A stretch of DNA of 54,439 bases. Origin: a virus. Lineage: Duplodnaviria > Caudoviricetes. The DNA lies in IMG/VR virus record IMGVR_UViG_3300025102_000037, positions 1 through 54,439 of that record, one strand, 5' to 3'. Shown here one piece after another: positions 1-54,439 of this stretch. Each line of letters opens with the position of its first letter. Positions within the stretch are counted from its first letter, which is position 1. A program made the translations under genes and the position numbers. Under the pieces are notes generated by a model. That model ran no database searches. It saw only the letters and a list, made by a program, of their open reading frames with translations, and had not been told where the DNA came from.

Positions 1-1
1 C

Positions 2-3000
2 GGATCTAATGCTGAGAAAACCCTTTCGTTTGCTCTATTTGGTACTGCTTTAGTAGCATTAAATAAACAAGTCTCGGCTGGGTATAGAGAAGGGGCGACT
101 AAAACTGTCTTAAATTCTTACAATGAGGGTACTGAGTACAATTCGGGCTCTCATTCCTTTGTGCTGCGTTCCAATAAGGTAGATGGACTCTTCGATCACT
201 TTACTCTCGAGGAGGGCGCTACGGGGGGTACACGGTCTGCCAGAACCTTCAGAGGATTCCCAATAGATAACAAAAATAAGAATGGTTTAAAGCCTGAGAC
301 ATTTGTTTTGTCTGTTTATAGTAACTCTGACAGGACTACTCTTGTGGGTTCGTTTAAATTAGTTAACTTTAAAGACCCAAATCTGGCGTTTAAATTAAAA
401 AGAGAAGACTTACAGTTATTGAGCGGTAGATTTCCTCTTGATGAGGGATATTACTACTGGTCTGTAACTCCCAGAGCAGAAGATGTTCGGGGTAGACCTA
501 TTCAGTATAGAGTATCTGCATTGCCTACTACAAAAAACCTTGTGCCTATCTCAGAAACTACGCTGTTATCTGCTTTAGACACAAATCCTACTACTAAATT
601 ATTTGATGGGGATCAAGCATCTCCTAAAATGCATTTAATTAACAACAGTACAACTAATACAAATGTAGGTAATGTTAAAGATCCCAGTACTGCTTCTACA
701 GGCGATACTTATTTTGCAGATAAGTTCTTTATTAGCCGTGGATCTGTACAGTATGGAGTAGAATTAAATGAATACGATACTAATATCCAGCCGGGATCTA
801 TTGGATTAGCTCCTAAAGCTGCTGCTTCTGATCAAGCGGTGGCTTTATCTGATTTAAAAGTTACACAAAAACTTAGACCCTTAACTGCATTTACTATCAA
901 TAATGGGGGTGGCGCAGGTATTACAGTAGATGCTGGTGGTGAAGTAAGTAATCCGGGTAATAACTTAGTATCTACTCCTGATGAAACTAAAACTATTAAA
1001 GATCTTAAGGATCTTATTGAAAACTCTGGTGCTGATGCTACTCTTAAGATTGATTCTGATACAAATAGAATTAGTATTGTAGATGATAGCCAAGAAAATC
1101 TTACGTTGTTGGCTACTGGAGAAAACTTTAATACGGGTCAGCAGGGTAATCAAAACTTTGTAGAAGTATTAGGATTAGGTAATACTAACTCTAAGGCTCT
1201 ACGGACTATTAATAGAAATACGTTAATCTTTGAAGAACTTTTTGATGCGGATGGAAACAACTTAATTACTTTAGAAAACAGAAACGATATTAAAATCTTT
1301 TCTCGCGCTATTAATACCACTACAAATAAGTTTTCCGATCTTAATTCTTTTACCGTTAGTTTAACTACGTTAGATTCTAAAGCAGATTTACTTCAACTTG
1401 CTGAAAAAATTAGAGAATCTACTAGATTAGACGATGCTGTAGATCCTACTTATGTTTTATGCTATGCTGATAACAACCTAGAAATTGTAGGAACTGGAAC
1501 TGATAACAAATCTGACGAAAGTGTTGGCTTACAAGTGTTAACCTTTACTGATTCTACTGGTAAAAAGCCAGATGAAACAGGTTTTGATGCTGCCAAACGT
1601 ACAGTCGCTTTGGTTATGGATGTGGCAAATGTAATTAATACTAAATTACTTGTTAATATGGAAGAACCGGCTGCAGAATTTGCCAAACTGTTGGGCATTC
1701 GGAATATGTCAGAAGATCACACTCTTGTTGTAGAAGATAAAAACTTTAATATCTCTCAGCAAACAGATCTTGGTCAATCTATTGTCTCGTTCCAAAATGT
1801 ACCAATTCCTACAAGCAATAATGATACAATTAAAGTAAATAATGCAGAAGAAACTTTGTTTTCCCTGTATGAAAATGGTCCTCTTACGTCTGCAGCTAAG
1901 TTTTCTAGCCGTGGTAGGGGTAAGGTATACGAAGCTAGAGAAAGATTCTTTGATTTTACCCCGGGTTTCTACCGTGCTGTTGCTGAGCCTGATAAAGGCA
2001 ACCCTTACTATGAGAAGGTTAGGTCTGAGGCAGCTTATTCTGTATGGGACGAGAACACATTACCCATTATCATAGACTTTGATAGCTCTTCGGGACTTTG
2101 GAAACTTATTACTCCCTCGTGGCAACCTCGTAAGTCGGGTGACTTAGATAGTAATCCGGGTCCTTCTCCATTTATAGACAGTGCTAATACTAATAATAGA
2201 ATCCGAAGGCGAATTAGTTCAATTACAACTTGGCGTAATAGACTTTGGTTTGCTATTGATGATACTGTATTCTCGTCAGAGTTTGGGCAGTTCTTTAATC
2301 TGTTCTTAACTGATCCGGGTACTATTACAGATGTCGATATGATTGATGTTAGGTCTTCTGTAGATAAAATTTGTAAAATTAACAACATGATTGCCTTCTA
2401 TGACTTCCTGTTTATTAACACGGATAATGATGTACAGTTTGAATTGCAGGGATCTGAGAACCAGATCACTCCATTTACTGCGGAGTTGTCTCCTACAACC
2501 TTTTATTCTACGGATCCAATTGCTAGACCACAGTTATTAGGATCTCAAATTTATTTCTTTGCTCCTGAAAAAGTATATTTATATTACTCCACAGCTAATA
2601 AGAATGTAATTACTCAAGCAGTAGAAACTTCTGCGCATTGCGAAGGGTATTTGCCTAAGAATTATGGTGCAATTGCTCGTGCTCCAGCACAAGATTTAAT
2701 TGCAATGGTAGATGCAGACAAGAAAAATGAAATGTACCTGTATGTAAATAAATTTACTGGCGATAAGATTCAACAAAATGCATTATATCGTTATATCTTT
2801 GATACAAACTTTAACATCCAAGCTATGGAATCGTTTGACAACTTTATGTACATGGTTGGTACACGGCCTTACTCTAATCAAAGCGGGGATACTACCAATC
2901 AATTTTATATTCACCGCACTTTCTTAGAGCAAGCAGATAAAAATCAACCGAGACTAGATAACTTAATGTTAATTGCACCTGATTCTTCTGGTACAGATGC

Positions 3001-3742
3001 TACAGTAACGTATGATGCTGCTACTAATAAAACAACATTTATTTTACCTATGCAAGATGCTAAAATTGATACTGCTGTATTCTCAGAAGATTTCTTTAGA
3101 GGCACAGGTAAAGTTGAATTCCAATCCGTACCTGCCACTGTGACAGAAACTACGGCTGGTCAACGTACTCGGGTTACAATTGATGGTGACTTTAACGATG
3201 TAGTTACTAGTCAAGATAACCAAGGTAGTATTAACGGTATTATTGATGCAGAAGAAGAACAGGGATTAATTAATAGTCCTACCACTTCTACAGAAGATCA
3301 AGGATTCCTCTTGGCTCCTATTAGTGGGGGTACACGGGGTGTATTCTTTGGCAATTCTTACGATATGAACATTCAATTATCTACTCAGTTTATTAGAGAT
3401 GGTGAAATGAATGTAGTAGATGGCGTTCTCAACCTTAGAACTATCTCTACACGGTATTCTGACACTGGTATTTACAGTGTTAAGATACAGAGAAAGGGTG
3501 ATACAGACTTTAAGAGTGTGACTACTAAACGTAATCCGTTCTACAGGACTGCCCTTAATAATAAAACGCAGCTAGATCAAGCAATCCCTATTGATGAAGA
3601 GGGTGAGTTTATAGCTAAGGTCTTTGGCGACTCAGAACGCATGAATGTGTTCATCACCAGTGACCATTATACCCCGTGCAACATTACGCATATTGAGTTT
3701 AAAGGTGTATTCAAACAGACCTACAGATCAGGTCAAAATTAA
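2..3742 (+). CDS. Tail tubular protein B / nozzle (T7 gp12-like), 5'-truncated, with large insertions
   Basis: The frame of the 161 ORF is open back to position 2 (GSNAEKTLSFALFGTALVALNKQV), so the gene starts before the window. The C-terminal half has gp12-type segments: WQPRKSGDLDSNPGPSF, ISSITTWRNRLWF, VFSSEFGQFFNLF, DMIDV, TNDVQF-like, PCNITHIEFKG. Confidence 0.85.
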   Translation, partial: GSNAEKTLSFALFGTALVALNKQVSAGYREGATKTVLNSYNEGTEYNSGSHSFVLRSNKVDGLFDHFTLEEGATGGTRSARTFRGFPIDNKNKNGLKPETFVLSVYSNSDRTTLVGSFKLVNFKDPNLAFKLKREDLQLLSGRFPLDEGYYYWSVTPRAEDVRGRPIQYRVSALPTTKNLVPISETTLLSALDTNPTTKLFDGDQASPKMHLINNSTTNTNVGNVKDPSTASTGDTYFADKFFISRGSVQYGVELNEYDTNIQPGSIGLAPKAAASDQAVALSDLKVTQKLRPLTAFTINNGGGAGITVDAGGEVSNPGNNLVSTPDETKTIKDLKDLIENSGADATLKIDSDTNRISIVDDSQENLTLLATGENFNTGQQGNQNFVEVLGLGNTNSKALRTINRNTLIFEELFDADGNNLITLENRNDIKIFSRAINTTTNKFSDLNSFTVSLTTLDSKADLLQLAEKIRESTRLDDAVDPTYVLCYADNNLEIVGTGTDNKSDESVGLQVLTFTDSTGKKPDETGFDAAKRTVALVMDVANVINTKLLVNMEEPAAEFAKLLGIRNMSEDHTLVVEDKNFNISQQTDLGQSIVSFQNVPIPTSNNDTIKVNNAEETLFSLYENGPLTSAAKFSSRGRGKVYEARERFFDFTPGFYRAVAEPDKGNPYYEKVRSEAAYSVWDENTLPIIIDFDSSSGLWKLITPSWQPRKSGDLDSNPGPSPFIDSANTNNRIRRRISSITTWRNRLWFAIDDTVFSSEFGQFFNLFLTDPGTITDVDMIDVRSSVDKICKINNMIAFYDFLFINTDNDVQFELQGSENQITPFTAELSPTTFYSTDPIARPQLLGSQIYFFAPEKVYLYYSTANKNVITQAVETSAHCEGYLPKNYGAIARAPAQDLIAMVDADKKNEMYLYVNKFTGDKIQQNALYRYIFDTNFNIQAMESFDNFMYMVGTRPYSNQSGDTTNQFYIHRTFLEQADKNQPRLDNLMLIAPDSSGTDATVTYDAATNKTTFILPMQDAKIDTAVFSEDFFRGTGKVEFQSVPATVTETTAGQRTRVTIDGDFNDVVTSQDNQGSINGIIDAEEEQGLINSPTTSTEDQGFLLAPISGGTRGVFFGNSYDMNIQLSTQFIRDGEMNVVDGVLNLRTISTRYSDTGIYSVKIQRKGDTDFKSVTTKRNPFYRTALNNKTQLDQAIPIDEEGEFIAKVFGDSERMNVFITSDHYTPCNITHIEFKGVFKQTYRSGQN

Positions 3743-3753
3743 GGAGTTAACAC

Positions 3754-5001
3754 ATGGCAAGTAGAGTACAAAAACGTAGAGGAAGTAAGACGGATCATAC
3801 TACCTTTTCTTCTGGAGCTGAAGGCGAACTTACGGTAGAGATTCCGGGTACAAGAGGATACGGAACTTCTAGTCGAGATTATGGAGCTATTCATTTACAC
3901 TACGGCGATGGAAATCCGGGCGATAGAATTCCTGTAGGCGAAGAATTAAATAATCAAGTACGAACTGTTGTTGATGAAACAAAATTCTTAGCTAAACTTA
4001 CACACTTTAAACCCTTGAACCATGACTTTGATGCCAGCTCTCCCAACTCCTTGCCTAATAAATTTCTCTATGCGTGGGAAGAAGTATCTATTGGCAGTAC
4101 ATTCTATGATGTAGCACAAGTTTGGACTATAACTGTGACCGGCACTGCAAATGCTTCCGCTGGTGATCATGATATTTTTATTCCTAATAGTGCTAATGAG
4201 TTACAAAAAGTAGAAATTAATGATGTAGACAATAATGAATCAAATACTGATGTTGCTACTCGTATTTATAATGCAGTAATTGCAGCGACAGACGATACAA
4301 CTGGTAGTATAAAATTAGCTTCAGCTACTACATCAGGTGGAGTATACCAAGTTGTAAACGCTGGAAGCGGTGTACTTAGGTTTACTGCATTGGGTTCATA
4401 TAAGGGCGACAGAGCAACCGCTAAGTCTTTTACTACAGATGCAGATCAATCTGTGCCTATTGCTGTAGAAACAGAAGGTAGATCCTACGTTCCGCAAATT
4501 AATATTACAAATGCAGATTTAGGTAGAGAGTCTGATACAGATACTGGTGGCACTCATATTGATGCCGCTGTTAATATTAATGAGTTAGCAAATAATTCTA
4601 CATTTGTCTTCCCCGGTATTCGAGGGAATGTTACTCAAGATAATAATGGTGATTGGCCTACTAATGCTAGAGTTATTCCTATTGGTGGCGTTGCCTCTTA
4701 CGTTTCTGGCTCAGCCAATAATCAAGCAGATACTGAACAAGTGTATACTGCTGGTGCCGGTACAACGGGCGAAGCTAATTACGAGTCAAACTCTGAAGAT
4801 GGTTCAGCTAACGATGCGGGCTATCAGGATAACTCCAAGGGTTGGAGAGTTGTTGATGAGCAAGTAATTGTTGAGATGACTGAACGTAGGAAACTTGCTG
4901 TAGGTACTACTAGTGGAACAACTGCAGGCCGTACTGATTCTACGGGTGTTAGCAAAATGTATTACTTCTCTGCATCTAACGCTCTTGTAGGCCCTTGTTA
5001 A
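3754..5001 (+). CDS. Tail fibre/adaptor-like protein with Mtd_N-like N-terminus
   Basis: RBS AAGGAG. N-terminus RVQKRRGSKTDHTTFSSGAEGELTVE resembles the major-tropism-determinant/hyaluronidase N-terminal motif. T/S/G/N-rich body, directly after the nozzle gene. Confidence 0.6.
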   Translation: MASRVQKRRGSKTDHTTFSSGAEGELTVEIPGTRGYGTSSRDYGAIHLHYGDGNPGDRIPVGEELNNQVRTVVDETKFLAKLTHFKPLNHDFDASSPNSLPNKFLYAWEEVSIGSTFYDVAQVWTITVTGTANASAGDHDIFIPNSANELQKVEINDVDNNESNTDVATRIYNAVIAATDDTTGSIKLASATTSGGVYQVVNAGSGVLRFTALGSYKGDRATAKSFTTDADQSVPIAVETEGRSYVPQINITNADLGRESDTDTGGTHIDAAVNINELANNSTFVFPGIRGNVTQDNNGDWPTNARVIPIGGVASYVSGSANNQADTEQVYTAGAGTTGEANYESNSEDGSANDAGYQDNSKGWRVVDEQVIVEMTERRKLAVGTTSGTTAGRTDSTGVSKMYYFSASNALVGPC

Positions 5002-5013
5002 TAGGAGGTTAAT

Positions 5014-7791
5014 ATGCCAGCAACAGATATTACTAATAAGTGTTGTCCAGATTATTATAAAGCAACTAGATGCGATGCTAGTTGTTTTGATACAGGAGTA
5101 GCATATATTGCCGCTACTGTATTTGCCGGACAAGCAGTAGATAAAGTTTTTGTTCAAGCACAAACTGATGACTGTGATCCAAATGGAACAAGTGGTGATA
5201 AACTGTGTTGGCAAGTAGATCGTAATACTGCATACAATGGCGCACCTGCCGGGGCTAATATACTTACCGGAGTATCTGGTAGCGATCTGTTTACTACCGC
5301 TGATGCTATTCTTGACCAGTCGGGAACTCAAGATGATAATCTGTGGGTTGTTGTATGTCTTTGTAATAAGAACGAGTACTTTCAAATGCTGTCTGGCGGC
5401 ACAAGCGATGTGCTTGTAGATACAGCTAATAACTTGCAAGCATTAAAAAACAAATACAACTGCACGGGTGATAACCACGACGATCAATGTTCTCGTCAAC
5501 AATACTTTGCCTTTAATGTTATTGGTGCTACCATAGATGGTTCTACTAACAATGCTACCAATCCTTTAAGTGTAGGAGATTACATTACACTTTCTGGTTC
5601 TTTAGTAGATGTTGGCGGCACTGCGTCTGCTGTCTATGGTACACCTAGTTCAAGTACTGCTAATGCCGCTAATGCTCAGTTGGTAGGCGGCGGCAGTAAC
5701 GATAGATTAAAATCAGCTACTCTTGCTGAAGATATCTTTCGAGTTGTAGATAGAACTAAACAAATACAGCCTGACTGTGCTACAGATCTTACTGCTTACG
5801 AAGCAAGATTACAGTATCCTTACGAGGTAGATGCGTTTGTTAATAGTCCGATAGTTAAAACCCATGCTACTGGCGGTACTAGTGCTGGCAGTGCTTATGC
5901 CTATTTAGAAAACTGTCAAGATTGTTTACAGGCATACCTTGGGTTAATGGCAGGGGATAGTGCAAGAGCTACAAAAACTTTAAACGATGTCATTGCTATT
6001 GGCGATGCTACCTACAACGATACTCTTAGTACCTGTCCTTCTACATGGCCTTGTAGTGTACAGATTTCTAGAACCTTTTCTGTAGATTGTTCTATTGGTC
6101 AGAATCTAAGTTCTACAAATAATCATGCTAGACCTTTAGTTAGTGGTATAGATTTAATACCTTCGGGAGGAACTATTCTCTGTAATGATGGCGATAATCA
6201 AACAGGCATTTTAGAAAACTCAGGTTTTGGTTTTGCTAAGGAAGCATCTGCATCTTTAGAAGGTCATTATGTTACTGATAATATCATTAACGCAGACAGA
6301 AAAATTATTAGTACAGGTAGTGCTACAGTAAATGGAACAACCGCAGTAACTACGGTAACTATTACTGCTGAATATAAAAGAAACTTAAAGATTAGTCAAC
6401 TATCTACACGATCTACAGCATGTCCTAATGCAACTAATATTGATTCAACTAACGGGTTTGACTATAGTTTAAATAGTGTATCTGTAACCTCAGATGCTGA
6501 TCCAAACTTAGGAACCCTAGTTCTTTCTATTTTAAATTCTTCAGAAAATCCTTTGGCTGCAGGAATATCTAATCCTCCCTTGTTGCCTGCTTATGAAAAT
6601 GCTCAAGGAAAACAATGTGGTGGTGATGATGGTGGGGTTGGCAACGGTGGAGATCAAGGTACAGATTTAATTGTAGATCAAAGATTTAAAAATAATCCAA
6701 CCTTAAGTATTGTTCCTGCTCCCGCTATTGGATATGATGCTGCATCAAACACTTATAAGGGACGTTTATTTATTCAACGAAATAATGGAACTATTACTCC
6801 TTTCTATAAATATGTAGGTTATTATTCTAATCACCTTGCAGATCAAACTAATGGAGCTGGATTTCCTGATGATTATACCTGCCCTGAAGACGATACAACA
6901 AGATTTACTGCAGCGGAACGACAAATATTTGCAGGCGATGGCGGACTAGTTGGTAAAAAAATAGATGAAGTTATACCATTTGCTCCATACCTGCAGTTAG
7001 CTGCTGGTTTTAATGTTAATGGATTTAATCATACAAAACAATTAACTGCTGTTGTAGGTCTTGGTGGGCGTGATGATGCTGTAACCGTAGGTAGTGATAG
7101 GCTATATCCGGGCAAGAGTAATACCTCTAAGATTACATTTGGCTCATCTGGTGTATCAGGTACGTCTATTACTGGACTGCCGTTTTATTTTGATTCATAC
7201 TGCACGGCTATTAGTAGTATGGAAACTTGCAATTTACAACAAGTTAGACAAGCTTATTCGCATGTTCAACAAGGCACAAACTTTAGTAGAGCTGGTTTAA
7301 CCTTTAATGAAGTAGAAACTATTGAAGAGGCGGATAGATGTATAGGTATCGGCAATGGTGATAGGGTTACTAATATTGATGATGGCACTGGTGATGAGTG
7401 TGATCCAGATGGTAATGCACAAGCCTGCATGGATATTTATAGATTCTCATCAGATGCTCATCATTCTTGTTTTAATTACAATAACGAAATAACTAGAATA
7501 AATGGATCTCGTACTGGTGCTGATGGTACTAATAATGATGATACTTTAGATAGTGGTACTATTGAAAGATACGGCGGAAATGGAACTGCTTTTGAAAATA
7601 CTGGATTAAGTGGTAATGCAGAAGAAGCTGTAGGTATTGATAGTGAGTGGTCTAGTGTATTTATTACTGCACAAGATCCATGGTGTCGCAGCTGTGACGC
7701 TTGCTTAAGTCAGGTTGCCCCATTTAGTGCGGGCAGTCCCGATAAATATTTAATGATGGGAATTCCAAGCCCTCGTTCTGGTACAAAATAG
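5014..7791 (+). CDS. Cys-rich putative tail fibre / receptor-binding protein
   Basis: RBS AGGAGG. 925 aa, G/T/S/N/D-rich, about 29 Cys by my count, located in the tail module. Confidence 0.5.
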   Translation: MPATDITNKCCPDYYKATRCDASCFDTGVAYIAATVFAGQAVDKVFVQAQTDDCDPNGTSGDKLCWQVDRNTAYNGAPAGANILTGVSGSDLFTTADAILDQSGTQDDNLWVVVCLCNKNEYFQMLSGGTSDVLVDTANNLQALKNKYNCTGDNHDDQCSRQQYFAFNVIGATIDGSTNNATNPLSVGDYITLSGSLVDVGGTASAVYGTPSSSTANAANAQLVGGGSNDRLKSATLAEDIFRVVDRTKQIQPDCATDLTAYEARLQYPYEVDAFVNSPIVKTHATGGTSAGSAYAYLENCQDCLQAYLGLMAGDSARATKTLNDVIAIGDATYNDTLSTCPSTWPCSVQISRTFSVDCSIGQNLSSTNNHARPLVSGIDLIPSGGTILCNDGDNQTGILENSGFGFAKEASASLEGHYVTDNIINADRKIISTGSATVNGTTAVTTVTITAEYKRNLKISQLSTRSTACPNATNIDSTNGFDYSLNSVSVTSDADPNLGTLVLSILNSSENPLAAGISNPPLLPAYENAQGKQCGGDDGGVGNGGDQGTDLIVDQRFKNNPTLSIVPAPAIGYDAASNTYKGRLFIQRNNGTITPFYKYVGYYSNHLADQTNGAGFPDDYTCPEDDTTRFTAAERQIFAGDGGLVGKKIDEVIPFAPYLQLAAGFNVNGFNHTKQLTAVVGLGGRDDAVTVGSDRLYPGKSNTSKITFGSSGVSGTSITGLPFYFDSYCTAISSMETCNLQQVRQAYSHVQQGTNFSRAGLTFNEVETIEEADRCIGIGNGDRVTNIDDGTGDECDPDGNAQACMDIYRFSSDAHHSCFNYNNEITRINGSRTGADGTNNDDTLDSGTIERYGGNGTAFENTGLSGNAEEAVGIDSEWSSVFITAQDPWCRSCDACLSQVAPFSAGSPDKYLMMGIPSPRSGTK

Positions 7792-7799
7792 GAGATGTT

Positions 7800-8108
7800 A
7801 TGTCTAAAGCTACACAAACCTTAAGTTTTTTAGACGATGACCAAACAGTAAAGACGTTAAAGGTTGTTGTTAATGACGATTACTCTGTTTCAACGAGTTG
7901 GTTGAACAAGGAGGGTCAAGAGTTAACAGTAAATCCTGAGGCTGAACCTGAAAAGAAATCCTTGGGTAGTAAAGTAGAGGGCATTATCGACGGATTAACC
8001 GGCGGTAAATTAAAAAAATGTGGCGGCTGTGCTCGCCGTAAAGCAATGTTAGATAAGTTAGGAGCTTTAAATGAACAAGTTACAAAAACTACAAGAAATG
8101 TTAATTGA
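7800..8108 (+). CDS. Small protein with CGGCxRR motif (possible fibre-associated or chaperone protein)
   Basis: RBS AGGAG. KKCGGCARRKAMLD motif; follows the Cys-rich fibre gene. Confidence 0.55.
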   Translation: MSKATQTLSFLDDDQTVKTLKVVVNDDYSVSTSWLNKEGQELTVNPEAEPEKKSLGSKVEGIIDGLTGGKLKKCGGCARRKAMLDKLGALNEQVTKTTRNVN

Positions 8109-8283
8109 TGCGTTAATTGAAGATCTTAACGATCCAACTATTAGAGGCCCGGGTTTGTATGGAGTAGTCCGTGGTGTCATTAATGACCACAAAGAAGATG
8201 TAAATATTCTACCGCAAAATACTATTAAAGAGATCGAAGATGCTATGTCTTCGGCTGCTCCATTTAAGATTGAGGCAATCTAA
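8071..8283 (+). CDS. Terminase small subunit (T7 gp18-like)
   Basis: RBS AGGAG. 70-aa helical protein (LQKLQEMLIDALIEDL...LYGVVRGVINDH) just upstream of TerL, matching gp18 size and pattern. Confidence 0.6.
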   Translation: MNKLQKLQEMLIDALIEDLNDPTIRGPGLYGVVRGVINDHKEDVNILPQNTIKEIEDAMSSAAPFKIEAI

Positions 8284-8447
8284 TGGACGAGTTAGTATTT
8301 ATTGAGCTAATTATTGGAGGCGGTATTATCAACTTTCTATGGCAGATTCAAAAAGAACTGGGCAAGATAAATGCTAACTTAACTAATTTACATCATATCG
8401 TAGAGGACCATGAGAATAGACTGAGGGCGATTGAAGGAGAGCATTGA
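8283..8447 (+). CDS. 54-aa membrane/coiled-coil protein (holin- or XhlA-like), not in the ORF track
   Basis: ATG overlaps the previous TAA and its TGA overlaps the TerL ATG. Translation MDELVFIELIIGGGIINFLWQIQKELGKINANLTNLHHIVEDHENRLRAIEGEH has one hydrophobic segment then a heptad-like helix. Confidence 0.6.
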   Translation: MDELVFIELIIGGGIINFLWQIQKELGKINANLTNLHHIVEDHENRLRAIEGEH

Positions 8448-10141
8448 TGGAAATACCCCCGGAAATGAAAGATGATTTTAGGAATCACTTGTGGGCGTGC
8501 TTTAAATATTTAGGTTTGGGTGAACCAACACCCGTACAGTATGCTATGGCAGACGCTCTTCAGAACGGCCCTAACGACATGCAGCTTCAAGCTGGGCGGG
8601 GCTTTGGTAAATCTGTTATTACCGCCTGTCTAGCCTCGTGGTTCCTTGTACGGGACCACAACTCAACCATCATGGTTGTGTCTGCTACCGGCAACAAGGC
8701 GGTAGAATTTATTAGCATGACACGCAGGATTTTAGATCTTGTTCCTTATTGTGAACATCTTAGACCCGGAGATCATACAACCGATAATGCCTTTGGCTTT
8801 AATGTAGAGTCTCGTACTCGTATCGGGCAGGATAAGTCCTGCTATGCCAAAGGTATTACTGCCCAGATTACAGGGTCGCACGCAGAGTATCTTATCTTTG
8901 ATGATGTAGAGATTGAAGGTAACTGTGAGACGGCGGTCACTAGGCAGAAACTATTAAATAAATGTCTTGAAGCAGAACAAATTCGGAACGTGGGTGGGCG
9001 TGTTATCTTTCTAGGCACACCTCAAATTAAAGATAGTATCTACAACCAATTAAAAACTGGCTACCCAGTGGTTAAATTCCCTGCAATTATGCCAGACAAG
9101 AATGTAGAATCTGAATGTGAGGATGTTTCGCCATGGATCTTTGAGCAAGGCTTTGAAGCTGGAGATCCTACGCAGCCAGAAAGATTCAGTATGGAGACTC
9201 TAATGGAGCGTCAAGCAAAGGTAGGACCCACGCTCTTCAGTCTCCACTACAAACTAGATACTAGTCTGGCTGATAAAGATAAGTACCCACTTAAGTTACA
9301 AGATCTTATTGTATTAGATGTAAACCCTGATCTAGCTCCCGAGAAGATTGTATGGGCTACGTCTGACCCGAATAGGAAAATCCCATCCTTTGGTATGTCT
9401 GGTGATTGTATTTATAATCCTATGTGGGTATCAAATCAGTTTAATGAGTATCAAGATAGAGCAATGTTTGTTGACCCCTCTGGTAGAGGTAGGGATGAAA
9501 CGGGTATTTGCATTGCTAGTTTTAGTAATGGTTACATCTTTGTTCACGAATTGTTGGGTTTAGAGGGAGGCTATGAAAGATCAGTTCTCCAAAAGATAAG
9601 TAAGCTAGCTTACGAATATGATGTTAATCATGTTAGAATTGAATCTAATTATGGTGATGCTATGTTTAATTCTCTACTCCGTCCTGTCATTACAGAGATC
9701 TGTGGACAGGTAGCAATTCAAGAGTATAGGGTAACTGGTCAGAAGGAACGCAGAATGCTTGCTGCTCTGGAGCCTACAATGGCTCAGCACAGGCTTGTGT
9801 TCGATAAGAAGCCCGCGAGGGATGAAACGAACCAGAGGCAGCTCACACGGCTCACAGACCGCCGTGGAAGCCTCACACATGATGACCGCGTAGATGTCCT
9901 GTCTGCGGCGTGCTCCTACTGGGAAGAACGACTCCATGTTAATGTGGATTCTGTTGTTCAGAAGAGAAGAGAGCAGGCACATCTAGATACTATCGAAGAA
10001 TGGAAGTCTGATAGAAGAGTAGAGGGAATGTTTAGCTCTAGATTGTCTGGAGCTTTGCGTCATAATGATGAAATTTATCAACGAAACCAGCCTAAACGAG
10101 TAGGGAAATCTGGTAGAATGCAATGGGGAAGGAGAGTCTAA
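8447..10141 (+). CDS. Terminase large subunit (T7 gp19-like)
   Basis: PTPVQY, Walker A QAGRGFGKS, ITGSHAEYLIFDDVE (Walker B), FLGTPQ, FVDPSGRGRDETG, ESNYGDAMF, HDDRVDVL. ATG at 8447 follows GAAGGAG. Confidence 0.95.
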   Translation: MEIPPEMKDDFRNHLWACFKYLGLGEPTPVQYAMADALQNGPNDMQLQAGRGFGKSVITACLASWFLVRDHNSTIMVVSATGNKAVEFISMTRRILDLVPYCEHLRPGDHTTDNAFGFNVESRTRIGQDKSCYAKGITAQITGSHAEYLIFDDVEIEGNCETAVTRQKLLNKCLEAEQIRNVGGRVIFLGTPQIKDSIYNQLKTGYPVVKFPAIMPDKNVESECEDVSPWIFEQGFEAGDPTQPERFSMETLMERQAKVGPTLFSLHYKLDTSLADKDKYPLKLQDLIVLDVNPDLAPEKIVWATSDPNRKIPSFGMSGDCIYNPMWVSNQFNEYQDRAMFVDPSGRGRDETGICIASFSNGYIFVHELLGLEGGYERSVLQKISKLAYEYDVNHVRIESNYGDAMFNSLLRPVITEICGQVAIQEYRVTGQKERRMLAALEPTMAQHRLVFDKKPARDETNQRQLTRLTDRRGSLTHDDRVDVLSAACSYWEERLHVNVDSVVQKRREQAHLDTIEEWKSDRRVEGMFSSRLSGALRHNDEIYQRNQPKRVGKSGRMQWGRRV

Positions 10142-10788
10142 TGGTAGCAACACTGGTAGGAATGCAAGTAGCTGGTCAAATTATGGGCAGCATTATGGGC
10201 GGATATGCTCAAGCGGAACAACATGCTAGACAAGATATGCAGTTTAGACAACAGGAGTTTCAGCGTAATCTTGAGGTAGATAGAGTTAATGATATTGCAA
10301 ACCAAAAGAATGCACAAAGACTTATTACTAATAGACAATTGGCTATGTCTGCAGGAAAGCAATATGAAGCTACTTTGCAAGACAACTTACGAGGATTCCA
10401 GGCTAATCAACGAGCTTTATACAATGCATTTGCAGCTAGTAAGTCTTCTACAAAAATGGCATTGGCTGGCAAAAACATGTCAAGTAGCTCAGGAACCGGA
10501 GCAGCTTTATTAAGAATGAGTAAACAGAACGCTAAGATGAGCCATCAAAATTTAATTATGAGTAAAAATATTGCTGATAGAAACGCAGATACTCAGCGTC
10601 AAAATGTATTAAATAGCAGAAACTTAAACATGGAACCCGCGACTCATTTTGTTCCCGGCATTTCTCCAGCTGGCGATCCCGGTGCTGCTATTGCAGCAGG
10701 TTGGATTGGTGCTATTGGAGCAGGTGCTGGGGCTGCAATTGGAGCTGGCATGGGTGGTAGTAAACCTGCACCAGCAGGAGGTGGATAA
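10141..10788 (+). CDS. Internal virion protein B (T7 gp14-like)
   Basis: ~215 aa, A/G/Q-rich with hydrophobic Gly/Ala-rich termini; first of three coupled genes of increasing size. ATG overlaps the TerL stop. Confidence 0.6.
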   Translation: MVATLVGMQVAGQIMGSIMGGYAQAEQHARQDMQFRQQEFQRNLEVDRVNDIANQKNAQRLITNRQLAMSAGKQYEATLQDNLRGFQANQRALYNAFAASKSSTKMALAGKNMSSSSGTGAALLRMSKQNAKMSHQNLIMSKNIADRNADTQRQNVLNSRNLNMEPATHFVPGISPAGDPGAAIAAGWIGAIGAGAGAAIGAGMGGSKPAPAGGG

Positions 10789-13700
10789 TGCCAAGACCAG
10801 ATAACAAACGAGCCAAGCAGGGCAGACCAACAGATCCTAGAACCACAGTGTTTCAGGAAGCGTTTACTCCCAATATGCCATCTGCTCAGCAAAATGTATT
10901 TATTAAACCGGGACCAGAGATTATTGATCAACCATCTAAAACTTCGTACGGAAACATGGTGCCGGGACCGTCTGGTGAGTTAGAGGTTTTAAAGGGAATT
11001 GTTGGTGGATTTAATAAAGGTGTAGATGCCTATAATCGAGTACATCAAGATAGAGTAAAACGCGATAGAGAAAAAGCAGATAAAATTTTTAATCAAGAGT
11101 ATGTAAAGGTAACTCTTGCCGATGGCTCTACTGATATGGTTAAAAAAGGCGGTCGACAGCACACCAAATATTTAGAAGAACAAAAGGTTGATCCCGATAC
11201 AATCACATCTATGACTGATGGTACAGATGTATCTTCTTTTGAGCATAAAAGAGAAAGACTACAAGGTTTATTAGGTGGAATGACTAGAGAGGGTAGGCAG
11301 TATACTAAAACAAAATTAAATAGTGCAGGCAAAGTACATCAACGTAACTTAGATCAACAGGCGGCTAATCAATTAAGAATAGATTTAGCTGGGGCCAAAA
11401 CTGAAACTGAAAGAGAGGCTGTTTTAGATGCTGCTGAAACAAACGGTTATGTAGAAAATGGCGATGAATGGACAATGATTCAAGTTGAGCGGGCTAAGAT
11501 TGCTACTCGACAAGCTGATGCTGCAGAGTCAATGGCATTAAGTGAGTTTGAAAAAGACTGGCGGATGGCATATAACGAAATGGATGTTGCTGACTCTCGT
11601 GCATTAGGAAGAGATTTTATTACTGATAGAATAATCGATAGTGGTGTCTTTGATGATATTCTTAAGGTTAAAGAGTTTGATGCGAAGGGTAACAAAAAAG
11701 ATGAAAAAGATATAAAGGCTGCAAGAGAGTTGGCGTATGACAGTGCTGTTGATTTGCAAGCTAAAATTGAAAATATGGCTGATGATTTTGAAGTAAAGCA
11801 ATCTGAATTGCAAAGACAACATCGGGAGTATTTAGAAAAAGCTAACGATGAGGAATTCTATGCTAACTGGGATGGTATGGATACTGCTAAAAAATTAAAA
11901 AATCTTAGCTCTTGGGAAACAAGATTAAAAACTACTAAAACACGACAGGGATTAGAGTTTGATGAAGATGCTCTAAGGGTCGAAAAAACAAAACTTTTAA
12001 AAGAAATGCTTGATGATTTATCCTCCGATGATACTGGATCTTTATTATTAAGATTAGCAGATGATTTAGGTATTGACGGAGCAACAAACTTTAATGGCAG
12101 AGACTTAGCTGAATTAGTTACAAGAAGATTAGGTGATGCACTTGGCTTAACAGAGCAATTAGAAAATGACAATGTGCATACACAATCTGCATTTAATTCT
12201 GCAGAAGATGCTTTTGTTTCTGATATTGCTACACAACAAGATCGACTTAGAACATTTGTTTTATCTCGTGGTAGTATGAATTTGTACGAGCAGGCAGCAA
12301 TTCAAGAAGAAATTGTTGGTTTAGATACTCGTAAAGACCTATATCAAAAGGCAGATGAAGCAGGCAAGATAAAAATTTTAACCGACCTTAATTTTCTTGG
12401 TCCCCCTACTGATTTAGATGGAGAAATTGGCAGAACACTGGATGGACCTGAGTGGCAAGATCTATATGAAGGCATGGCTCAAGCTCAAGCACAAAGTTAT
12501 GAAGCTAATTTTACAGCGAGAATTAATGAGAATATCAAAGATGTAACATTAGATCCTACAAAACCTTTATTAACTTATGAAGATTGGCTATCAGACACAG
12601 ACTATAGAGTTAGTTATATTGATTCTAGATTAACTTCTTTGGATGGGAATACTGATTTTCTCGTGGAATTTGTAGAAACTACAGATCCAGAAGCTAGAGT
12701 TAAATTGCTGGCAGAGGCATTAGAGGGCAAAGGAAATAGACCTGAAACTATTAGAGCGCTTACTGAAAAAATGTCTCAACAACTAGGCGATGAGCAACGA
12801 AAGTTTGGACAATTATCAAGCTCAGCCAGTAGTGATCTAATGCGGAGGCAAGCAGCAGCAAGGGCTGCATTAGAAAATCAATCTCTTCGAGAAAAAGCAG
12901 TTGCTGCATTAAATAAAAATGGTCTTGATATATCTTCAGTTACGCAATTACCAAAAGATACTGATCATTCAGGTAAGGTTAATAGAGAGGCTTACAGATT
13001 AGTTTCTACAGATGCGTATGTTAATGGTTGGAATGCTTTATCTTCTAGAGCTTTGCCTTCAGCATTATATGATAGCACTACACCGGGTGGTCAAATTCTT
13101 AATACACTTATTTCTGATGAAGGATTTAGACCGGCTCTTGAAGCTCTTCGAGAGGGAGATGTTGCCGCTATCGGTGAGTGGATCACTGGACTAGAAGAAG
13201 ATGGCAAACTGCAGCAACAAGATACACAGGCTGTAGGTGAAATTTTACAAATCTTAGATTATAGTACTTACTCAGGTGCAGGTGGTTTTACTGTTAGAAG
13301 ATATGACACTCCTATTGCAATGAAGTTACAGGCTTCTATGTTAGCTCAAGTTGTTAACTTAGAAGGAAAGACTTATACTATTGATGATCCTAATTTGGTA
13401 GGAACGCCTCAAGAATTTAAGTTTAAAATTACAGAAGCAGCTAACTTTAAAGAAAATATTACCGCTCAAATTTTTGATGCCTTTGGTGAACTTACTGAGG
13501 GTGGAGAGAATGAAAGACAGATAACTTTATTTTATCGTGAACTAATTGAAGATATGTATATTGCTAAAGAACTAGAAGCAATTGGCACTTCAGTTGATGA
13601 TGAAAACGAAAGAAATCAAAGAATGCTTGCTATTGATAGTGGTTTATTCTTACGAAGTCCTGAGTTTGTTCAAGCGGCACAAGAGTTTGGATTGACCGCA

Positions 13701-16022
13701 GACTTTGCTAAAACTATTCAGCTAACTGGTATGATATTTGGCGGTAACTTTGATGAAACTACATTAGCATCTTTGCCTCCAGAATCTCAAAAGTTAGTTA
13801 GAGATGCCCTTGATTATTTCTTAAGTCCTAATAATGGTTCTGTATTCTCAGAACAGCCCGGTTATGTAGGAGCTGAAAAATCTTTTAGAAGATATTTTCA
13901 AGGCGTAATGTCTGATATTCGAGAGCAAGGAGCTAAAATAAGTTACGCAGATCAGCTTAGAGTTTTATACAAATATGCTACTGGCACTGGAATTAATGCA
14001 GATTATATTTTAAATAATCGTATTCAAACACCCAAAGAATCTTTTTCTGATGAGCAAATTGTAGATATCTTGCAACGGTATGTGCCTGCTGATATGGCTG
14101 AAAGACGAGATGCTGAAGAAATGTCAGAGTTTGTATTTAGAGCTATAAACGATAATCAAACCTTAGATGGCATTAATGCTTTTACTATAATGAATGTATT
14201 AAATAGACAAAACGCTGAAGAACGACCCTTTGTTCTTGGTGAATTAGATCCTGAAGCATTATTCTTTATGGCTTTAAAACCATACGAACTTCCGTTTGAT
14301 ATGCGATATGAATCAATGCTTGGTCCTGTAACTGGCTTTATGCCTAGACCTTTTACAAGAAAAGCTGAGTTTGGCGGCAATATTGTTTTTAGTGCAGAAG
14401 ATGCTTTATTTGCTTCATCTATTCAGAAACAATCAGCTGCTCCTTTTGTTAGAAGTTATGTACAACAGCATCAACATCACGATCAATTTGGTGGATTAAC
14501 GGGCGAACAGTTGACACAAGCAGAAGAAATGGCAACGATATTAGCTGAACAAATTTCCAACAGAGATCAATTTGGTCATCCTACAGATTTGCTTACTGCT
14601 ACTGTAGCTTCAGAAATGATTTTAGCTCAAGTCTCTGGTAGAGCATCTGATATGTTAACTAACTTAATGGCGGGTGCGCCTGCGGATATTACTCCTACAG
14701 ATTATTTAGATTTTGCTGGTATTGGACAACTTATCTATACTGCTAGTGCGTATGGAGATACAACAGCTGAAGAGAATATGGCATTTAGATTGCGTGATGG
14801 CACTAGGTTTGCCTCTGTTCCTAATATAAATCCCTTTGGAGAGATCAGTCCTAACCAACAATATATTACAATTGGCGGAAAAACTAGAGTACTGACCTTA
14901 GGAGATATGCAAGAGGGAAGTCTTGGTGGATCTTATATTTATGACAACCCTCAGTCTTTGCCCAATCAATTAGCTGAAGTTTCTCATCTTGTTCGAGATA
15001 CTAAAAGACGGCCCTCTGAAAATCCGTTACTGTCAACAAACAGATATGGTTTTTCTGTATTGCTTGCAGATATGTCTTTAGAAGATCAAAATGAAGTCTT
15101 AACTAGATTAGAAGATAATCAAAATAATATGATTTTAGATTCTTTAGCAGACTTTGGATATATTACAATTAACGATAAAACAGGTATTATTGATATAAAA
15201 GATGATGCCGTACCGGCTTCTACTTTACAAGACGCAGGTATTAGTATTGGTAATATTGATCCTAATCATTTAGTGTCTATTGATGTAGCTTTAGAAATGG
15301 TTCAACAGCCCTTAGAGTTAAAGAAAAGATATTTAGAATACTTAATGGCTGGTAATCAGGGTGCTGACATGAGTGCATTTATGCAGCAAAAAGGTATGAC
15401 AAGTTTAGCTGGATTACCGAGAAGAGTTTCATTGGGCGAAGAAAAAGTAGATTCAAGATTAGGTACTACTCGAACTCAATTTGGTGACTTTGTTGATCCC
15501 GTTACAGGTCAGCGTACTCAACGAACCTATAGACTTCCCTATGAGTATCAACCAATTCAAACCATTAGTCAATTTGATCCAACATATCAACTTGATGAAA
15601 AAGGTCAAATTATTCCAGAAACTTATGTAGAAGGCGGAGATAGAGAAGGATACGGATATGGCGGAGCAAGTAGGCGAAAACTTTTAGGTTTAGTAAGAAC
15701 TGCTACTGCTAATATTGGAAACTTTTTCACTGATGGTGATTCATATGATGCAGCTCTTGAAAGAGGCAGGGCTGCAATGCGGCAACAACCTACTCGGTAT
15801 TTAAGAGATGCTTCTAAATATGATGTTACTGTTGCTAACTTATTAAATATTAGATATAAAAAAGTAGACGCTAATGGCAATCCTTTACAAAGACCCGGAG
15901 TTTCTAGTCCCTTTAGATCACCAGCTCAAAGAATGGGTATAGAGGAATTTGAAGTAGACGAAGAATTGAGAAGGCAATTAGAAGAACAGCAAACACAAGT
16001 TATCCCTGAAGGGATTGGATAA
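10788..16022 (+). CDS. Large internal virion protein (gp15-like position), 1744 aa
   Basis: RBS AGGAGG. Helical, acidic protein between the gp14-like gene and the giant gene; no catalytic motif recognised. Confidence 0.55.
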   Translation: MPRPDNKRAKQGRPTDPRTTVFQEAFTPNMPSAQQNVFIKPGPEIIDQPSKTSYGNMVPGPSGELEVLKGIVGGFNKGVDAYNRVHQDRVKRDREKADKIFNQEYVKVTLADGSTDMVKKGGRQHTKYLEEQKVDPDTITSMTDGTDVSSFEHKRERLQGLLGGMTREGRQYTKTKLNSAGKVHQRNLDQQAANQLRIDLAGAKTETEREAVLDAAETNGYVENGDEWTMIQVERAKIATRQADAAESMALSEFEKDWRMAYNEMDVADSRALGRDFITDRIIDSGVFDDILKVKEFDAKGNKKDEKDIKAARELAYDSAVDLQAKIENMADDFEVKQSELQRQHREYLEKANDEEFYANWDGMDTAKKLKNLSSWETRLKTTKTRQGLEFDEDALRVEKTKLLKEMLDDLSSDDTGSLLLRLADDLGIDGATNFNGRDLAELVTRRLGDALGLTEQLENDNVHTQSAFNSAEDAFVSDIATQQDRLRTFVLSRGSMNLYEQAAIQEEIVGLDTRKDLYQKADEAGKIKILTDLNFLGPPTDLDGEIGRTLDGPEWQDLYEGMAQAQAQSYEANFTARINENIKDVTLDPTKPLLTYEDWLSDTDYRVSYIDSRLTSLDGNTDFLVEFVETTDPEARVKLLAEALEGKGNRPETIRALTEKMSQQLGDEQRKFGQLSSSASSDLMRRQAAARAALENQSLREKAVAALNKNGLDISSVTQLPKDTDHSGKVNREAYRLVSTDAYVNGWNALSSRALPSALYDSTTPGGQILNTLISDEGFRPALEALREGDVAAIGEWITGLEEDGKLQQQDTQAVGEILQILDYSTYSGAGGFTVRRYDTPIAMKLQASMLAQVVNLEGKTYTIDDPNLVGTPQEFKFKITEAANFKENITAQIFDAFGELTEGGENERQITLFYRELIEDMYIAKELEAIGTSVDDENERNQRMLAIDSGLFLRSPEFVQAAQEFGLTADFAKTIQLTGMIFGGNFDETTLASLPPESQKLVRDALDYFLSPNNGSVFSEQPGYVGAEKSFRRYFQGVMSDIREQGAKISYADQLRVLYKYATGTGINADYILNNRIQTPKESFSDEQIVDILQRYVPADMAERRDAEEMSEFVFRAINDNQTLDGINAFTIMNVLNRQNAEERPFVLGELDPEALFFMALKPYELPFDMRYESMLGPVTGFMPRPFTRKAEFGGNIVFSAEDALFASSIQKQSAAPFVRSYVQQHQHHDQFGGLTGEQLTQAEEMATILAEQISNRDQFGHPTDLLTATVASEMILAQVSGRASDMLTNLMAGAPADITPTDYLDFAGIGQLIYTASAYGDTTAEENMAFRLRDGTRFASVPNINPFGEISPNQQYITIGGKTRVLTLGDMQEGSLGGSYIYDNPQSLPNQLAEVSHLVRDTKRRPSENPLLSTNRYGFSVLLADMSLEDQNEVLTRLEDNQNNMILDSLADFGYITINDKTGIIDIKDDAVPASTLQDAGISIGNIDPNHLVSIDVALEMVQQPLELKKRYLEYLMAGNQGADMSAFMQQKGMTSLAGLPRRVSLGEEKVDSRLGTTRTQFGDFVDPVTGQRTQRTYRLPYEYQPIQTISQFDPTYQLDEKGQIIPETYVEGGDREGYGYGGASRRKLLGLVRTATANIGNFFTDGDSYDAALERGRAAMRQQPTRYLRDASKYDVTVANLLNIRYKKVDANGNPLQRPGVSSPFRSPAQRMGIEEFEVDEELRRQLEEQQTQVIPEGIG

Positions 16023-16034
16023 GGAGATTATCAC

Positions 16035-19000
16035 ATGGGAGAAGCGGAACGTAGATTATTCGAAATCGAAGATCTTAAGAATGTTACTAGAGATCTTCGG
16101 AGAAGACATACAACTTTAGACGGCGGCCAGAATAATGGGTTAACGACTGAAGACTATAATCGAAACCGCGCAATGGATGCCCAAGATCGTACGCTTGAAA
16201 CCTTAGAAAGAAACTATGCATACAGTGAGCATACTGCAAACTCTCAAGCGGCTAACGCTAGAGAAGCTGCAACCTATGGGCAAAAACGATTTGGCAAGAT
16301 GAAAGACAATGCTGTAATAGCCAAGTTCCTCGGTCATAGAGATCCTAAAGGTGCTCAGGCTTATAATGATTTTATGTATAAGATTGCTACTCCCGATGCA
16401 ACAGGTAATTTAAAAATTGCAGATCAAAGAACAACTGGTTGGGCCGCTGCTTCTTCCGCCAGTTGGTTCTTATCTAACGCAGAGTTAGAAAGAGGTATTA
16501 CATCTCGAAATGCTAACAATATTAAAATTAATATGAATCTTATGCGAGGCGGTTTACGAGATTATTTTGAAGGCGAAGGTCTTAAAGAATATCGTGGTGA
16601 TGAAGAAATTGAACGAGGAATGGATAGTATCACTGTTGCGGGAGATGGTTGGAATGTAAACCCATTAAACTTTGATGAATCTTTTGATGCTTTTGGATTG
16701 ATGGATTCTCCTGATCTTCAAGCGCTTCGTTATACTGATTCTAATTTTAGTGCCGATACTTATTTAAACGAGATTCAAGAAATTAATCCTGAGTTTGTTT
16801 CTTTAATGAATAAATCCGGCGTTGATATGGATGTTTTAAAACAAACCGGCAACGCTAATGAGTTTTGGTGGAATGTTAACAGAGGCATTGCTATGTTGGG
16901 TGCTGCCAATACTATTGCTCATTGGAAAGAAACAGTTCCAGAATATCAAGAGTGGGCAATGATGGCTAAGGATTTTGTTAGAGATTCTTTAATGAATGAC
17001 CCTGACTTTGCGGGTGAGCTTGTTATTGGCGGGATGTTAGCCTTGTCTACAGGACCTGTTGGAATAGCAGCTCTAACTGGTTTAAAAGTAGCAAAACATG
17101 TTGGCAAGGGTAAGAAGTTTGCTAGAACTTTAGTTAATGCAGCTCGAACCATGAGAAAGGCTGCACAAAAAGCTAACAATGCTTTGCCTCAAAACTGGGG
17201 TCTTAGTATTGGATATGGACTTAGAAAAACTGCTGTAGGTAGATTCTTAAATGTAACTTCAGATGATTTTATTGTAGACGGTATGAAGTTTGGTACCACA
17301 AGAAAATACGGTTCTAAACTTACTGGGTACATGATGGCGGAACTTCCTGCTGGTTTTGTCGAAGAAGGTATTGCTGGAGCATACAATGCTTACAGTATGA
17401 ATCAGACTCAAGTAGGTAGAGATCAAGACCTGTTTAAAGCCTTTATTGATGAGGGTGTTGCAGGGTCTTTGGTTAGAGCTTTTGGTATTAATCCTGCTTT
17501 AAGAAGTATTAACTTTGGTATGAGATACACTGGAGCTAAAGCAGAAAAGTATTTAGTTGATAACTTTGGTAGCATGTTTGATGAAGATGCCGATGGTATG
17601 GGATGGACTCGCAATATTGGTGCATTCTTTCACAGAGCGAAACAAATCACTTCTTTAGATGATACTACTTTCTTATCTAATGAATTAGATGCATTAGATG
17701 TAATGATTGCCTTAGATGAATTAAATATGACTGAGGCAGAAGCGATTGCTGAAATTGAAGGTAGTAATGTACAAGAGCTGGTTAATAAACATCCAGCTTT
17801 GCAAGCAATTGCTACAATGTTAGAGTTTGATAAAGAAGGTAATATTATTGGTAGGGAAACTCTTACTGATGGTAAGAAGGGTGAATTAAAACTTGTTAAG
17901 TTAATTCGTAAAACAAGAGAAGATATTGCCCGGCAAAAATTAGGTATTGATCGTACCGAAGACTTTACCGAACAAGAAGGCGATACCGAAGATGTAAGAA
18001 AGTTTAAAGCTGAGCAAAGAGAAAAGATTGCTAAAGAAGTTAAAGAAGGCACTGTTAGTAAGGATGAATTTAATCTTGCTCTTATGGGGGCCGTCTGGGG
18101 TAAACTGGATAGCGAAGCAAAATCAGCTTCAGAAGCTAGAGCACATAGAGATGCTGCATATTTCCAAATGAGCTTACGATCTTTGGCGTTAGAAAAACAT
18201 CAAGAGATGAAGAAGACTAATCCTAAAGCAACATTCCAAGAAGCCTTTGATGCTGTCTTAGATGATCCCGACTTGTTAATTAAGATGGATCAAGGCGGTG
18301 TTTCTAGAGAAATTGACCAAATTATTGCAGAACAACATCCCGATTTATACGAGACAGCTACAGATGAAAATAGTGGTGAGGAATATTTTGTTCCTAAAAA
18401 AGATACAGAAGATAGAAAGTATAGTGAAGAACTAGCTAAGCATCGCAGAAATGTAGACTTTGATACGCAACTTGCTGCTATTAAAGCACACAGAAAGCGG
18501 CTTGGTATTGTTAAAGATATGCGATTTGCTATTGATGATGCACTGCAAGAAAAAGCAAATACCGCATTCCGCGAGTTAAATAATAAAATTAATCACGAAG
18601 CTAGTTTTAATACTGTTGTTGAATTTATTGAAGCTAACGATGATGGTAGTACGCTTATCATTGACGGAGGCAAAGGTTTAATTGAAGATCTTAATGATGC
18701 TGATATTATTGAAGTAACAGTTAATATGCGTGGTGTTAAAATGCCAATGAGACTTTCTGTGCGTAGACCCAAAGCATTTGAGAGAAAAGGTAGGGGCCAA
18801 ACTCTTAAAACTGTTAAGGTTGAAGTTCAAGCACTAACTGTAGAAAAATATGATAGTGTTAGAGAAATGCTTAACAAGCTTCAAATTGTTACAGGTATTG
18901 ATGAGGTTAAAGCAGCAGAAAAGCTTAGACCTTTAATTAAACAAGCGATTGCAGACAGACTAGGTATTAAAGATGCGTCTGATACTGATCTTGTTGCTAT

Positions 19001-22000
19001 GTTTACAGGCTTGCGTCGAGCTCAAGGAAGAGAATTAACTGAAGCTGAAGCTGATTTAATTAAAGGATTAAAATCGGATTCTAAAAAGAATAGACAAAGA
19101 AAGATTAATTCTAGAACAGCTATGATTGATCTTATCCAAAACGATCTTACAGAAGTAGCTGTAGGCCAGTTAAGTGTACAATATTTTGATGGGATTGGTT
19201 TGGATTCTTCAAATGTTTTAGCACGACTATCTGATCCAGAAGCTAGCAGATTTATTCTTACTATTGAAAATGCAAGAAAAGAAGCACAAGATAATTTGGC
19301 ATTATCCGAAGTCTTAAGCGGTTTAGGTGGTATGTTTAATATTGAAATTGTTCCTGATGCTGATCCTAGAGCGATTGCCGAAAGAGATCTTATTAGACAG
19401 AAAGATGCTGCTAAAGTAAAAGCTATGAACCTTAAGGGCAAAGCATTAACCGCTGAGCTTGATAGATTGGGTCTTAAAAAATCTGGTAACGCAAAAGCTA
19501 AAAAAGAACGTGTGGCTCAAGCGTATGCTAGGCTTTTAGAGGAAGGCAAGCCTATTGATGGTAAACCGGAAGCAGAAGCCAAGCCCGAAGAGCCAGCTAA
19601 AGAGCCAACGGCTGAAGAAACAGAAATTACAGAGATTGAAAGTAGATTAGCTGAAATTGCAAAAATGGAAGCTGAATCAAAAGAAAATAATCAAGAGCTT
19701 GCGGTTCATATTATTGAAGAAAAAGAAAGATTAACTGAAAGGTTAAATGAACTTAAAGAAAAGCAACCTGAAACAGAAGACGAAGGTAGGGGTATTACAT
19801 TTGATCCTGCCGATGCACGAAGACCCGGAGTAGATCAAGAAACTAATGATTTAATGAACAAGTTTCTTCAAGAAGCAACAGATCCTACTTTACCCAGAGG
19901 ATCTATTGAAAGATCAGAAGACAGGCTTGTTGCTCTTAAAAAAATGAAAGACGGTAAAGTTCTGGACGAAAAAGAATCAGATGCTATTGACGCTCTTATT
20001 CGCGAAGAAACGGAAAGATTAGAACGAAGAAAAGCCGAGCAAGTTGAAGAAGAGTCTCCTGTTGAAGTTGAAGTGTTACAAGCTGTAGAGGAGTCTATGG
20101 ACGAGAGTGCTAAAACAACCGACGCAAAAACTGGCGATGCTATTGATCAGGCTAATAAGGATGCTGATAGTGGTGAAATTATTGCTGAAGATGGTACTGT
20201 ATCAGAAGATGGAAAAAAAGCTGCAGCTATTCGTACAGAACGACAGGCAAATACCGATAGGGCAGTTGACTCTCAACGAAAGGCAGAAGATGCAGATACG
20301 AGCAGTCAGCGAGTTAAAGAAAATTACAATACGCGAAGACCAATAATTTTACAAGAGCTTCGTAGTATTGAAGCTGAGAGAGAAAGACTTCGTGAGGAAG
20401 CACGAGAACAAGAAGGCGAAAAATTTGATGACGAAGATTTTGCTACGCGAAAAGATGTTGTTAAGTTAGATCAAAGAGAAGCTAAACTTAAAAAAGAATT
20501 AGCAACTATGGAAGAAGCATTGGGTAATGCATCGCAACGTATAGCAGAAAAAAATAAAGATGCATTGCAAAAGGCACAAGTTAAGGAAGAAGAACTTAAG
20601 GAAAGAGAAAATGCTCTTGCTCCCGATATGGATCAGTCTATTGCTGAAAATGTCTGGGCTCAAATTGAAGTAAGACGTATGAAGAAAGACAAAGCCAACG
20701 ATGCCAGAAGAATTCTTCGTAAACTTAAAGAAAAAAATCCGCAGCCCACTATTGAAGAAATGCATGCAGCTTTGCTAGAGGTAGGTTTTAGTGAGTTTGA
20801 TGCTAAAACAATTGCAAACTTTATGACAGAAGAAGTTAATGGTGCAATTGAAGCTGATAAAAAGTTATCTAAAAAAGAAAAGGAAAGAAAAAAGTTAACT
20901 AATATTCGAGAACGTGGCGATACTACAATTAATCAAGATCACTTTAATACAGCATATGAAGCATTTAAGAAACGATTAAAGACTGAAGCTGAAGGTGAGT
21001 TAACTCAACGAGAGCTGCGTCAAGCAAAAATTATGGCTCTGTATGGTAAAGAGGAATGGGAAAGAGTTCGTGCCGCTAGCAATCCAGATATTGAATTAGA
21101 TATTGCATTAGAAGGTAATGATGCTATTGTTCCCATTAGAGGTAAACCTTTTACTGGTTTAATTAATACTGCCTTTGATCCCGTTGACAGAAACGGTATT
21201 GATATGTCTGACGATGATAAAACAGCCGTTTTAAACGCTAATAATCAACTTGCTTTAATTAAAGCTTTGGAAAGAGCTATTAATAACCTTGCAACTATTG
21301 AAGGCAGAACCACCATTACTAGTGCAGAGTTAGCCAGCTTTGCTTTAGCTGTTGGAAAAAGAAAAGGGTTTGATGTTAATGTAGGTCAACTCTTTGCTAA
21401 AATGAATTGGGCTGTTATCTTTAGAGAATCTATGGTGACAGGTGTTGATGAAGGCGTTGAATACTTTGATCCTGAAAGTTTATTAGATGAGTTAATGATG
21501 CACAAGGCTCGTCTTGAATATAAGACAAGAGGTAGGAAGACTAAGCTTCGAGCATTGGAAGCACAAAAAGAATCTCTTAGTCGCGATGAGCACTTGCAAG
21601 ATGAAGAGTTATTGTTAGAAGAAACTTTAGAAATTGCTGAAGGTGATTCAGATACTCTTAAAGAATTGGGTCGTATTTTATTCAGAAGCGAAACTAGTTC
21701 CTTAAGAGGTCAGTTCTTAGTAGGTATTGATCCTACTAGTAGAAAGTTGGTTAGAACATCTAATAAAGCAGAGTACGAAGCTACAGTCTTAGGTGCTATT
21801 GAAGAACGAATGAAGTTGTATTTTGCACAGCCAAGAAAGTTAGCCAAGATTGTTAACTTCTTAGTAGAAGAAGGATTATTGGATCCCTCATATAGAGATA
21901 ATACATCTCCAGATCAGACGGCACAAAAAATGTATGTGCAAGCTGTAGCTCAATACTTAAGAACATATCCGGGGAATAAGTCTGGTGACTTGTCTTCTTG

Positions 22001-25000
22001 GGGCAATGGCGATATTTCATATTCTTTTGCTGATCAAATTGGTATGGGTATTGTTGATACATTGGCTGGTGAACAAATTGGCACGACTCACGAAATGGTT
22101 GAAGATTACGAAGATGACTATGATTCTAGCGGTGCTAAGATTCATGGTAGTGATCGTATGGATCCAGTTAAGCATCGTGGTGCTCCAATTAAGATTAATA
22201 TGGCTGAACCCATGTTGCCGGGACGTTTAGAAAAACTTAAAGAAGATCATAGATTGATGATGGTTAATCAATTCATTATGGAATTAGATTTAACCGAAGA
22301 GGAAATGGGAATGATCTTTGACTTTACTGATCCTGAAAAAACACCAGATAAGACTGCTGTGGGTGTAGTTGCAGATAGATCTAAGTTTATTGCTGGTGAA
22401 AGACCAATGCCTAGAATTATCTTTGCTGATCCAACCGCTAATCTTCAATCTAGAAAAAAGTTATTAGAAGACATGGCTTTTGCTTTATCAGGACTGCATG
22501 ATGTTCTTTTGTCTAGTATTCACGACTCTGTAAACAATCAAGTGTATGGGGAAAGTATTCCTAGTGGTTTCTTAGATGAAGGAATTGTTTCTGAACTGTA
22601 TGAACGTCATGGTATTGGCTTACCCGGAACTACGGTTGCTATTCCGGGCAGAGAAGATGCCTTAGGACGGGGTGCTGGTGAAGCTGGTGGCTTTGGAGTT
22701 GCTGGTGCTCGCTTTGGTACACTGGCCTATCACGCGGCTCGAAGCTACGGCAAAATGTATCCAGTGTTTAGAGATACTGCTATTGAAGGATTGGCTACAT
22801 GGTCTGCCTTTAGTAAAGCAATCAATGAAGCCACTGATATTGGCATTAAGTCTGCGGAAGAAGCTTTAAGCAAAGATACATACTTTGACGGTAACTTTAA
22901 TGGTATTCACCACAAGATGGCTTTGTCATTTACATTTACAGAAATGGAACTTGATTGGTCATTTCCTACAGATAAATTAAGAGCTGCCATTGCAGACAAG
23001 GGAGATGCTTTAGATAGGTTCTTGTTTGATCATCATGAGATGATGGGTAACAAATTTGTTGGTCGATATAAGAATAGAAACAAAGAAGATTATTATATTA
23101 AGAGTGCTCACGATATCTTGTTAGCTTTATTTAAACGGGCGTATCAAGGAACGGGACCTGAGCAAAAGCTAGCACAAGATACTGTGGAAAAACTGCAAGA
23201 GATTGGCTTCCTTCCAGAAACCTTATCTGTTGCAACATTCGAAGACGGTATTACAATTGATAATCTTTTGGATGGTGAAGAGTATGCTAAGGTTCGAGCA
23301 TTGTTTAAAAAACCAGTGATGACCTATCTTTATGGGGCTAAAAAAGATACTATCAATAAAGAATTTAAAAACTTTTTGGTAGATGAGATGGGATTAAATG
23401 CTACAGAAGCTTCAAAAGTTTCAGATCCTCTTACAAGAATTGCACTTGGCTTTGGCTTAAAGAGTAGACAGATTGCTCTTACTGATCTAACTAATAAAGA
23501 TCGAACAGAAGATCCGTTATTAAAAAATATTTTAGGCGATGACTCTCAGTTAGATTCTATCTTAAAAGCTATGCGTACTCGTATGGATGCTCATGGGTTT
23601 ACCGATGACAATCAAAGAAAACTTAGAGAACATATTAGAAACATGATGGTTGATCCAAGCAACCCCATGGCATTGGAAGATATTACCTTTAACAATCTTG
23701 CATTCCAAATTCAAATGCGTGATTCTATGATTGAAGGATTGATTCAAGGACAACTTGGCTACCAGCCCGGAACACCTGAGTATAACCGGATGAAGTCTAA
23801 GATTAATAAAACAATGCAAGCAGCTTCAGATAAACAAATGGAGTTCTTGGGAAATAGAATTAGAAAGGGTATTGAACGATTATCTGCTCCTGCCTTGACT
23901 AGTGATACTCCTCTTTTAAAATTAACCGATAAAGAATTAGAAACTGTACCTAAGGTTGTTGGTATTCTTTTGACTAAACCTAAATCAGAATGGTCACAGT
24001 TTGAAGAAGTGAAACCATACTTAGATAAAAATGGTAACATTAGTGATGAACCTGTAGGGGAAACTTTAAATCTTAAAAAGAATATGGGTTCCTTTATCCG
24101 TCACATTAGAGTAGAAATTAATGAAGGCATTACAAGAGAAGAAGCTCAAGAAGTTCAAAAGGAAGCAGATGCTGCTATCGAGCCACAAGAGGGTCTATTC
24201 CAAGCAGTAAAAGCTATGGGCGAAGTCGGTAGAAAACTAGACATGGTTGCTCTTGATGAGCTAATGGAGTTTGCTGGTATTTCCGTTGGCGATCCTAATA
24301 TGCGAAATACTCTTGAAAAATACTACAAAAATAATCTTACCTATCGTGGTATTGGTAGAGATGGCTATGCTGGACGCTGGTACGGCACTGAGCACGAGGG
24401 AACTCACCAAGGACCCAAGGGGGCTCAGGATCAAGGGGTAGCCGCTGACGAGCCCCTGCTGGCTATGGGAGCTATGCTTAAGGCTCGTAATGAGGTTAAT
24501 TTTGATAAGGCAGAACAAATGTTTGCTAGGTATTTATTACACCGCACGGCAAATGTTCATACAAATGTAGAACATGTTATTGTTAAAATTGCCAAACAAA
24601 AATTAGAAGGTGAAAAAGATCCTGATCAAATTAGAAGACTAAAAGCAATTATTGCAATTATGACTCCCGATAATGAGTTAACACCAGAACAAAGAGTTGA
24701 ACGCGATATTCAATTCTTTGAAGATTGGCATTCACAATATGAAGTTGCTAAGGCTGTTGAAGATGCAGTTAAAACCCAAGGTGGGTTTGAAAGTTTAACT
24801 GATTCAGAAAGACAGCAGGTTAAATTAAGCTCTATGTTAACACAAGCCACTGCTGCTCATGGTATGGATCCTGAAACTGTAGACACACCAGCTACAACTG
24901 TAGAAGAACTTGAAGATCGTAAGATTAATTTGGGGCAGAATCATGGTATGTTTGCCACTAGGGCAAAAGCTTTTGATACCTCGTTTAGAAACTTAGGTGT

Positions 25001-28000
25001 GCCGGAATTTAAAAAGATTAGAGTTAAACGAATTTTACAAGGCACCGGAATGGTTACAGGTAAGATTGAAAGCCTTCGAGACTTTATGGATAATGCCGAA
25101 GAGTCAGATGCTTTAATGATTGAGCAAGAACATGTAAACAATCTTGTGGAAAATCCATATAGCACTGAACCAAATGATTTGCTTTATCCTGAATTAAATA
25201 TTGCTGAAAGCAGTGATATTGCTATGCAGGCTAGCAGACAAACTATTCAAAAGTATGCTACATCATTAAGAACTAAACTTATTAGATTTGCATATGATCA
25301 TGGATTAATTGAAATGATTCAACGTGGCGAATGGCAGCGTGTTGACTATCTTATGAAGGTTCGTATTATCAGAGATAGAAACCACGAGCAACGTAGAACT
25401 GAGTTAAACAGACTCCCTGCTGAATTGTCACGAGAAGAATTAACTAAGAGACGCGAAGAAATTATCCATAGATACAGAAGAAAGACTGCAAGGGAAATTA
25501 AATTAATTAATCAAAGAGCAGAAGAAAATGCAGATGCAGTTAGCACGATTGTAGAAATGGCTCCCGGTGGAAATGTGTCTACTATTTCTACAGGAACCTT
25601 GGTAAACAAAGATGGTACGTCTAAGAATCTTGGAGAGATTTTAAATACTTTAAGAAACGAATTGAATAACCTAGGTGCATACGGAGCATTGTCTCCTGTT
25701 GAAGGCGTAGCCATGGATGACTTATCTAGAGCTGTGTTTGTTACAGAAGAAACAGCTGACAGACCTAGAATTGTTCACGCTTCAGATGCTGCTCACATTC
25801 TTACTCTTATTATTGATATGCAAGATACTGCAGATTTCTTACGAACTGAGGGAAGAGAGTTAGTTGAAACTATTATTAAGAGAAACGATCTTGATATTAC
25901 TGTTGAAGAATTTACTAAAAGGCTCCCTGTTTATGGTAAATATTTGTCGTTAGATGAAGCTATTTTTGTCATTGATGAGTTAGATAAGAAAGAAACTTTA
26001 GCTGACAGAAATATTCTTACCTTAGCTAAGAGTGCATACTTGGGTCAACTAGATCAAGAAGAAACAGAAACAGCTTTGCGAAGCACTAGTTCTAGAAGAG
26101 GTTTGATTGCCGGTACTGGCGAAATTGCTACAGAAAATAAAATTCAAGGTACGACGGGTAGAATTAAACTTACACTGTCTCAAGCAAGGCAGGCTCTTTT
26201 AAATATTAGAAACAGTACTACCTTAGATTTAATTACTGATACACATTACACTGGTATTAGCCACCTTAATAAGCATAAGTCAAGAGGTACGCGTCTTGAT
26301 CAAATTGATCATGTTACAGGCCAACGTGTTTCTGAAATGCGTCTTAGAGATGAAGTACACGCTGAGGGTATGCAGTATCTTGTAGATGAATACAATGTAC
26401 GAGAAGGCAAACCTACAGAATTAAATACCAGTCTTAATGTTGTTGTAGGCGGCAGAGATAGATCTATGTTGTCGCAAACTGAAGGCGGTAACAGAAGGTT
26501 GCCAGCAATGGGTGGCGTGTTTGCCGAAGGTCCGTTTAGAAAACGACGCGGTACTCAACAAGCTATCTATTTAGACTATAGTCAATTTGAGGGGGAAACC
26601 GATCAACTTCATAGCGGTGTATTAAAAGCGCAGTTAACTGCATGGAAACAACTTGAAGTATTGCCCGATGAATTAGAATCATTGGTGGATATCAAGCCGC
26701 CATTTAGAGGGGAAAAACTTAGATTGCTTAAGCAGCAAAGAGTTTTAGGATATCTGGCAACTCACTATTCTATTTCAGATGAAACTAGAATTACTATTCC
26801 TGCGGTAATAAAAGATGGCAAGGTTGAACAAAAGGCAAAATCCTTTGGTTCTGTTGCAGTTAACACTGCGTTAGCTTACATGGAATTGTATGGCAATACT
26901 AAGGAAATGTTTGTAACTGAAGGCGGTGTTACAAGATCCTTAACGTTAGAAGAAGTAATTCAATTGCCAGAAGTTCAACGAATGATTACCAAAGCTGAAA
27001 CATGGGCTACTACTGCATTGATGGTTAGAACTGGAGAGAATGGTAAGTACTATGATGAGGCCAGAGGTTTTGTTATGTGGCTTGCTGAAAATCCTGCAAG
27101 CTTTACCTCGTCAGATGAAAATCAGTTAGATATTCAATTCTTTGAGTATCTTAAGAGCAGAAACAAAAGTATTGATTTGCTTGATAAAGCTGAAATGAAA
27201 GCTGCTCAAGATGCTCTTAGAAAAGCTATTAGTCAAATTGAAGTTGAAGATAGCTTACAAAGCAGAGAAGTTCCGCTAACTCTTACGGTTGATCCTGATA
27301 CTGCTGCAAAGAATCTTGAGAATACTATCTCAGGTGTTGCATTTAAGAGTTCATTAGAGCAGGCTGTTGCTGATGGTTATATCTCCGAAACAACTAAGGA
27401 TATTGTTCTTGCTGTAGTGGCTAAGATTTCTGCTAGCAATGCAGACTTCTTAAATAGAGTTGATATTCAGTTTGGTGCTAATAAGAGTAGAGCTATTAGT
27501 GCTATGGCTGGTGATAGATATCTTATTGAGCTTAGTACAGCTGATGGCAAAAAGAATCCCATGACTGCAGCTAAGATTCTTCTTCACGAATTAGTTCACG
27601 TTGGTACATATAAGTATTTTGATTTAGAGTCTACCTCAGATGAGATGTTACAGATTAAAGAGCTTATGAGATTTAGATCTGTTAATAAGCTTATGTTTGA
27701 TATGACCGCTGCGTTTACTAAGGGCGATAGAACTGCTACATTCCAAAGACATAGACAGTTTATGAAAAAACCAGAAGAGTTTGTTGCTGAGTCTGCTGCT
27801 ATGTTCTGGCTAACAGAAGCAAGAGCAGAGATTGAACAGATTCTTAGTGATGCAGAAGGTAAGATTGAGTTTAGTGAAGTAGAGGATGCGGGTAAACAAA
27901 ACTTTATTAAACGAATTAGAAAAGCAATTGTAAGAAGTATTGACAGCACTAGAAATACTTTAAGATCTATGATTGCTACTATGACAGAGTTTGAAAGTTA

Positions 28001-31000
28001 TTACGGAGAAGAAGGTAAGGCTGAGCTTGCTAAAATGAAAGAGCTTGCTTTACAAGCTGCTGGTATTGTTGTTAAGAATGGCAAACCAGATGCATCCTTA
28101 GTGGCTAAACCAAACAATCATCGTTATGTATTTCATCATGATGGTTCTGAGTCAGGAACAACTACGGAAAAAACAGATGATGAAGTTTTAGATTTATTGG
28201 GCAAGATTAGATCTATTAAGGATCAAATTAATACACAAAGAGGTAAGGATGGAAATGATTTATCTCCAGAAGAATTAAGTGCATTGGGCGATGAATTAAC
28301 TGCAAGAAACAGCGAACTTGATGCTGTTGATGCACTACCAGATGAGTTTGGTACATTTAGAAGCCAAAGAATTATAGCTGAGCAAGAGCTTAGAGATAAC
28401 GGTAGATTTAGATCTGGTGATGGTGTTCTTGTTGTTGACATGAAAGATTTACTGGTAGAAAAACCGGGAGTTGCCTTAAGTATCTTTACTCGTAACCTTA
28501 AAAATAATAATGGTAAAATCCATAGAGGTTTCTTAGATAGAATTGCTTTGAATCGAGAAGGTCTTAATCAACTTACTTTAGGTCCTTCACAAAATGATAT
28601 GACTTATGATTCTATTTATGATTTAGCTGTTCAACTTAGTTTAGTGATTGATCAACAAATTCTTATGACTGAACATATGATTAATCCTGAAGGAACTTCT
28701 GATTTGCTTAGAGCAAAACAAAAAATTGATAATCAACTTGCCTTCTTGCGTGGACAAATTAGAGGCAACAAAGATATTAAACCTGAGCAAGAAAGTAAAA
28801 TTTTGTATTACTTAGCTCATCCTAAAGCAAAACCAGAAACAGGCGAAGAAGCGTTGCATGACGTAGCCAAGTTAATGCGTACACAATTTAATGATGTTAT
28901 TGATTTAGCTAAAGATACTGGACTCTTGTTTAAAGGTTTAGATTATTCTCCAGTTCCAATTAAGATTAATGAACAAGCCTTAATGGAAAACAGAAATGAA
29001 ATTATGAAATCATTAACTGGCGATATTGCCAAAAAGATTCGTGGTAACATGGCAGATGCTATTGACCCTATTACCCTAATGAGTTCTGGGCTGCTTCCTC
29101 CAATGTTCTTAACAAGCAAAAGAACCGATCCTAACTCTTTATCAGAAGATCAAAAGAAAGATTTTATTAATGCTGTTCAGAAACTGGCAAAGACTGAAGC
29201 TGGTCGAAAAGTTATTGAGCATGCAATTGGATTGCTACGTCCAGAACAGAAAGAACAATTTGAAGGATATCCTATTAAAGAATTATTAGGATATAAATAT
29301 CCTGTAGGTGGAGACTCTAATTGGAAGACTCATCATGTTATGAATCTTATGATTGCGTTTGAAACTTTATACGAAAAGGGATTTAAACAACAAGGATTTA
29401 GAAAAGGTGCTGGCAGACATAATGTTTTAATTGAGTTTGTAAATCAAAAACAAAACAGACAACAGTATATTGATGCAGTTAGTAGCCAAATTAATACTAA
29501 TCAATATACTATTATGAGAGCTAATAAGAAATTTAATGTTAGTGCAGTAAGAGCTACGCCCCTTGATCCGGGCAAGTCTACAGACACACCTGTTTATAGC
29601 CCCGCTACTTACAGAGCAGAATTATTTTTAGGCGAAGTTCAAAGCGGTGTTAGATTCTTGGCTGCTGATAAAGTATTTGAGCCTACCTCTTCTGAAATTG
29701 TATCTCAAATGTTGGGTACTGCTGCTGATAGAGCTGATGGTACACACACCTTAGGTGATGCTTTTGTTAAAGATAGTGAAACTTTGATTGAAGGCGTAGG
29801 TACAGGATTAGGTTTTGATGCAGTTGCTACTCTAGCAATTGGACATAGAGCTAGAGGTAATGGCTACGAAATTGAAGGTATACGTTTTGATGACATTCTT
29901 GGTGCATTGTTAGAAACGGGATCAGATGCAATCATTAGAGATCCTGTGCTTACTGAGGGTGTTCGAGATGGACTTAGAAAGAATAGAAGTATTAGCGGTC
30001 TTAGGGATTCACTAAAGGTTGTTCAAAATAAATATGATACTCTAGCGGGTCGAAGAGTTCGTGTTGATAAGACTCAGGGCTCTGGGTTGATAAACCGAAT
30101 TGCCTCTATGGGTAGTGATCTTGTGCTTGCGTCCTATGGTGGTAACTTAGCTTTGGCTACCTCTATTGTGGAAGGTACTGCTACTGCATTCCAAATGGCT
30201 GGTCGAGGTGATATGTTGCGTGGTCCTGCTATGTTGTTAAAGTCTATGTTAATGGGCGGTGCTCAAGGTACGTTGGGTGGATTGGTAAAAGCTGGTAGAT
30301 TGTTTGGATTTGAGTCTAATAGATTCCAAATTAAAAGCACTGCTGCAGAGTTATCCTATGCGTTTGAGCATACAAAAGTTAGAGGAATGGAAACAAGTAG
30401 CGATGATCCAAGTTTAGTAACAGAAGGCACTATGTCTAAAATTGGAGCATTTGTTGGACAAGTTCCTAGATCATTAGCTGATGCAGCTACTGGTGCGTCA
30501 TCTGGTGTTACTAACGGAATTAAATTTGCTGTTGAGGGATTAGCTATTAATACTTTAAATAAATTAATTCGTAGTGGCGGCTTAATGAAGATGGCCAAGT
30601 TCTTAGAAACTGATAAAGGTAAAGAACTACTGGCTTTAGGTGAGTCTGAAAACATAGCAACATCTAAATTGTATAGCCAAGTTAAAAGAATTCTAAAGGG
30701 TAGTGGCCTTTCTGATTTTGCATTCTTGGGTAAACATGATGTAAAAGTGTTTATGGCTATGATGGATTCAGGTGTATTACGTCCTGATTTCTTAAAAGAT
30801 TTAAATGATTTAATTAACGTAGCTGGCTTAGAACAGTTTATCTTTGATGGTTCTGCGGCTAAGTATAGTCCAAGAAGTTCTGCACTAACTCATATTGCCC
30901 AACTTCAAAGAGCCGCGTTAATGACTCAGGATAAAGCTAAGCGTGACAGATTTATGAATACGCTTAGTCAAATTAAAGAATATGTAAACAGAGAGATTGA

Positions 31001-32018
31001 AGCTAGATTTGTGGGTGGTAATCCATTGATGATGGATACTGCTAACTCTGCTGGTGCTATTCTATTTAAAATCTTTAGATCATATCCGACTCTGTTCTTT
31101 GGTCAAAGGTTAAGACAAGATTCTAGATACTATGGTCCGTTACAAAATGGTATTAGAATTGCTAATCTTATTTCGTTAGATATGCTTTACATGGTTGCAT
31201 CTGCTGTTGCCTCCGGCGGCTTAGATGAAAAACGTATAGATCTTTTAATGCAAGAAATTCAACAAAAGGATGCTTTAATTCGTCTTATTGCTCGCACGCC
31301 AACCTTTGGTATGTTTGGGGGAGTTCTTGCTTCTGCTGTTGCTGAAGCAGGAATCTTTGTTACGGGCGGAAAAGGTTACACACAAAACCTTTTGAACCAA
31401 GCATTTATTCCAATTCCTCTTGCTAAGATTCAATCTAGTGGCGTAAACGGTTTGCTTAATATGTTGAAGTATGCTGGTGAACATGGTGCTCAAGCAGATG
31501 CTCGTTTTAATTTAGCCTTGATGAATCTGTTAACCTCGTTACCAGTTCTGCAAGAGGCATATACCAAGGCAGCAATCCATCATTATTTCTCAACCCCTAT
31601 GATGAGAAATCTTCAAAACGAAAAACTGCAGAGAAAAATTAATGCAGGTAATCGTAGAAGAAGTGGTGGGTCTGGCGGTAGAGGAGCTGGCAGTGGAGGT
31701 CGACTCTATTATCAAGACCCTGAGGATTACAGAGCCAACCCCGGAGCTATTGAGTTTGCGGCAGATAGAAACATCTGGCCTGATGAATTAATATCTTATG
31801 ATATGTTGGCAGTTTTAGCCGGAGAGCCATTGCCGAGCCTGATGGGCCCTGCACCGCTTCCCAAGGCCGAAGACGACCCCACCCCCTCTGAAGCTGCTCC
31901 TCCGCCTCCACCGGCCCCTGAGGCCCCGCAAAAGCAAGTGGACACTTCTCCATCATTGTCAGCTAAGACTGGTAGCCCCAGTCAACGGTTCGCAGAATCA
32001 TTAGGTCAGTTCTCGTAA
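16035..32018 (+). CDS. Giant internal virion protein (gp16-like position) with a putative T7-family virion RNA polymerase domain, SAP-like motif and HExxH metallopeptidase motif
   Basis: 5327 aa, RBS AAGGAG. YFDGNFNGIHH (motif A-like, 22881), EDYY, RALFKKPVMTYLYG (exact Rx3Kx7YG, 23295), PRIVHASDAAH (25764), HELVH...EEFVAE (27585-27790). Confidence 0.75.
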   Translation: MGEAERRLFEIEDLKNVTRDLRRRHTTLDGGQNNGLTTEDYNRNRAMDAQDRTLETLERNYAYSEHTANSQAANAREAATYGQKRFGKMKDNAVIAKFLGHRDPKGAQAYNDFMYKIATPDATGNLKIADQRTTGWAAASSASWFLSNAELERGITSRNANNIKINMNLMRGGLRDYFEGEGLKEYRGDEEIERGMDSITVAGDGWNVNPLNFDESFDAFGLMDSPDLQALRYTDSNFSADTYLNEIQEINPEFVSLMNKSGVDMDVLKQTGNANEFWWNVNRGIAMLGAANTIAHWKETVPEYQEWAMMAKDFVRDSLMNDPDFAGELVIGGMLALSTGPVGIAALTGLKVAKHVGKGKKFARTLVNAARTMRKAAQKANNALPQNWGLSIGYGLRKTAVGRFLNVTSDDFIVDGMKFGTTRKYGSKLTGYMMAELPAGFVEEGIAGAYNAYSMNQTQVGRDQDLFKAFIDEGVAGSLVRAFGINPALRSINFGMRYTGAKAEKYLVDNFGSMFDEDADGMGWTRNIGAFFHRAKQITSLDDTTFLSNELDALDVMIALDELNMTEAEAIAEIEGSNVQELVNKHPALQAIATMLEFDKEGNIIGRETLTDGKKGELKLVKLIRKTREDIARQKLGIDRTEDFTEQEGDTEDVRKFKAEQREKIAKEVKEGTVSKDEFNLALMGAVWGKLDSEAKSASEARAHRDAAYFQMSLRSLALEKHQEMKKTNPKATFQEAFDAVLDDPDLLIKMDQGGVSREIDQIIAEQHPDLYETATDENSGEEYFVPKKDTEDRKYSEELAKHRRNVDFDTQLAAIKAHRKRLGIVKDMRFAIDDALQEKANTAFRELNNKINHEASFNTVVEFIEANDDGSTLIIDGGKGLIEDLNDADIIEVTVNMRGVKMPMRLSVRRPKAFERKGRGQTLKTVKVEVQALTVEKYDSVREMLNKLQIVTGIDEVKAAEKLRPLIKQAIADRLGIKDASDTDLVAMFTGLRRAQGRELTEAEADLIKGLKSDSKKNRQRKINSRTAMIDLIQNDLTEVAVGQLSVQYFDGIGLDSSNVLARLSDPEASRFILTIENARKEAQDNLALSEVLSGLGGMFNIEIVPDADPRAIAERDLIRQKDAAKVKAMNLKGKALTAELDRLGLKKSGNAKAKKERVAQAYARLLEEGKPIDGKPEAEAKPEEPAKEPTAEETEITEIESRLAEIAKMEAESKENNQELAVHIIEEKERLTERLNELKEKQPETEDEGRGITFDPADARRPGVDQETNDLMNKFLQEATDPTLPRGSIERSEDRLVALKKMKDGKVLDEKESDAIDALIREETERLERRKAEQVEEESPVEVEVLQAVEESMDESAKTTDAKTGDAIDQANKDADSGEIIAEDGTVSEDGKKAAAIRTERQANTDRAVDSQRKAEDADTSSQRVKENYNTRRPIILQELRSIEAERERLREEAREQEGEKFDDEDFATRKDVVKLDQREAKLKKELATMEEALGNASQRIAEKNKDALQKAQVKEEELKERENALAPDMDQSIAENVWAQIEVRRMKKDKANDARRILRKLKEKNPQPTIEEMHAALLEVGFSEFDAKTIANFMTEEVNGAIEADKKLSKKEKERKKLTNIRERGDTTINQDHFNTAYEAFKKRLKTEAEGELTQRELRQAKIMALYGKEEWERVRAASNPDIELDIALEGNDAIVPIRGKPFTGLINTAFDPVDRNGIDMSDDDKTAVLNANNQLALIKALERAINNLATIEGRTTITSAELASFALAVGKRKGFDVNVGQLFAKMNWAVIFRESMVTGVDEGVEYFDPESLLDELMMHKARLEYKTRGRKTKLRALEAQKESLSRDEHLQDEELLLEETLEIAEGDSDTLKELGRILFRSETSSLRGQFLVGIDPTSRKLVRTSNKAEYEATVLGAIEERMKLYFAQPRKLAKIVNFLVEEGLLDPSYRDNTSPDQTAQKMYVQAVAQYLRTYPGNKSGDLSSWGNGDISYSFADQIGMGIVDTLAGEQIGTTHEMVEDYEDDYDSSGAKIHGSDRMDPVKHRGAPIKINMAEPMLPGRLEKLKEDHRLMMVNQFIMELDLTEEEMGMIFDFTDPEKTPDKTAVGVVADRSKFIAGERPMPRIIFADPTANLQSRKKLLEDMAFALSGLHDVLLSSIHDSVNNQVYGESIPSGFLDEGIVSELYERHGIGLPGTTVAIPGREDALGRGAGEAGGFGVAGARFGTLAYHAARSYGKMYPVFRDTAIEGLATWSAFSKAINEATDIGIKSAEEALSKDTYFDGNFNGIHHKMALSFTFTEMELDWSFPTDKLRAAIADKGDALDRFLFDHHEMMGNKFVGRYKNRNKEDYYIKSAHDILLALFKRAYQGTGPEQKLAQDTVEKLQEIGFLPETLSVATFEDGITIDNLLDGEEYAKVRALFKKPVMTYLYGAKKDTINKEFKNFLVDEMGLNATEASKVSDPLTRIALGFGLKSRQIALTDLTNKDRTEDPLLKNILGDDSQLDSILKAMRTRMDAHGFTDDNQRKLREHIRNMMVDPSNPMALEDITFNNLAFQIQMRDSMIEGLIQGQLGYQPGTPEYNRMKSKINKTMQAASDKQMEFLGNRIRKGIERLSAPALTSDTPLLKLTDKELETVPKVVGILLTKPKSEWSQFEEVKPYLDKNGNISDEPVGETLNLKKNMGSFIRHIRVEINEGITREEAQEVQKEADAAIEPQEGLFQAVKAMGEVGRKLDMVALDELMEFAGISVGDPNMRNTLEKYYKNNLTYRGIGRDGYAGRWYGTEHEGTHQGPKGAQDQGVAADEPLLAMGAMLKARNEVNFDKAEQMFARYLLHRTANVHTNVEHVIVKIAKQKLEGEKDPDQIRRLKAIIAIMTPDNELTPEQRVERDIQFFEDWHSQYEVAKAVEDAVKTQGGFESLTDSERQQVKLSSMLTQATAAHGMDPETVDTPATTVEELEDRKINLGQNHGMFATRAKAFDTSFRNLGVPEFKKIRVKRILQGTGMVTGKIESLRDFMDNAEESDALMIEQEHVNNLVENPYSTEPNDLLYPELNIAESSDIAMQASRQTIQKYATSLRTKLIRFAYDHGLIEMIQRGEWQRVDYLMKVRIIRDRNHEQRRTELNRLPAELSREELTKRREEIIHRYRRKTAREIKLINQRAEENADAVSTIVEMAPGGNVSTISTGTLVNKDGTSKNLGEILNTLRNELNNLGAYGALSPVEGVAMDDLSRAVFVTEETADRPRIVHASDAAHILTLIIDMQDTADFLRTEGRELVETIIKRNDLDITVEEFTKRLPVYGKYLSLDEAIFVIDELDKKETLADRNILTLAKSAYLGQLDQEETETALRSTSSRRGLIAGTGEIATENKIQGTTGRIKLTLSQARQALLNIRNSTTLDLITDTHYTGISHLNKHKSRGTRLDQIDHVTGQRVSEMRLRDEVHAEGMQYLVDEYNVREGKPTELNTSLNVVVGGRDRSMLSQTEGGNRRLPAMGGVFAEGPFRKRRGTQQAIYLDYSQFEGETDQLHSGVLKAQLTAWKQLEVLPDELESLVDIKPPFRGEKLRLLKQQRVLGYLATHYSISDETRITIPAVIKDGKVEQKAKSFGSVAVNTALAYMELYGNTKEMFVTEGGVTRSLTLEEVIQLPEVQRMITKAETWATTALMVRTGENGKYYDEARGFVMWLAENPASFTSSDENQLDIQFFEYLKSRNKSIDLLDKAEMKAAQDALRKAISQIEVEDSLQSREVPLTLTVDPDTAAKNLENTISGVAFKSSLEQAVADGYISETTKDIVLAVVAKISASNADFLNRVDIQFGANKSRAISAMAGDRYLIELSTADGKKNPMTAAKILLHELVHVGTYKYFDLESTSDEMLQIKELMRFRSVNKLMFDMTAAFTKGDRTATFQRHRQFMKKPEEFVAESAAMFWLTEARAEIEQILSDAEGKIEFSEVEDAGKQNFIKRIRKAIVRSIDSTRNTLRSMIATMTEFESYYGEEGKAELAKMKELALQAAGIVVKNGKPDASLVAKPNNHRYVFHHDGSESGTTTEKTDDEVLDLLGKIRSIKDQINTQRGKDGNDLSPEELSALGDELTARNSELDAVDALPDEFGTFRSQRIIAEQELRDNGRFRSGDGVLVVDMKDLLVEKPGVALSIFTRNLKNNNGKIHRGFLDRIALNREGLNQLTLGPSQNDMTYDSIYDLAVQLSLVIDQQILMTEHMINPEGTSDLLRAKQKIDNQLAFLRGQIRGNKDIKPEQESKILYYLAHPKAKPETGEEALHDVAKLMRTQFNDVIDLAKDTGLLFKGLDYSPVPIKINEQALMENRNEIMKSLTGDIAKKIRGNMADAIDPITLMSSGLLPPMFLTSKRTDPNSLSEDQKKDFINAVQKLAKTEAGRKVIEHAIGLLRPEQKEQFEGYPIKELLGYKYPVGGDSNWKTHHVMNLMIAFETLYEKGFKQQGFRKGAGRHNVLIEFVNQKQNRQQYIDAVSSQINTNQYTIMRANKKFNVSAVRATPLDPGKSTDTPVYSPATYRAELFLGEVQSGVRFLAADKVFEPTSSEIVSQMLGTAADRADGTHTLGDAFVKDSETLIEGVGTGLGFDAVATLAIGHRARGNGYEIEGIRFDDILGALLETGSDAIIRDPVLTEGVRDGLRKNRSISGLRDSLKVVQNKYDTLAGRRVRVDKTQGSGLINRIASMGSDLVLASYGGNLALATSIVEGTATAFQMAGRGDMLRGPAMLLKSMLMGGAQGTLGGLVKAGRLFGFESNRFQIKSTAAELSYAFEHTKVRGMETSSDDPSLVTEGTMSKIGAFVGQVPRSLADAATGASSGVTNGIKFAVEGLAINTLNKLIRSGGLMKMAKFLETDKGKELLALGESENIATSKLYSQVKRILKGSGLSDFAFLGKHDVKVFMAMMDSGVLRPDFLKDLNDLINVAGLEQFIFDGSAAKYSPRSSALTHIAQLQRAALMTQDKAKRDRFMNTLSQIKEYVNREIEARFVGGNPLMMDTANSAGAILFKIFRSYPTLFFGQRLRQDSRYYGPLQNGIRIANLISLDMLYMVASAVASGGLDEKRIDLLMQEIQQKDALIRLIARTPTFGMFGGVLASAVAEAGIFVTGGKGYTQNLLNQAFIPIPLAKIQSSGVNGLLNMLKYAGEHGAQADARFNLALMNLLTSLPVLQEAYTKAAIHHYFSTPMMRNLQNEKLQRKINAGNRRRSGGSGGRGAGSGGRLYYQDPEDYRANPGAIEFAADRNIWPDELISYDMLAVLAGEPLPSLMGPAPLPKAEDDPTPSEAAPPPPPAPEAPQKQVDTSPSLSAKTGSPSQRFAESLGQFS

Positions 32019-32028
32019 GGAGTTCTTT

Positions 32029-32478
32029 ATGTTATCAGCTTTTCTTAATCCTGAAATGTTATCCCTGCTGACGGGAAGTGTCACAGGGTTTATCTTTAAG
32101 AGTATGGCGGAGAAACGAAAAAATGAACAAGAAAAATTTATGCGAGTACTTCAGGCTCAAGAGGCATCGGATGACTCAGCGAATCAAGCTGCTGAAAGAG
32201 TTAGTGATGCAGGAGGCAAGCTGGTTAGGCGTTGTATTGTTATATGTATTTTGTTCGCTACTATTATTGCTCCTTTTATCATTGCTTTCAATGACGGGAT
32301 AACTACAGTAGTGGAGCATACTGAGACAGTGTATGGATGGTGGGATCTTTTGAAGATGTTCCCTGAAGAGAAAACTATATTTACTGAAGTTGACGGGTTT
32401 TTATTTACTCCTGAGAATAGAAATATTCTAGTGACTATCGTAGGATTTTACTTTGGTCAAGCTGTGAAAGGGCGATAG
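32029..32478 (+). CDS. Putative holin (3-TM type)
   Basis: RBS AAGGAG. Three hydrophobic stretches and a C-terminal IVGFYFG motif; last gene of the AT-rich late block. Confidence 0.65.
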   Translation: MLSAFLNPEMLSLLTGSVTGFIFKSMAEKRKNEQEKFMRVLQAQEASDDSANQAAERVSDAGGKLVRRCIVICILFATIIAPFIIAFNDGITTVVEHTETVYGWWDLLKMFPEEKTIFTEVDGFLFTPENRNILVTIVGFYFGQAVKGR

Positions 32479-32556
32479 GGGTCACGAATTTGTAAGGGGC
32501 TTTCTAAGATTTTTGTTTTGAGATGACCCCCATTACCCCCCTTGAAAGGATTTGTG

Positions 32557-32775
32557 ATGAACTACGATATTTCTGCTTTGACTGACTGGCTTGACATGCA
32601 ACAGATTACTGCTGTCATTGACAAGCACGAGCACCAGCTCGGGCCTTGGCCCATTAAGCCTTATCCCGGCAGCACGGCGTTTAGGCGTGCCCTCTATCGC
32701 TACCTCAGCACTCGGGACAAGACACCCGAGCAATGGGAAGAGGATCGCTACGCCGATTGGTGCGACTCTCTCTAA
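32557..32775 (+). CDS. Hypothetical protein, first gene of the GC-rich early region
   Basis: ATG after GAAAGGA; followed by a perfect hairpin. Confidence 0.55.
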   Translation: MNYDISALTDWLDMQQITAVIDKHEHQLGPWPIKPYPGSTAFRRALYRYLSTRDKTPEQWEEDRYADWCDSL

Positions 32776-32784
32776 CCACCGCCT

Positions 32785-32806
32785 CGCTAGGCTTAACGGC
32801 CTAGCG
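32785..32806 (+). repeat. Hairpin CGCTAGGC-TTAACG-GCCTAGCG (C-TTARCG-G family, copy 1)
   Basis: Perfect 8-bp inverted repeat with a TTAACG loop, 10 nt after a stop codon. Confidence 0.8.
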
Positions 32807-32853
32807 TTGCTTTCCTTAACGCCGGGAGTTATGACCCTGAGCGGAGGTGCACT

Positions 32854-32895
32854 GGCACCGCTGGGCTACCCTTAGCGGGGTAGCTCAGTCATTCC
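32854..32895 (+). repeat. Hairpin CTGGGCTACCC-TTAGCG-GGGTAGCTCAG (copy 2); also a degenerate direct repeat of 33425-33466
   Basis: 11-bp stem with one G-T pair. The flanks GGCACyGCTGGGCTACC and GGGGTAG...CATTCC recur at 33425. Confidence 0.8.
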
Positions 32896-32938
32896 ATAGG
32901 CACACTGCAGCCTTCAATGCAGAGATTAGGAGACTGTT

Positions 32939-33424
32939 ATGAAACAGTTGATTACTACCGTAGCGTGTGTTGCTATCCTGTCGTTCGTCTTTGGCGTGGC
33001 TGTGGGTAGCTCTGAGCCGAAGCCTGCCCAAGCAGTGGGCTTTGAGCTTGAGCGATCACCAGCTGTTGCCATGGCTAACACCTTGCTGGAGATGTCACCA
33101 CTCGAGGATGCTATCTGGTTGGCTGAGTCCAACCGATGGACCGGAGAGTTGGGACCAATCTTTGGTGACGATGGCGATGCCTGTGGTCCGTTGCAGATTC
33201 ACTATGCCTGTTGGGTTGATGCTCTTGAGCACGACCCAAGCATTGGTGGTCAGTACCGGAACTGTCAGGATCTAGGCTATGCCCTGTCTATCTTCCGTGC
33301 TTACATGGATAGATACGGTCAGGGTAAGACTGATCGACAGAAGGCACGCATCTGGAACGGTGGACCGAAAGGCCACCTGAAGGCTGCAACACTTAGCTAC
33401 GCTGCCTTGTCCTACTTGGACTAA
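32939..33424 (+). CDS. Lysozyme-fold enzyme (i-type/destabilase-like) with N-terminal signal or anchor
   Basis: RBS AGGAG. Hydrophobic N-terminus; AIWLAES (catalytic Glu), GDDGDACGPLQIHYACWVDA, YMDRYG, ARIWNGGPKG..AATLSY. Confidence 0.8.
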   Translation: MKQLITTVACVAILSFVFGVAVGSSEPKPAQAVGFELERSPAVAMANTLLEMSPLEDAIWLAESNRWTGELGPIFGDDGDACGPLQIHYACWVDALEHDPSIGGQYRNCQDLGYALSIFRAYMDRYGQGKTDRQKARIWNGGPKGHLKAATLSYAALSYLD

Positions 33425-33537
33425 GGCACTGCTGGGCTACCTCGAAAGGGGTAGTGCCAGCATTCCCACCTCTTTGCTGGTTGCGGCGGGGGATGGAAGG
33501 TGGGTAAGCCACCATCGCAGGTAACTGTGGTGGTGGT
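33425..33537 (+). other. Cluster of intergenic RNA hairpins (possible RNase III/processing or termination signals)
   Basis: CTACCTC-GAAA-GGGGTAG, CCCACCT...AGGTGGG and GCCACCATCGCAG-GTAA-CTGTGGTGGTGGT. GNRA loops and G-U pairs point to RNA-level structure. Confidence 0.6.
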
Positions 33538-33595
33538 ATTAGCGGTGGTTAGCCGTGAGCTTGCTGGTGCGTACCAGCGATAGGAATACTTTACC

Positions 33596-34093
33596 ATGAA
33601 CAGGTATAAGTTTCTTCTTGATCGTGTAGCAACAGATGTGTTCGCGTGGCCTCGTGGTCCACAACATCCACCTCTGTTCTATGTCACCATTTACAAAGTC
33701 ACACGCTGTTACGGTGGTCCTGAAGAGGGCGGCTGGGATTACGACCATACAGATTATCTGTCATCGTGTCCAGTCCGCGATCTTCACTACGCTGCAGAGT
33801 TGATTGAAGCATTGGAGGCTGAGCCCTCATTGCAGAAACAACCTAAACCGTATCCAGTGAGTCCGATGCATGGCGATCCTTTTGATCTCATGAACGACTC
33901 GGATGACTGGACACCACGCGGTGCGGACGGGGATGTACGGTATGAGTTCAGTATTGAAGTCATGCCAGACCACCCCAACCTCACTCATTATAGAAACAAT
34001 CTTGAACGAGTATCGTTCTATGATGATGGCGACCGACGGTTCTATACCGTTGGCTGGAGACAATCACCCGCTGGTGTCCCTCGTTACGAGTGA
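33596..34093 (+). CDS. Phage hypothetical protein (YGGPEEGGW motif)
   Basis: YVTIYKVTRCYGGPEEGGWDYD, a motif I recognise from small phage early proteins; function unknown. Confidence 0.7.
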   Translation: MNRYKFLLDRVATDVFAWPRGPQHPPLFYVTIYKVTRCYGGPEEGGWDYDHTDYLSSCPVRDLHYAAELIEALEAEPSLQKQPKPYPVSPMHGDPFDLMNDSDDWTPRGADGDVRYEFSIEVMPDHPNLTHYRNNLERVSFYDDGDRRFYTVGWRQSPAGVPRYE

Positions 34094-34319
34094 TGCCCTC
34101 ACCGCCTTGTGCTCTCGGAGGGGAGCACTTGGCCTTTCCCCTTGCTTGCAGGGGACACGCGAAAGGAGTTCGCAATGCGATTGCCAGTGATGGCAAACCG
34201 CAGGACTATATGCGTCCGCTGAGGATGACAGTCCTCAACTGGGCAGTCCTCAACCTTCGGGCTGAGGTATCTGGTGTGGCATAGTGAAGCCCTACATTTA
34301 CTGATTGGAATAGATTACC

Positions 34320-34877
34320 ATGAAGAATTTCTTCAAGAAATCGGAATCGACATTCAAGACCCCTGAAAAGGTCATGTCGGTTGTCTCCTTTTCCTTTGAC
34401 CGGAACGAGGGATGGCAAGTAATTGCTACTACCCTCCTTCCCAATGCCAACTTCCGAGCTGAACGCGAAGTTGTTGGTACTCTCGGGTTCGAGGCACAGC
34501 CTGATGCTGTTGTCAAGAATCTGGTCAAGCAGGCCCATGCGTCGAATCGTGAACTCGTTTCGATCATCCCTGCTGGCAAGGACGGCGAGCAAGTACGCCC
34601 AGCTTACTGGGCTACCGTTGCTTGCTCGACAGACGGTTACACTTTGACCGTCGAGGCCCTGATGCCAAAGGCCATCGCCCCGTATATCGAGGGTGTTGGT
34701 GCAGGCTTCAGCGTTGATCTCAAGACCAAGACCTACGGGCGTAAGCTCAAGGCTGAGGTCGGGCAGATCCTTTCCAGCTATGATCCGCAGGACGCTCCTG
34801 CGGGGAGCATCGTGTTCTCACTCTGTGTCGCGAACGGCTCAGGGTACATCTCAATGTACAAAGCCTTGAACGGCTAA
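34320..34877 (+). CDS. Beta-rich hypothetical protein (possible nucleic-acid-binding factor)
   Basis: 185 aa with strong C-ending codon bias and alternating hydrophobic strands; followed by a hairpin. Confidence 0.65.
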   Translation: MKNFFKKSESTFKTPEKVMSVVSFSFDRNEGWQVIATTLLPNANFRAEREVVGTLGFEAQPDAVVKNLVKQAHASNRELVSIIPAGKDGEQVRPAYWATVACSTDGYTLTVEALMPKAIAPYIEGVGAGFSVDLKTKTYGRKLKAEVGQILSSYDPQDAPAGSIVFSLCVANGSGYISMYKALNG

Positions 34878-34902
34878 ACACATTGGGCTTCACACCACAC
34901 CA

Positions 34903-34932
34903 CTCTTACCCTGCTTAGCGGCGGGGTAAGGG
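34903..34932 (+). repeat. Hairpin CTCTTACCCTGC-TTAGCG-GCGGGGTAAGGG (copy 3)
   Basis: 12-bp stem with two G-T pairs and the same TTAGCG loop as copy 2, but a different stem sequence. Confidence 0.8.
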
Positions 34933-35124
34933 CTTTGCCGATCATCTCTTATGATAATATTATGTTATCATATGCCATCATACATCATGGGTAGTGGTTG
35001 TGGTGGTGGTGATGGTGGCGGGCTTGGGTCTATCTTGTGGATAACCCGGGTCTACATCCGTATCCCATGGCTGTCCGTCCATAGGGGTACCTGCTTTTTT
35101 CCACGGACGATAAGGAGATCACCA

Positions 35125-35442
35125 ATGAGTGATAAACGTGTTTACAATCATAGAACTCCTCACAACTTGTATCCTATGGGGTACCAGTACATGATGATAG
35201 CTTGGAATGATCGTCATCCAGATGATCAGATGGAGAGCCGTCAAGTCATGGAGCATGCTGTCAAGCGTGCTGAGTTTTCGTTTGTACAGGCTCTGAGCAA
35301 TGACCCTTTGATCAGGGATATCTTAGAGGCTACCGTTCCTCTTCCTAATCCAACTGACCAACAGCGTAGGCTGACACGGATAGTTGGGCTTAAAGAGGGG
35401 ATGCCCGAATCGTTTAATGAATTCAAAAGGAATCAATTCTAA
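35125..35442 (+). CDS. Hypothetical protein, possibly sigma-region-4-like HTH
   Basis: Likely start MSDKRVY after TAAGGAG rather than 34951. MGYQYMMIAW...SRQVMEHAVKRAEFSFVQAL loosely fits the region-4 pattern. Confidence 0.6.
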   Translation: MSDKRVYNHRTPHNLYPMGYQYMMIAWNDRHPDDQMESRQVMEHAVKRAEFSFVQALSNDPLIRDILEATVPLPNPTDQQRRLTRIVGLKEGMPESFNEFKRNQF

Positions 35443-35636
35443 TGTCATTATCTGATAATGAACGTATTGAACTGAAGGAACTCCGAGCAGATAAAGCTGT
35501 TTATGAAAATAGAATAGCATATCTGGAGCAGACAGTTAGATCATATAAGATTGAAATTAATTGTCTACGCAACAAGAGACTTAGCCCTGCTGAGGTTAAG
35601 CAAGAGACAATCCGTCGACTGAAGGCTGGATTGTAA
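35442..35636 (+). CDS. Small coiled-coil hypothetical protein
   Basis: ATG overlaps the upstream TAA; heptad pattern. Confidence 0.6.
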   Translation: MSLSDNERIELKELRADKAVYENRIAYLEQTVRSYKIEINCLRNKRLSPAEVKQETIRRLKAGL

Positions 35637-35729
35637 GCGGAGAGTTGAAGAGAATGGATGGCACTGGGGAAACCTAGTGTCATCCTTTGCCTGTGTCGCA
35701 TTACGATACAACAGGTTTACTTTCTCCTC

Positions 35730-35763
35730 GTGACCTGTCTCCGGCAAGAGGCAGGTCGCCTTT
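35730..35763 (+). terminator. Hairpin upstream of the compact RNAP (weak terminator or processing site)
   Basis: GTGACCTGTCTC-CGGCAA-GAGGCAGGTCGC, a 12-bp stem followed by only a short CTTT. Confidence 0.45.
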
Positions 35764-35830
35764 AGTACCAACTGTGGTACTGACTCTGCCACTGAGTTAG
35801 TGGTGATTTTATTCTTGAAAGGATTCCATT

Positions 35831-37615
35831 ATGCAGACTATGCAAAAGTGGATGACTGAACTCATCTCCCGTGTGGAGTGTGAGTGTGGGATCTCTGTTA
35901 CCACGGAGATCAAGAACATGTTGTGGGATGGTCGGACTAAGGCTTACATCGTCAACGCTCTGCGTAAGACGGTTATGGTCCACTGCTCCGGTAAGTACGC
36001 ACAGGATCCGTCCTATGCTGAACGTGCATTGCTGGCTCTCATGGTTACTAATGGACTGACAAGTCCAAAGGAAAGCCGTGAAGGTCGTGTGCTCTTCAAT
36101 CCCCCTGAGCTGGCTGAACGTCGTGCTCTTGTGTCCAAGAACGTACATGTCAATGTGCCTGATGCCTATCGTGACTCGCTTGCGTGGGCTCAGGCTACCC
36201 CTTACCGGGTGAACACTGACATGCTTGGACTGCTCATGGATGCCAACCTCTTGGAAGAGTGGGAGGCTGAAGAAGCAATTCGTGTTGTCTCTGACAACGA
36301 TGGTATCTTCTACCTTGATTGCTTTATGGATTTCCGTGGTCGTACCTACACGAATCACTATGGTAGCCTGTCCCCGCAGGCGAACCAGAACGTCCGTGCC
36401 TTGGTCGACTTTGGTTACGAGACTCCAGTTGGATTGTGCAGTGATAACTACAACATGCTGATGGGTGTGTTGGAGGAGGAGTACAAGGTCAACTGGAAGA
36501 ACTACACCAAGATCCTGAAGAATGCAAAGTCTCTCCTTGCAGACAAAGCACATGGGAAGAAGACTGCCGGTGTTATCCGTGCAGCCCTGTGCCTGAAGGA
36601 GATTGCTACGACTGGCAAGTCTGCGTACATTGTACAGCAGGATGCTACTTGCTCTGGCTTCCAGCACATGGCTGCGCTTCTGCGTGACCGTGATCTGGGT
36701 AGTCTGGTCAACCTCACGGCTGGCACTCGTAGTGACTTGTACATGGCTGCTACCGACTTCCTGTGTGAACAGGGGACGGCAGTTGGCGTGTTCTTGGCTG
36801 ACCATGACCGAAAGGTTGTGCGTTCTGAACTCGCTAAGCCAACTGTCATGTTGACAGGCTATGCCTCTACCGCTGAGGCACTAGCCCTGTCGTACCTTGG
36901 GTACGATGGCAAGGCAGAGTACACGGACAAGACCGGCGAAACTGTCATTGCGACACGTTTCAAGGATGTGAAGCAGGCACTGAAGCAAGGTGCTGATGTC
37001 AACTTCAATCCTGATTCAATCATGACTCAATGGTTGGATGGTCGGACTGGTGAGAAAGCTATGTATGCTGCACTCACCTTTGCTCGTGAGTTCCAAGAGG
37101 CATTGTTCACGCTCTGCCCCTCGGTCAAGGAACTCATTACTTCAATCAAGGGTGCTGCTTTATCGCACTTCAACAAGACTGGGGCAACTCTATCTTGGAC
37201 TACACCATTGGGATTGTTTATCTTTCTTTCCCCTTGGAAAGTCACTGAAGATACGCACACTGTCTCTTTCCAATCTGGAGGGATTCGCAAATCCATGAAC
37301 GTCTTGTCATTGCGACCTGACTCCATGGGTGGTGCAGCAGGAGCTTTACCCAACTTGATTCACTCCTTGGATGCTTGCCTTGTTCACATGGTAAACCTTG
37401 CCCGCATCGGGCTGGGTATGCCATGGGCTGACATCCATGACTCCTTCGGCTCCACTGTTGGAGATGTCAAGCGTACCGTTGAACTGGTGAATGACGCTTT
37501 CGTTGAGGTTCACACCAAGTTTGAGATCAATGATGATGTGCTTCGATTGCACAATCGTTCGATCTTGAGCAAGGGTGATCTCTGTCTCTCAGAGTTGGAA
37601 CAAATTATCTTCTGA
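35831..37615 (+). CDS. Compact T7-family single-subunit RNA polymerase (594 aa, N-terminal domain largely absent)
   Basis: MDFRGRTY (aa 167), QQDATCSGFQH (motif A), SDLY, RSELAKPTVMLTGYA (variant motif B), WTTPLG, PNLIHSLDA, IHDSFG (motif C), C-terminal IIF. RBS GAAAGGA. Confidence 0.92.
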   Translation: MQTMQKWMTELISRVECECGISVTTEIKNMLWDGRTKAYIVNALRKTVMVHCSGKYAQDPSYAERALLALMVTNGLTSPKESREGRVLFNPPELAERRALVSKNVHVNVPDAYRDSLAWAQATPYRVNTDMLGLLMDANLLEEWEAEEAIRVVSDNDGIFYLDCFMDFRGRTYTNHYGSLSPQANQNVRALVDFGYETPVGLCSDNYNMLMGVLEEEYKVNWKNYTKILKNAKSLLADKAHGKKTAGVIRAALCLKEIATTGKSAYIVQQDATCSGFQHMAALLRDRDLGSLVNLTAGTRSDLYMAATDFLCEQGTAVGVFLADHDRKVVRSELAKPTVMLTGYASTAEALALSYLGYDGKAEYTDKTGETVIATRFKDVKQALKQGADVNFNPDSIMTQWLDGRTGEKAMYAALTFAREFQEALFTLCPSVKELITSIKGAALSHFNKTGATLSWTTPLGLFIFLSPWKVTEDTHTVSFQSGGIRKSMNVLSLRPDSMGGAAGALPNLIHSLDACLVHMVNLARIGLGMPWADIHDSFGSTVGDVKRTVELVNDAFVEVHTKFEINDDVLRLHNRSILSKGDLCLSELEQIIF

Positions 37616-37633
37616 TAATCCTCTCTGACCAAC

Positions 37634-37666
37634 GATGTATGGATGTGAAAGCATCCATGCATCTTT
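37634..37666 (+). terminator. Hairpin terminator after the compact RNAP
   Basis: GATGTATGGATGT-GAAA-GCATCCATGCATC followed by TTT and an AT-rich tract. Confidence 0.65.
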
Positions 37667-37884
37667 ATGCCGATTAATAATTTATTATTACTATTTATTA
37701 TTATCAATGTATCTGTAATGGTTATGGATGTGATGGTGATGGTGGTGGTAATGGTGGATGCAGGACGCAGGACTCCCGAGAGGGTCCCCCCCGCAAGCGG
37801 GTCCCCCCCAAGAACCTCGGCAGATCCAGCGTCCTAGGCGACCCCGGTCAGACGGGGCTGACACAACTTCATAGGAGAATAAAC

Positions 37885-38172
37885 ATGAAGGTGAATGTGA
37901 TGGATACTAAATCCAAATACGAGGCTATGGTGGCTGATGGTAAGGCTGCTGTGGTGAAAGGTATTGCTTGTGGCCCTGCTGGGTCTAAGCAAAAGGTAGC
38001 CAAGCAAGTGTGCGAGGCTAATGGAATCTCACTGGAAAAGACAGTGAAGAAAGTAAAGGACTACACCACGATGGATGATGCTGTGCTGGCAAACATTCTG
38101 TCGATGGATCATGTAGGTGAAGACAAGAAGGCCGCTGTGCAAGCAGAGGTTGATCGGAGAGCAAATGCGTAA
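37885..38172 (+). CDS. Hypothetical protein
   Basis: RBS AGGAG; 95 aa, K/A/V-rich. Confidence 0.7.
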   Translation: MKVNVMDTKSKYEAMVADGKAAVVKGIACGPAGSKQKVAKQVCEANGISLEKTVKKVKDYTTMDDAVLANILSMDHVGEDKKAAVQAEVDRRANA

Positions 38173-38389
38173 AGCAACAATCTCAGATGCAAGAGTTGAT
38201 TATCTGTACTATATCAAGGGATACAGTTTACAACAAGTTGCTGAATCACTTGGCTATACACCAGATGGTATTTACAAAAGCATGAAACGACGAGGTAAGA
38301 AACTTCGTCCACGAGGTCGACACAAGATGGTAACAATCAACTTGTCTGGCGACTGGCGTAAACAATTGAACGCATCACTGCGTAAGTGA
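38165..38389 (+). CDS. Helix-turn-helix DNA-binding protein
   Basis: LYYIKGYSLQQVAESLGYTPDGIYKSMKRRGKKLRPRG. ATG 38165 follows GGAG. Confidence 0.75.
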   Translation: MRKATISDARVDYLYYIKGYSLQQVAESLGYTPDGIYKSMKRRGKKLRPRGRHKMVTINLSGDWRKQLNASLRK

Positions 38390-38491
38390 TGTACTGAATC
38401 ACATAGAGGTGATAAACTATCGACGCTATCAAGGTGTAGTGGTCAAATCAAACACACAAACTACTTCACTAGTCTAATTAACTAGTGATTA

Positions 38492-38676
38492 GCCGTGGCG
38501 GAATAACTCTTTAACAGAGGAGTAACGCACAACTACCAAGATGGAGACCCATCTGGCAGAGTCCAATCGGATGAGCCAACCTTAGTCAGGTTCGTGTAGG
38601 TGGTACGAAGTAAGGACACTCGAACTTGATCTGTTCCCGAAAAGTTGTAGGTAAACAAGCAATCCTACCGGCACCA
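38492..38676 (+). ncRNA. Putative tRNA-like structured ncRNA ending in ACCA
   Basis: 5' GCCG pairs with 3' CGGC-A-CCA; TGGCGGAAT..AACGC D-arm-like segment; GTAGG/CCTAC T-arm-like stem; several internal helices; no ORF. Confidence 0.6.
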
Positions 38677-38829
38677 AACTATTTGATAACATTATCACCC
38701 GGACTGAAATGTTCGCGTTAACATGTGTGCTGTTATCAACGCCTTACCCCACAGGTGTAAAGAGGTGGGTAGCAGGGGTGCGATTCTGCTAAACCAACGC
38801 ACACTTTTTCAACAAGGTAATTGTGATAG

Positions 38830-38885
38830 AACACTAGTAACTTGAGTGACCAACACTTGAGTTGCTAGTGTTTTATTTTATTTTT
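38830..38885 (+). terminator. Rho-independent terminator
   Basis: 19-bp stem AACACTAGTAACTTGAGTG / CACTTGAGTTGCTAGTGTT followed by a long T-rich run. Confidence 0.8.
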
Positions 38886-39348
38886 GGGGGGTATTTGTGG
38901 TGGCTATTGTGGCCCCAAGGAGATAACATGTACCCAATCGAAGATGATTTCGATGACATTCAATGTGAAGACTTTTATGGAGATGACTATGAGGCCGTGG
39001 AAACTGACTCTTGATATCGACGCTACCCACAAGTATGATGGTGAAGGTAGTGGAACAAAGGTAGCATACTTTGTAGATACTATGGCTAGTAAAGCTTGGT
39101 GTCAAACTATTACATCATACAATATCAATGTGACTAGAAAATATGGCTATCAACAAAACTATGATGATGCTTTCAAACGCTTTGAACTTGTAATCAATGG
39201 TGAATTTCTAGACAAAGCATTGGAACAATGCCGTACAATTATGCGATCATTGTCTGTTACATCTTACTTGAACTACTGTCAGGTAGAAAGAGAGTATCAT
39301 AATGGAACGGAAGAAGCCGAAGAAGCTGAAGTTTCCCCGCCGTATTGA
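38884..39348 (+). CDS. Hypothetical protein (true start probably downstream of 38884)
   Basis: Long + strand ORF with several internal ATGs; no recognisable motif. Confidence 0.5.
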   Translation: MGGICGGYCGPKEITCTQSKMISMTFNVKTFMEMTMRPWKLTLDIDATHKYDGEGSGTKVAYFVDTMASKAWCQTITSYNINVTRKYGYQQNYDDAFKRFELVINGEFLDKALEQCRTIMRSLSVTSYLNYCQVEREYHNGTEEAEEAEVSPPY

Positions 39349-39440
39349 ATCGGACGGGGAGGTTCGTCGCCCTAGGTCTAAGACATGGGGTGGCGAGGAA
39401 CGTAAATCAAATAGACAACAACAAAAGAGGAGACTCCGTG

Positions 39441-39761
39441 ATGGAGACTACGACATTTAGGTACGATTGTACCGGCGATGCATCTCATATTATTAAACAA
39501 GAGGTGCATTTTATTGCAAATAATTATTTCTTCGTAAGTAAAGTCAATCGACCAGAAGATGGCGAGCCTGAGACTATGATCTTTGAATGTACCGAAGCAG
39601 GCAATGTCTTAAACTGGAGCGAAGAGTATGCAACTTACGACGATATAGCTATTAAAGAGACAGTGGATAGATTCCACGCTATTCTTTTGACCCACGGTCT
39701 TGTTGAAAAATCAGAGGCTGATGCTTGTAACGAAAGGTTTCGACAAAGTGATGGGGAGTAG
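39441..39761 (+). CDS. Hypothetical protein
   Basis: ATG after GAGGAG; contains PETMIFECTEAGNVLNWSE. Confidence 0.65.
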   Translation: METTTFRYDCTGDASHIIKQEVHFIANNYFFVSKVNRPEDGEPETMIFECTEAGNVLNWSEEYATYDDIAIKETVDRFHAILLTHGLVEKSEADACNERFRQSDGE

Positions 39762-39927
39762 ACTACTATTGTTTTTTCTCTTTGGCTGCTCGGGACAACC
39801 CGTGTACGTGCAGCCTGAGTTTAATGAACCTGCCTCCTTACTCGGAGCTGGTGATCAGCTTGGTTATGATACTTATATGGACTATGAACTAAAGGAAGAT
39901 TTAAATGTCCGATTCATTTACGATTGA
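39751..39927 (+). CDS. Small putative lipoprotein
   Basis: MGSRLLLFFLFG-C: short signal with a lipobox-like Cys. Confidence 0.45.
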   Translation: MGSRLLLFFLFGCSGQPVYVQPEFNEPASLLGAGDQLGYDTYMDYELKEDLNVRFIYD

Positions 39928-40141
39928 AGTTGAAGTAACTTCGCAATACTATGAGACTGTACAGTTTACATTCTCACAAGAAACACTTGACGTACTTAAC
40001 TGTAAGAACAAAGATGATCTTCTTCTGAAGATTCAGAACGAAGACATTGATGCTTTTGATTACTCGGAAGAGGAACACTGGGACTCTTATGACAGTGAAG
40101 TAAAACAAATCTATTGGCAAGATGCTAAACATGTTAACTAA
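39905..40141 (+). CDS. Small acidic hypothetical protein
   Basis: RBS AAGGA; D/E-rich, 78 aa. Confidence 0.65.
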   Translation: MSDSFTIEVEVTSQYYETVQFTFSQETLDVLNCKNKDDLLLKIQNEDIDAFDYSEEEHWDSYDSEVKQIYWQDAKHVN

Positions 40142-40152
40142 AGGATATAACA

Positions 40153-40578
40153 ATGCCTAACTGGTGTATGAATGAAGTAAGTATGAGTGGTGGTAAGTCT
40201 GATATGGAAGACTTCCTTGCTGAATTTTGCGAAGAAGATCCTAGTCAAAAGGGTCGCTATCGTTTCTTATATGAAAAGATCTCGCCTATGGGTGAGTATG
40301 AATCAGATGAGACTGGTTTCTCTACCATTGAAGCCCAGCGTGAAGCTTGGGGCTGCAAGTGGGAGATGACTGACTATGCTCTAACTGTAGCCGAAGAAAA
40401 CTGGGGCGACAAAGATTGGATGCACCTTGATGGTAACTATGATACCGCATGGGGTCCACCCTACAAGATCTATGATCGTATTGTAGAGATCATTGAAGAG
40501 CGTGACTGGGACATTGAGTTCAATGAATGGTTCTACAAGGAACCCGGCATGCAAATTGCAGGGTGGTTGCCAGAATGA
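40153..40578 (+). CDS. DUF1281/YubB ferredoxin-like family protein
   Basis: MPNWCMN, WGCKW, YDTAWGPP, YKEPGM signature. Confidence 0.8.
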   Translation: MPNWCMNEVSMSGGKSDMEDFLAEFCEEDPSQKGRYRFLYEKISPMGEYESDETGFSTIEAQREAWGCKWEMTDYALTVAEENWGDKDWMHLDGNYDTAWGPPYKIYDRIVEIIEERDWDIEFNEWFYKEPGMQIAGWLPE

Positions 40579-40787
40579 GAAGCTGGCACTACCTTACATT
40601 GGATGAATCAACAGTCAAGCATGGATCATGCGATGACTTTCGATTCTGTCGAGGAGAAGAAGACGTACCCAAGGTGCGTGCTATTGATATCCCTCGATTA
40701 ATTGAACGTTTACAATACCACTATGAATCATATGAAATCTTAGAACAGGAACACTGGGATAAGATGCAACATAATCATGGAGATTAA
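40575..40787 (+). CDS. Hypothetical protein
   Basis: ATGA overlap with the upstream stop. Confidence 0.5.
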   Translation: MRSWHYLTLDESTVKHGSCDDFRFCRGEEDVPKVRAIDIPRLIERLQYHYESYEILEQEHWDKMQHNHGD

Positions 40788-40789
40788 TA

Positions 40790-40993
40790 ATGAAAGTTGA
40801 GAATAAGAATGCTCACCAATCTGCTAACAAGGTGTATTACTATGCTACCTGCGTGGATGAGGTGGGTAAAATTAAACACCTGCTTCTTACAGAGGCTGAG
40901 CTGGACAAGTGTGAGGATCGGGCAAAGAAAAATCGTGAGGATTTACCGAGCGGGTTCACTGCTATTTATGTTCAGCGTAATACATTCTGGTAA
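40790..40993 (+). CDS. Hypothetical protein
   Basis: RBS GGAG; LLLTEAELDKCEDRAKKNRED. Confidence 0.65.
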   Translation: MKVENKNAHQSANKVYYYATCVDEVGKIKHLLLTEAELDKCEDRAKKNREDLPSGFTAIYVQRNTFW

Positions 40994-41039
40994 AAAATAA
41001 TAAAAATTGTTTGACACATAAGACAAGGACGTATATAAT
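40991..41039 (+). promoter_or_regulatory. Consensus sigma70-type promoter with UP element
   Basis: TTGACA (41011-41016), 17 bp spacer, TATAAT (41034-41039), preceded by an A-rich tract. Confidence 0.85.
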
Positions 41040-41043
41040 GTGC

Positions 41044-41181
41044 ATGTTGCCTGATGATAAAGATGATCTTGAAGATGATGTTCATTGCTATGATTGTGAT
41101 GATATAGATGATAATAATATTATCTTTCAAGAAGAAGTTGACAGACTAGACTATAACCCTTATAATATAGAGGACAAATAA
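41044..41181 (+). CDS. 45-aa hyper-acidic peptide, not in the ORF track
   Basis: MLPDDKDDLEDDVHCYDCDDIDDNNIIFQEEVDRLDYNPYNIEDK, 18/45 D+E. Its stop overlaps the next ATG; there is no room for an RBS after the promoter. Confidence 0.45.
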   Translation: MLPDDKDDLEDDVHCYDCDDIDDNNIIFQEEVDRLDYNPYNIEDK

Positions 41182-41357
41182 TGAACTATATTGATCTTGC
41201 TATTCCAGAAGATGATGACATTCGTGATGAATGTATGTCAGTCATTGAAGACTGGATGATGAGCGAAGAAGACATGGAAAGATTTGCCAAGTATCTTTTC
41301 CCGTATCTTAAACCATACTTGGACAAACTGAAAGATGAGGAAACTAATCGTGCATGA
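41181..41357 (+). CDS. 58-aa acidic hypothetical protein, not in the ORF track
   Basis: RBS GAGGA; MNYIDLAIPEDDDIRDECMSVIEDWMMSEEDMERFAKYLFPYLKPYLDKLKDEETNRA. Confidence 0.6.
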   Translation: MNYIDLAIPEDDDIRDECMSVIEDWMMSEEDMERFAKYLFPYLKPYLDKLKDEETNRA

Positions 41358-42336
41358 GATGTATGAAAATGATTCTGCGATGTATGCCGGAAGCTCTGCT
41401 TGGCATGGGCTTGGGACTGTTGTTGCTGATGCTCCTAGCCCCTATGATGCACTCCGACTTGCTGGGTTGGATTGGCGAGTCATTCCTTCGCACAGCATTT
41501 GCTGTAACTACATGCGTGACGGTGTTGAGCGGTGCAGTGTTACAACTGACAAGGTAGCCAATGTCCGTGAGGACACAGGCGAGGTGCTTGGTTGGGTTGG
41601 TAACAACTACAAGCGTATTCAAAACATTGACGTAGCCGAGCTGGCTTACGCCGTGGCTGGTAATGAGACTAAGGTAGAGACTGCTGGCAGTCTTCGCAAT
41701 GGTGCTCGTACTTACTTCTTGTTGAAGTTTAACGAGTTCTCTACGCAGCATAGTGATGATGTAACCAATGAGTATCTGTTGCTTGCCAACGGACACGATG
41801 GCTTGATGGCATTCAATGCTATCCCAACTGCTATCCGTGTTGTCTGTGCTAACACCTTGGCTATTGCTATGGCTCAAGCAAATGCATACCGCATTGCCCA
41901 CAAGGGTGATATGGATCAGAAGCTTGACGATCTTCGTGTAGCTATTGCTTCTGCTAAACAAGATAGCCGTGTCTTTGAAGACAAGGTTCGATACCTTGCT
42001 AATCAAGGCATGACTCGTCACACACTGAAAGATTACTACAATCTGATGTACAACAAACACTTTAATCAAGTCGATGATGATTCATCTGACCGTGATTGGA
42101 AGAAGAAAATTGAAACCACTTTGAAGTGGGAGAATAGATTTGAGATTGAATCTAACACTGCAGGTAATAACCTGTGGAATGCATTTAACTCTATCACTTA
42201 CTTCGTCGAGCACACCATGCCAACGCGTGGTCGTACCGATGCACAACGTCGAGAGAATCGACTACATACAAACATGTTCGGAACCTCTGGTTCTTTGAAG
42301 ACTAAGATCTTTGAGAACACTTTGGAACTGATCTAA
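41350..42336 (+). CDS. DUF932 / LGT_TIGR03299-type phage-plasmid protein
   Basis: AWHGLG, AGLDWRV, YKRIQN, ETAGSLRNG, YLLLANGHDG, PTAIRVVCANTL, LWNAFNSITYFVEH. Probable GTG start at 41350. Confidence 0.88.
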   Translation: MHEMYENDSAMYAGSSAWHGLGTVVADAPSPYDALRLAGLDWRVIPSHSICCNYMRDGVERCSVTTDKVANVREDTGEVLGWVGNNYKRIQNIDVAELAYAVAGNETKVETAGSLRNGARTYFLLKFNEFSTQHSDDVTNEYLLLANGHDGLMAFNAIPTAIRVVCANTLAIAMAQANAYRIAHKGDMDQKLDDLRVAIASAKQDSRVFEDKVRYLANQGMTRHTLKDYYNLMYNKHFNQVDDDSSDRDWKKKIETTLKWENRFEIESNTAGNNLWNAFNSITYFVEHTMPTRGRTDAQRRENRLHTNMFGTSGSLKTKIFENTLELI

Positions 42337-42370
42337 TGAATCACGCGCACGCCCTCTCAGCGTGAACCCC

Positions 42371-42405
42371 GAATACTACTCAGGAAACTGGGTAGTATTC
42401 TTTTT
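42371..42405 (+). terminator. Rho-independent terminator directly upstream of the canonical RNAP gene
   Basis: GAATACTACTCAG-GAAA-CTGGGTAGTATTC-TTTTT. Confidence 0.85.
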
Positions 42406-42423
42406 CCAACATAAGGAGTATGC

Positions 42424-44862
42424 ATGCTTTGGGATAAACTGTCTTATGAAGAACAGCAAAGAAGAATTGATATCGAATCTACTATGGAAGAGGAGACGTT
42501 GTTATCTTCTATCCAAAAGTATTGGGATGATTATGACAGGGCACCCGATGAGGGTATCCCTGAACAAAAACTATTAGATGATTTTATTGATGAGCTAGCT
42601 CCCCAGTATCAGGAGTGGATTGATAAGGTATCTGATAGTCCTAAGTGTCCGCAGTGGGTCTACCCATTATTTGCATTAGGTGCTCACAAGATGGCAGACC
42701 TAACGCTTAGATCTGTGATGCGACTGTGGCTAAACAGTAATGCTTTCAAAGAAGACAGCGATGGTATTGTACACCCACCACTTGCACAGCATGTGGTTAG
42801 AATGATATCTAAAGATGCAGTAAATATTATTGCTTATCAGCTAGCTAAAGAAGAACACAGAGATGACTGGCAAAGACAGTCTAAGTTTATTAAAAACTGG
42901 TCAGAAAAAAGATGTATTGCTTTTGCTACTAAGATGGCAAAGATTCCAGACATGACGCTCAAACAGAAGGATGACTTTGGTCATCACATGTTGCGTATTG
43001 CAGAAGCTTCTGGCGTAGTGCAGACTACTAAACGCAGCAAGCGCAGGGGTAGAGGGTGGACTCATGCATTGCATGTAGAGTTTAGCCCTGCTATCCTAGC
43101 CTATCTTAATGAACGACACAAGCTAATGGAAACATCTATGCTTGTATATCGTCCAATGATTATACCCCCTGTTGAGCACAACTTAGATAGTTCCGGTGGG
43201 TATCTTCACCACTGGATTCGTAAAGAAGTTGTACATAGATATGTCTCTGAGTATGCAGAAGATAAAGTTGTACACCAAAAACACTCAGAGCCGTCACAGT
43301 TTGTGCTTGATGGTGTCAATGCTATGATGCAAACGGAATGGACAGTCAATGACAGAGTGTTAGAAGTTATGGAAAACATGTTTAAGTCAAACAATCAATT
43401 AGCTAATCTACCTGCATATAACTTTGATGAGTTCTCATATAATGAACCGTACCCTGAAGATGGGCCGAAAGATGTGCAGGCTAAATGGTGTCAGCGTAGA
43501 GAAGAGATGTACAGTAATTGGTTTAAACAAGAGCAGGCTAGAGCTAGAATGTTAGTTCGCTTGACTCTTGCTAAGAAGATGCAGAAGTATCAATTCTTTT
43601 ACATGCCAATGACGCTCGACTTCCGGGGGCGAGCGTACACTACATGTGAGTTACTGTCTCATCAAAGCTCTGACTTTGATAAAGCATTGATTCATTTTGC
43701 TGAGCCTGTAAAACAAACAGATCGTGGATTGTATTGGGTTAAAGTTCATGCTGCTAATATGTTTGATCAAGATAAACTTTCTTTTGATGAGAGAGTAGAG
43801 TGGGTAGATGATAACATGGATATGCTTCAAGCAATTAATGATGATCCCTACTCTAATAAAGAGTGGGTATCAGATAAAAAGAAAAAGAATCCATCATTCC
43901 AAAGGCTTGCTGCTGTGTTTGAAGTATGCCGTACAGATGGGTTGACTCAGTTAGCACCGCAGATGGATGGCGCATGCAATGGTTCGCAGCACTGGGCTGC
44001 TATCATGGGTGATAAGGTAATTGGTGCATTAACTAATGTGTTACCTGAAGACAAACCACAAGATCTGTACCAATTTATTGCAGATAAAACTACTGACTAT
44101 TGTCGAAAAAATACTAAGAATATTTCTTGGTGTGAAGACTTCCTTGAGTATTGGCCTGAAGGTATTGATCGTGCTGTAACCAAACGACCTACTATGTGTG
44201 ACGCATATGGGCTAACATTTTATGGTATTCAAAAGTATATTAAGATTGAAGGTCATGTTGACTGGGTGCCCAAGGAAAAACAAGGTGGAGCTATTGTAGA
44301 GTTAGCCCGAGCAATCCAGCATGGGCTAGGTGAGGCATTGCAGGAGCCCAATCGTGGCAAGGAATGGCTCAAGGAATGTGCTGAGATATGTGGTAATGCT
44401 GGCTTTCACCTAGAGTACACTGTCCCTAGTGGCTTTAAAGTAGTACATGCATACTACCAGATTAAAAAGAGAAGATCATTAGCGTCACTCTTTAACCACA
44501 AAGAACTTATATTTTGGAATGTTTCTAAAGAAGTGAATAGAGATAAAGCAATGCTTGGTATACCACCAAACTACATACACTCACTAGATGCAAGCCATAT
44601 GTTCTGCACTGTAAAACAAATGATTAATGCGGGTATTGAAAGATTCAGTATGATCCATGATTCGTATGGTTGTCCCGCACCATATGTGGATATGATGAAT
44701 CAATTTATTAGAGATGAGTTTTTAAAAATGCACAAGGAGAATCAACTTGAAGTATTCAAACGATGCGTCGAAGCAACCACGGGGGTCACACTCCCTGATG
44801 TCCCAGACAGAAGAGACATGGAACTCGAGCGAGTCTTGGACTCCAAGTACTTCTTTTCATGA
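42424..44862 (+). CDS. T7-like DNA-directed RNA polymerase (canonical, 812 aa)
   Basis: PMIIPP, LDFRGRAY, QMDGACNGSQH (A), QDLY, RAVTKRPTMCDAYG (B), PPNYIHSLDASH, MIHDSYG (C), C-terminal YFFS. Confidence 0.97.
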   Translation: MLWDKLSYEEQQRRIDIESTMEEETLLSSIQKYWDDYDRAPDEGIPEQKLLDDFIDELAPQYQEWIDKVSDSPKCPQWVYPLFALGAHKMADLTLRSVMRLWLNSNAFKEDSDGIVHPPLAQHVVRMISKDAVNIIAYQLAKEEHRDDWQRQSKFIKNWSEKRCIAFATKMAKIPDMTLKQKDDFGHHMLRIAEASGVVQTTKRSKRRGRGWTHALHVEFSPAILAYLNERHKLMETSMLVYRPMIIPPVEHNLDSSGGYLHHWIRKEVVHRYVSEYAEDKVVHQKHSEPSQFVLDGVNAMMQTEWTVNDRVLEVMENMFKSNNQLANLPAYNFDEFSYNEPYPEDGPKDVQAKWCQRREEMYSNWFKQEQARARMLVRLTLAKKMQKYQFFYMPMTLDFRGRAYTTCELLSHQSSDFDKALIHFAEPVKQTDRGLYWVKVHAANMFDQDKLSFDERVEWVDDNMDMLQAINDDPYSNKEWVSDKKKKNPSFQRLAAVFEVCRTDGLTQLAPQMDGACNGSQHWAAIMGDKVIGALTNVLPEDKPQDLYQFIADKTTDYCRKNTKNISWCEDFLEYWPEGIDRAVTKRPTMCDAYGLTFYGIQKYIKIEGHVDWVPKEKQGGAIVELARAIQHGLGEALQEPNRGKEWLKECAEICGNAGFHLEYTVPSGFKVVHAYYQIKKRRSLASLFNHKELIFWNVSKEVNRDKAMLGIPPNYIHSLDASHMFCTVKQMINAGIERFSMIHDSYGCPAPYVDMMNQFIRDEFLKMHKENQLEVFKRCVEATTGVTLPDVPDRRDMELERVLDSKYFFS

Positions 44863-45154
44863 GTTGGTGGAGATCTGGTGGTATGATGCGGAAACTTGTG
44901 GCGGCCCCGGTTGGGTTGACCGCGATGATGCTACTGATTATATTTATGGTGATCTTCCTACTATTAAATCTGTTGGCTTTCTTTGTGCTATTACCGATAC
45001 TCATTATTCTATTACCGACAATGTGGGTCACAACCAAATTGGCGGGGTCACAAAGATCCCCCTCGGTATGGTAAAGGAAGTGTATTACTTAGAAAGGACT
45101 AATGATGACACACTTAATAATCAATTCGGAAGGCGACATGGAGAAGGGAATTGA
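44798..45154 (+). CDS. Conserved phage hypothetical protein
   Basis: LVEIWWYDAE..GW, SVGFL, IPLGMV pattern; start uncertain because it overlaps the RNAP 3' end. Confidence 0.6.
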   Translation: MSQTEETWNSSESWTPSTSFHELVEIWWYDAETCGGPGWVDRDDATDYIYGDLPTIKSVGFLCAITDTHYSITDNVGHNQIGGVTKIPLGMVKEVYYLERTNDDTLNNQFGRRHGEGN

Positions 45155-45362
45155 AGAAGCAACTAAACTGGCAAAGATTGATGGCAGTAGTCTAACACTA
45201 GAGCTACCATCAGAACCGTTTGCTAAAGTGTTTATGGAAAATATGTTCGTAGCCTTTGTTGAGGCTGGTGTAAAGAAAGATACTAACATGCAGTTGAACG
45301 TAATGTTCCCTGTAGAGGAGGATATGGATGAAGAAGAAAGCGATGGAGCAGGCGAAGAGTAA
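45102..45362 (+). CDS. Hypothetical acidic protein
   Basis: RBS AAAGGA; acidic C-terminus. Confidence 0.6.
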   Translation: MMTHLIINSEGDMEKGIEEATKLAKIDGSSLTLELPSEPFAKVFMENMFVAFVEAGVKKDTNMQLNVMFPVEEDMDEEESDGAGEE

Positions 45363-45663
45363 GCCTGCTACTAAGTTCTTTCACAAGGGAGAATGGTTTG
45401 ACGTTCTCGAAGTGAAAGAGTATAATAAGGATGAGCTCAATGCTCTGCAACAATTGCATATTGATGGTCTTGTTGACCTGTATGCATCGCGTAAAGCTGA
45501 GGCTTGTAAGTACAAGCACATTGCTGATGAGAAAGGTCAGTTCATTTCGGCTGAATATATTGAGGGCTCAGAAAGAATGGTAGATCTACCTTCCCATGTT
45601 GATCAATGGAAAGATGACTACAAACGGAGATTTAGAAATGGCAAGAGTACTCGTAATAGGTGA
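45328..45663 (+). CDS. Hypothetical protein
   Basis: Fills the operon between its neighbours with typical short overlaps. Confidence 0.55.
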   Translation: MKKKAMEQAKSKPATKFFHKGEWFDVLEVKEYNKDELNALQQLHIDGLVDLYASRKAEACKYKHIADEKGQFISAEYIEGSERMVDLPSHVDQWKDDYKRRFRNGKSTRNR

Positions 45664-46321
45664 TACCCACTGTCCAGCCATGGACCTTGGGTATCCAAAC
45701 TTCCTAGAAGAAATGGCTCAGCAATGGGAGACTGATACCGTAGTTCATATCGGTGATGTCGTTGACTGGGCCAGTATTTCTTACCACGAGAAGATGCCGG
45801 GGTTTGATAACCCAGCCTTGGAATACCAGAAAGCTCTGGATCAAGTGCAGATGTTGTACAAGTTATTCCCTAAGGCTACTGTTATGACCGGCAATCATGA
45901 CGATCTACCCCGGAGACAGATGACTACTGTTGGCCTACCTGAAGAATGCTTAGTAGACTATAACTATTTATGGCAAACTCCGGGGTGGCAATGGAGGCCA
46001 AGATATGATTCTTACAATATTGATGGGGTTATATATCGCCATGGTGATTGCGGTCGTGGTGGCAAGTACGCTGCCCTAAACAATGCTATGGATAATTTTA
46101 ATTCTTATGTCCAAGGTCACACACACTCACTGTCTGGTGTTAACTACTATCGTAATGAAGGTGGTAAAGTCTTTGGTATGAATGTTGGTTGCGGTGTTGA
46201 CCATGATCAACTTGCTATGTATTATGCTAGACGTTATAATGCTAAACCTATCTTGGGTTGTGGTATTGTATTAGATGGTAAGTATGCATACTGGGAGCCT
46301 TACGATGGCGTTACGGGATAA
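45638..46321 (+). CDS. Calcineurin-like metallophosphoesterase
   Basis: IGDTH, HIGDVVD, GNHD, HGD, QGHTH, NVGCG. ATG follows GGAG. Confidence 0.9.
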   Translation: MARVLVIGDTHCPAMDLGYPNFLEEMAQQWETDTVVHIGDVVDWASISYHEKMPGFDNPALEYQKALDQVQMLYKLFPKATVMTGNHDDLPRRQMTTVGLPEECLVDYNYLWQTPGWQWRPRYDSYNIDGVIYRHGDCGRGGKYAALNNAMDNFNSYVQGHTHSLSGVNYYRNEGGKVFGMNVGCGVDHDQLAMYYARRYNAKPILGCGIVLDGKYAYWEPYDGVTG

Positions 46322-46580
46322 CCTTAGAGACAAATGGTTTAAGGGTAATAAGGGTAGAACTAAAGACAGAGATGTTAGGTTCAATCGCCCCGGTGTAGGT
46401 GGTAGCCACAAGTGGAAACCAACTAATATGAACGATCAGAATGGTAAAGGTTCTGAACGAAGAGAAAAAATTATATCTTCTGAAGAAGAAGACTTGCGTT
46501 GGAAGCTTGCTTTTGGTAAAATATCTGAACAAGAATACAACGAAGCCATGGAGAAATTAAATGGCGAAGAATCAGATTGA
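46305..46580 (+). CDS. Hypothetical protein
   Basis: Basic ORF with GKGSERR and LAFGKISEQEY. Confidence 0.55.
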   Translation: MALRDNLRDKWFKGNKGRTKDRDVRFNRPGVGGSHKWKPTNMNDQNGKGSERREKIISSEEEDLRWKLAFGKISEQEYNEAMEKLNGEESD

Positions 46581-46674
46581 TAACAATACTGTTGCCCGTA
46601 TGAAGAAGGCGGGAAGAACTCGTCGGCAACATAAGAACAAGTATGGTCAGCGTAAGGCTGGCAGAAAGAACTGA
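46561..46674 (+). CDS. 37-aa highly basic peptide, not in the ORF track
   Basis: RBS GGAG; MAKNQIDNNTVARMKKAGRTRRQHKNKYGQRKAGRKN fills the gap before the SSB gene. Confidence 0.5.
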   Translation: MAKNQIDNNTVARMKKAGRTRRQHKNKYGQRKAGRKN

Positions 46675-46683
46675 GGTAATTAT

Positions 46684-47199
46684 ATGAATGATCCTACAAA
46701 AGTTTTTAACACACACACGTTAGATGTGAAATGGTCACATCTGCATCGTCCCGATGACAAGTTTGGTGCTCCCGGCAACCACAACATCACTGTTGTCGTT
46801 GACGATCAGCTGCAGAAGCAGCTCGATGAAATCCAATCAGCTCTTGGTGGTAAGAAGATCAATGGTATGTATGAACAAGAAGGCGTTAACTCAATCAAAG
46901 TTAAGTCTACGATCTTTACCAACCCACCAGAGAATGGCGGAGAGAAGAAGGATTGCTACCCCTGTGTAGATGCTAACACCCAACCAACTGAGGCTGTGCC
47001 TTTCGGTGGTGACAAGGTGCGGCTTCGTCTTAAGCCTATGCTTCTCAAACGAGATGGCTCTGTATCATTCTTCTTGAATGGTGTCCAGATCATTGAGAAG
47101 GGTGAACAACAGCAAGGTAGCGGCTTTGCTAAGACTGAAGGATACGATGGCTCTGAGGCCACCGCTCCTGAGGTTGAGACTCAAGACACCCCGTTCTAA
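46684..47199 (+). CDS. Single-stranded DNA-binding protein (T7 gp2.5-like)
   Basis: WSHLHRPDDKFG, GGDKVRL, GSVSFFLNGVQII, acidic tail ending in Phe; lies before the resolvase. Confidence 0.85.
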   Translation: MNDPTKVFNTHTLDVKWSHLHRPDDKFGAPGNHNITVVVDDQLQKQLDEIQSALGGKKINGMYEQEGVNSIKVKSTIFTNPPENGGEKKDCYPCVDANTQPTEAVPFGGDKVRLRLKPMLLKRDGSVSFFLNGVQIIEKGEQQQGSGFAKTEGYDGSEATAPEVETQDTPF

Positions 47200-47579
47200 T
47201 GGAGTGGTCCTTTCCCATTAGTCCTGTTGCGGCTAGTAGACCCCGTGTGTCAAAGCACGGGGCCTACTTCGCCGGACCCTACAAGAACTTTCGACGCGAA
47301 GCAGCGGAGATTGTAGACGATGTATTGGGAGAATGGGAGCCGTTGTCTGGTCCACTGACTGTAGATCTTGAACTGTTTATTGGCAGACCTAAGACTACTA
47401 AGTTAGATGCACCAAGAGCGGACATTGATAATTTTGTAAAGGCTATCTTTGATGTCATGAATGGTAAACTATGGGATGATGACTCACAAGTAATTAAACT
47501 ATACGCTACTAAACAATGGGCTGAAGATGCAAATGGATATTTTGTTTTGGGAATTAACAAGGAGAAACCCAATGAGTGA
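47199..47579 (+). CDS. rusA: RusA-family Holliday junction resolvase
   Basis: PVAASRPRV, DIDNFVKAIFDVMNGKLWDDDSQV. Confidence 0.9.
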   Translation: MEWSFPISPVAASRPRVSKHGAYFAGPYKNFRREAAEIVDDVLGEWEPLSGPLTVDLELFIGRPKTTKLDAPRADIDNFVKAIFDVMNGKLWDDDSQVIKLYATKQWAEDANGYFVLGINKEKPNE

Positions 47580-47817
47580 TTGTAAAGAAAATAAATGCAG
47601 TGCTGAAGACTGCGTGAATCAAGCTGCTGTGTATTTGAGCGAGTTTGCAACTGTCGATAATGATTTCTTTGTTAACAAGATTGCCAATGGTTATCTTGTA
47701 AAGATTGATGGCAAAGATCATCATGACAATTGGATTAATAAACAGTTCGCCATGCCAACGATTGCATGTGTTGAACAAACCTTTGTCGCATGGGCAGAGC
47801 ACAAGCGGGACAGCTAA
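47572..47817 (+). CDS. Hypothetical protein
   Basis: ATG after AAGGAG; NKIANGYLVKIDG. Confidence 0.6.
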   Translation: MSDCKENKCSAEDCVNQAAVYLSEFATVDNDFFVNKIANGYLVKIDGKDHHDNWINKQFAMPTIACVEQTFVAWAEHKRDS

Positions 47818-47822
47818 CCGCA

Positions 47823-47895
47823 GGCTCCATAGCCCAACGGCAGAGGCAGTGGACTTAAAATCCATCCAGTCCGGGTTCGAATCCCGGTGGAGCTA
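47823..47895 (+). tRNA. tRNA-Leu(TAA), short variable loop, CCA not encoded
   Basis: GGCTCCA/TGGAGCT acceptor stem; GTGGA-CT-TAA-AA-TCCAT anticodon arm; CCGGG-TTCGAAT-CCCGG T arm; discriminator A. Confidence 0.88.
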
Positions 47896-47898
47896 TTT

Positions 47899-47972
47899 GC
47901 TTTTGTAGCTCAATTGGATAGAGCAACTGCCTTCTAAGCAGTAGGTTGCAAGTTCGAGTCTTGCCAAGAGCG
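47899..47972 (+). tRNA. tRNA-Arg(TCT), CCA not encoded
   Basis: GCTTTTG/CAAGAGC acceptor stem; GCTC/GAGC D stem; ACTGC-CT-TCT-AA-GCAGT; GCAAG-TTCGAGT-CTTGC. Confidence 0.92.
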
Positions 47973-47974
47973 TT

Positions 47975-48011
47975 ATGTGTCACCCAGTCGGTAGGGTGGC
48001 ACATTTATTTT
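47975..48011 (+). terminator. Terminator/processing hairpin after the tRNA pair
   Basis: ATGTGTCACCC-AGTCGGTA-GGGTGGCACAT followed by TTATTTT. Confidence 0.7.
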
Positions 48012-48023
48012 AGGAGATAACAT

Positions 48024-48467
48024 ATGTTATTAGAATTATTGTTGGCTGGTCTTAGTGGACCAGACTTTGTAGATCAAGTTGATGTTGGTGATGTGTCAGA
48101 AGACTTTCAATGGACGGGTAGCTTTGTAGCTTCCTACTTCTTGGATGAAGAAACTTCGACAGAATTGTTTGTGTATACATTCTCAAACGATGCAACGTCT
48201 GACATTGCAATCTTTGATCTTGTAATTGACGATACAATTACTTGGAATGTTGAAGTGAGCCCCGGTGAAACTGTTAGCTACAGCTACGTTACTGACGATG
48301 TGTATGGCTATGAGTATCAGTCGGCGGTTCTCTTCAATGCTGAAGAAGGATCGTATGATTTTTTTACTACGATTGGGACTCAGTTCGAAGGTAATGTTAT
48401 TCCTGCCCCCGGTGCTCTGGCTATGCTTGGGCTCGCTGGCTTCGGTAGGAGAAATAGAAAGGAATAA
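48024..48467 (+). CDS. PEP-CTERM-like (IPAPG) surface-sorted protein
   Basis: Short hydrophobic N-terminus, acidic beta-rich body, C-terminal IPAPGALAMLGLAGFGRRNRKE (motif, TM helix, Arg cluster). Confidence 0.8.
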   Translation: MLLELLLAGLSGPDFVDQVDVGDVSEDFQWTGSFVASYFLDEETSTELFVYTFSNDATSDIAIFDLVIDDTITWNVEVSPGETVSYSYVTDDVYGYEYQSAVLFNAEEGSYDFFTTIGTQFEGNVIPAPGALAMLGLAGFGRRNRKE

Positions 48468-48469
48468 GT

Positions 48470-50155
48470 ATGAGTGTTTGTACTCATCACGAACCCTGTC
48501 CTCAATGTAGGGGGCAGGGTCGTGATCAAACGGGAGACAATCTTGCTGTCTATGATGATGGTCACAAGTATTGTTTCGCATGTGGATATTGGGAAGGAGA
48601 TAAACCCATGAATGATATGAAACCAGAACCTGTTTATGATGAAGATTGGAAGCCCTACAAAGGTGCTTGTCAAGTTCTTTCGCATCGTGGAATCAAAGAA
48701 GATGTGACTAAGAAGTTTGACTATCAATCTGCAAACATGAACGGTAAAGATGTAGAGATTGCTAACTACTACAGAGATGGAGAGCTGATTGCTCAGAAGT
48801 TGCGTGGTCCTGATAAGCAATTCAAATGGATAGGTAAAGCAAATAACCTTCCGTTGTATGGACAATGGCTGTGGCCTTCCAAGGGTGGCAAGAAACTTGT
48901 CATTACCGAGGGAGAAGTCGATGCATTGACTGTCTGCCAAATCAATGGCGGCTGGCCTGTAGTCTCATTACCAACGGGAGCACAAGGTGCTTTGAAATCT
49001 ATCAAAGATAACTTGGAGTTTGTTAACTCGTATGATGAAGTCATCCTTATGTTTGATGAAGATGAGCCGGGAAGAGATGCGGCTAAGAAGGTAGCTGAGA
49101 CATTGCCTCCGGGTAAATGCAAGATTGCTAACCTGCCATTCAACGATCCAAACGATTGCTTGCTTGCAGGTAAGAGTAAAGAAGTTATGACTGCTATGTG
49201 GAACGCACAGCATTACAGCCCCGACGAGATCTTGCACATCTCTAACATTAATCTTAATGAAGATACTGAACAGAGTGTGTTCTCTTACCCTTGGGGCAAC
49301 ATGAACAAGTTCTTGATTGGTCAACGATCAGGAGAAATTACTCTCTGGACATCGGGTACTGGCTCAGGTAAGTCTACTATCATTCGTGAAATCATTTGGG
49401 ATCATCTCAAACGAGGACGCAAGTGCGGTGCTATCATGCTAGAAGAATCACCCAAAGAAACTATTGAAGATATTATCTCTTTGATTATCAACAAGCCTGT
49501 TCGATCTATTCGTGCTGAACGATTGATGCACAAGCTTATGGAATCAGAAGGTCAAGATGTATTGGCTACCAATGAGATTGATACTTTCAATGACGCAGAG
49601 TACCATGATGCTTTGGCTAAGCTGGGCAAGACTGGGTTCTATATCTATGATCACCTTGGTAACAACGGTGTAGAAAACCTTGTGCAACGCCTAGAGTTCA
49701 TGGCTGTGTCTCTTGGTATTGAGGTTATTGTTCTTGACCACATCACTGCTGCCGCTACTGGTATGCTTGGTTCTATGAATGATAACGAACGACTGTTGAT
49801 TGACAGTCTTATGAAAGAGTTGCGATCACTTGTGTCACGCACTGGCGTACACATTCACATTGTATCTCAGCTTGTCAAGAATGGCAAGGCGTTTGAAGAA
49901 GGCGAACGTATTACTATGCAGGATCTTAGAGGCTCAGGCTCTCTTGCTTCTGTACCTAATACTGTTATCGCATTGGAGCGTAACCGACAAGACCCAGATG
50001 AGGTAGTCAAGAACACAACTACAGTTCGTGTCTTGAAGAATCGTCTGACTGGTAAGTGCGGCGTAGCTTCAGCTCTCTACTACAATCATAACTGCGGTAG
50101 ACTGGAGGAAGTCGAGTATCAGGAATCTGATGCAGGCAACGTATCGTTTAACTAA
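48470..50155 (+). CDS. Primase-helicase (T7 gp4-like)
   Basis: Zn finger CPQC...YCFAC, ITEGEVDAL, LMFDEDEPG (TOPRIM), SGTGSGKST, IVLDHI, DLRGSGSL, LKNRLTG. In-frame internal ATG at 48608 after GAAGGAG. Confidence 0.96.
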   Translation: MSVCTHHEPCPQCRGQGRDQTGDNLAVYDDGHKYCFACGYWEGDKPMNDMKPEPVYDEDWKPYKGACQVLSHRGIKEDVTKKFDYQSANMNGKDVEIANYYRDGELIAQKLRGPDKQFKWIGKANNLPLYGQWLWPSKGGKKLVITEGEVDALTVCQINGGWPVVSLPTGAQGALKSIKDNLEFVNSYDEVILMFDEDEPGRDAAKKVAETLPPGKCKIANLPFNDPNDCLLAGKSKEVMTAMWNAQHYSPDEILHISNINLNEDTEQSVFSYPWGNMNKFLIGQRSGEITLWTSGTGSGKSTIIREIIWDHLKRGRKCGAIMLEESPKETIEDIISLIINKPVRSIRAERLMHKLMESEGQDVLATNEIDTFNDAEYHDALAKLGKTGFYIYDHLGNNGVENLVQRLEFMAVSLGIEVIVLDHITAAATGMLGSMNDNERLLIDSLMKELRSLVSRTGVHIHIVSQLVKNGKAFEEGERITMQDLRGSGSLASVPNTVIALERNRQDPDEVVKNTTTVRVLKNRLTGKCGVASALYYNHNCGRLEEVEYQESDAGNVSFN

Positions 50156-50171
50156 TAGGAGGAAGAGTCTC

Positions 50172-51863
50172 ATGAACCGACTCGTACTAGACATTGAGGC
50201 CAACGGCTTAAATGAAATTAATTTAAATTCAAAAGGCAATGTGATCCCTGAGGTAACTCAGGTTCACTGCCTTGTTATCAAGGACGTAGACACAAATGAA
50301 ATTAAAACTTATACTGGTATGGACATTAGATCTGGCGTTGATGTGTTGCGCAATGCCGACTGTCTTATTGGCCATAACATTACGATATATGACATCCCTG
50401 TGCTCGAAAGGTTCTACGGTCCTATTCTCACTGAGCAACAAGATACTCTCATTATCTCCCGAATGATGTACCCTGAACGGGGTGATCATCCATTGGGTGG
50501 TAACTCTCTTGAGTGCTGGGGCAAACACCTTGGTTGTCACAAGCAAGACTATCAAGGTGGTTGGGAAAAATACTCAGATGAAATGCTAGAGTATTGTATT
50601 CAAGACGTAGAAGTTTCTCATAAGATTTGGGAAGCACAACAGGAGTTTATAGATGCAAATCCTAAATCCGTTTGGCTTGAGCAGCAAGTTACAAGAATTA
50701 TTGCTAATCAAATTGCTAATGGCTTTTGCTTTGACATTGATGCTGCATACGATTTGGAAGAAGAGTTGCAGTACAATAAGATTTCTATTGAAGATGAAAT
50801 GAGACAAACATTTCCACCTCTTACTGAAGAACGCTGGTCCGAGAAAACAGGACGGCGACTCAAAGATAAGGTAACAGTCTTCAACCCGGGTTCCCGCAAG
50901 CAAATTGCGGAGCGGCTTAGTACCAAGTATGGTTGGGTTCCCCCATTAACCGACAAGGGTAATCCAAAGGTTGACGAAGCTGTGCTTAGAGAACTCAAGT
51001 ATCCAGAAGCTAAGGTACTGATCAAATATTTTGATACTATCAAACTACAAGGTCAAGTATCTGACTGGATCAAGCGGGCTTACCATAGCCGTGATGGTAA
51101 GATTCACGGCATGGTAAACCCACAGGGTACAGTGACGGGTCGTATGACTGCATCACAACCCAACCTGCAACAAGTGTCAGGAGACAAGAGAGCACGAGCA
51201 TTGTTCAAACCTTCTACTGGTAATGTACAAGTCGGTATTGATGCTAGTGGTCTAGAAGCACGCATGCTTGCATCCCGTATGGCTAAGTATGACATGGGAG
51301 CGTATGCAAAGATTATTCTAGAGGGAGATATCCACTCTGAGAATCAACATGCTGCTGGATTGCCAACAAGAAACGATGCAAAGACTTTCTTCTATGGCTT
51401 CTTGTATGGTGCTGGTAATGTAAAGATTGGTAAGATCATTGGCAAGAATGCTAATGCTGGTGCTGCTCTTAAGAAAAAGTTCTTGACTCGTTTGCCAGCT
51501 TTGAAGAAAGTTATTGATGATGTCAAGGCACATGTTGATAAGACTGGTAAAGTTAAACTGCTTGATGGTAGGCTTGTACCCTGTCGATCACAACATGCTG
51601 CACTCAATGTGCAACTGCAAGGTGATGGTGCTATTGTAATGAAGGTAGCACAAGTTCTCCTTGAACGTAAGATCAAAGACATGCCTGTTAAGTTTATGGC
51701 TACGGTGCATGACGAGTGGCAGCTTGAATGTCCAGCAGATATTGCAGAAGAGGTAGGCAAGCTTGGTGTACAAGCTCTACTTGAGGCGGGCGATAAGTTA
51801 GATTGTAAGATGCCCATTGATGGTGAGTATCAAATCGGAAAGGACTGGTCAGAATGTCACTGA
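50172..51863 (+). CDS. Family A DNA polymerase (T7 gp5-like)
   Basis: Exonuclease motifs LDIEANGL, GHNI..YD, YCIQDV; polymerase motifs TGRMT, DASGLEAR, RNDAKTFFYGFLYG, VHDEWQ. ATG 50172 follows AGGAGG. Confidence 0.97.
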   Translation: MNRLVLDIEANGLNEINLNSKGNVIPEVTQVHCLVIKDVDTNEIKTYTGMDIRSGVDVLRNADCLIGHNITIYDIPVLERFYGPILTEQQDTLIISRMMYPERGDHPLGGNSLECWGKHLGCHKQDYQGGWEKYSDEMLEYCIQDVEVSHKIWEAQQEFIDANPKSVWLEQQVTRIIANQIANGFCFDIDAAYDLEEELQYNKISIEDEMRQTFPPLTEERWSEKTGRRLKDKVTVFNPGSRKQIAERLSTKYGWVPPLTDKGNPKVDEAVLRELKYPEAKVLIKYFDTIKLQGQVSDWIKRAYHSRDGKIHGMVNPQGTVTGRMTASQPNLQQVSGDKRARALFKPSTGNVQVGIDASGLEARMLASRMAKYDMGAYAKIILEGDIHSENQHAAGLPTRNDAKTFFYGFLYGAGNVKIGKIIGKNANAGAALKKKFLTRLPALKKVIDDVKAHVDKTGKVKLLDGRLVPCRSQHAALNVQLQGDGAIVMKVAQVLLERKIKDMPVKFMATVHDEWQLECPADIAEEVGKLGVQALLEAGDKLDCKMPIDGEYQIGKDWSECH

Positions 51864-52435
51864 TTAGTGTAGACTTTTATGAATTCAGGGATGATCCAGT
51901 GGCTAATTTGGTTTGGCTTACAACTAAGCCTTTGTTTACAAAGACACCGCGTAAAATTAGCCATTGCAATCTTGTACTAGAATTTGGTGGTAATAAATAT
52001 ACTGTAGTAACAAGCGATAAGTTTTCTGCTAGAGTAGTTGATAGAAATAAATTCAATGAGTTGTATGAGCCACCTGTATACAGCCATGTGTTTGGTGAAA
52101 CTAATCTTACCTATAGCACATTGAATAAACTAGTCACTGGTTATCGAGGTAGTATTTTAGAAACTGCATGGTGGCGATTGACTGGTTACTATTTGGGATG
52201 GAAACCAAGGTTGTGTACAATTCTGTCGCAAGAGATTTTACGAAGCAGTGGGTATATGGTACAATATAACCACAAACCTATTGAGTTTTATGAGGAGTTA
52301 AAGAATGAAAACTATTATGTTCTCAGGCAAAGCAAGGGTTGGGAAGACCCACGCTGCGAATCTGATTGCAGAGCTCGCATTTGCGGACGGTCTGAGGCCA
52401 GTATTTCTGCCCTTCGCAAAGCCTATCAAAGATAA
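51854..52435 (+). CDS. Possible permuted papain-like (NlpC/P60, YaeF/YiiX-type) protein
   Basis: ISHCNLV near the N-terminus and LCTILSQEILRSSG later, i.e. His-before-Cys order. Confidence 0.45.
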   Translation: MSLISVDFYEFRDDPVANLVWLTTKPLFTKTPRKISHCNLVLEFGGNKYTVVTSDKFSARVVDRNKFNELYEPPVYSHVFGETNLTYSTLNKLVTGYRGSILETAWWRLTGYYLGWKPRLCTILSQEILRSSGYMVQYNHKPIEFYEELKNENYYVLRQSKGWEDPRCESDCRARICGRSEASISALRKAYQR

Positions 52436-52976
52436 AGCCAAGGTTGAAGGCTATACCAAAGAGGATAATCCTCAGGAGTATAGGTCTTATTGTCAATTGA
52501 TGGGCGAGACTGCTCGTGGTATTGATCCTGATCATTGGATTAAAGCATGGCAGAAAGAGTTTGAATCTTATCAAGATAAAGAGTCTGATTTAATTAGACA
52601 AGATAAGAAACATTGGGAGTATCTCGTTATTGTAGATGACTGCCGTTATTTAAATGAGATTGCATTGTGTAAAGATCTTAATGCACATCTTTGTTTTGTA
52701 TCACACGGTCCTCGTGAATTGGAGGATCATTATGGAAATTGGAGGAATCATGAATCTGAAGAATGGGCTAATGAAGTTGAGGACAATGGTCAAGATTACG
52801 ATGTGGAACATTGGATCGAAAATCATAATGGCATCAAGACGTATGAAAGGATGATCCGAGAAGTTTATTATCAAGTCAGTAAGACTGAGGCTGTCTCTAT
52901 TGCTAGTATGAAAAAAACTATTAAGAAGTTATTGGATATGTTAGATGATGAAGAAACCAAAGACAGCGGTAATTGA
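52305..52976 (+). CDS. Deoxynucleoside monophosphate kinase-like P-loop protein
   Basis: FSGKARVGKT, FAKPIK, R...QLMGETAR..DPDHWI, IVDDCRYLNE. RBS GAGGAG. Confidence 0.82.
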   Translation: MKTIMFSGKARVGKTHAANLIAELAFADGLRPVFLPFAKPIKDKAKVEGYTKEDNPQEYRSYCQLMGETARGIDPDHWIKAWQKEFESYQDKESDLIRQDKKHWEYLVIVDDCRYLNEIALCKDLNAHLCFVSHGPRELEDHYGNWRNHESEEWANEVEDNGQDYDVEHWIENHNGIKTYERMIREVYYQVSKTEAVSIASMKKTIKKLLDMLDDEETKDSGN

Positions 52977-53715
52977 CGGAGATATCCTAGTATATCGTGC
53001 GTCATTCTGGGCGGACATGGAAGGCATTGACGAGCTTCCTGTACGCTTGAAGCATGATGTTAAGAGATGGACACCACGGGGCTGCAAGCCTATTGTAGCC
53101 CTGTCCTGTCCCCGTAAACAGAACTTTAGACGCAGGGTGTGGCCTGAATACAAAGCTCACCGTGATGACACCAATCAACCTGATTCTATTAACTATGCTA
53201 TTGAAATTATAGTTGATGGTTTTGATATTGTTAAGTATCCCCAGCTTGAGGCTGATGATATTATGGGTATTGAAGCATCAGCTGGCAATGCCATTGCTGT
53301 AACTATTGATAAGGACTTACGTTGTGTCCCCGGCTGGCACTGGAATCCTGATAAAGAAAAGAAACCTATCTGTATATCCGAAGAGGATGCGGATAGGTTT
53401 TTTTATGAGCAGTGGATGACTGGAGATACGACCGATAATATCCCCGGTCTATGGAAAGTGGGACCTAAGAAGGCTCAGAAATTTTTAGACAACACGCCTC
53501 CCGAAGATTGGGTAAAAGAGATCCAAGAAATGTATCGTGTCGAAGAGAGGCCAGAACATAAGGGTCGAGCAGGTTTAGATCCTATAAGGTTTGGGAAAGC
53601 TATGGCTTGGTGTGTACGAATACTCCGTGATGGAGAGTACGATAAGTCTAGTCAGCTCATAAACTTATGGAACTTTGGGTATAAAGGAGACAAGAATGGA
53701 TTCCAAATGTTCTAA
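52945..53715 (+). CDS. 5'-3' exonuclease (T7 gp6-like)
   Basis: IDGDILVY, NFRR..WPEYKAHR, LEADDIMG, IDKDL..VPG, GDTTDNIPGLWKVGPKKA. Confidence 0.93.
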   Translation: MMKKPKTAVIDGDILVYRASFWADMEGIDELPVRLKHDVKRWTPRGCKPIVALSCPRKQNFRRRVWPEYKAHRDDTNQPDSINYAIEIIVDGFDIVKYPQLEADDIMGIEASAGNAIAVTIDKDLRCVPGWHWNPDKEKKPICISEEDADRFFYEQWMTGDTTDNIPGLWKVGPKKAQKFLDNTPPEDWVKEIQEMYRVEERPEHKGRAGLDPIRFGKAMAWCVRILRDGEYDKSSQLINLWNFGYKGDKNGFQMF

Positions 53716-53794
53716 TTGTGGTGCTACTAATATGGTTCAAGCGGGCGTGTGTTCTGTATGTACTAATTGTGGTTCAACTAGTGGTTGTTCCTAA
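53696..53794 (+). CDS. 32-aa Zn-ribbon peptide resembling the NrdJ C-terminus, not in the ORF track
   Basis: RBS AAGGAG; MDSKCSNCGATNMVQAGVCSVCTNCGSTSGCS; TAA overlaps the next ATG. Confidence 0.7.
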   Translation: MDSKCSNCGATNMVQAGVCSVCTNCGSTSGCS

Positions 53795-53985
53795 TGTATT
53801 TTGAAAAAGTAACTAGATGTAACTCCTGTGGTCGTTTGACTACAGGGGTTTTTGTTCATGGACACACACAATGTTCGTGGTGTAAAGTAAATATAGAGCC
53901 CTGTTGTCAGGGTCAGGAGAATAATCATGCCATATGTAAAAGAAACAATTATCAACAAAGCACAGAAAGCCGTAAGATTAACTGA
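53794..53985 (+). CDS. Small Cys/His-rich (Zn-binding) phage protein
   Basis: CNSCG...VHGHTQCSWC..NIEPCCQG. Confidence 0.65.
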   Translation: MYFEKVTRCNSCGRLTTGVFVHGHTQCSWCKVNIEPCCQGQENNHAICKRNNYQQSTESRKIN

Positions 53986-54160
53986 TGCTGAGTTGTCTAT
54001 TGTGATTGGACACCTTTTAATTGAAAATGAAAAGTGCCATGAAAAAATTGAGGAGTTAAAGAATGAAGTCAAAGAGCTTTCCACAAATCGACAGCCTCGT
54101 GCCAAAGCTACTAAGCGAAATGTACCCACCACTGGAGTATCAGGAGAAGGTAACTCGTGA
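53927..54160 (+). CDS. Small coiled-coil hypothetical protein
   Basis: RBS AGGAG; heptad-rich. Confidence 0.6.
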   Translation: MPYVKETIINKAQKAVRLTDAELSIVIGHLLIENEKCHEKIEELKNEVKELSTNRQPRAKATKRNVPTTGVSGEGNS

Positions 54161-54245
54161 AGAGTGGGCCTTCCGTGGCGGTCAACGTGACATCATTAGA
54201 AAGTTAGAAACAATTATTAAACAACAAGAGAAGGGAGCCCGATAA
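54063..54245 (+). CDS. Small T7-like phage protein of the type found before portal genes
   Basis: LSEMYPP...AFRGGQRDIIRKLE motif; RBS GAGGAG. Confidence 0.6.
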   Translation: MKSKSFPQIDSLVPKLLSEMYPPLEYQEKVTREEWAFRGGQRDIIRKLETIIKQQEKGAR

Positions 54246-54439
54246 TGCATGAACCATTTCATTTTGAGACACCATCTCAAGCACAAGCAAGATTAAGAGC
54301 AGAACGCGAAGCAGCAAGAGATGCAGCAGGTTATGGCTCCGGTCCCTTATCTAATGCTTTATATGATATACAAACTATCGAAGGTGACACTGGTATTGAG
54401 CGAGGAATGAATCGTCTTTATCGAACGGCAACAGGTAAA
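54245..54439 (+). CDS. Hypothetical protein, 3'-truncated
   Basis: ATG overlaps the upstream TAA, RBS GGGAG; frame open to the window end (MHEPFHFETPSQAQARLRAE...). Confidence 0.6.
   Translation, partial: MHEPFHFETPSQAQARLRAEREAARDAAGYGSGPLSNALYDIQTIEGDTGIERGMNRLYRTATGK

What the first reader, a model, noticed from the sequence alone, without database searches (positions are those of the whole stretch)
16035..44862. Candidate three-RNA-polymerase transcription cascade in a T7-like genome
Seen: three separate + strand genes carry T7-family RNAP motifs. They are the giant virion protein (16035-32018), a compact 594-aa enzyme in the GC-rich early region (35831-37615) and a canonical 812-aa enzyme heading the replication genes (42424-44862). 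Established: T7-like phages normally encode one RNAP; N4-like phages use an injected virion RNAP, a two-subunit RNAPII and then host RNAP. Here the replication and morphogenesis genes are T7-type, not N4-type. Inference: a relay in which the injected enzyme transcribes the first-entering region, the compact RNAP the next block and the canonical RNAP the replication/late genes. I know of no description of this combination but cannot check the literature.
Basis: partly seen in the sequence, partly recalled or inferred. Interest (0 to 1): 0.96.

Follow-up and report, generated by a model that had tools for sequence, protein, structure and literature searches.

The report
Marine T7-like phage, three RNA polymerases
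An uncultured marine T7-like phage encodes two separate T7-family RNA polymerases and also appears to carry a third, N4-like polymerase module inside a giant 5,327-residue protein that sits where injected proteins are normally encoded.

Summary
The 594-aa and 812-aa genes are clear T7-family RNA polymerases (Pfam RNA_pol, E 1.6e-29 and 2.1e-80). They lie together, at the same spacing, in three other viral contigs, so this is not an assembly chimera.

The giant protein matches no curated family directly. Its family profile does match N4 virion RNAP and T7 RNAP profiles:
- Probability is 87-88% and E about 3e-6, with the catalytic Asp, Lys and Tyr in register.
- Other slices of the giant and a reversed query give E of 0.027 or worse.
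- The confidently modelled fingers match T7 RNAP (Z 8.5) and mitochondrial RNAP (Z 8.1). These are the only chains at Z 8 or more among 48,161, in two models.
- The palm is not modelled, and its two other motifs appear in swapped order.

The gene follows 221-aa and 1,744-aa genes, like T7 gp14/15/16 and the N4 ejection operon.

The proposed relay is only partly supported. A perfect sigma-70 promoter, conserved in all 4 records covering it, lies about 1.3 kb upstream of the 812-aa gene, so host RNA polymerase probably takes part. I found no phage promoters and no expression data. Five literature searches found no description of this combination.

The parts
10123..10788 (+). 221-aa protein, first of three consecutive genes of rising size after TerL. 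Candidate gp14-like ejection protein by position only.
   Evidence: ORF. No PHROG or Pfam family. 63% identical to its G002 counterpart.
10788..16022 (+). 1744-aa protein, second of the triplet. Candidate gp15-like periplasmic tunnel protein by position only.
   Evidence: ORF. No family. Only 25% identical to the G002 counterpart while replication genes are 88-98% identical.
16035..32018 (+). Giant 5327-aa protein, third of the triplet. Candidate injected protein with an internal single-subunit RNAP-like module.
   Evidence: ORF. Homologues of 3786-5311 aa at 41-88% identity. Conserved along aa 1300-5100.
22392..24524 (+). RNAP-like core of the giant protein (aa 2120-2830).
   Evidence: hhalign against N4 vRNAP and T7 RNAP profiles, E about 3e-6, with controls. 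Fingers match T7 RNAP at Z 8.5, mitochondrial RNAP at Z 8.1 and N4 mini-vRNAP at Z 5.7-6.0. Protein Atlas gives RNA_pol and N4 vRNAP clusters as nearest, score 0.88.
22884..22910 (+). Motif A-like FDGNFNGIH (aa 2284-2292); D2285 aligns to N4 D559 and T7 D537.
   Evidence: Found in 19 of 21 family sequences scanned; the 2 without it are fragments.
23295..23339 (+). Motif B-like RALFKKPVMTYLYGA (aa 2421-2435); R2421/K2425/Y2433 align to N4 R666/K670/Y678 and T7 R627/K631/Y639.
   Evidence: Found in 18 of 21 sequences; the 3 without it are fragments.
22515..22529 (+). SIHDS (aa 2161-2165), resembling T7 motif C but lying upstream of motif A.
   Evidence: Aligns to T7 807-817 at E 0.014 and to N4 motif C at E 0.037; neither is significant.
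24354..24395 (+). GRDGYAGRWYGTEH (aa 2774-2787), resembling the T/DxxGR block but lying downstream of motif B. Alternatively, D2776 at a predicted beta-hairpin turn is the motif C aspartate.
   Evidence: Aligns to T7 424-441 at E 0.018; not significant.
32029..32478 (+). 149-aa hydrophobic protein directly after the giant gene; far more conserved than the giant.
   Evidence: phrog_38283, function unknown. 91-99% identical in 5 loci where the giant is 31-86% identical.
32467..34946 (.). Block with about twofold contig depth: candidate direct terminal repeat, or a block shared by co-occurring strains. It starts the GC-rich region.
   Evidence: depth 74-92 against 33-45 in the flanks, in runs X1 and X2, which may be the source sample. 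Unitig breaks and alternative joints are also present.
32861..32888 (+). Conserved hairpin element, copy 1 (CTGGGCTACC - loop - GGGGTAGC).
   Evidence: The stem sequence is invariant in 6 copies from 4 records, with no compensatory changes.
33432..33459 (+). Conserved hairpin element, copy 2.
35831..37615 (+). Compact 594-aa T7-family RNAP in the GC-rich block.
   Evidence: PF00940 at E 1.6e-29. Lacks most of the equivalent of T7 residues 1-215 (19 of them aligned) and part of the thumb. Relatives of 585-617 aa down to 34% identity. GC3 0.56.
37631..37666 (+). Hairpin followed by TTT, directly after the compact RNAP gene.
   Evidence: I2: 15-nt arms, 87% complementary.
38829..38873 (+). 20-bp-stem terminator-like hairpin with a T run, at the end of a 494-bp non-coding stretch (38390-38883).
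41011..41039 (+). Perfect sigma-70 consensus promoter-like site (12 of 12).
   Evidence: An 11/12 site with a 16-nt spacer lies in the same position in G003; none in G002.
41138..41166 (+). Perfect sigma-70 consensus promoter-like site (12 of 12), conserved.
   Evidence: 12/12 in the window, G002, G003 and G001.
41335..42336 (+). DUF932 protein between the sigma-70 sites and the 812-aa RNAP gene.
   Evidence: PF06067 at E 4e-38; phrog_1221.
42371..42400 (+). Intrinsic-terminator-like hairpin (13 pairs, then TTTTT), 24 nt before the 812-aa RNAP start codon.
42424..44862 (+). Full-length 812-aa T7-type RNAP heading the replication genes.
   Evidence: PF00940 at E 2.1e-80. phrog_414 end to end. 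Best cultured relative is phage LUZ100 at 28% identity over 99% of the protein.

Best explanation
The window is a circularly permuted fragment of an uncultured marine podophage genome of about 67 kb. Its replication and morphogenesis genes are T7-type.

The phage carries three modules of the single-subunit (T7/N4/mitochondrial) RNA polymerase family:
1. A module at about aa 2120-2830 of a 5327-aa protein. Its gene is the third of a small/medium/giant triplet (221, 1744, 5327 aa) after the terminase gene. That arrangement matches T7 gp14/15/16 and the N4 ejection operon, where the third protein is the virion RNAP.
2. A compact 594-aa enzyme that lacks most of the N-terminal promoter-binding domain. 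It is comparable in size and reduction to N4 RNAPII and lies in a GC-rich block directly downstream of the giant gene.
3. A full-length 812-aa T7-type enzyme in front of the replication genes.

Most likely mechanism (inferred, not shown):
- The giant protein is packaged and ejected, and its polymerase module makes the first transcripts from the GC-rich block, which includes the compact RNAP gene.
- The compact enzyme and/or host sigma-70 RNA polymerase, using the conserved consensus promoter at 41138-41166, express the next block and the 812-aa RNAP.
- The 812-aa enzyme transcribes replication and virion genes as in T7.

The programme would therefore involve up to four polymerases, host included, rather than a closed three-enzyme relay.

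What is shown: the two free RNAPs, their conserved linkage, the family-level similarity of the giant's fingers and motifs A/B to T7 and N4 RNAPs, and the promoter-like and terminator-like sites.

What is inferred: packaging and injection, catalytic activity of the giant's module, the order of action, and which DNA end enters first.
For: Free RNAPs.

Conserved linkage: both genes lie about 7 kb apart in G002 and G003, and G001 holds the compact gene plus the start of the second at its contig end. The window and G002 share 88-98% identity for most early and replication genes.

Giant module:
- hhalign Prob 88% / E 3.2e-6 against an 11-phage N4-like vRNAP profile over 288 columns (N4 559-873). Prob 87% / E 3.8e-6 against a 7-member T7-like profile.
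- Controls at E 0.027-0.51.
- G002's giant gives a sub-threshold PF00940 hit (15.7 bits, E 1.1e-4 per genome) on the same motif A-B stretch.
- 1 of 5 family members hits PF00940 (E 2.9e-4) and 1 of 5 hits PF21894 N4_RNAP_helical (E 0.045). These are the two best families in that scan.
- The nearest Protein Atlas clusters are RNA_pol and N4 vRNAP families, at score 0.88 (a lead only).
- VIA-align over 48,161 chains, on two independent AF2 models: T7 RNAP Z 8.5 (rmsd 2.7-2.8, 92-96 aligned, T7 568-689), human mitochondrial RNAP Z 8.1, N4 mini-vRNAP Z 6.0 and 5.7. Only those first two chains reach Z>=8.

Position: the triplet 221/1744/5327 aa follows TerL. The analogy of the Schitovirus ejection operon to T7 gp14/15/16, with vRNAP as the third protein, is stated in passages of PMC13434306 that I read.

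Compact enzyme: most of the equivalent of T7 residues 1-215 is absent. The compact length is kept at 585-617 aa down to 34% identity.

Transcription units: hairpins and terminators at 37631-37666, 38829-38873 and 42371-42400; sigma-70 sites at 41011 and 41138.

Three compositional strata that follow the proposed classes: GC3 0.56 (compact RNAP), 0.36 (812-aa RNAP), 0.24 (giant).
Against: - The window's giant protein matches no curated RNAP model at any listed threshold. No match to PF21894 or PF21867 was found in 3 records, but the control rang nowhere, so that test says little.
- A 5-row profile found no PDB relative. It also drew only 16 proteins at E<=0.001 from 1.84 billion; only two exceed 1,100 aa and all align as giant-family pieces. 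No known RNAP was therefore reached by HMMER.
- Both AF2 models are poor (pLDDT 54.9 and 53.0, pTM 0.28 and 0.33), and both palm segments are below pLDDT 50. Foldseek found nothing at E<=0.001.
- By the tool's own note, Z of 8.5 is within the range that unmatched models can reach.
- The motif C-like and T/DxxGR-like blocks lie in swapped order, so an intact active site is not demonstrated.
- No repeated promoter motif was found for any phage enzyme.
- The conserved hairpin has a 4-6-nt loop and no covariation. It fits a terminator or processing site as well as an N4-type promoter.
- The consensus sigma-70 promoters show that host RNAP is probably used.
- Virion packaging is untested.
Confidence: 0.55

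Rival explanations
1. T7-style programme with a non-transcribing giant protein. Host RNA polymerase starts from the consensus sigma-70 promoters, makes the 812-aa RNAP, and that enzyme does the rest. The RNAP-like module in the giant ejection protein would be a catalytically dead relic or would serve DNA or RNA binding or DNA translocation during ejection. The compact RNAP would be an accessory enzyme.
For: - Perfect, conserved sigma-70 sites upstream of DUF932 and the 812-aa gene. This mirrors T7's strong early host promoters, a point recalled from knowledge of T7.
- No curated RNAP model hits the giant.
- The palm motifs are out of canonical order and unmodelled.
Against: - The residues that bind metal and NTP in T7 and N4 (motif A Asp; motif B Arg, Lys, Tyr) are conserved in family members that are otherwise 20-50% identical, in a protein that diverges faster than any other in the genome except its 1,744-aa neighbour. 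That argues for selection on catalysis.
- The sigma-70 sites lie about 8.6 kb from the start of the GC-rich block, and a terminator stands between them and the 812-aa gene.
- This rival gives no role to a conserved compact RNAP family.
Confidence: 0.25
2. The compact 594-aa enzyme is not a stage in a transcription relay. It would be a specialised polymerase, for example one that primes replication or transcribes only a few genes or the terminal block. Gene expression would run on the giant's module and/or host RNAP plus the 812-aa enzyme.
For: - It lacks most of the N-terminal promoter-binding region, so it probably needs cofactors or unusual templates, as N4 RNAPII does (passages of PMC13434306).
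- No promoter family that could define its regulon was found.
Against: - Its placement and terminator-flanked unit resemble the early-encoded N4 RNAPII.
- All four catalytic motifs are canonical.
- It is 86-94% conserved across four relatives.
Confidence: 0.12
3. Assembly artefact: the GC-rich block with the compact RNAP was wrongly joined to a T7-like genome.
For: The GC content jumps from about 0.38 to 0.50 at about 32.5 kb. Logan unitigs break at 32,429/32,467 and 34,946, and alternative joints exist there.
Against: - The same order, giant - 149-aa gene - GC-rich block - compact RNAP - 812-aa RNAP, is present in the independent 67-kb contig G002.
- Both RNAP genes are linked in G001 and G003.
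- The giant/149-aa/downstream junction recurs in L038, L040, L041, L043 and L044.
- The GC-rich block recurs in G002.
Confidence: 0.02

Closest known systems
Bacteriophage N4 (Schitoviridae) virion RNA polymerase gp50 and its three-polymerase programme
   Same: - A giant protein encoded as the third gene of a small/medium/giant operon.
- A central module with motif A (DGxxNG) and motif B (R...K.......YG) in register with N4 D559/R666/K670/Y678.
- An N-terminally reduced second RNAP encoded near a conserved hairpin-bearing early region.
- Likely use of host RNAP at some stage.
   Different: - The protein is 5327 aa, against 3500 aa in N4.
- The N4-specific Pfam families gave no match, though the control did not ring either. 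phrog_2206 does not match.
- Palm motif order differs.
- The second RNAP is one 594-aa chain, not two subunits (gp15 269 aa + gp16 404 aa).
- A third, full-length T7-type RNAP is present.
- Replication and morphogenesis genes are T7-type, and all genes are on one strand.
T7-like phages (Autographiviridae): gene 1 RNAP and the gp14/gp15/gp16 ejectosome
   Same: - An 812-aa RNAP matching phrog_414 end to end.
- Gp2.5-like SSB, gp4-like primase/helicase, DNA polymerase and gp6-like exonuclease.
- Portal-scaffold-capsid-tail order in G002.
- Consensus sigma-70 promoters upstream of the RNAP gene.
- A three-protein set of rising size in one block.
   Different: - The genome is about 67 kb rather than about 40 kb.
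- The triplet lies after TerL.
- The third protein is about four times the size of gp16 (size recalled) and carries a polymerase-like module.
- There is a second, compact RNAP.
- The 812-aa enzyme is at most 28% identical to any cultured phage RNAP.
N4 RNAPII (gp15 + gp16 heterodimer)
   Same: A minimal T7-family polymerase without the N-terminal promoter-binding domain. Its total size is similar (673 aa against 594 aa), and it is encoded in the early part of the genome (passages of PMC13434306).
   Different: It is a single polypeptide here. Similarity to gp15 and gp16 is very weak (E 0.006 and 7e-4), no closer than to T7 RNAP (E 1.8e-12). No gp1/gp2-type cofactor was identified.
Virion RNAPs fused to structural proteins in crAss-like phages and Thermus phage P23-45
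   Same: The concept of a giant injected structural protein carrying the polymerase for the earliest genes, followed by a second phage-encoded RNAP. I saw these only as abstracts in the listing.
   Different: According to those abstracts, the enzymes are two-barrel polymerases of the cellular type. The module here is of the T7/Pol I-like type.

Membership tests
Single-subunit (T7-type) RNA polymerase, Pfam RNA_pol PF00940 | Score above the curated cut-off (22 bits) - 594-aa and 812-aa proteins | tested here: met
   103.4 and 271.2 bits.
Single-subunit (T7-type) RNA polymerase, Pfam RNA_pol PF00940 | Score above the curated cut-off - giant protein | tested here: not met
   No match at E<=10 in the window and none at E<=0.01 in the protein halves. 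G002's homologue scores 15.7 bits, below 22. 1 of 5 family members reaches E 2.9e-4.
Single-subunit (T7-type) RNA polymerase | Motif A aspartate and motif B Arg/Lys/Tyr in register - giant protein | tested here: met
   hhalign against T7 and N4 profiles at E about 3e-6 with controls. The motifs are conserved in 19 and 18 of 21 family sequences; the rest are fragments.
Single-subunit (T7-type) RNA polymerase | Motif C aspartate and T/DxxGR in canonical positions - giant protein | tested here: inconclusive
   The look-alike blocks are in swapped order. Crossed pairings score E 0.014-0.037 and canonical pairings E 0.16-0.74; none is significant. The palm is below pLDDT 50 in both models.
Single-subunit (T7-type) RNA polymerase | Polymerase fold (fingers, palm, thumb) - giant protein | tested here: inconclusive
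   Only the fingers match: T7 RNAP Z 8.5, mitochondrial RNAP Z 8.1, N4 mini-vRNAP Z 5.7-6.0. Foldseek finds nothing. Palm and thumb are not modelled.
N4-like virion RNA polymerase (Schitoviridae hallmark) | Match to N4 vRNAP-specific models (phrog_2206; PF21894; PF21867) | tested here: inconclusive
   phrog_2206 gives no hit in the giant. PF21894 and PF21867 give no hit in 3 records, but their control rang nowhere. PF21894 reaches E 0.045 in 1 of 5 family members. PF21624 (plug) was not searched.
N4-like virion RNA polymerase (Schitoviridae hallmark) | Third gene of a three-gene ejection operon | tested here: met
   Met by gene order and size only: 221, 1744 and 5327 aa, contiguous on the + strand. 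There is no sequence similarity to N4 or T7 counterparts.
N4-like virion RNA polymerase (Schitoviridae hallmark) | Packaged in the virion and injected; rifampicin-resistant early transcription | not testable with these tools
   Uncultured phage. No RNA run listed.
N4-like virion RNA polymerase (Schitoviridae hallmark) | Hairpin promoters (5-7-bp stem, 3-nt loop; feature recalled) upstream of early genes | tested here: inconclusive
   A conserved hairpin of fixed sequence occurs twice in the early block and in relatives. Its stem is 10-12 pairs and its loop 4-6 nt, and there is no way here to tell promoter from terminator.
Schitoviridae (N4-like phages) as a genome type | Two-subunit RNAPII and N4-type replication and morphogenesis genes | tested here: not met
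   The second RNAP is a single chain. Replication genes hit T7-type PHROGs (phrog_112 Gp2.5-like, phrog_239 primase/helicase, phrog_107 exonuclease). The gene order is T7-type.
Autographiviridae-like (T7-like) genome type | Own single-subunit RNAP, genes on one strand, T7-type replication and morphogenesis modules | tested here: met
   Formal taxonomy was not tested; RNAP identity to cultured members is at most 28%.

The most novel reading that the evidence does not exclude
This lineage is an evolutionary bridge between T7-like and N4-like podophages. It would be a T7-type genome whose gp16-position ejection protein has become, or has remained, a 5,300-residue injected RNA polymerase. The palm of that polymerase would be rearranged: motif C ahead of motif A, and the T/DxxGR block after motif B. 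Such an order has not been described for single-subunit RNAPs.

The phage would then run a four-polymerase programme: the injected enzyme, then the compact RNAPII-like enzyme, then host sigma-70 RNAP, then the T7-type enzyme. The three compositional strata (GC3 0.56, 0.36, 0.24) would mark the temporal classes.
Probability: 0.2. Interest if true: 0.95.

Novelty: new variant of a known kind. Interest (0 to 1): 0.8.

Why it matters
N4's injected polymerase has been treated as the hallmark of one family, the Schitoviridae. T7's single RNAP has been the hallmark of another.

Recent structural work places the N4/DEV vRNAP in the position of T7 gp16 in the ejection operon (passages of PMC13434306). 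A T7-type genome whose gp16-position protein carries an N4-like polymerase module would add three things:
- Direct genomic evidence on how virion polymerases and ejection proteins are related.
- A third solution to early transcription among podophages.
- Two very divergent, compact or embedded single-subunit RNAPs with possible new promoter specificities, which are of interest as orthogonal transcription tools.

If the swapped palm motifs are real, it would also be the first rearranged member of this polymerase family.

Tried and rejected
Searches that found no RNAP relative for the giant protein:
- Direct family searches: Pfam and PHROGs on both halves; PF00940 and phrog_2206 on the record's six frames; phmmer against PDB sequences. 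None gave an RNAP hit.
- BLASTP of the two free RNAPs against the giant and the 1744-aa protein gave only chance-level hits.
- A 5-row profile against PDB gave nothing.
- The same profile against 1.84 billion representatives gave 16 proteins, all giant-family pieces by their aligned ranges, and reached no known RNAP. That library carries no names.
- hhalign of that shallow profile against single sequences was weak: N4 E 0.056, the 812-aa RNAP E 0.26. It became informative only with deeper profiles on both sides.
- PF21894 and PF21867 gave no match in G000, G002 or G004, but the control rang nowhere.

Structure:
- Two AF2 jobs gave poor models.
- Foldseek against PDB found no match at E<=0.001.

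Related loci:
- A single-protein query for the core found none in viral contigs.
- An alignment query found only G002 and G004.
- The metagenome scan found 6 loci. Their records are not held, so the free RNAPs could not be looked for there. The loci end at or just after the 149-aa gene.

Promoters:
- 13-mers with at most 1 mismatch among intergenic stretches of the window and G002 gave only ribosome-binding-site-like pairs.
- 16-mers with at least 12 of 16 matches across 16 G002 intergenic stretches did no better than shuffles: maximum 3 against 2-3.
- A first, over-permissive clustering script produced only noise.

Other checks:
- The hairpin element showed no compensatory changes.
- Sequencing runs: no RNA holder was listed. 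All four runs laid were contigs, so no molecule ends could be seen (table 6: none).
- Rfam found only the two tRNAs.

Literature:
- Five full-text searches found no description of a T7-type genome with a vRNAP-like giant protein plus two free single-subunit RNAPs. This covers only the held open-access library.
- I read passages of PMC10747016 (StenR_269, where a vRNAP is assumed from size and composition only), PMC3861242 and PMC13434306. All other papers were seen only as listings or abstracts.
- Supplements were not consulted.

Rejected ideas:
- Chimeric assembly (see rival 3).
- Membership in Schitoviridae (see the membership test).
- 'DALGR' at aa 2208-2212 as the T/DxxGR motif: the Arg is not conserved in P0004, P0005 or P0006.

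Full report
**What the window is.** The window is a whole IMG/VR record of 54,439 bp, classed as linear. All long ORFs are on the + strand. In order, it holds:
- a tail protein (phrog_457, open at the 5' end) and two unassigned proteins;
- TerL (phrog_38), then proteins of 221, 1744 and 5327 aa, then a 149-aa protein;
- a GC-rich block of about 6 kb containing a 594-aa RNAP;
- a block of small genes and a DUF932 gene;
- an 812-aa RNAP, a metallophosphoesterase, a Gp2.5-like SSB, RusA, two tRNAs, a gp4-like primase/helicase, a DNA polymerase, a dNMP kinase and a gp6-like exonuclease.

No portal or capsid gene is present, so the CheckV figure of 100% shown is misleading. The related 67,272-bp contig G002 has the same order. 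Between the exonuclease and the tail protein it adds portal (phrog_449), scaffold (phrog_1052), major head protein (phrog_267) and a tail protein (phrog_446), and its two ends both fall inside the 1744-aa homologue. The real genome is therefore about 67 kb, and the assemblies are circular permutations of it.

**The two free polymerases.** Both are members of the T7 family by curated thresholds and show all four canonical motifs.
- The 812-aa protein matches phrog_414 end to end. It is at most 28% identical to any RNAP in 50,697 phage records.
- The 594-aa protein finds relatives in 898 records, none covering 80% of it.
- Against T7 RNAP it lacks most of the equivalent of residues 1-215 and part of the thumb.
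- This compact form is not a truncation artefact. Relatives of 585-617 aa exist down to 34% identity.
- The two enzymes are only 22% identical to each other.

**Not a chimera.** Both genes lie about 7 kb apart in G002 and G003. G001 holds the compact gene and the start of the second at its contig end. The junction giant - 149-aa gene - conserved downstream sequence recurs in L038, L040, L041, L043, L044 and G002. The GC-rich block recurs in G002.

**The giant protein.** Direct searches are blank. Reading the sequence shows FDGNFNGIH at aa 2284 and RALFKKPVMTYLYG at aa 2421. The protein family is small:
- Five relatives of 41-88% identity were found in 5.8 billion clusters.
- 16 clusters were found at E<=0.001 in 1.84 billion representatives.
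- Two viral contigs and six metagenome loci hold a homologue.

With a 19-row alignment (A2), I compared the family with an 11-phage alignment of N4-like vRNAP cores and a 7-member alignment of T7-like RNAPs, built from named phage records.
- hhalign gives Prob 88%, E 3.2e-6 over 288 columns against N4 (N4 559-873).
- It gives Prob 87%, E 3.8e-6 against T7 (T7 536-652).
- The motif A Asp and the motif B Arg, Lys and Tyr are in register.
- The known pair N4 versus T7 gives Prob 95.5%, E 1.4e-8 in the same set-up.

I also cut the giant into eight overlapping 1200-aa slices from the six-row alignment.
- The slices at 1801-3000 and 2401-3600 are the only ones with notable scores (E 2.5e-5 to 7.8e-4). 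The first holds motifs A and B; the second holds motif B and the fingers.
- The five slices without motif B score E 0.027-0.5.
- The reversed query scores E 0.37-0.51.

Three weaker, independent pointers agree:
- G002's giant gives a sub-threshold PF00940 hit on this same stretch.
- 1 of 5 family members hits PF00940 (E 2.9e-4) and 1 hits N4_RNAP_helical (E 0.045). These are the top two families of that scan.
- The nearest Protein Atlas clusters are RNA_pol and N4 vRNAP families, at 0.88, which the tool calls a lead only.

**Structure.** Two AF2 jobs, on aa 1750-2949 and aa 2120-2830, gave poor overall models: pLDDT 54.9 and 53.0, pTM 0.28 and 0.33. The helical region around motif B is at pLDDT about 80 and both palm segments are below 50. 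Foldseek found nothing. The exhaustive VIA-align search of 48,161 chains gave the following in both models:

| Chain | Z | Detail |
|---|---|---|
| T7 RNAP | 8.5 | rmsd 2.7-2.8; 92-96 residues; T7 568-689, the O-helix region |
| Human mitochondrial RNAP | 8.1 | |
| N4 mini-vRNAP | 6.0 and 5.7 | ranks 3 and 9 |

T7 RNAP and mitochondrial RNAP were the only chains at Z>=8. Family A DNA polymerases appear at Z 5.1-5.3. The tool warns that Z 7-8 can occur without kinship. What gives weight here is that the top hits are all of one family and are aligned on the motif predicted from sequence. I therefore take the fingers and motifs A/B as established at the family level, and the palm as open.

**An oddity in the palm.**
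- A block like T7 motif C (LLSSIHDS) lies 120 residues upstream of motif A.
- A block like the T/DxxGR region (GRDGYAGRWYGTEHEGTHQG, compared with T7 GRVYAVSMFNPQG) lies 350 residues downstream of motif B.
- This order holds in every family sequence that covers two or more motifs. Of the 21 sequences scanned, several are near-duplicates and 7 are fragments.
- Segment-restricted hhalign scores the crossed pairings better than the canonical ones, by best match for each giant segment: E 0.014-0.037 against 0.16-0.74 (gC versus N4 T/DxxGR 0.14 is the weaker cross). None of these is significant.
- Alternatively, D2776 sits at the turn of a predicted beta-hairpin, at about the distance from motif B expected from N4 D951, and could be the motif C aspartate.
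- A simple circular permutation would give the order C-T-A-B, not C-A-B-T.

This stays unexplained.

**Context of the giant gene.**
- The contiguous triplet 221/1744/5327 aa parallels T7 gp14/15/16. It also parallels the Schitovirus ejection operon, whose third member is the vRNAP (passages of PMC13434306). There is no sequence similarity to those proteins.
- Between the window and G002, most early and replication genes are 88-98% identical. The 1744-aa protein is 25% identical, the giant 39%, and the tail proteins 58-70%.
- The 149-aa gene next to the giant stays 91-99% identical even where the giant is 31%.

**Transcription signals.**
- The GC-rich block (GC 0.46-0.53; GC3 of the compact RNAP 0.56, against 0.36 for the 812-aa RNAP and 0.24 for the giant) begins right after the 149-aa gene.
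- It carries two copies of a hairpin with an invariant stem (CTGGGCTACC...GGGGTAGC). The hairpin also occurs in G002, L038 (twice) and L043. No compensatory changes were seen, so it looks like a protein-recognised element, but promoter, terminator and processing site cannot be told apart.
- The compact RNAP gene is followed by a hairpin plus TTT.
- A 494-bp non-coding stretch ends in a 20-bp-stem terminator at 38829-38873.
- Two perfect sigma-70 consensus sites lie at 41011 and 41138. The second is 12/12 in the window, G002, G003 and G001.
- They precede a 58-aa ORF and the DUF932 gene. A terminator-like hairpin at 42371-42400 follows, 24 nt before the 812-aa RNAP start.
- No repeated phage-type promoter was found.

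**Genome ends.** Logan contigs of two marine metagenome runs that may be the source sample show depth 74-92 over about 32,467-34,946, against 33-45 on both sides.
- This fits a 2.5-kb direct terminal repeat, which would make the GC-rich block the left end.
- However, unitigs break at those borders and alternative joints exist. Co-occurring strains sharing this block are an equally good explanation.
- No read ends can be seen in contigs.

**Reading.** The data support a T7-type phage that has an N4-like polymerase module inside its largest ejection-position protein and two free polymerases, one N-terminally reduced like N4 RNAPII and one canonical. A temporal cascade is plausible, and the composition strata and terminator-bounded units fit it. 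The conserved consensus sigma-70 promoter argues that host RNA polymerase is part of the programme, most simply for the DUF932/812-aa RNAP unit, as in T7. Packaging, activity, order of action and entry polarity are inferences.

**Novelty.** Five full-text searches found no description of this combination. The nearest item, phage StenR_269, has a vRNAP assumed from size and composition only. The search covers open-access papers and bioRxiv only, and supplements were closed. I rate the finding as a new variant of a known kind: the N4-type injected-polymerase strategy in a T7-type genome, with an extra polymerase. It could rate higher if the rearranged palm is real.

Noticed in passing
window 32029-32478: The 149-aa hydrophobic protein after the giant gene (phrog_38283, function unknown) is 91-99% identical in 5 loci whose giant proteins are only 31-86% identical. 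The 18 nt after its stop codon (GGGTCACGAATTTGTAAG) are kept, with at most one change, in all 7 sequences compared; in one they lie 10 nt further on.
   Followed up: partly
window 32467-34946: About twofold contig depth in two marine metagenome runs: candidate 2.5-kb direct terminal repeat, or a block shared by co-occurring strains. Alternative joints 32496>33429 and 32499>32897 show strain variants lacking early ORFs.
   Followed up: partly
window 16035-32018, 35831-37615, 42424-44862: Three compositional strata. GC3 is 0.24 (giant), 0.56 (compact RNAP) and 0.36 (812-aa RNAP); the DNA polymerase is at 0.38. The GC-rich block is also present in G002.
   Followed up: partly
window 10788-32018 versus G002: The 1744-aa and giant proteins are the fastest-diverging genes (25% and 39% identity), while most replication and early genes are 88-98% identical. 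The ejection-position proteins are hypervariable.
   Followed up: partly
window 47823-47895 and 47898-47973: Two adjacent tRNA genes, Leu(TAA) and Arg(TCT), between the RusA-like and primase/helicase genes.
   Followed up: no
window 38390-38883: A 494-bp stretch without an ORF of 45 aa or more, ending in a 20-bp-stem hairpin plus T run. No Rfam family at gathering score.
   Followed up: no
window 33526-33548, 34995-35021, 37725-37757: GGT-rich repeats (TGGTGGTGGTGATGGTGG-like) in three places in the GC-rich block (families D3/D4). Logan contigs break at two of them.
   Followed up: no
window 32939-33424: A 161-aa protein with a sub-threshold Destabilase (lysozyme-like) match, E 9.8e-5 and 23 bits against a cut-off of 26.2. 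It lies inside the twofold-depth block, and tblastn finds no counterpart in G002.
   Followed up: no
window 45398-45426: A further sigma-70-like site (11/12), conserved at 11/12 in G002 and 12/12 in G003. It lies inside a 111-aa ORF just upstream of the metallophosphoesterase gene.
   Followed up: no
whole record: CheckV completeness is given as 100%, yet the record lacks the portal, scaffold, capsid and first tail genes that its relative G002 has. The estimate is misled by the 16-kb gene.
   Followed up: yes

What the first reader, a model, noticed from the sequence alone, without database searches (positions are those of the whole stretch)
22500..25850. T7-family RNAP core hidden inside the 5327-aa internal virion protein
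Seen, in the correct order: YFDGNFNGIHH at aa 2283 (T7 motif A is FDGSCSGIQH), KEDYY (T7 QDIY), RALFKKPVMTYLYG at aa 2421 (exact Rx3Kx7YG; T7 RSVTKRSVMTLAYG) and PRIVHASDAAHIL at aa 3244 (T7 PNFVHSQDGSHL; PNYIHSLDASHM in this phage's canonical RNAP). The last segment is ~810 aa after motif B versus ~140 in T7, implying a very large insertion. Caveats: no clean IHDS follows it (best candidate IIDMQDTADF), and no DxRGR is present. IHDSVNNQVY at aa 2162 sits where DxRGRVY is expected, so it is either a decayed version of that motif or a permuted motif C. Inference: a divergent virion-packaged polymerase, or a catalytically dead nucleic-acid-binding derivative.
Basis: partly seen in the sequence, partly recalled or inferred. 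Interest (0 to 1): 0.9.

Follow-up and report, generated by a model that had tools for sequence, protein, structure and literature searches.

The report
RNA polymerase inside giant phage protein
A 5327-residue late protein of an uncultured marine T7-like phage contains a very diverged T7/N4-type RNA polymerase core whose catalytic pieces appear to sit in an unusual order, so the phage may inject its own polymerase as coliphage N4 does.

Summary
All six strings lie at the stated residues of ORF 16035-32018. The catalytic ones are invariant in every relative that covers them, down to 25% identity.

Independent evidence supports a single-subunit RNA polymerase (ssRNAP) origin:
- 8 of 13 family members hit PHROG RNA polymerase.
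- In both AlphaFold models the one confident stretch shared by both models (aa ~2351-2478) ranks T7 and mitochondrial RNAP first among 48,161 chains, Z 9.0-9.2.
- Four motif segments each align to their cognate T7 motif, beating 100 of 100 shuffles.

IHDS at aa 2162 behaves as motif C, giving the order C-A-B-preC. IIDMQD is not motif C, and no T/DxxGR was found.

Downstream, a conserved HExxH segment matches the C1 domain of N4 gp50. The whole protein therefore resembles an N4-type virion RNAP, yet the terminase is T7-like.

The palm could not be modelled (pLDDT <50). Convergence of the two Asp residues, catalytic activity and packaging into the virion are all inferred.

Verdict: a real, new variant of a known kind.

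The parts
16035..32018 (+). Giant ORF, 5327 aa (P0001). Proposed N4-gp50-like polyvalent ejection protein carrying the RNAP-like module.
   Evidence: Open frame. Full-length relatives of 5138-5311 aa at 41-89% identity.
17019..17078 (+). Hydrophobic segment in the N-terminal region, aa 329-348.
   Evidence: Kyte-Doolittle window mean 1.85. The role of the N4 gp50 NTD at the inner membrane is from PMC13434306 (passage).
19032..20084 (+). Charged, poorly conserved linker, aa ~1000-1350. In relative L001 the reading frame breaks within the equivalent of this linker, giving ORFs of 1519 and 4058 aa.
   Evidence: E+D 21-26%. Low identity and gaps. L001 ORFs 2938-7497 and 7469-19645.
22500..22550 (+). 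Motif C-like element (VLLSSIHDS...), aa 2156-2172, with D2164 as candidate second catalytic Asp. It lies upstream of motif A.
   Evidence: H and D kept in 9 of 9. hhalign aligns giant 2158-2185 to T7 806-833, P 0.0054, score 25.2, against a maximum of 19.5 in 100 shuffles.
22659..22718 (+). Conserved Gly-rich loop (GxGAGxxGG...FGT), aa 2209-2228, between motifs C and A. The window's own DALGR here is not conserved.
   Evidence: Alignments.
22875..22925 (+). Motif A (TYFDGNFNGIHHKMAL), aa 2281-2297, with D2285 as the catalytic Asp candidate.
   Evidence: Kept in 10 of 10. hhalign aligns giant 2283-2305 to T7 535-557, P 0.019, with 0 of 100 shuffles reaching the score.
23082..23459 (+). Fingers segment, aa 2350-2475: the DYY element (T7 QDIY) and motif B / O-helix (R2421, K2425, Y2433, G2434 at nt 23295-23342).
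   Evidence: phrog_414 and PF00940 hits map here. AF2 pLDDT 85-92. VIA-align: T7 3e2e_A Z 9.2, mtRNAP Z 8.8, N4 Z 6.3 and 5.8, repeated with model 1.
23460..25751 (+). Insertion of ~760 aa between motif B and the preC helix, mostly helical in the models. No detectable likeness to any RNAP part.
   Evidence: Seven of the 13 other segments tested lie in this insertion; hhalign P 0.24-0.75. Models.
24339..24437 (+). Most conserved block of the insertion, aa 2769-2801: T[YF]xGxGxDxx[AS]GRx[YV]...KGA. A T/DxxGR-like string with one extra residue; role unknown.
   Evidence: G2774, D2776, G2780 and R2781 kept in 10 of 10. Predicted beta-hairpin at low confidence. Not aligned to T/DxxGR by hhalign.
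25758..25802 (+). PreC helix (DRPRIVHASDAAHIL), aa 3242-3256, equivalent to T7 PNFVHSQDGSHL.
   Evidence: P, H, D and H kept in 9 of 9. hhalign aligns giant 3240-3264 to T7 776-800, P 8.9e-4, with 0 of 100 shuffles reaching the score.
27570..27755 (+). HExxH (zincin-like) segment, aa 3846-3907 (LLHELVHVGTYKY).
   Evidence: HE[LI][VI]H[VI]GT in 6 of 6 full-length relatives. N4 gp50 has its only HExxH at aa 2228, LIHELVHASTF. hhalign aligns giant 3846-3907 to N4 2223-2293, P 0.0016. N4 CTD-C1 carries this motif (PMC13434306; PMC5512222).
31158..31367 (+). Two hydrophobic segments near the C-terminus, aa 5042-5063 and 5091-5111, in a Gly-rich region.
10123..16022 (+). Two upstream ORFs of 221 aa and 1744 aa. 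With the giant they make a small-medium-giant series after the terminase gene.
   Evidence: ORFs. No PHROG hit. A relative of the 1744-aa ORF lies upstream of the giant in L001. N4 gene order gp52-gp51-gp50.

Best explanation
Residues ~2120-3260 of the 5327-aa ORF are a genuine but extremely diverged module of a T7/N4-type single-subunit DNA-dependent RNA polymerase (ssRNAP).

Shown:
- It keeps motif A (D2285), the fingers with motif B (R2421, K2425, Y2433, G2434) and the helix that precedes motif C in T7 (H3248, D3251, H3254).
- An IHDS element (H2163, D2164) is the best match to motif C and lies 121 aa upstream of motif A. The linear order is therefore C-A-B-(760-aa insertion)-preC.

Inferred: the palm is internally permuted and D2164 pairs with D2285 at the two-metal site.

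Shown at the sequence level: about 600 aa downstream lies a conserved HExxH segment that matches the C1 domain of N4 gp50.

Inferred from this: the protein as a whole is built like the N4 virion RNA polymerase, a 'polyvalent' ejection protein. The host phage is nevertheless T7-like in its terminase, primase-helicase, DNA polymerase and two ordinary ssRNAP genes.

Proposed mechanism (inferred):
1. The protein is packaged in the head together with the products of the two preceding ORFs (221 and 1744 aa) and is ejected with the DNA.
2. Its polymerase module transcribes the first genes to enter the cell. These would be the GC-rich block directly downstream (32.5-38 kb), which encodes a 594-aa ssRNAP.
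3. The 594-aa and 812-aa polymerases then take over.
For: Homology to ssRNAP:
- phrog_414 'RNA polymerase' hits the window's sequence at E 8.4e-5 to 1.9e-4 and 8 of 13 family members (best 4.1e-7).
- phrog_2206 'virion RNA polymerase' hits 2 of 13 members (details).
- Pfam PF00940 hits 3 of 13 members (best 2.9e-4) and PF21894 N4_RNAP_helical hits 1 of 13. P0015 carries PF21894 as a precomputed hit.
- Language-model neighbours are N4_RNAP_helical and RNA_pol clusters, score 0.90, which is a lead only.

Fold:
- In two independent AF2 models, giant aa 2351-2478 (the confident stretch they share) ranks ssRNAPs first among 48,161 chains.
- Model 2: T7 3e2e_A Z 9.2, rmsd 2.6, 93 residues aligned to T7 568-686; mtRNAP Z 8.8; N4 Z 6.3 and 5.8; the next unrelated chain Z 5.2.
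- Model 1: mtRNAP Z 9.1 and T7 Z 9.0.

Motifs:
- Each of four segments finds its cognate T7 motif as its best hit against a 65-sequence RNAP profile. The P values are C 0.0054, A 0.019, DYY-B 0.0034 and preC 8.9e-4.
- 0 of 100 column shuffles reach any of the four observed scores.
- The 13 other segments of aa 2020-3400 give P 0.059-0.78.
- All catalytic residues are invariant in 9 of 9 to 11 of 11 members, down to 25% identity.

The preC segment belongs to the core: ESMFold2 ipSAE 0.77, 0.52 and 0.19 (median 0.52) against a best control of 0.00. The tool's verdict is 'weak support'. The mark was reached by 58 of 80 solved complexes and 2 of 110 mismatched pairs. The runs agree in at least 17% of contacts, and the partner's pLDDT is at least 49.

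gp50-like architecture:
- HExxH match to N4 2223-2293, P 0.0016.
- N4 vRNAP is embedded in an IVP-D homologue (PMC4819975, passages).
- The C-terminal 1528 aa has viral LPD38, LPD39 and LPD1 clusters as nearest neighbours, score 0.97, a lead only.

Late-gene context: tail protein and terminase lie upstream.
Against: - The palm was never modelled. Both AF2 jobs gave mean pLDDT 49.8 and 46.4, with the motif C and A regions under 50. The proximity of D2164 to D2285 is therefore untested.
- Foldseek found nothing.
- HMMER searches against PDB sequences found no RNAP with a single sequence or with two profiles.
- The window's own sequence has no Pfam RNA_pol hit. The best relative scores 20.2 bits, below the 22-bit cut-off.
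- hhalign 'probabilities' are low (2-23%) despite the small P values.
- Z of about 9 is only slightly above what that tool reports as a typical best score for unmatched models (7-8; higher for mostly helical models), and the matched segment is helical (notes).
- No T/DxxGR, thumb, N-terminal domain or specificity loop was detected.
- N4 itself has the canonical motif order.
- D3261, just after preC, is also acidic in 9 of 9 members and could be the second metal ligand instead.
- No proteomic or transcript evidence was examined.
Confidence: 0.6

Rival explanations
1. It is an ssRNAP-derived module with the normal topology. The second catalytic carboxylate would be the acidic residue just after the preC helix (D3261), or another undetected motif C. 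The upstream IHDS would then have a different role, for example as a remnant of a duplicated copy or a structural element.
For: D3261 is D in 8 and E in 1 of 9 members. N4 motif C is FDG, not HDS, so motif C can be degenerate. The palm was not modelled. A PRII string 37 aa before IHDS resembles the PRIV of preC and hints at a duplication.
Against: D3261 lies only 13 residues after H3248 and aligns to T7 W797, inside the helix. The segment 3265-3400 has no likeness to motif C (P 0.54). One member has Glu at this position. IHDS matches motif C with P 0.0054, and H and D are kept in 9 of 9. The PRII/PRIV likeness is not significant (P 0.061; 8 of 100 shuffles reach it).
Confidence: 0.17
2. It is a catalytically dead descendant of an ssRNAP. 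It would be kept as a DNA- or RNA-binding or DNA-translocating module of the ejection machinery.
For: T/DxxGR, thumb and N-terminal domain are not detectable. The module carries a huge insertion and is extremely diverged. The phage already has two ordinary ssRNAP genes.
Against: Every residue that does chemistry or binds NTP in T7 RNAP (roles recalled: D537, D812, R627, K631, Y639, H784, H811) has an invariant counterpart in all 9-11 members down to 25% identity. Surrounding positions vary freely. Dead enzymes usually lose such residues.
Confidence: 0.18
3. The motif matches are a chance resemblance in a long helical protein, and there is no relationship to RNA polymerases.
For: No database search reaches a curated threshold for the window's own sequence. 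The motif regexes were written after seeing the sequence.
Against: All five regexes match together in 0 of 5000 shuffles. Eight of 13 members hit the RNAP PHROG independently, always at the same place. The top fold matches of 48,161 chains are ssRNAPs at the homologous residues, in two models. The four segment matches beat 100 of 100 shuffles.
Confidence: 0.03

Closest known systems
Coliphage N4 virion RNA polymerase gp50 (Schitoviridae), a polyvalent ejection protein
   Same: - It is a giant single chain with an embedded ssRNAP module, followed by an HExxH (zincin-like) domain and a long helical C-terminal region.
- It is encoded among late genes, last in a small-medium-giant series (N4 gp52, gp51, gp50; here 221, 1744 and 5327 aa).
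- The phage also encodes a short ssRNAP (N4-like RNA polymerase PHROG hit for the 594-aa ORF).
   Different: - It has 5327 aa against 3500.
- N4 has TxxGR-A-B-C in the canonical order and an FDG motif C. Here the order is C-A-B-preC, with T7-style HDS and PxxxHxxDxxH strings that N4 lacks.
- There is no significant pairwise similarity (best blastp E 0.18).
- The host phage has a T7-like terminase and replication genes. PMC5512222 states that N4-like virion RNAPs occur only in N4-like phages and prophages.
T7 RNA polymerase and other Autographiviridae / mitochondrial ssRNAPs (Pfam PF00940)
   Same: - Motif A, the QDIY-like element, motif B, the preC helix and the HDS strings are shared.
- The fingers fold matches T7 568-689.
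   Different: - Motif C lies before motif A, and 760 aa are inserted between B and preC.
- No T/DxxGR, thumb, N-terminal domain or specificity loop was detected.
- It is embedded in a 5327-aa late protein.
- It scores below the Pfam threshold.
T7 internal virion protein D (gp16) family, as extended by Hardies et al. 2016
   Same: It is the last and largest of three consecutive late ORFs in a T7-like phage. That paper places the N4 gp50 C-terminal domain in this family (PMC4819975).
   Different: No sequence match to any IVP family was obtained here (PHROGs). T7 gp16 itself was not fetched or compared.
Permuted-palm RNA-dependent RNA polymerases of birnaviruses and permutotetraviruses (C-A-B order)
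   Same: Motif C is moved upstream of motif A in a right-hand polymerase. This is precedent that such a palm can fold and work (abstract starts of PMC4666646 and PMC8310298 in the listing; Gorbalenya et al. 2002 is recalled and was not seen).
   Different: It is an unrelated polymerase family (RdRp). Here the permutation is inferred from sequence only.
Virion RNAPs fused to other virion proteins (Thermus phage P23-45 tape-measure-fused RNAP)
   Same: A virion-borne RNAP transcribes pre-early genes, including the gene of a second, non-virion RNAP (abstract start of PMC10770324, listing). This is the same cascade logic as proposed here.
   Different: That enzyme is homologous to cellular multisubunit RNAPs, not to the T7 type.

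Membership tests
T7-like single-subunit RNAP (Pfam PF00940 RNA_pol) | Score above the curated family threshold | tested here: not met
   No PF00940 hit for the window's sequence. The best relative, P0007, scores 20.2 bits against a cut-off of 22. PHROG 414 hits at E 1e-4 to 4e-7.
T7-like single-subunit RNAP (Pfam PF00940 RNA_pol) | Motif A Asp and motif B Rx3Kx6-7YG | tested here: met
   D2285 is kept in 10 of 10 members; R2421, K2425, Y2433 and G2434 in 11 of 11. They align to T7 535-557 and 559-669.
T7-like single-subunit RNAP (Pfam PF00940 RNA_pol) | Motif C (HDS) downstream of motif B, preceded by the PxxxHxxDxxH helix | tested here: not met
   The HDS element lies at aa 2163, upstream of motif A. 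The preC helix is at aa 3244 with no motif C after it.
T7-like single-subunit RNAP (Pfam PF00940 RNA_pol) | T/DxxGR motif upstream of motif A | tested here: not met
   There is no conserved [DT]xxGR. Segments 2020-2282 do not align to T7 ~421. A DxxxGR block at 2776-2781 lies elsewhere.
T7-like single-subunit RNAP (Pfam PF00940 RNA_pol) | Fingers (O-helix) fold | tested here: met
   VIA-align Z 9.2 and 9.0 to T7 568-689 and Z 8.8 and 9.1 to mtRNAP. These are the top ranks of 48,161 chains in two models.
T7-like single-subunit RNAP (Pfam PF00940 RNA_pol) | Palm fold with the two catalytic Asp residues side by side | tested here: inconclusive
   pLDDT is under 50 over motifs C and A in both AF2 jobs.
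N4-like virion RNAP polyvalent protein (Iyer et al. 2017) | RNAP module fused to a zincin-like HExxH domain in one giant polypeptide | tested here: met
   The HExxH at aa 3851 is conserved in 6 of 6 relatives. It matches N4 2223-2293, P 0.0016. The definition is from PMC5512222.
N4-like virion RNAP polyvalent protein (Iyer et al. 2017) | Encoded among late virion genes | tested here: met
   Tail protein and large terminase lie upstream on the same strand.
N4-like virion RNAP polyvalent protein (Iyer et al. 2017) | Carried by an N4-like (Schitoviridae) phage | tested here: not met
   The nearest terminases are T7-like pelagiphages, roseophages and cyanopodoviruses at 35-39% identity. A T7-type primase-helicase and DNA polymerase are present.
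N4-like virion RNAP polyvalent protein (Iyer et al. 2017) | Protein present in virions and injected | not testable with these tools
   The phage is uncultured and no proteome was examined.
T7 internal virion protein D (gp16) family | Sequence or profile similarity to IVP-D | not tested
   There are no PHROG or Pfam hits outside the RNAP segment. T7 gp16 was not fetched. Only the position in the gene order supports this.

The most novel reading that the evidence does not exclude
This would be the first DNA-dependent polymerase of the Pol I / T7 superfamily with an internally permuted palm (C-A-B, as in birnavirus RdRps). It would be active and virion-packaged in a T7-like phage. It would start a cascade of three single-subunit RNAPs (giant, then 594 aa, then 812 aa) from the sequence-invariant hairpin elements at the leading end of the genome. 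That would link the N4 and T7 infection strategies in one lineage.
Probability: 0.3. Interest if true: 0.9.

Novelty: new variant of a known kind. Interest (0 to 1): 0.74.

Why it matters
[quoted passage not shown] Here the same architecture (RNAP plus HExxH domain in a giant late protein) sits in a phage whose terminase, replication genes and two further RNAPs are T7-like. This fits Hardies' proposal that N4 gp50 is an IVP-D that acquired a polymerase (PMC4819975). It also suggests that the acquisition is older or more frequent than thought.
- The apparent C-A-B order would be a new topology for this polymerase superfamily. It makes a simple, testable prediction: D2164 is catalytic, and D3261 is not.
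- The family is small. Six giant proteins were found, plus fragments. The phage group is large: 355 relatives of the canonical RNAP at E <= 1e-10, on contigs of 55-71 kb.
- My literature searches listed no report of a virion RNAP module in T7-like phages or of a permuted ssRNAP. Supplements were closed, and subscription journals are not covered.

Tried and rejected
- blastn and tblastn of the region against 50,697 phage records: no match.
- phmmer and two profile hmmsearches against PDB sequences: no RNAP. The best hits were unrelated, E >= 0.039.
- Pfam on the giant in three pieces: nothing relevant.
- Genome-contig scan: 186 pattern matches, none confirmed.
- AF2 on aa 2120-3319 (13-row alignment) and on aa 2020-2475 (10 rows): the palm was not resolved. 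Foldseek on the second model: no match at E <= 0.001.
- IIDMQDTADF as motif C: rejected. Only D3261 is conserved, it aligns inside the T7 helix, and nothing downstream matches.
- DALGR at aa 2208 as T/DxxGR: rejected, because the Arg is lost in the more distant relatives.
- DPVKHRGAP at aa 2043 as T/DxxGR: no support (P 0.59-0.75).
- Duplication origin, tested through the PRII(2126)/PRIV(3244) likeness: not significant (P 0.061; 8 of 100 shuffles).
- N4 gp51 and gp52 against the 1744-aa and 221-aa ORFs by blastp: no hit for those two queries at E <= 1.
- A wider family of early-region hairpins: only the CTGGGCTACC...GGGGTAG type is conserved.
- Complex prediction gave 'weak support' only.

Full report
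**The object.** The window is one virus record of 54,439 nt. All large ORFs lie on the + strand. The order is:
- a tail protein (phrog_457), two unassigned ORFs and a large terminase (8444-10141);
- ORFs of 221 and 1744 aa, then the 5327-aa ORF at 16035-32018;
- a block of small ORFs with GC ~0.50 against ~0.38 elsewhere (32.5-38 kb), which ends with a 594-aa ssRNAP gene;
- an 812-aa canonical ssRNAP, a T7-type primase-helicase and a DNA polymerase.

The terminase is 35-39% identical to those of T7-like pelagiphages, roseophages and cyanopodoviruses. The canonical RNAP is at most 28% identical to any in the 25 rows listed (a spread down the ranking of 2742 matching records, all under 60%). This is a distant, uncultured member of the T7 supergroup, not an N4-like phage.

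**Observation.** Each of five T7-derived regexes matches exactly once in the protein. All five match together in 0 of 5000 shuffles of it; the regexes were written after the fact.

**Relatives.** The family is small.
- The word-indexed search found 6 giant proteins including the query, at 41-89% identity and 3786-5311 aa.
- The exhaustive representative search found 9 proteins at E <= 0.001: one full-length giant (P0002), a 1038-aa protein at 29% identity, and seven shorter proteins (77-670 aa), probably fragments.
- The 'shorter' search added one protein of 1642 aa.
- Contig scans gave 2 viral and 5 metagenome loci, and none in prokaryote genomes.

Conservation in the combined alignment of 16 sequences, among the members that cover each site:
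- H2163 and D2164: 9 of 9.
- F2284, D2285, G2286, N2289, H2292 and K2294: 10 of 10.
- D2352-Y-Y: 10 of 10.
- R2421, K2425, M2429, Y2433 and G2434: 11 of 11.
- P3244, H3248, D3251 and H3254: 9 of 9.

The members range down to 23-30% identity, and neighbouring positions vary. D3264 is kept in 3 of 9.

**Is it an RNA polymerase relative?**

Sequence evidence:
- The window's own sequence has no Pfam hit.
- It does hit phrog_414 'RNA polymerase' at E 8.4e-5 to 1.9e-4. Eight of 13 members hit it independently (best 4.1e-7), always with the DYY-to-motif-B stretch against profile positions ~526-658 of 816.
- Two of 13 members hit the N4 virion-RNAP PHROG. Three of 13 hit PF00940 (best 2.9e-4; 20.2 bits, below the cut-off of 22). 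One of 13 hits PF21894.
- HMMER against PDB sequences found nothing.

Fold evidence:
- Two AlphaFold2 jobs failed overall (mean pLDDT 49.8 and 46.4). Both gave a confident segment at giant aa ~2350-2475, with pLDDT 85-92 in the second model.
- An all-against-48,161-chain structural search with that model ranks T7 RNAP first (3e2e_A, Z 9.2, rmsd 2.6, 93 residues, T7 568-686). Human mitochondrial RNAP follows (Z 8.8), then N4 mini-vRNAP and the N4 gp50 RNAP domain (Z 6.3 and 5.8). The next, unrelated chain has Z 5.2, and Pol I family members have Z 4.2-4.8.
- The tool warns that Z 7-8 is common for unmatched models and that higher scores are common for helical ones. What counts here is that the family predicted beforehand comes first, at the homologous residues, in both models.
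- Foldseek on the whole low-confidence model found nothing.

Language-model neighbours of aa 2020-2475 are N4_RNAP_helical and RNA_pol clusters (score 0.90; a lead only).

**Which motif is which?** I built a 65-sequence profile of T7-like RNAPs: T7, LUZ100, a phiKMV-like phage, NATL1A-7, the window's RNAP and 60 of the 120 listed relatives. I then compared short family-alignment segments with it. Each finds its cognate motif as its best local match:

| Giant residues | T7 residues | Motif | P | Score |
|---|---|---|---|---|
| 2158-2185 | 806-833 | C | 0.0054 | 25.2 |
| 2283-2305 | 535-557 | A | 0.019 | 20.7 |
| segment 2340-2470 | 559-669 | QDIY to B | 0.0034 | 29.4 |
| 3240-3264 | 776-800 | preC helix | 8.9e-4 | 28.4 |

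- None of 100 column shuffles per segment reaches the observed score. The shuffle maxima are 19.5, 19.4, 22.9 and 21.9.
- Thirteen other segments between aa 2020 and 3400 give P 0.059-0.78, and none aligns to T/DxxGR, the thumb or the specificity loop.
- The hhalign 'probabilities' are low (2-23%), so each match alone is weak. The case rests on four independent cognate matches plus invariance.

The linear order is therefore C(2163)-A(2285)-B(2421)-[760 aa]-preC(3244). N4 gp50, read from its record, has the canonical order TxxGR(1417)-A(1556)-B(1663)-C(1948).

A complex prediction tested whether the distant preC segment (aa 3170-3319) docks on the core (aa 2119-2475).
- It gave ipSAE 0.77, 0.52 and 0.19 (median 0.52) against 0.00 for all three controls. 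The tool calls this 'weak support'.
- The mark was reached by 58 of 80 solved complexes and 2 of 110 mismatched pairs.
- The runs agree in at least 17% of contacts, and the partner's pLDDT is at least 49.

**What is not shown.** The palm itself was never modelled. It is an inference that the IHDS hairpin pairs with the motif A strand and that D2164 sits beside D2285. The rival is that D3261 is the second carboxylate. Against this:
- D3261 aligns inside the T7 helix, at W797.
- It lies only 13 residues after H3248.
- It is Glu in one member.
- Nothing resembling motif C follows it.

It is still not excluded. A PRII string 37 aa before IHDS resembles the PRIV of preC. That would fit an origin by duplication and decay, but the likeness is not significant (P 0.061; 8 of 100 shuffles). 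The most conserved block of the insertion, DxxxGRx[YV] at 2776-2783 (D, G and R kept in 10 of 10), looks like T/DxxGR with one extra residue. It sits where no simple circular permutation would put it, and I leave it unexplained.

**The rest of the protein.**
- About 600 aa after preC lies LLHELVHVGTYKY (aa 3851), conserved in 6 of 6 full-length relatives.
- N4 gp50 has a single HExxH, LIHELVHASTF at aa 2228. The two segments align with P 0.0016.
- The N4 literature places that motif in CTD subdomain C1 (PMC13434306, passages). [quoted passage not shown]
- The last 1528 aa have viral 'large polyvalent protein' clusters (LPD38, LPD39, LPD1) as nearest language-model neighbours (0.97; a lead only).
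- Hardies et al. describe N4 vRNAP as embedded in a homologue of T7 internal virion protein D (PMC4819975, passages).
- The small-medium-giant series (221, 1744 and 5327 aa) parallels N4 gp52, gp51 and gp50. It also parallels T7 gp14, gp15 and gp16 (recalled). A relative of the 1744-aa ORF precedes the giant in L001.
- No direct sequence link to an IVP family was obtained.

**Mechanism proposed (inferred).**
1. The protein is packaged and ejected like gp50.
2. The polymerase module transcribes the leading, GC-rich early block, which begins ~460 nt after its own stop codon. That block encodes the 594-aa RNAP with all canonical motifs.
3. The two ordinary RNAPs then follow.

Invariance of every catalytic counterpart argues for an active enzyme rather than a relic. 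My odds:
- ssRNAP homology: ~0.95.
- IHDS is motif C (permuted order): ~0.6.
- Active polymerase: ~0.55.
- Virion-borne: ~0.7.

**Novelty.** Searches of the held library listed no report of a virion RNAP module in T7-like phages or of a permuted ssRNAP. Permuted C-A-B palms are known only for some RdRps (abstract starts).

Noticed in passing
window 35831-37615 (+): A third ssRNAP gene of 594 aa (P0136). It has complete canonical motifs (DFRGRTY, DATCSGFQH, RSELAKPTVMLTGYAS, PNLIHSLDACLVH, IHDSFGS) but no long N-terminal domain. It lies in the GC ~0.50 early block. In L002 it is 91.7% identical over the 448 aa that the locus covers, although the giant there is only ~42% identical.
   Followed up: partly
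window 32854-32895 and 33425-33466; L001 20693-20713 and 21763-21783; L002 20381-20401: A hairpin element, CTGGGCTACC-(6 nt)-GGGGTAG, lies in intergenic spots of the early block. There are 5 copies in 3 phages. The stems are sequence-invariant and the loops come in three versions. No T run follows. The two-copy pattern is matched in 0 of 100 shuffles. It could be a promoter (N4 vRNAP uses hairpin promoters; recalled), an RNase III site or a terminator.
   Followed up: partly
window 32029-32478 and the early block, compared with L001 and L002: The 149-aa ORF just after the giant is 98.7% (L001) and 91% (L002) identical. The giant itself is only 41-48% identical in those phages. This is either strong mosaicism or very unequal rates across the junction.
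   Followed up: no
L001 2938-7497 and 7469-19645: In one relative the giant is read as two overlapping ORFs (1519 and 4058 aa) in different frames, meeting within the equivalent of the charged linker. This could be a split gene, a frameshift or an assembly error.
   Followed up: no
window 24339-24437 (giant aa 2769-2801): This is the most conserved block of the 760-aa insertion, T[YF]xGxGxDxx[AS]GRx[YV]...KGA, with D, G and R invariant in 10 of 10. It resembles T/DxxGR with one extra residue but sits in an unexpected place. Its role is unexplained.
   Followed up: partly
window 1-3742 and 51854-54439: No portal or major capsid gene was recognised, and the first ORF is open at the 5' end. Contigs carrying relatives reach 66-67 kb. 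The 54.4-kb record, rated 100% complete, may therefore be a fragment.
   Followed up: no
canonical RNAP 42424-44862: The canonical RNAP has 355 relatives at E <= 1e-10. The 120 listed are at least 51% identical to it, on contigs of up to ~71 kb. The giant has only 6 detectable full-length relatives. The phage group is large, but the RNAP-bearing giant is either rare or evolves fast.
   Followed up: no

What the first reader, a model, noticed from the sequence alone, without database searches (positions are those of the whole stretch)
35831..37615. Minimal 594-aa RNAP without the N-terminal promoter-binding domain and with an altered motif B
Seen: DFRGR begins at aa 167, versus aa 399 in the other RNAP and 421 in T7, so ~230-250 N-terminal residues are missing. 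Both catalytic Asp motifs are intact. Motif B reads R-x4-K-x7-Y-A instead of R-x3-K-x7-Y-G. The gene has its own RBS and a downstream hairpin, and no fragment of an N-terminal domain is evident upstream. Established: the T7 N-terminal domain mediates promoter opening and processivity, and N4 RNAPII lacks much of it and needs the ssDNA-binding cofactor gp2. Inference: a cofactor-dependent or ssDNA-template enzyme, a primer-making enzyme, or a motor for genome entry.
Basis: partly seen in the sequence, partly recalled or inferred. Interest (0 to 1): 0.82.

Follow-up and report, generated by a model that had tools for sequence, protein, structure and literature searches.

The report
Minimal second RNA polymerase, marine phage
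An uncultured marine T7-like phage carries, beside its normal RNA polymerase, an intact and conserved stripped-down polymerase that keeps the catalytic core but lacks the parts that find and open promoters, so it probably needs helper proteins.

Summary
ORF 35831-37615 encodes an intact 594-aa T7-family RNA polymerase. DFRGR sits at residue 167, against 399 in the co-resident 812-aa RNAP and 421 in T7. Both catalytic Asp, Y344 and the H784 equivalent are present. Motif B reads R-x4-K-x7-Y-A.

It is not a decaying copy. Homologues of 572-617 aa run from 92% down to 34% identity. dN/dS is 0.14-0.18. Ten of 11 close loci keep the frame. An N-terminal-domain HMM that finds T7 and the 812-aa enzyme finds nothing else in the flanks.

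It belongs to a deep clade of short RNAPs (476-654 aa) known only from metagenomes and separate from N4 RNAPII. Some complete ~480-aa members carry all motifs.

The gene lies in a GC-rich, swappable cassette. The cassette sits between a giant 5,327-aa ORF, which has its own cryptic RNAP motifs, and the early genes and full-length RNAP.

A covarying structured leader pairs with the gene's ribosome-binding site.

The most likely function is a helper-dependent second transcriptase, analogous to N4 RNAPII but not a member of that family. The helper, the promoters and the timing of expression are unknown.

The parts
35831..37615 (+). Short single-subunit RNA polymerase (594 aa), called RNAP2 here
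   Evidence: Searches give the ORF, family and motifs. The AF2 model has pLDDT 73.9. VIA Z is 30.0 against the T7 RNAP elongation complex 8dh5_M, with 432 residues aligned at rmsd 3.9. dN/dS is 0.14-0.18.
35637..35830 (+). Structured leader upstream of RNAP2: seven helices, one with a GAAA loop; a UCCU stretch pairs with the AGGA of the ribosome-binding site
   Evidence: In 8 sequences there are 55 pairs and 98.4% of cells are paired. Twelve pairs carry compensatory changes, against 3.2 in shuffles (0 of 500 reach it) and 0-3 in slid controls.
37634..37663 (+). Hairpin just after the stop codon (13-bp stem, weak U tract)
   Evidence: One search gives -20.4 kcal/mol, z -5.26. Stem changes are compensated in relatives (read by eye).
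35125..35442 (+). 105-aa ORFan (c18). Its stop overlaps the start of the next gene. Candidate helper.
   Evidence: Conserved upstream of RNAP2 in WIN, L002, L013 and L005. No Pfam or PHROG family.
35442..35636 (+). 64-aa basic, coiled-coil-like ORFan (c22). Candidate helper.
   Evidence: Searches show conservation. pI is 9.5. Only weak coiled-coil Pfam hits.
34320..34877 (+). 185-aa ORFan (c17). Candidate helper.
   Evidence: Conserved in 4 loci. pI is 8.5. No family and no Atlas hit.
37885..38172 (+). 95-aa basic protein (c3), the last gene of the cassette and its most widely kept neighbour
   Evidence: Found downstream of RNAP2 in all 13 loci that were scanned and reach that far, including the divergent cassette of L018 at 36% identity. 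pI is 8.9.
38165..38389 (+). 74-aa helix-turn-helix protein (c23), the first backbone gene after the cassette
   Evidence: Weak sigma-70 region 4 and HTH hits, E 0.02-0.1, and phrog_1740 at E 4e-4. Nearly identical to its L018 homologue, with 3 differing residues of 74 on reading the two printed sequences. Nucleotide identity to L020 is 89.8%.
32500..38164 (+). GC-rich replaceable cassette that contains RNAP2
   Evidence: GC is 0.50 against 0.37-0.43 elsewhere. GC3 is 0.56 for RNAP2 against 0.24-0.39 for backbone genes. L020 is 82-94% identical on both flanks and unalignable inside, apart from one 82-nt stretch (73% identity) within the RNAP2 gene.
16035..32018 (+). Giant 5,327-aa ORF ending 3.8 kb upstream, with cryptic RNAP-like motifs: motif A-like at residues 2282-2297, motif B at 2421-2434, and an H784-like PRIVHASDAAH at 3244-3254
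   Evidence: No motif C was found, and the fold was not obtained.
42424..44862 (+). Full-length T7-like RNAP (812 aa) of the same phage, 22% identical to RNAP2

Best explanation
The ORF encodes a working single-chain 'minimal' DNA-dependent RNA polymerase of the T7 family.

It keeps the palm and fingers with all catalytic residues, the Tyr that selects ribonucleotides, the specificity-loop hairpin and the C-terminal aromatic end. It has lost the N-terminal elements that bind and melt a promoter and that form the RNA exit path, and it has lost most of the thumb.

It is the signature gene of a GC-rich cassette that is exchanged as a block among related uncultured marine T7-like podophages. The cassette sits between a giant virion-type ORF and the early genes that lead to the phage's ordinary T7-like RNAP.

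Most likely it is a second, helper-dependent transcriptase. One or more small cassette proteins, or pre-opened or single-stranded DNA, would supply promoter opening and loading, as gp2 and Drc do for N4 RNAPII. It would then transcribe a subset of phage genes.

Its own synthesis appears to be controlled at translation by a structured leader that pairs with its ribosome-binding site.

Shown: the intact gene, conservation, purifying selection, fold, motif set, context, and leader covariation. Inferred: RNA synthesis, dependence on a helper, and the target genes.
For: Catalytic set and fold.

Missing parts mapped on T7.

No N-terminal domain encoded nearby, with positive controls.

Length is conserved at 572-617 aa from 92% down to 34% identity.

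dN/dS is 0.142-0.184 against 9 close homologues. The N-terminal 166 codons score 0.13-0.26 in the 6 of those 9 homologues that were tested by region.

Ten of 11 close loci keep the frame.

Clade: 34 of the 38 representatives with E <= 1e-30 are 476-654 aa long. All 46 rows of one clade are short, and N4 gp16 falls elsewhere. Complete ~480-aa members have all motifs.

Synteny: a giant ORF ends 1.4-4.0 kb upstream in 11 of 12 loci with at least 4 kb upstream. A full-length RNAP lies downstream in 6 of 7 loci with at least 8 kb downstream.

Cassette swap.

Leader covariation.

Precedent: N4 RNAPII is minimal, has a truncated thumb and N-terminal domain, and needs gp1/gp2 (PMC4496689, passages read). 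Its cofactors differ between N4-like clades without any sequence likeness (PMC7145618, passages read).
Against: No activity, expression or binding data exist.

No neighbour resembles N4 gp1, gp2 or the SSB, and no neighbour has a family.

No promoter set for this enzyme was found.

The enzyme keeps a mildly basic specificity loop (pI 8.6), so it might recognise duplex promoters unaided.

The phage already has a complete T7-like RNAP and strong host-type promoters, so the need for a second transcriptase is unexplained.

The Arg of motif B is displaced by one residue, with unknown effect.

One close locus, L016, has the frame cut after codon 438.

Timing is ambiguous. The cassette follows a membrane protein and holds a lysozyme-like gene (sub-threshold Destabilase hit), which suggests late expression. 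It also lies upstream of the early block on the same strand, which suggests early expression.
Confidence: 0.5

Rival explanations
1. It is an autonomous promoter-specific RNAP. The retained specificity loop and the remnant N-terminal region would be enough to recognise a short promoter, perhaps aided by easily melted or structured DNA, so no helper is needed.
For: A beta-hairpin is predicted at residues 469-496 in the position of the T7 specificity loop, with pI 8.6. G/T-rich tracts occur at three intergenic sites that lie only in the cassette: 31 matches against 10.1 expected, with 0 of 100 shuffles reaching that.
Against: T7 needs the AT-rich loop and the intercalating hairpin to bind and open promoters. 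This is established knowledge, restated in PMC4496689, and neither element has a counterpart here. The G/T tract is absent from the alternative cassette in L020, and no initiation site is known.
Confidence: 0.15
2. It acts in replication. It would make primers or R-loops at an origin on opened or single-stranded DNA, as T7 RNAP does at the T7 primary origin and the mitochondrial RNAP does on mtDNA (recalled knowledge, not checked here).
For: Loss of the promoter-binding parts and of the thumb fits short, low-processivity synthesis on open templates. A 530-nt non-coding stretch with a manA-like RNA lies just downstream.
Against: The phage has a T7-type primase-helicase, phrog_239 at E 5e-166. 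No origin has been identified.
Confidence: 0.12
3. It is a counter-defence or back-up polymerase. As a fast-turnover accessory module, it would keep transcription going, or make decoy or structured RNAs, when the host blocks the main phage or host polymerase.
For: The cassette is replaced wholesale between backbones that are 82-94% identical. Its codon usage is foreign to the backbone. It is full of ORFans and conserved structured RNAs. This pattern is typical of accessory regions in phages, which is an inference.
Against: No defence-related family was looked for or found. The gene is under ordinary purifying selection. The clade is deep, with conserved placement, which suits a core function better than an accessory one.
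Confidence: 0.13
4. It is a virion-delivered or entry-coupled polymerase. It would be made late with the giant protein, packaged, and used at the next infection to transcribe and pull in the first DNA.
For: It lies directly after the structural block, the giant ORF and a membrane protein, and its cassette holds a lysozyme-like gene. The giant ORF shows RNAP motifs A and B and an H784-like motif but no motif C, so it might lack catalysis of its own.
Against: Nothing shows packaging. The structured leader and the gene's own hairpin terminator point to separate regulation. The genome ends are unknown.
Confidence: 0.08
5. It is a decaying paralogue or an assembly artefact.
For: One of 11 close loci (L016) has a broken frame.
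Against: dN/dS is 0.14-0.18. All catalytic residues are invariant in 10 sequences down to 35% identity. The same ORF limits appear in independent assemblies. It is only 22% identical to the co-resident RNAP, so it is not a recent copy.
Confidence: 0.02

Closest known systems
Bacteriophage N4 RNAPII (gp15 + gp16, 673 aa in all)
   Same: Both are minimal T7-family RNAPs with a truncated N-terminal domain and a truncated thumb (PMC4496689). Both are encoded by a podophage that also has a giant ORF. N4 RNAPII depends on small phage cofactors that vary between clades (PMC7145618). Structural match to gp16: Z 17.7, 307 residues.
   Different: This enzyme is a single chain of 594 aa, not a heterodimer. 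It is no closer in sequence: BLAST E 0.012 to gp16, PDB profile E 7.5e-4, and a separate place in the tree. No gp1, gp2 or SSB homologue lies nearby. It co-resides with a full-length T7-like RNAP, which N4 lacks.
T7 RNA polymerase (883 aa) and Autographiviridae RNAPs
   Same: Best structural match: Z 30.0, 432 residues aligned, rmsd 3.9, 20% identity. It shares DxxGR, motifs A, B and C, H784, the specificity-loop position and the C-terminal aromatic residue.
   Different: It lacks T7 residues 1-~235 and ~345-385. It has a ~40-residue insertion after motif B. The motif B Arg is shifted by one residue. Identity to isolate phage RNAPs is at most 26%, over at most 73% of its length.
Mitochondrial RNAPs (POLRMT, Rpo41)
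   Same: Best sequence-profile hits in the PDB, E 1.2e-22, with Z 25-28. These are family members that need separate initiation factors (table in PMC4496689).
   Different: They are much larger, with long N-terminal extensions, and they keep an N-terminal domain with an intercalating hairpin (recalled).
N4 virion RNAP (gp50), for the neighbouring giant ORF
   Same: Both are multi-thousand-residue phage proteins with T7-family motifs buried in the middle.
   Different: There is no direct sequence match to gp50. The spacing is very different, with ~810 residues between motif B and the H784-like motif. No motif C or DxxGR was recognised. The fold was not obtained.

Membership tests
T7-like single-subunit RNA polymerase (Pfam PF00940) | Profile match above the curated cut-off | tested here: met
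   103.4 bits against a cut-off of 22, E 1.6e-29; phrog_414 E 1.1e-45.
T7-like single-subunit RNA polymerase (Pfam PF00940) | Catalytic Asp of motifs A and C, the DxxGR motif, and the H784 equivalent | tested here: met
   D271, D537, DFRGR at 167-171 and H511. D271, H511 and D537 are invariant in 10 sequences; within DFRGR only R169 and R171 are invariant and D167 is nearly invariant (>=90%).
T7-like single-subunit RNA polymerase (Pfam PF00940) | Motif B: R-x3-K-x7-Y-G on the O helix | tested here: inconclusive
   K336 and Y344 are in register. The Arg is one residue further away (R-x4-K), and G is replaced by A in the closest clade only. The effect on NTP binding is unknown.
T7-like single-subunit RNA polymerase (Pfam PF00940) | Right-hand fold superposable on T7 RNAP | tested here: met
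   Z 30.0, 432 residues aligned, rmsd 3.9 to 8dh5_M. The model has pLDDT 73.9.
T7-like single-subunit RNA polymerase (Pfam PF00940) | Full N-terminal domain (AT-rich recognition loop, intercalating hairpin, subdomain H) | tested here: not met
   There is no counterpart of T7 1-~235. The N-terminal HMM gives only E 0.012 on residues 114-136.
T7-like single-subunit RNA polymerase (Pfam PF00940) | DNA-dependent RNA synthesis | not testable with these tools
   This needs a biochemical assay.
N4 RNAPII | Heterodimer of two gene products split after DxxGR | tested here: not met
   A single ORF carries DxxGR and motifs A-C.
N4 RNAPII | Closer kinship to gp15/gp16 than to other family members | tested here: not met
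   gp16 groups with P0143 and P0156, outside the 46-row short clade. BLAST E is 0.012.
N4 RNAPII | Truncated N-terminal domain and thumb | tested here: met
   compared with the description in PMC4496689.
N4 RNAPII | gp2- or Drc-type ssDNA-binding cofactor | tested here: inconclusive
   N4 gp1, gp2 and SSB show no sequence likeness to any neighbour. Drc was not compared. Cofactors are known to differ without sequence likeness.
N4-like virion RNAP (for the giant ORF) | T7-family polymerase domain with motifs DxxGR, A, B and C | tested here: inconclusive
   For: motifs A-like and B and an H784-like motif are invariant in 6 homologues. A custom HMM hits 6 of 6 at motif B. hhalign gives E 2e-5 and 3.7e-4. 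PF00940 gives E 1.1e-4 and phrog_414 gives E 2.1e-4. Against: no motif C or DxxGR was found, and there is no PDB hit. The model has pLDDT 44.

The most novel reading that the evidence does not exclude
These marine T7-like phages may run a three-polymerase programme built from one protein family. In this reading, an injected giant protein with a much-expanded RNAP-like domain comes first. Then comes a minimal ~480-620-aa polymerase, carried with its own helpers and structured RNAs on a horizontally exchanged cassette. A canonical T7-like RNAP comes last. The minimal enzyme and its cassette partners would form a portable, self-contained transcription module. The ~480-aa members would be the smallest natural single-chain RNAPs of this family.
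Probability: 0.15. Interest if true: 0.88.

Novelty: new variant of a known kind. Interest (0 to 1): 0.66.

Why it matters
Single-subunit RNAPs are a model for transcription and a workhorse for making RNA. [quoted passage not shown]

A deep, conserved clade of single-chain enzymes of 478-650 aa with every catalytic motif would define the minimal working core of the family. It would offer compact enzymes for RNA production, provided they prove active. It would also give a natural system for asking how promoter opening can be handed to separate factors.

The finding also shows T7-like phages with two, and possibly three, polymerases of one family. That blurs the line between the T7 and N4 transcription strategies.

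Tried and rejected
Binding test: complex prediction of RNAP2 with the 95-aa neighbour c3 gave no verdict (score 0.19, mark 0.32). This is no evidence either way.

Expression: the look-up of sequencing runs listed no RNA holder, only marine DNA contigs.

PF14700: a search of the genome found nothing, but it also missed the 812-aa RNAP, so it says nothing. It was replaced by a custom HMM with controls.

Giant ORF:
- phmmer and a whole-length profile against the PDB found nothing.
- Whole-alignment hhalign found nothing.
- The AF2 model of residues 2150-3320 was poor, pLDDT 44.
- Foldseek gave no match at E <= 0.001. The only relevant hit was local, to mitochondrial RNAP 4boc_A (probability 0.98, E 0.8, 142 columns).

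N4 proteins: gp1, gp2, gp15, gp16, gp50 and the SSB showed no significant match to the neighbours or to the giant ORF.

Neighbours: Pfam and PHROGs on the neighbours gave only weak hits. The Atlas gave nothing usable for the 185-aa protein. For RNAP2 residues 1-130 it gave a lead to RPOL_N clusters, score 0.90, a lead only.

Promoters: repeat and k-mer searches of the window found no T7-style repeated promoter. The 9-of-12 sigma-70-like sites at 34935 and 37674 were dropped, because the spacing of their boxes is not kept in relatives (read by eye).

Genome ends: no end repeats are recorded, and contig ends in relatives do not agree, so early versus late placement is open.

Host: the genome-contig scan gave one 2.9-kb contig binned with a Flavobacteriales MAG at 28% identity. 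That is too weak to name a host.

Isolate phages: 0 records cover at least 80% of any of three queries from three branches of the short clade.

Literature: six searches turned up no description of this clade or of T7-like phages with a second short RNAP. The N4 RNAPII structure paper (10.1074/jbc.RA118.003447) is not held and is known here only through PMC7145618. Supplements were not consulted.

Metagenome loci could not be extended.
Full report
THE OBJECT

ORF 35831..37615 (+) is open for 594 codons, and only four more in-frame codons lie upstream before a stop. It matches Pfam RNA_pol PF00940 (103 bits, E 1.6e-29, residues 260-566) and phrog_414 'RNA polymerase' (E 1.1e-45, residues 151-564 on profile positions 373-775 of 816).

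Motif positions were computed directly:
- DFRGR at residue 167, against 399 in the 812-aa RNAP of the same window and DWRGR at 421 in T7.
- Motif A: D271 in DATCSG.
- Motif B: RSELAKPTVMLTGYA at 331-345.
- PNLIHSLD at 507, holding the T7 H784 equivalent.
- Motif C: IHDS at 535, so D537.
- The chain ends in an aromatic residue (…EQIIF), as T7 ends in FAFA.

An AAGGA lies 7 nt before the ATG. A 13-bp hairpin (-20.4 kcal/mol, z -5.3) follows the stop.

WHAT IS MISSING AND WHAT IS KEPT

A MAFFT alignment with T7 RNAP, the 812-aa RNAP and other short and long family members shows the following:
- T7 residues 1-~235 have no counterpart.
- Residues ~75-140 of the short enzyme, including the invariant block RVL..P.L..RR.LVSK, align with T7 ~266-345.
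- T7 ~345-385, most of the thumb, is deleted.
- T7's own insertion in the fingers is absent.
- The short enzymes carry a conserved ~40-residue insertion after motif B.
- The Arg of motif B aligns one residue N-terminal of T7 R627.

The shifted Arg is shared by the subclade (L018 RKDLAK, L019 RKQLAK). The ~480-aa relatives and P0028/P0039 have the canonical spacing. Y-A occurs only in the closest clade, and more distant members have Y-G.

The AlphaFold2 model, built on a 10-sequence alignment (pLDDT 73.9, pTM 0.74), shows a beta-hairpin at residues 469-496 where T7 has its specificity loop. It superposes best on T7 RNAP elongation complexes (Z 30.0, 432 residues aligned, rmsd 3.9). Mitochondrial RNAPs follow at Z 25-28. 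N4 mini-vRNAP scores Z 18.1 and N4 RNAPII gp16 scores Z 17.7.

An HMM was built from the N-terminal parts of 46 full-length relatives. It finds T7 (E 2.5e-92) and the 812-aa enzyme (E 1.3e-48). Among the 135 other six-frame ORFs of 31.5-38.5 kb it finds nothing apart from a weak match to residues 114-136 of this ORF itself. The missing domain is therefore not encoded separately nearby.

NOT A DECAYING COPY

The word-indexed search found proteins of 585-617 aa running from 92% to 34% identity. In an alignment of ten, both catalytic Asp, R331, K336, Y344 and H511 are invariant, as are many N-terminal residues.

Nei-Gojobori dN/dS against nine close homologues is 0.142-0.184. The first 166 codons give 0.13-0.26 and the rest give 0.12-0.18; this split by region was computed for 6 of the 9 homologues.

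Of the 11 close loci examined, 10 have an intact ORF of 590-593 codons. L003 and L011 are one contig held in two collections. L016 is cut after codon 438, and I cannot tell an assembly error from a defective variant.

The co-resident 812-aa RNAP is only 22% identical, so this is an old lineage and not a recent duplicate.

A CLADE OF SHORT POLYMERASES

A profile search of 1.84 billion representatives gave 6,111 hits at E <= 0.001. Of the 38 hits at E <= 1e-30, 34 are 476-654 aa long, two are fragments, and two are longer.

In a quick maximum-likelihood tree of 157 rows, all 46 rows on one side of a branch (SH-aLRT 91) are short. T7, the 812-aa enzyme and N4 gp16 lie on the other side. The rows were chosen by similarity to the query, which favours the clade.

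Complete ORFs of 478-495 aa inside contigs (L022, L023, L024, L026, L033) carry DxxGR at ~121-134, motifs A and B (canonical), the H784 motif and a VHDA motif C.

No record among 50,697 isolate phage genomes covers at least 80% of any of three queries from three branches. Identities stay at 26% or below. Six literature searches found no description of the clade.

THE PHAGE AND THE NEIGHBOURHOOD

The window is a T7-like podophage. It has a tail protein, a T7-type large terminase, a T7-type primase-helicase, a family A DNA polymerase and an 812-aa RNAP. Its nearest isolates are distant: 39% identity for the terminase and 28% for the RNAP. The record is incomplete. It starts inside a gene and no portal or capsid gene was noted among the ORFs I annotated; related contigs reach 67 kb.

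After the terminase come ORFs of 221, 1,744 and 5,327 aa, and then a 149-aa protein with hydrophobic stretches. From about 32.5 to 38.16 kb there is a stretch with GC 0.50, against 0.37-0.43 elsewhere. GC3 is 0.56 for RNAP2 and 0.63-0.67 for two neighbours, against 0.24-0.39 for backbone genes.

This GC-rich stretch behaves as a cassette. Locus L020 is 87% identical to the window at 32028-32499 and 82-94% identical from 38165 onward. Between those points no sequence aligns apart from one 82-nt stretch (73% identity) inside the RNAP2 gene. L020 holds a different, equally GC-rich set of genes there, and its short RNAP is 35% identical to the window's enzyme.

Gene order is kept in WIN, L002, L013, L005, L003 and L018/L020: giant ORF, 149 aa, variable small genes, 185 aa, 105 aa, 64 aa, short RNAP, 95 aa, 74-aa HTH, early small genes, DUF932, 812-aa RNAP.

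Across all mapped loci:
- A giant ORF ends 1.4-4.0 kb upstream of the short RNAP in 11 of 12 loci with at least 4 kb upstream. The twelfth contig begins inside the cassette.
- A full-length RNAP lies downstream in 6 of 7 loci with at least 8 kb downstream.

Two perfect sigma-70 consensus promoters stand at 41011 and 41138, just before DUF932 and the 812-aa RNAP.

THE GIANT ORF

Pieces of the 5,327-aa protein hit phrog_414 weakly (E 2.1e-4). The homologous ORF of record G001 hits PF00940 (E 1.1e-4).

Three blocks are invariant across six homologues down to 42% identity:
- TYFDGNFNGIHHKMAL at 2282-2297, compared with T7 motif A FDGSCSGIQH.
- R2421-x3-K2425-x7-Y2433-G2434, a canonical motif B.
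- PRIVHASDAAHIL at 3244-3256, compared with T7 PNFVHSQDGSHL.

An HMM built from 162 family members hits all six homologues at motif B (13.6-20 bits). hhalign of the sliced regions gives E 2e-5 for the A-B region and 3.7e-4 for the C-terminal region.

Against this:
- No DxxGR or motif C was recognised.
- The spacing is extreme.
- PDB sequence searches and whole-alignment comparison were blank.
- There is no match to N4 gp50.
- The structure model failed at pLDDT 44.
- The only fold hit was a local match to a mitochondrial RNAP, with probability 0.98 but E 0.8.

I rate homology to the family as probable and activity as open. If the homology is real, the pairing of a giant RNAP-like protein with a minimal RNAP recalls N4. 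There, nearly all phages with a virion RNAP also have RNAPII (PMC4496689).

REGULATORY RNA

The 194 nt before the gene are more conserved than synonymous sites, and they fold into seven helices. On 8 sequences, 98.4% of cells pair. Twelve of 55 pairs carry compensatory changes, against 3.2 in shuffles (0 of 500 reach it) and 0-3 when partners are slid.

One invariant helix pairs UCCU with the AGGA of the ribosome-binding site. This suggests control of translation, but that helix shows no covariation, so it is untested.

A second, GC-rich conserved element precedes the 95-aa gene. G/T-rich tracts mark three intergenic sites of the cassette only.

A sub-threshold but full-length manA RNA match (44.1 bits, gathering score 55.2, E 4.8e-9) lies at 38467-38677.

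HOW IT MOST LIKELY WORKS

The complete catalytic set, the ribonucleotide-selecting Tyr, the fold and the purifying selection all point to a working RNA polymerase.

It has lost the elements that T7 uses to bind the upstream promoter, to hold the melted junction and to build the RNA exit path, and it has lost most of the thumb. That makes unaided opening of duplex promoters and high processivity unlikely. This is an inference from T7 and N4 biology.

The best reading is a second transcriptase that is loaded by small cassette proteins or that works on pre-opened DNA. The small proteins change together with the enzyme when the cassette is swapped. Only the 95-aa protein remains recognisable, at 36% identity.

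I put this reading at 0.5. The main unknowns are the helper, the promoters, the targets and the timing. Timing is ambiguous because the cassette follows a membrane protein and holds a lysozyme-like gene, yet it also lies upstream of the early block on the same strand.

The rivals are an autonomous promoter-specific enzyme, a primer or R-loop maker, a counter-defence back-up, and a virion-delivered enzyme. None is excluded. A decaying paralogue is excluded for practical purposes.

COMPARISON AND NOVELTY

It works like N4 RNAPII in outline but is not a member of that group. It is a single chain, it is no closer in sequence, and no gp1 or gp2 homologue is present.

I file it as a new variant of a known kind: a deep, uncultured clade of single-chain minimal RNAPs that live in T7-like phages beside a canonical RNAP and a giant ORF.

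Supplementary files of the papers were not consulted. The N4 RNAPII structure paper could not be read.

Noticed in passing
window 16035-32018 (motifs at about 22878-22925, 23295-23336 and 25764-25802): The giant 5,327-aa ORF carries invariant T7-family RNAP-like motifs: motif A-like, a canonical motif B and an H784-like block. No motif C or DxxGR was recognised. It may be a much-expanded virion-type RNAP in a T7-like phage.
   Followed up: partly
window ~32500-38164: A GC-rich cassette (GC 0.50, GC3 up to 0.67) has sharp borders. In a backbone that is 82-94% identical (L020), it is replaced by a different GC-rich cassette whose short RNAP is 35% identical.
   Followed up: yes
window 35637-35830: A conserved seven-helix structured leader with strong covariation. 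One helix pairs with the ribosome-binding site of the RNAP gene. There is no Rfam match.
   Followed up: yes
window 37757-37884: A second highly conserved GC-rich element lies upstream of the 95-aa gene. It has two GGGTCCCCCCC repeats enclosed by a long-range GGACGC...GCGTCC pairing. It was seen only in an alignment of relatives.
   Followed up: no
window 38467-38677: A full-length but sub-threshold match to the manA RNA motif RF01745 (44.1 bits, gathering score 55.2, E 4.8e-9). It lies inside a 530-nt non-coding stretch that is 94-97% conserved in relatives.
   Followed up: partly
window 33526-33548, 34990-35027, 37729-37757: G/T-rich (GGT)n-like tracts occur at three intergenic sites of the cassette, each ahead of an operon. 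There are 31 matches against 10 expected in the whole window. They are absent from the alternative cassette of L020. Their function is unknown.
   Followed up: partly
window 41011-41039 and 41138-41166: Two perfect sigma-70 consensus promoters (TTGACA-17-TATAAT). The first has an A-rich upstream stretch. They lie just before small acidic ORFs, the DUF932 gene and the 812-aa RNAP, and are probably the host-RNAP early promoters.
   Followed up: partly
window 32854-32895 and 33425-33466: A 42-nt hairpin-forming direct repeat flanks the lysozyme-like gene (32939-33424). That gene has a signal-peptide-like start and a sub-threshold Destabilase match.
   Followed up: no
window 47823-47973: Two adjacent tRNA genes, Leu(TAA) and Arg(TCT), lie in the replication-gene region.
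   Followed up: no
window 10788-16022: A 1,744-aa ORF between the terminase and the giant ORF has no Pfam or PHROG match.
   Followed up: no
L025 9410-11260, L028 8357-10207, L029 4111-5961 (minus strand): A 616-codon open frame runs antisense to the short RNAP gene in three related loci. The window has a 347-codon antisense frame at 35762-36805. This is probably a by-product of GC-rich codon usage.
   Followed up: no

Follow-up and report, generated by a model that had tools for sequence, protein, structure and literature searches.

The Locus and Its Surroundings

The stretch of DNA under analysis, hereafter the window, covers a complete viral record (54,439 bases) from end to end, and the phage that it represents is T7-like in its gene complement, with RNA polymerase, gp2.5-like SSB, primase/helicase, DNA polymerase, exonuclease and terminase. 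Two giant ORFs lie behind the terminase gene, at 10788–16022 (1744 codons) and 16035–32018 (5327 codons), the second of which alone takes up 29% of this 54-kb T7-like genome. Beyond them extends a block, 32000–38000, with a G+C content of 50% against 37–43% elsewhere, which contains GGT-rich repeats, two intergenic copies of a 42-nt hairpin-forming repeat (32854–32895 and 33425–33466) and a second, shorter paralogue of the T7-type RNA polymerase (35831–37615), the full-length one being encoded at 42424–44862. The adjoining region 38300–39000, which is the subject of this study, gave no blastn match against 50,697 phage records.

This region includes a non-coding island of about 500 nt, situated behind the last gene of the preceding block and at the border between the GC-richer block and the early-gene region. 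An ORF-free gap had been noted here in a previous reading of the sequence only, and it is real: the last convincing upstream ORF, belonging to a small helix-turn-helix-like gene, ends at 38389, the next ORFs begin at 38884/38928, and the interval holds only short, unconserved ORFs, with a frame-breaking indel in the related contig L004. One of these, a 40-aa ORF at 38723–38845, was considered as coding and rejected, given its frame-breaking indels in L004 and a compensatory pair that points to RNA structure. At the downstream edge, a good ribosome-binding site and ATG at 38928 open a frame of 28 codons only (38928–39014), which overlaps a 154-codon frame (38884–39348) lacking an obvious start signal; such an overlap could mean a small early gene, but also a frameshift or a mistake in the assembly.

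Comparison with relatives defines the borders of the structured element in this island: the conserved block begins at a 5' hairpin and ends after ACCAAACU, with dissimilar flanks. The structured RNA that the sequence-only reading had placed at 38492–38676 exists, but its span was too short and overlooked the 5' hairpin at 38467–38487. The island is organized as follows.

38467–38680, + strand: the entire manA-like RNA element, a block conserved among relatives whose flanks diverge on either side (Rfam RF01745 match at 38467–38677)
38683–38739, + strand: separate hairpin module with a 9-bp stem, outside the manA-like RNA; present in the window, L003 and L004, absent from L150 and L002
38772–38801, + strand: small motif, candidate compact pseudoknot; present in the window, L002 (two copies), L003, L004 and L150 (two copies)
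38829–38885, + strand: terminator-like hairpin of 20 pairs with a T run behind it; kept in L004, absent from L003

The modules on the 3' side of the RNA come and go among relatives. The small motif at 38772–38801 accompanies the manA-like RNA in every clade member, spanning 28–37 nt with invariant letters, and its predicted pseudoknot would consist of two 4-bp stems, GCAG/CUGC and UGCG/CGCA; the other copies lie at 3267–3303 and 3653–3680 in L002, 6911–6940 in L003, 3364–3391 in L004 and twice on the minus strand of L150, and an Rfam scan of the motif found no match. A further hairpin of the island, 38748–38769, shows one compensatory pair in L004. The word CAAACTA occurs on both flanks of the RNA (38456–38465 and 38674–38683), with three matches in the window versus 0.7 expected, and different insertions directly follow its downstream copy, of 44 nt in L003 and of 37 nt in a contig from an RNA library (run X20); these flanking copies look like a module junction or a processing site. 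On the upstream side, no sigma-70-like site was found on the + strand from 38389 to 38467, and the 22-mer preceding the 5' hairpin occurs once in the window and in none of the 20 largest repeat families listed for 32000–54439.

A Divergent Member of the manA Family

The RNA family called manA was described from T4-like cyanophages, marine metagenomes and two γ-proteobacteria (Weinberg et al. 2010, PMC2864571). Its Rfam model, RF01745, aligns over model positions 1–192 to 38467–38677 of the window (+ strand) with 44.1 bits, which falls short of the curated gathering cut-off of 55.2 bits, and with E-values of 5.1e-10 in a local scan and 3.9e-8 over the whole window. Where canonical manA has a stem-loop with a conserved word in its loop, this alignment carries mismatch marks and the window is left unmatched. 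All other Rfam matches at the locus are chance microRNA matches on the terminator hairpin, and at curated thresholds the whole window returns two tRNAs only. A scan against Rfam had been proposed together with the sequence-only reading, under the rule that a strong match would confirm the RNA while removing its novelty; by this rule the manA match, even below the cut-off, confirms the RNA and takes most of the novelty away.

Starting from the neighbouring RNA-polymerase-like protein, four related viral contigs were found, three of which have a manA-like match of 40–42 bits at the same place. Pattern scans added L150 and a scan of metagenomes with an invariant 30-mer added 16 contigs, so that the clade considered here comprises 10 distinct sequences from viral and metagenome contigs, nine of them full length. 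The window retains the conserved junction words of the family, GUG.C.GAAUAA, UAA.G. and UGU.GGUA...AAUCC.ACC, located around the stems P1 and P2 and the 3' hairpin. The pattern of junction words common to the window and the Rfam consensus retrieved at least 120 viral stretches, nearly all of canonical manA, and further pattern scans led to several unannotated groups of manA-like variants in viral contigs, namely L113/L149 and the L094, L135/L144, L132 and L159 types. The junction nucleotides are very conserved in all groups. In terms of Rfam scores, canonical loci reach 170–195 bits, L006 118.7, L113 56.3 (above the cut-off), L094 47.1, the window 44.1 and the other variant groups 23–34.5; manA scores thus form a continuum from canonical members to variant groups.

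The reciprocal search leads to the same family. A covariance model built from five clade sequences only, R1, recovers all 33 variant-group loci (rough E-values from 1e-8 to 2e-21) and 11 of 24 canonical manA loci (rough E-values from 6.5e-6 to 6e-3), and every match is full length and lies at manA positions. We conclude that the element at 38467–38680 is to be counted in a broadly defined manA family, as a distinct subgroup missed by the current Rfam model; the full-length RF01745 match and the R1 search bear out what had previously been a hedged guess, that this might be the marine phage motif manA. The element is a real, conserved, structured non-coding RNA, and it is not a new RNA class.

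Besides the full-length match to the model, the junction words and the marine phage origin, this RNA shares with canonical manA the succession of a 5' hairpin, P1, P2 with an inner hairpin, a three-hairpin central domain and a 3' hairpin, as well as complementary loops at the same two places. It differs by its score, by having 4 bp in P1 instead of 5, by changed loop words, by a shorter stem with a different loop in place of the stem-loop that precedes the 3' hairpin, by its T7-like phage where the canonical hosts are T4-like cyanophages, and by not lying directly upstream of a gene. With the variant groups, which the clade model finds at 35–74 bits, it has in common a GAAA stretch before the 3' hairpin and CAA in the loop of this hairpin, and with L113 also a non-coding island closed by a terminator. 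The variant groups, however, are without approximately 28 nt of the central domain, about one hairpin, which this clade has kept; moreover, most of them are leader RNAs, preceded by a sigma-70-like promoter and having a gene start within 60 nt.

Several features of the wider family were encountered in these comparisons. A gene for a gp32-like SSB (phrog_224, E of 1e-115 or better) lies 28–90 nt downstream of manA in the canonical L009 and L025 and in the variants L127, where it begins 28 nt from the RNA, and L132, where the distance is about 90 nt; this association is not named in the portions of PMC2864571 available to us. A conserved G+C-rich element of about 35 nt lies some 30–70 nt upstream of the manA-like RNA in L094, L145, L149, L152, L153 and L113, in contigs of 31–170 kb, and gave no Rfam match in L094 or L113. 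Across 596 Gb of cellular genomes there were 24 pattern matches versus about 30 expected by chance, according to our estimate; a real manA core is present in four of the 24, in each case canonical and never of the window type. These four are L174 (Nonlabens xiamenensis), L179 (a Prochlorococcus single-cell genome), L168 and L175, one of them being a cultured flavobacterium, and they may represent prophages or phage contamination.

Fold and Covariation

The secondary structure of the element consists of the following parts.

38467–38487, + strand: 5' hairpin P0, 6-bp stem and 9-nt loop; included in the Rfam model, one compensatory pair in L004
38492–38495, + strand: 5' strand of the closing stem P1, pairing with 38669–38672; two pairs change on both sides in L150
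38498–38528, + strand: P2 (38498–38500 with 38526–38528) around the conserved GAAUAA and a 6-bp hairpin; cross-group covariation
38530–38602, + strand: central domain, stem 38530–38536 with 38596–38602, enclosing hairpins A, B and C; covariation of stem and hairpins
38540–38553, 38555–38577 and 38578–38592, + strand: hairpins A, B and C, respectively; covariation within the clade (for B, in the outer stem)
38545–38548, + strand: loop of hairpin A, complementary to 38585–38588 in loop C; the window allows 3 bp here, and eight of nine full-length clade sequences allow 4 bp
38613–38638, + strand: stem D (38613–38616 with 38635–38638), whose loop holds CUUGAU (38625–38630); two compensatory pairs in the clade
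38647–38668, + strand: 3' hairpin, 5 bp with a 12-nt loop; middle pair G-C in five of nine sequences and A-U in four of nine
38669–38680, + strand: 3' strand of P1 and conserved tail ACCAAACU; the tail is invariant in five clade members and absent from other groups

The structure that was scored includes ten nested helices and two loop-loop pairings. Pairing holds in 96.5% of cells among the 10 distinct sequences of the clade, and both partners have changed in 10 pairs, versus 3.7 in shuffled alignments, none of 500 of which reaches 10; sliding the partners as a control leaves 0–1 such pairs. The relatives therefore keep the fold, as a search for covarying homologues, previously suggested as a check, was meant to establish. 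In the cross-group alignment of 42 distinct sequences, which was fitted to the model and so favours pairing, 94.0% of cells are paired versus 67.1% after shuffling, and 34 of 45 pairs are compensatory. An anchor-based script that never required pairing in P1 or P2 was applied to 140 distinct family members: P1 positions 2–5 are paired in 139–140 of them, with five pair types, and the same proportion holds for all three pairs of P2, the third of which is G-C, U-G, A-U or U-A and is paired in 139. Folding energy by itself is weak evidence, with z-scores of −1.88 on the + strand and −0.36 on the − strand. Taken helix by helix, these data show the manA core fold, in which P1 is stacked against the 3' hairpin, P2 and its inner hairpin are arranged around GAAUAA/UAA, and a central stem carries three hairpins.

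Much of what had been drawn by eye at the periphery of this fold is retained. The terminal stem GCCG/CGGC (38492–38495 with 38669–38672) becomes GUGG/CCAC in L150, the GCG/CGC helix (38498–38500 with 38526–38528) shows compensatory changes, and so does the GTAGG/CCTAC hairpin, which had been called T-stem-like. Across groups, P2 covaries at two of its three pairs and the inner hairpin at all six; the latter had been proposed as CTCT/AGAG and is indeed a hairpin, although better described as a 6-bp stem (38507–38512 with 38517–38522). At the 5' end, L150 has a different hairpin at the place of P0. Canonical manA has a long stem with an inner hairpin after the central domain and before the 3' hairpin, and the shorter stem D stands in for it here. 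G-U pairs are invariant in two helices of the clade, which, like the difference in z-scores, favours the + strand.

The interior had to be redrawn. The stem of the central domain is CAACUAC/GUAGGUG, for which all seven pairs change on both sides across the variant groups. It competes with the helix ACAACT/AGTTGT assigned by the sequence-only reading, which has no compensatory changes and overlaps the GTAGG stem by 2 nt. A 3-bp remnant of that helix, AAC/GUU, can be paired by eye, with ACC/GGU and AGG/CUU in variant groups, and was rejected as it competes with the well-supported central stem. The CCA(A)GATGG hairpin stands as far as GATGG/CCATC is concerned, where relatives show compensatory changes, but its CCA/TGG extension has none and competes with a covarying GGC/GCC stem. 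The pairing of TCAGGTTCG with CGAACTTGA is without compensatory changes and is broken in three of five sequences, exactly where hairpin C covaries internally; compensatory changes are likewise absent from the CCTTA/TAAGG pseudoknot.

Leader or Free-Standing RNA

How should a manA RNA located behind the last gene of a block be understood, when manA was proposed as a riboswitch candidate (PMC2864571) and Rfam assigns to it a cis-acting role of the riboswitch/attenuator type? The main rival to a free-standing RNA is indeed such a leader or attenuator role, by which a ligand or protein bound at the conserved junction would gate the read-through of the 38829–38873 hairpin into the early genes. The family at large offers several arguments for this: of 95 canonical members, 91 have an ORF beginning no more than 150 nt downstream and 63 have one beginning no more than 60 nt downstream, the latter being true also of 19 of 28 variant members; some of the downstream ORFs have their ribosome-binding site right behind P1; and the strong conservation of the junction nucleotides extends to every group. 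Within the clade itself, L003 is without the terminator and its island runs into the next gene, which leaves room for a role as a long leader. Yet none of five clade members has an ORF of at least 40 aa starting within 150 nt downstream, and about 150 nt of separate modules intervene between the RNA and the terminator-like hairpin; since these modules come and go, no alternative pairing joins the RNA to the hairpin. A literature search on manA RNAs, furthermore, yielded no ligand. The RNA is not a gene leader in this phage, and its regulation of the early genes by read-through appears doubtful to us. L113, the nearest relative outside the clade, is arranged in a similar way: a T run and a classical terminator come after its RNA and precede a new promoter.

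Contigs assembled from RNA libraries (three runs from three studies) cover parts of 38485–38684, with relatives' versions also present, which is compatible with expression while falling short of proof of transcription. In four runs such contigs do not cover 38212–38484 and 38955–39300, gaps which prove nothing. Pieces from these libraries end at 38681, 38709 and 38803; they were considered as ends of the RNA and rejected, for the loose ends match the sequences of relatives and reflect strain divergence.

Likeness to tRNA

A second alternative is that the element is a tRNA mimic, namely a cloverleaf-like RNA with an ACCA end acting as a decoy or as a substrate of the CCA-adding enzyme, RNase P or synthetases. 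The sequence-only reading had favoured ideas of this kind, including a decoy of anticodon nucleases, a tmRNA or a Y RNA, and there is a loose cloverleaf topology to be seen in the closing stem flush with the 3' hairpin, the short second helix and the central arm. The ACCA word behind the closing stem is invariant in five clade members. The cloverleaf impression of manA is already in print: a comparison of RNA models published in 2013 reported a 13-bit link between manA and tRNA and observed that manA is often beside tRNAs (PMC3692125). In line with the latter observation, the manA RNA of L006 (2970–3248, − strand) ends at the first base of the tRNA heading a run of five, so that RNase P cleavage would set its 3' end, and L021 (2401–2959, − strand) has three tRNAs on the manA strand, about 140 nt upstream of the RNA. 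A permuted tmRNA gene of α-type occurs at 62–355 of the viral contig L132, 1.8 kb upstream of its variant manA RNA.

The resemblance does not go beyond the multi-helix junction, the closing stem adjoining the 3' hairpin and the ACCA of this clade. ARAGORN, applied to the whole window, detects no tRNA or tmRNA at the element and only two tRNAs, at 47823–47973, which is 9 kb away, while the local Rfam scan of 38300–39000 returned no tRNA, tmRNA or YrlA model even at E ≤ 10. Neither the lengths of the stems nor the sizes and sequences of the loops agree with tRNA, tmRNA or YrlA: the closing stem has 4 bp instead of 7, the 12-nt loop of the 3' hairpin is without T-loop sequence and there is no anticodon arm, so that the earlier remark that a TTC loop and an anticodon are lacking was correct, whereas the helix ACAACT/AGTTGT then put in the position of the anticodon stem is without support. 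The tail is unconserved outside the clade, ACCA being absent from the other groups; in the wider family, CCAA after five bases pairing with the 5' strand is found in five of 140 distinct members. Finally, the 13-bit link was deemed "presumably false" by its own authors (PMC3692125). The idea of tRNA mimicry, whether as decoy or as substrate, is consequently very unlikely.

It is hardly credible that the conservation concerns the DNA itself, be it as an origin of replication, as an array of promoters or as a region for packaging or for the genome end: the island does lie at the border of the GC-richer block and the early-gene region, and T7-like genomes have control regions at such block borders, but the compensatory changes keep pairs on one strand only, reading the other strand would turn the invariant G-U pairs into C-A mismatches, the same fold recurs in unrelated phage contexts and no repeated promoter-like word was found.

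Loop-Loop Pairing and Possible Assembly

We return to the reading of the element as a free-standing manA-class RNA, and to its two pairs of complementary loops. The loops of hairpins A and C carry UGAC/GUCA in the clade and UGGU/ACCA at the same two loops in canonical manA; the window departs from this at one of the four A/C pairs, where its loop A carries a mismatch. The loop of the 3' hairpin (bases 38654–38659) is complementary to that of stem D (38625–38630), with CUUGAU/AUCAAG in the clade, CUGUA/UACAG in canonical manA and different, still complementary words in other subgroups. In L204 this second pairing has undergone a single compensatory change and a single wobble change; five of the nine full-length distinct clade sequences leave one of its six pairs open. 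When the D and 3'-hairpin loops are compared by length of match only, the longest match is at least 5 nt in 82 of 131 cases versus 35% with shuffled loops, a weak test because matches of 4–5 nt are common by chance (among shuffled loops, 48% give 4 nt and 25% give 5 nt); the columns of these two loops are out of register in A5, the alignment made across groups.

These loops acquire meaning from the cryo-EM study of canonical manA, which reports pentamers and pentamer-based oligomers (octamers, decamers and a 60-mer cage) held together by L5-L7' and L8-L9' kissing loops, and for another member of the family L5-L7' and L3-L8' contacts with an additional GNRA-receptor contact; the oligomers were seen in vitro and with canonical members only (bioRxiv 10.64898/2026.07.01.735769). 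From the order of helices along the Rfam consensus and from the GNRA loops of the middle hairpin, we infer that L5 and L7 are the loops of the first and third hairpins of the central domain, with the GNRA loop L6 between them, and that L8 and L9 are those of the last two hairpins. The A/C and D/3'-hairpin loop pairs of the clade would accordingly correspond to the kissing-loop pairs that join canonical manA multimers. Complementarity alone fits contacts within one molecule or between molecules equally well. ROOL, GOLLD and OLE are other natural RNAs that form symmetric multimers and cage-like assemblies (bioRxiv 10.64898/2026.07.01.735769); like the element, they are structured non-coding RNAs, and canonical manA resembles them in forming closed oligomers via loop contacts, but they are several hundred nt long and unrelated in sequence.

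The mechanism that we consider most likely is self-docking via kissing loops, because the loop pairs stay complementary and would match the contacts of the cryo-EM structures. The element would be a self-contained, stable, folded RNA, the A and C loops and the D and 3'-hairpin loops of which may kiss, docking the RNA to copies of itself. We regard as quite probable, then, that this is a divergent manA-family RNA of a marine T7-like phage, self-contained in its fold, with docking to its own copies as the likeliest mode of action. A more far-reaching proposal, which we rate as less probable than not, is that such free-standing manA-class RNAs of T7-like marine phages assemble during infection through both of their co-evolving pairs of kissing loops into RNA-only multimers or shells, and that assembly, rather than ligand sensing, is the function selected throughout the family. 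If this were true, loop words that have changed yet remained complementary would constitute natural evidence that the contacts observed by cryo-EM matter in vivo.

Implications for the manA Family

Since 2010 manA has stood as an orphan among riboswitch candidates, and its canonical members are now reported, in a 2026 preprint, to build RNA-only cages (bioRxiv 10.64898/2026.07.01.735769). Our analysis extends the family well below the Rfam cut-off, into several unannotated variant groups that argue for a broader Rfam seed of manA, and adds one group in which the RNA is a free-standing element of T7-like phages and not the leader of a gene. In this same group, the loop pairs that we map to the cryo-EM contacts stay complementary with different letters. 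Hence, the wider family, its free-standing group and the changed but complementary loops together provide natural compensatory variants with which to ask whether assembly is the function of manA RNAs.
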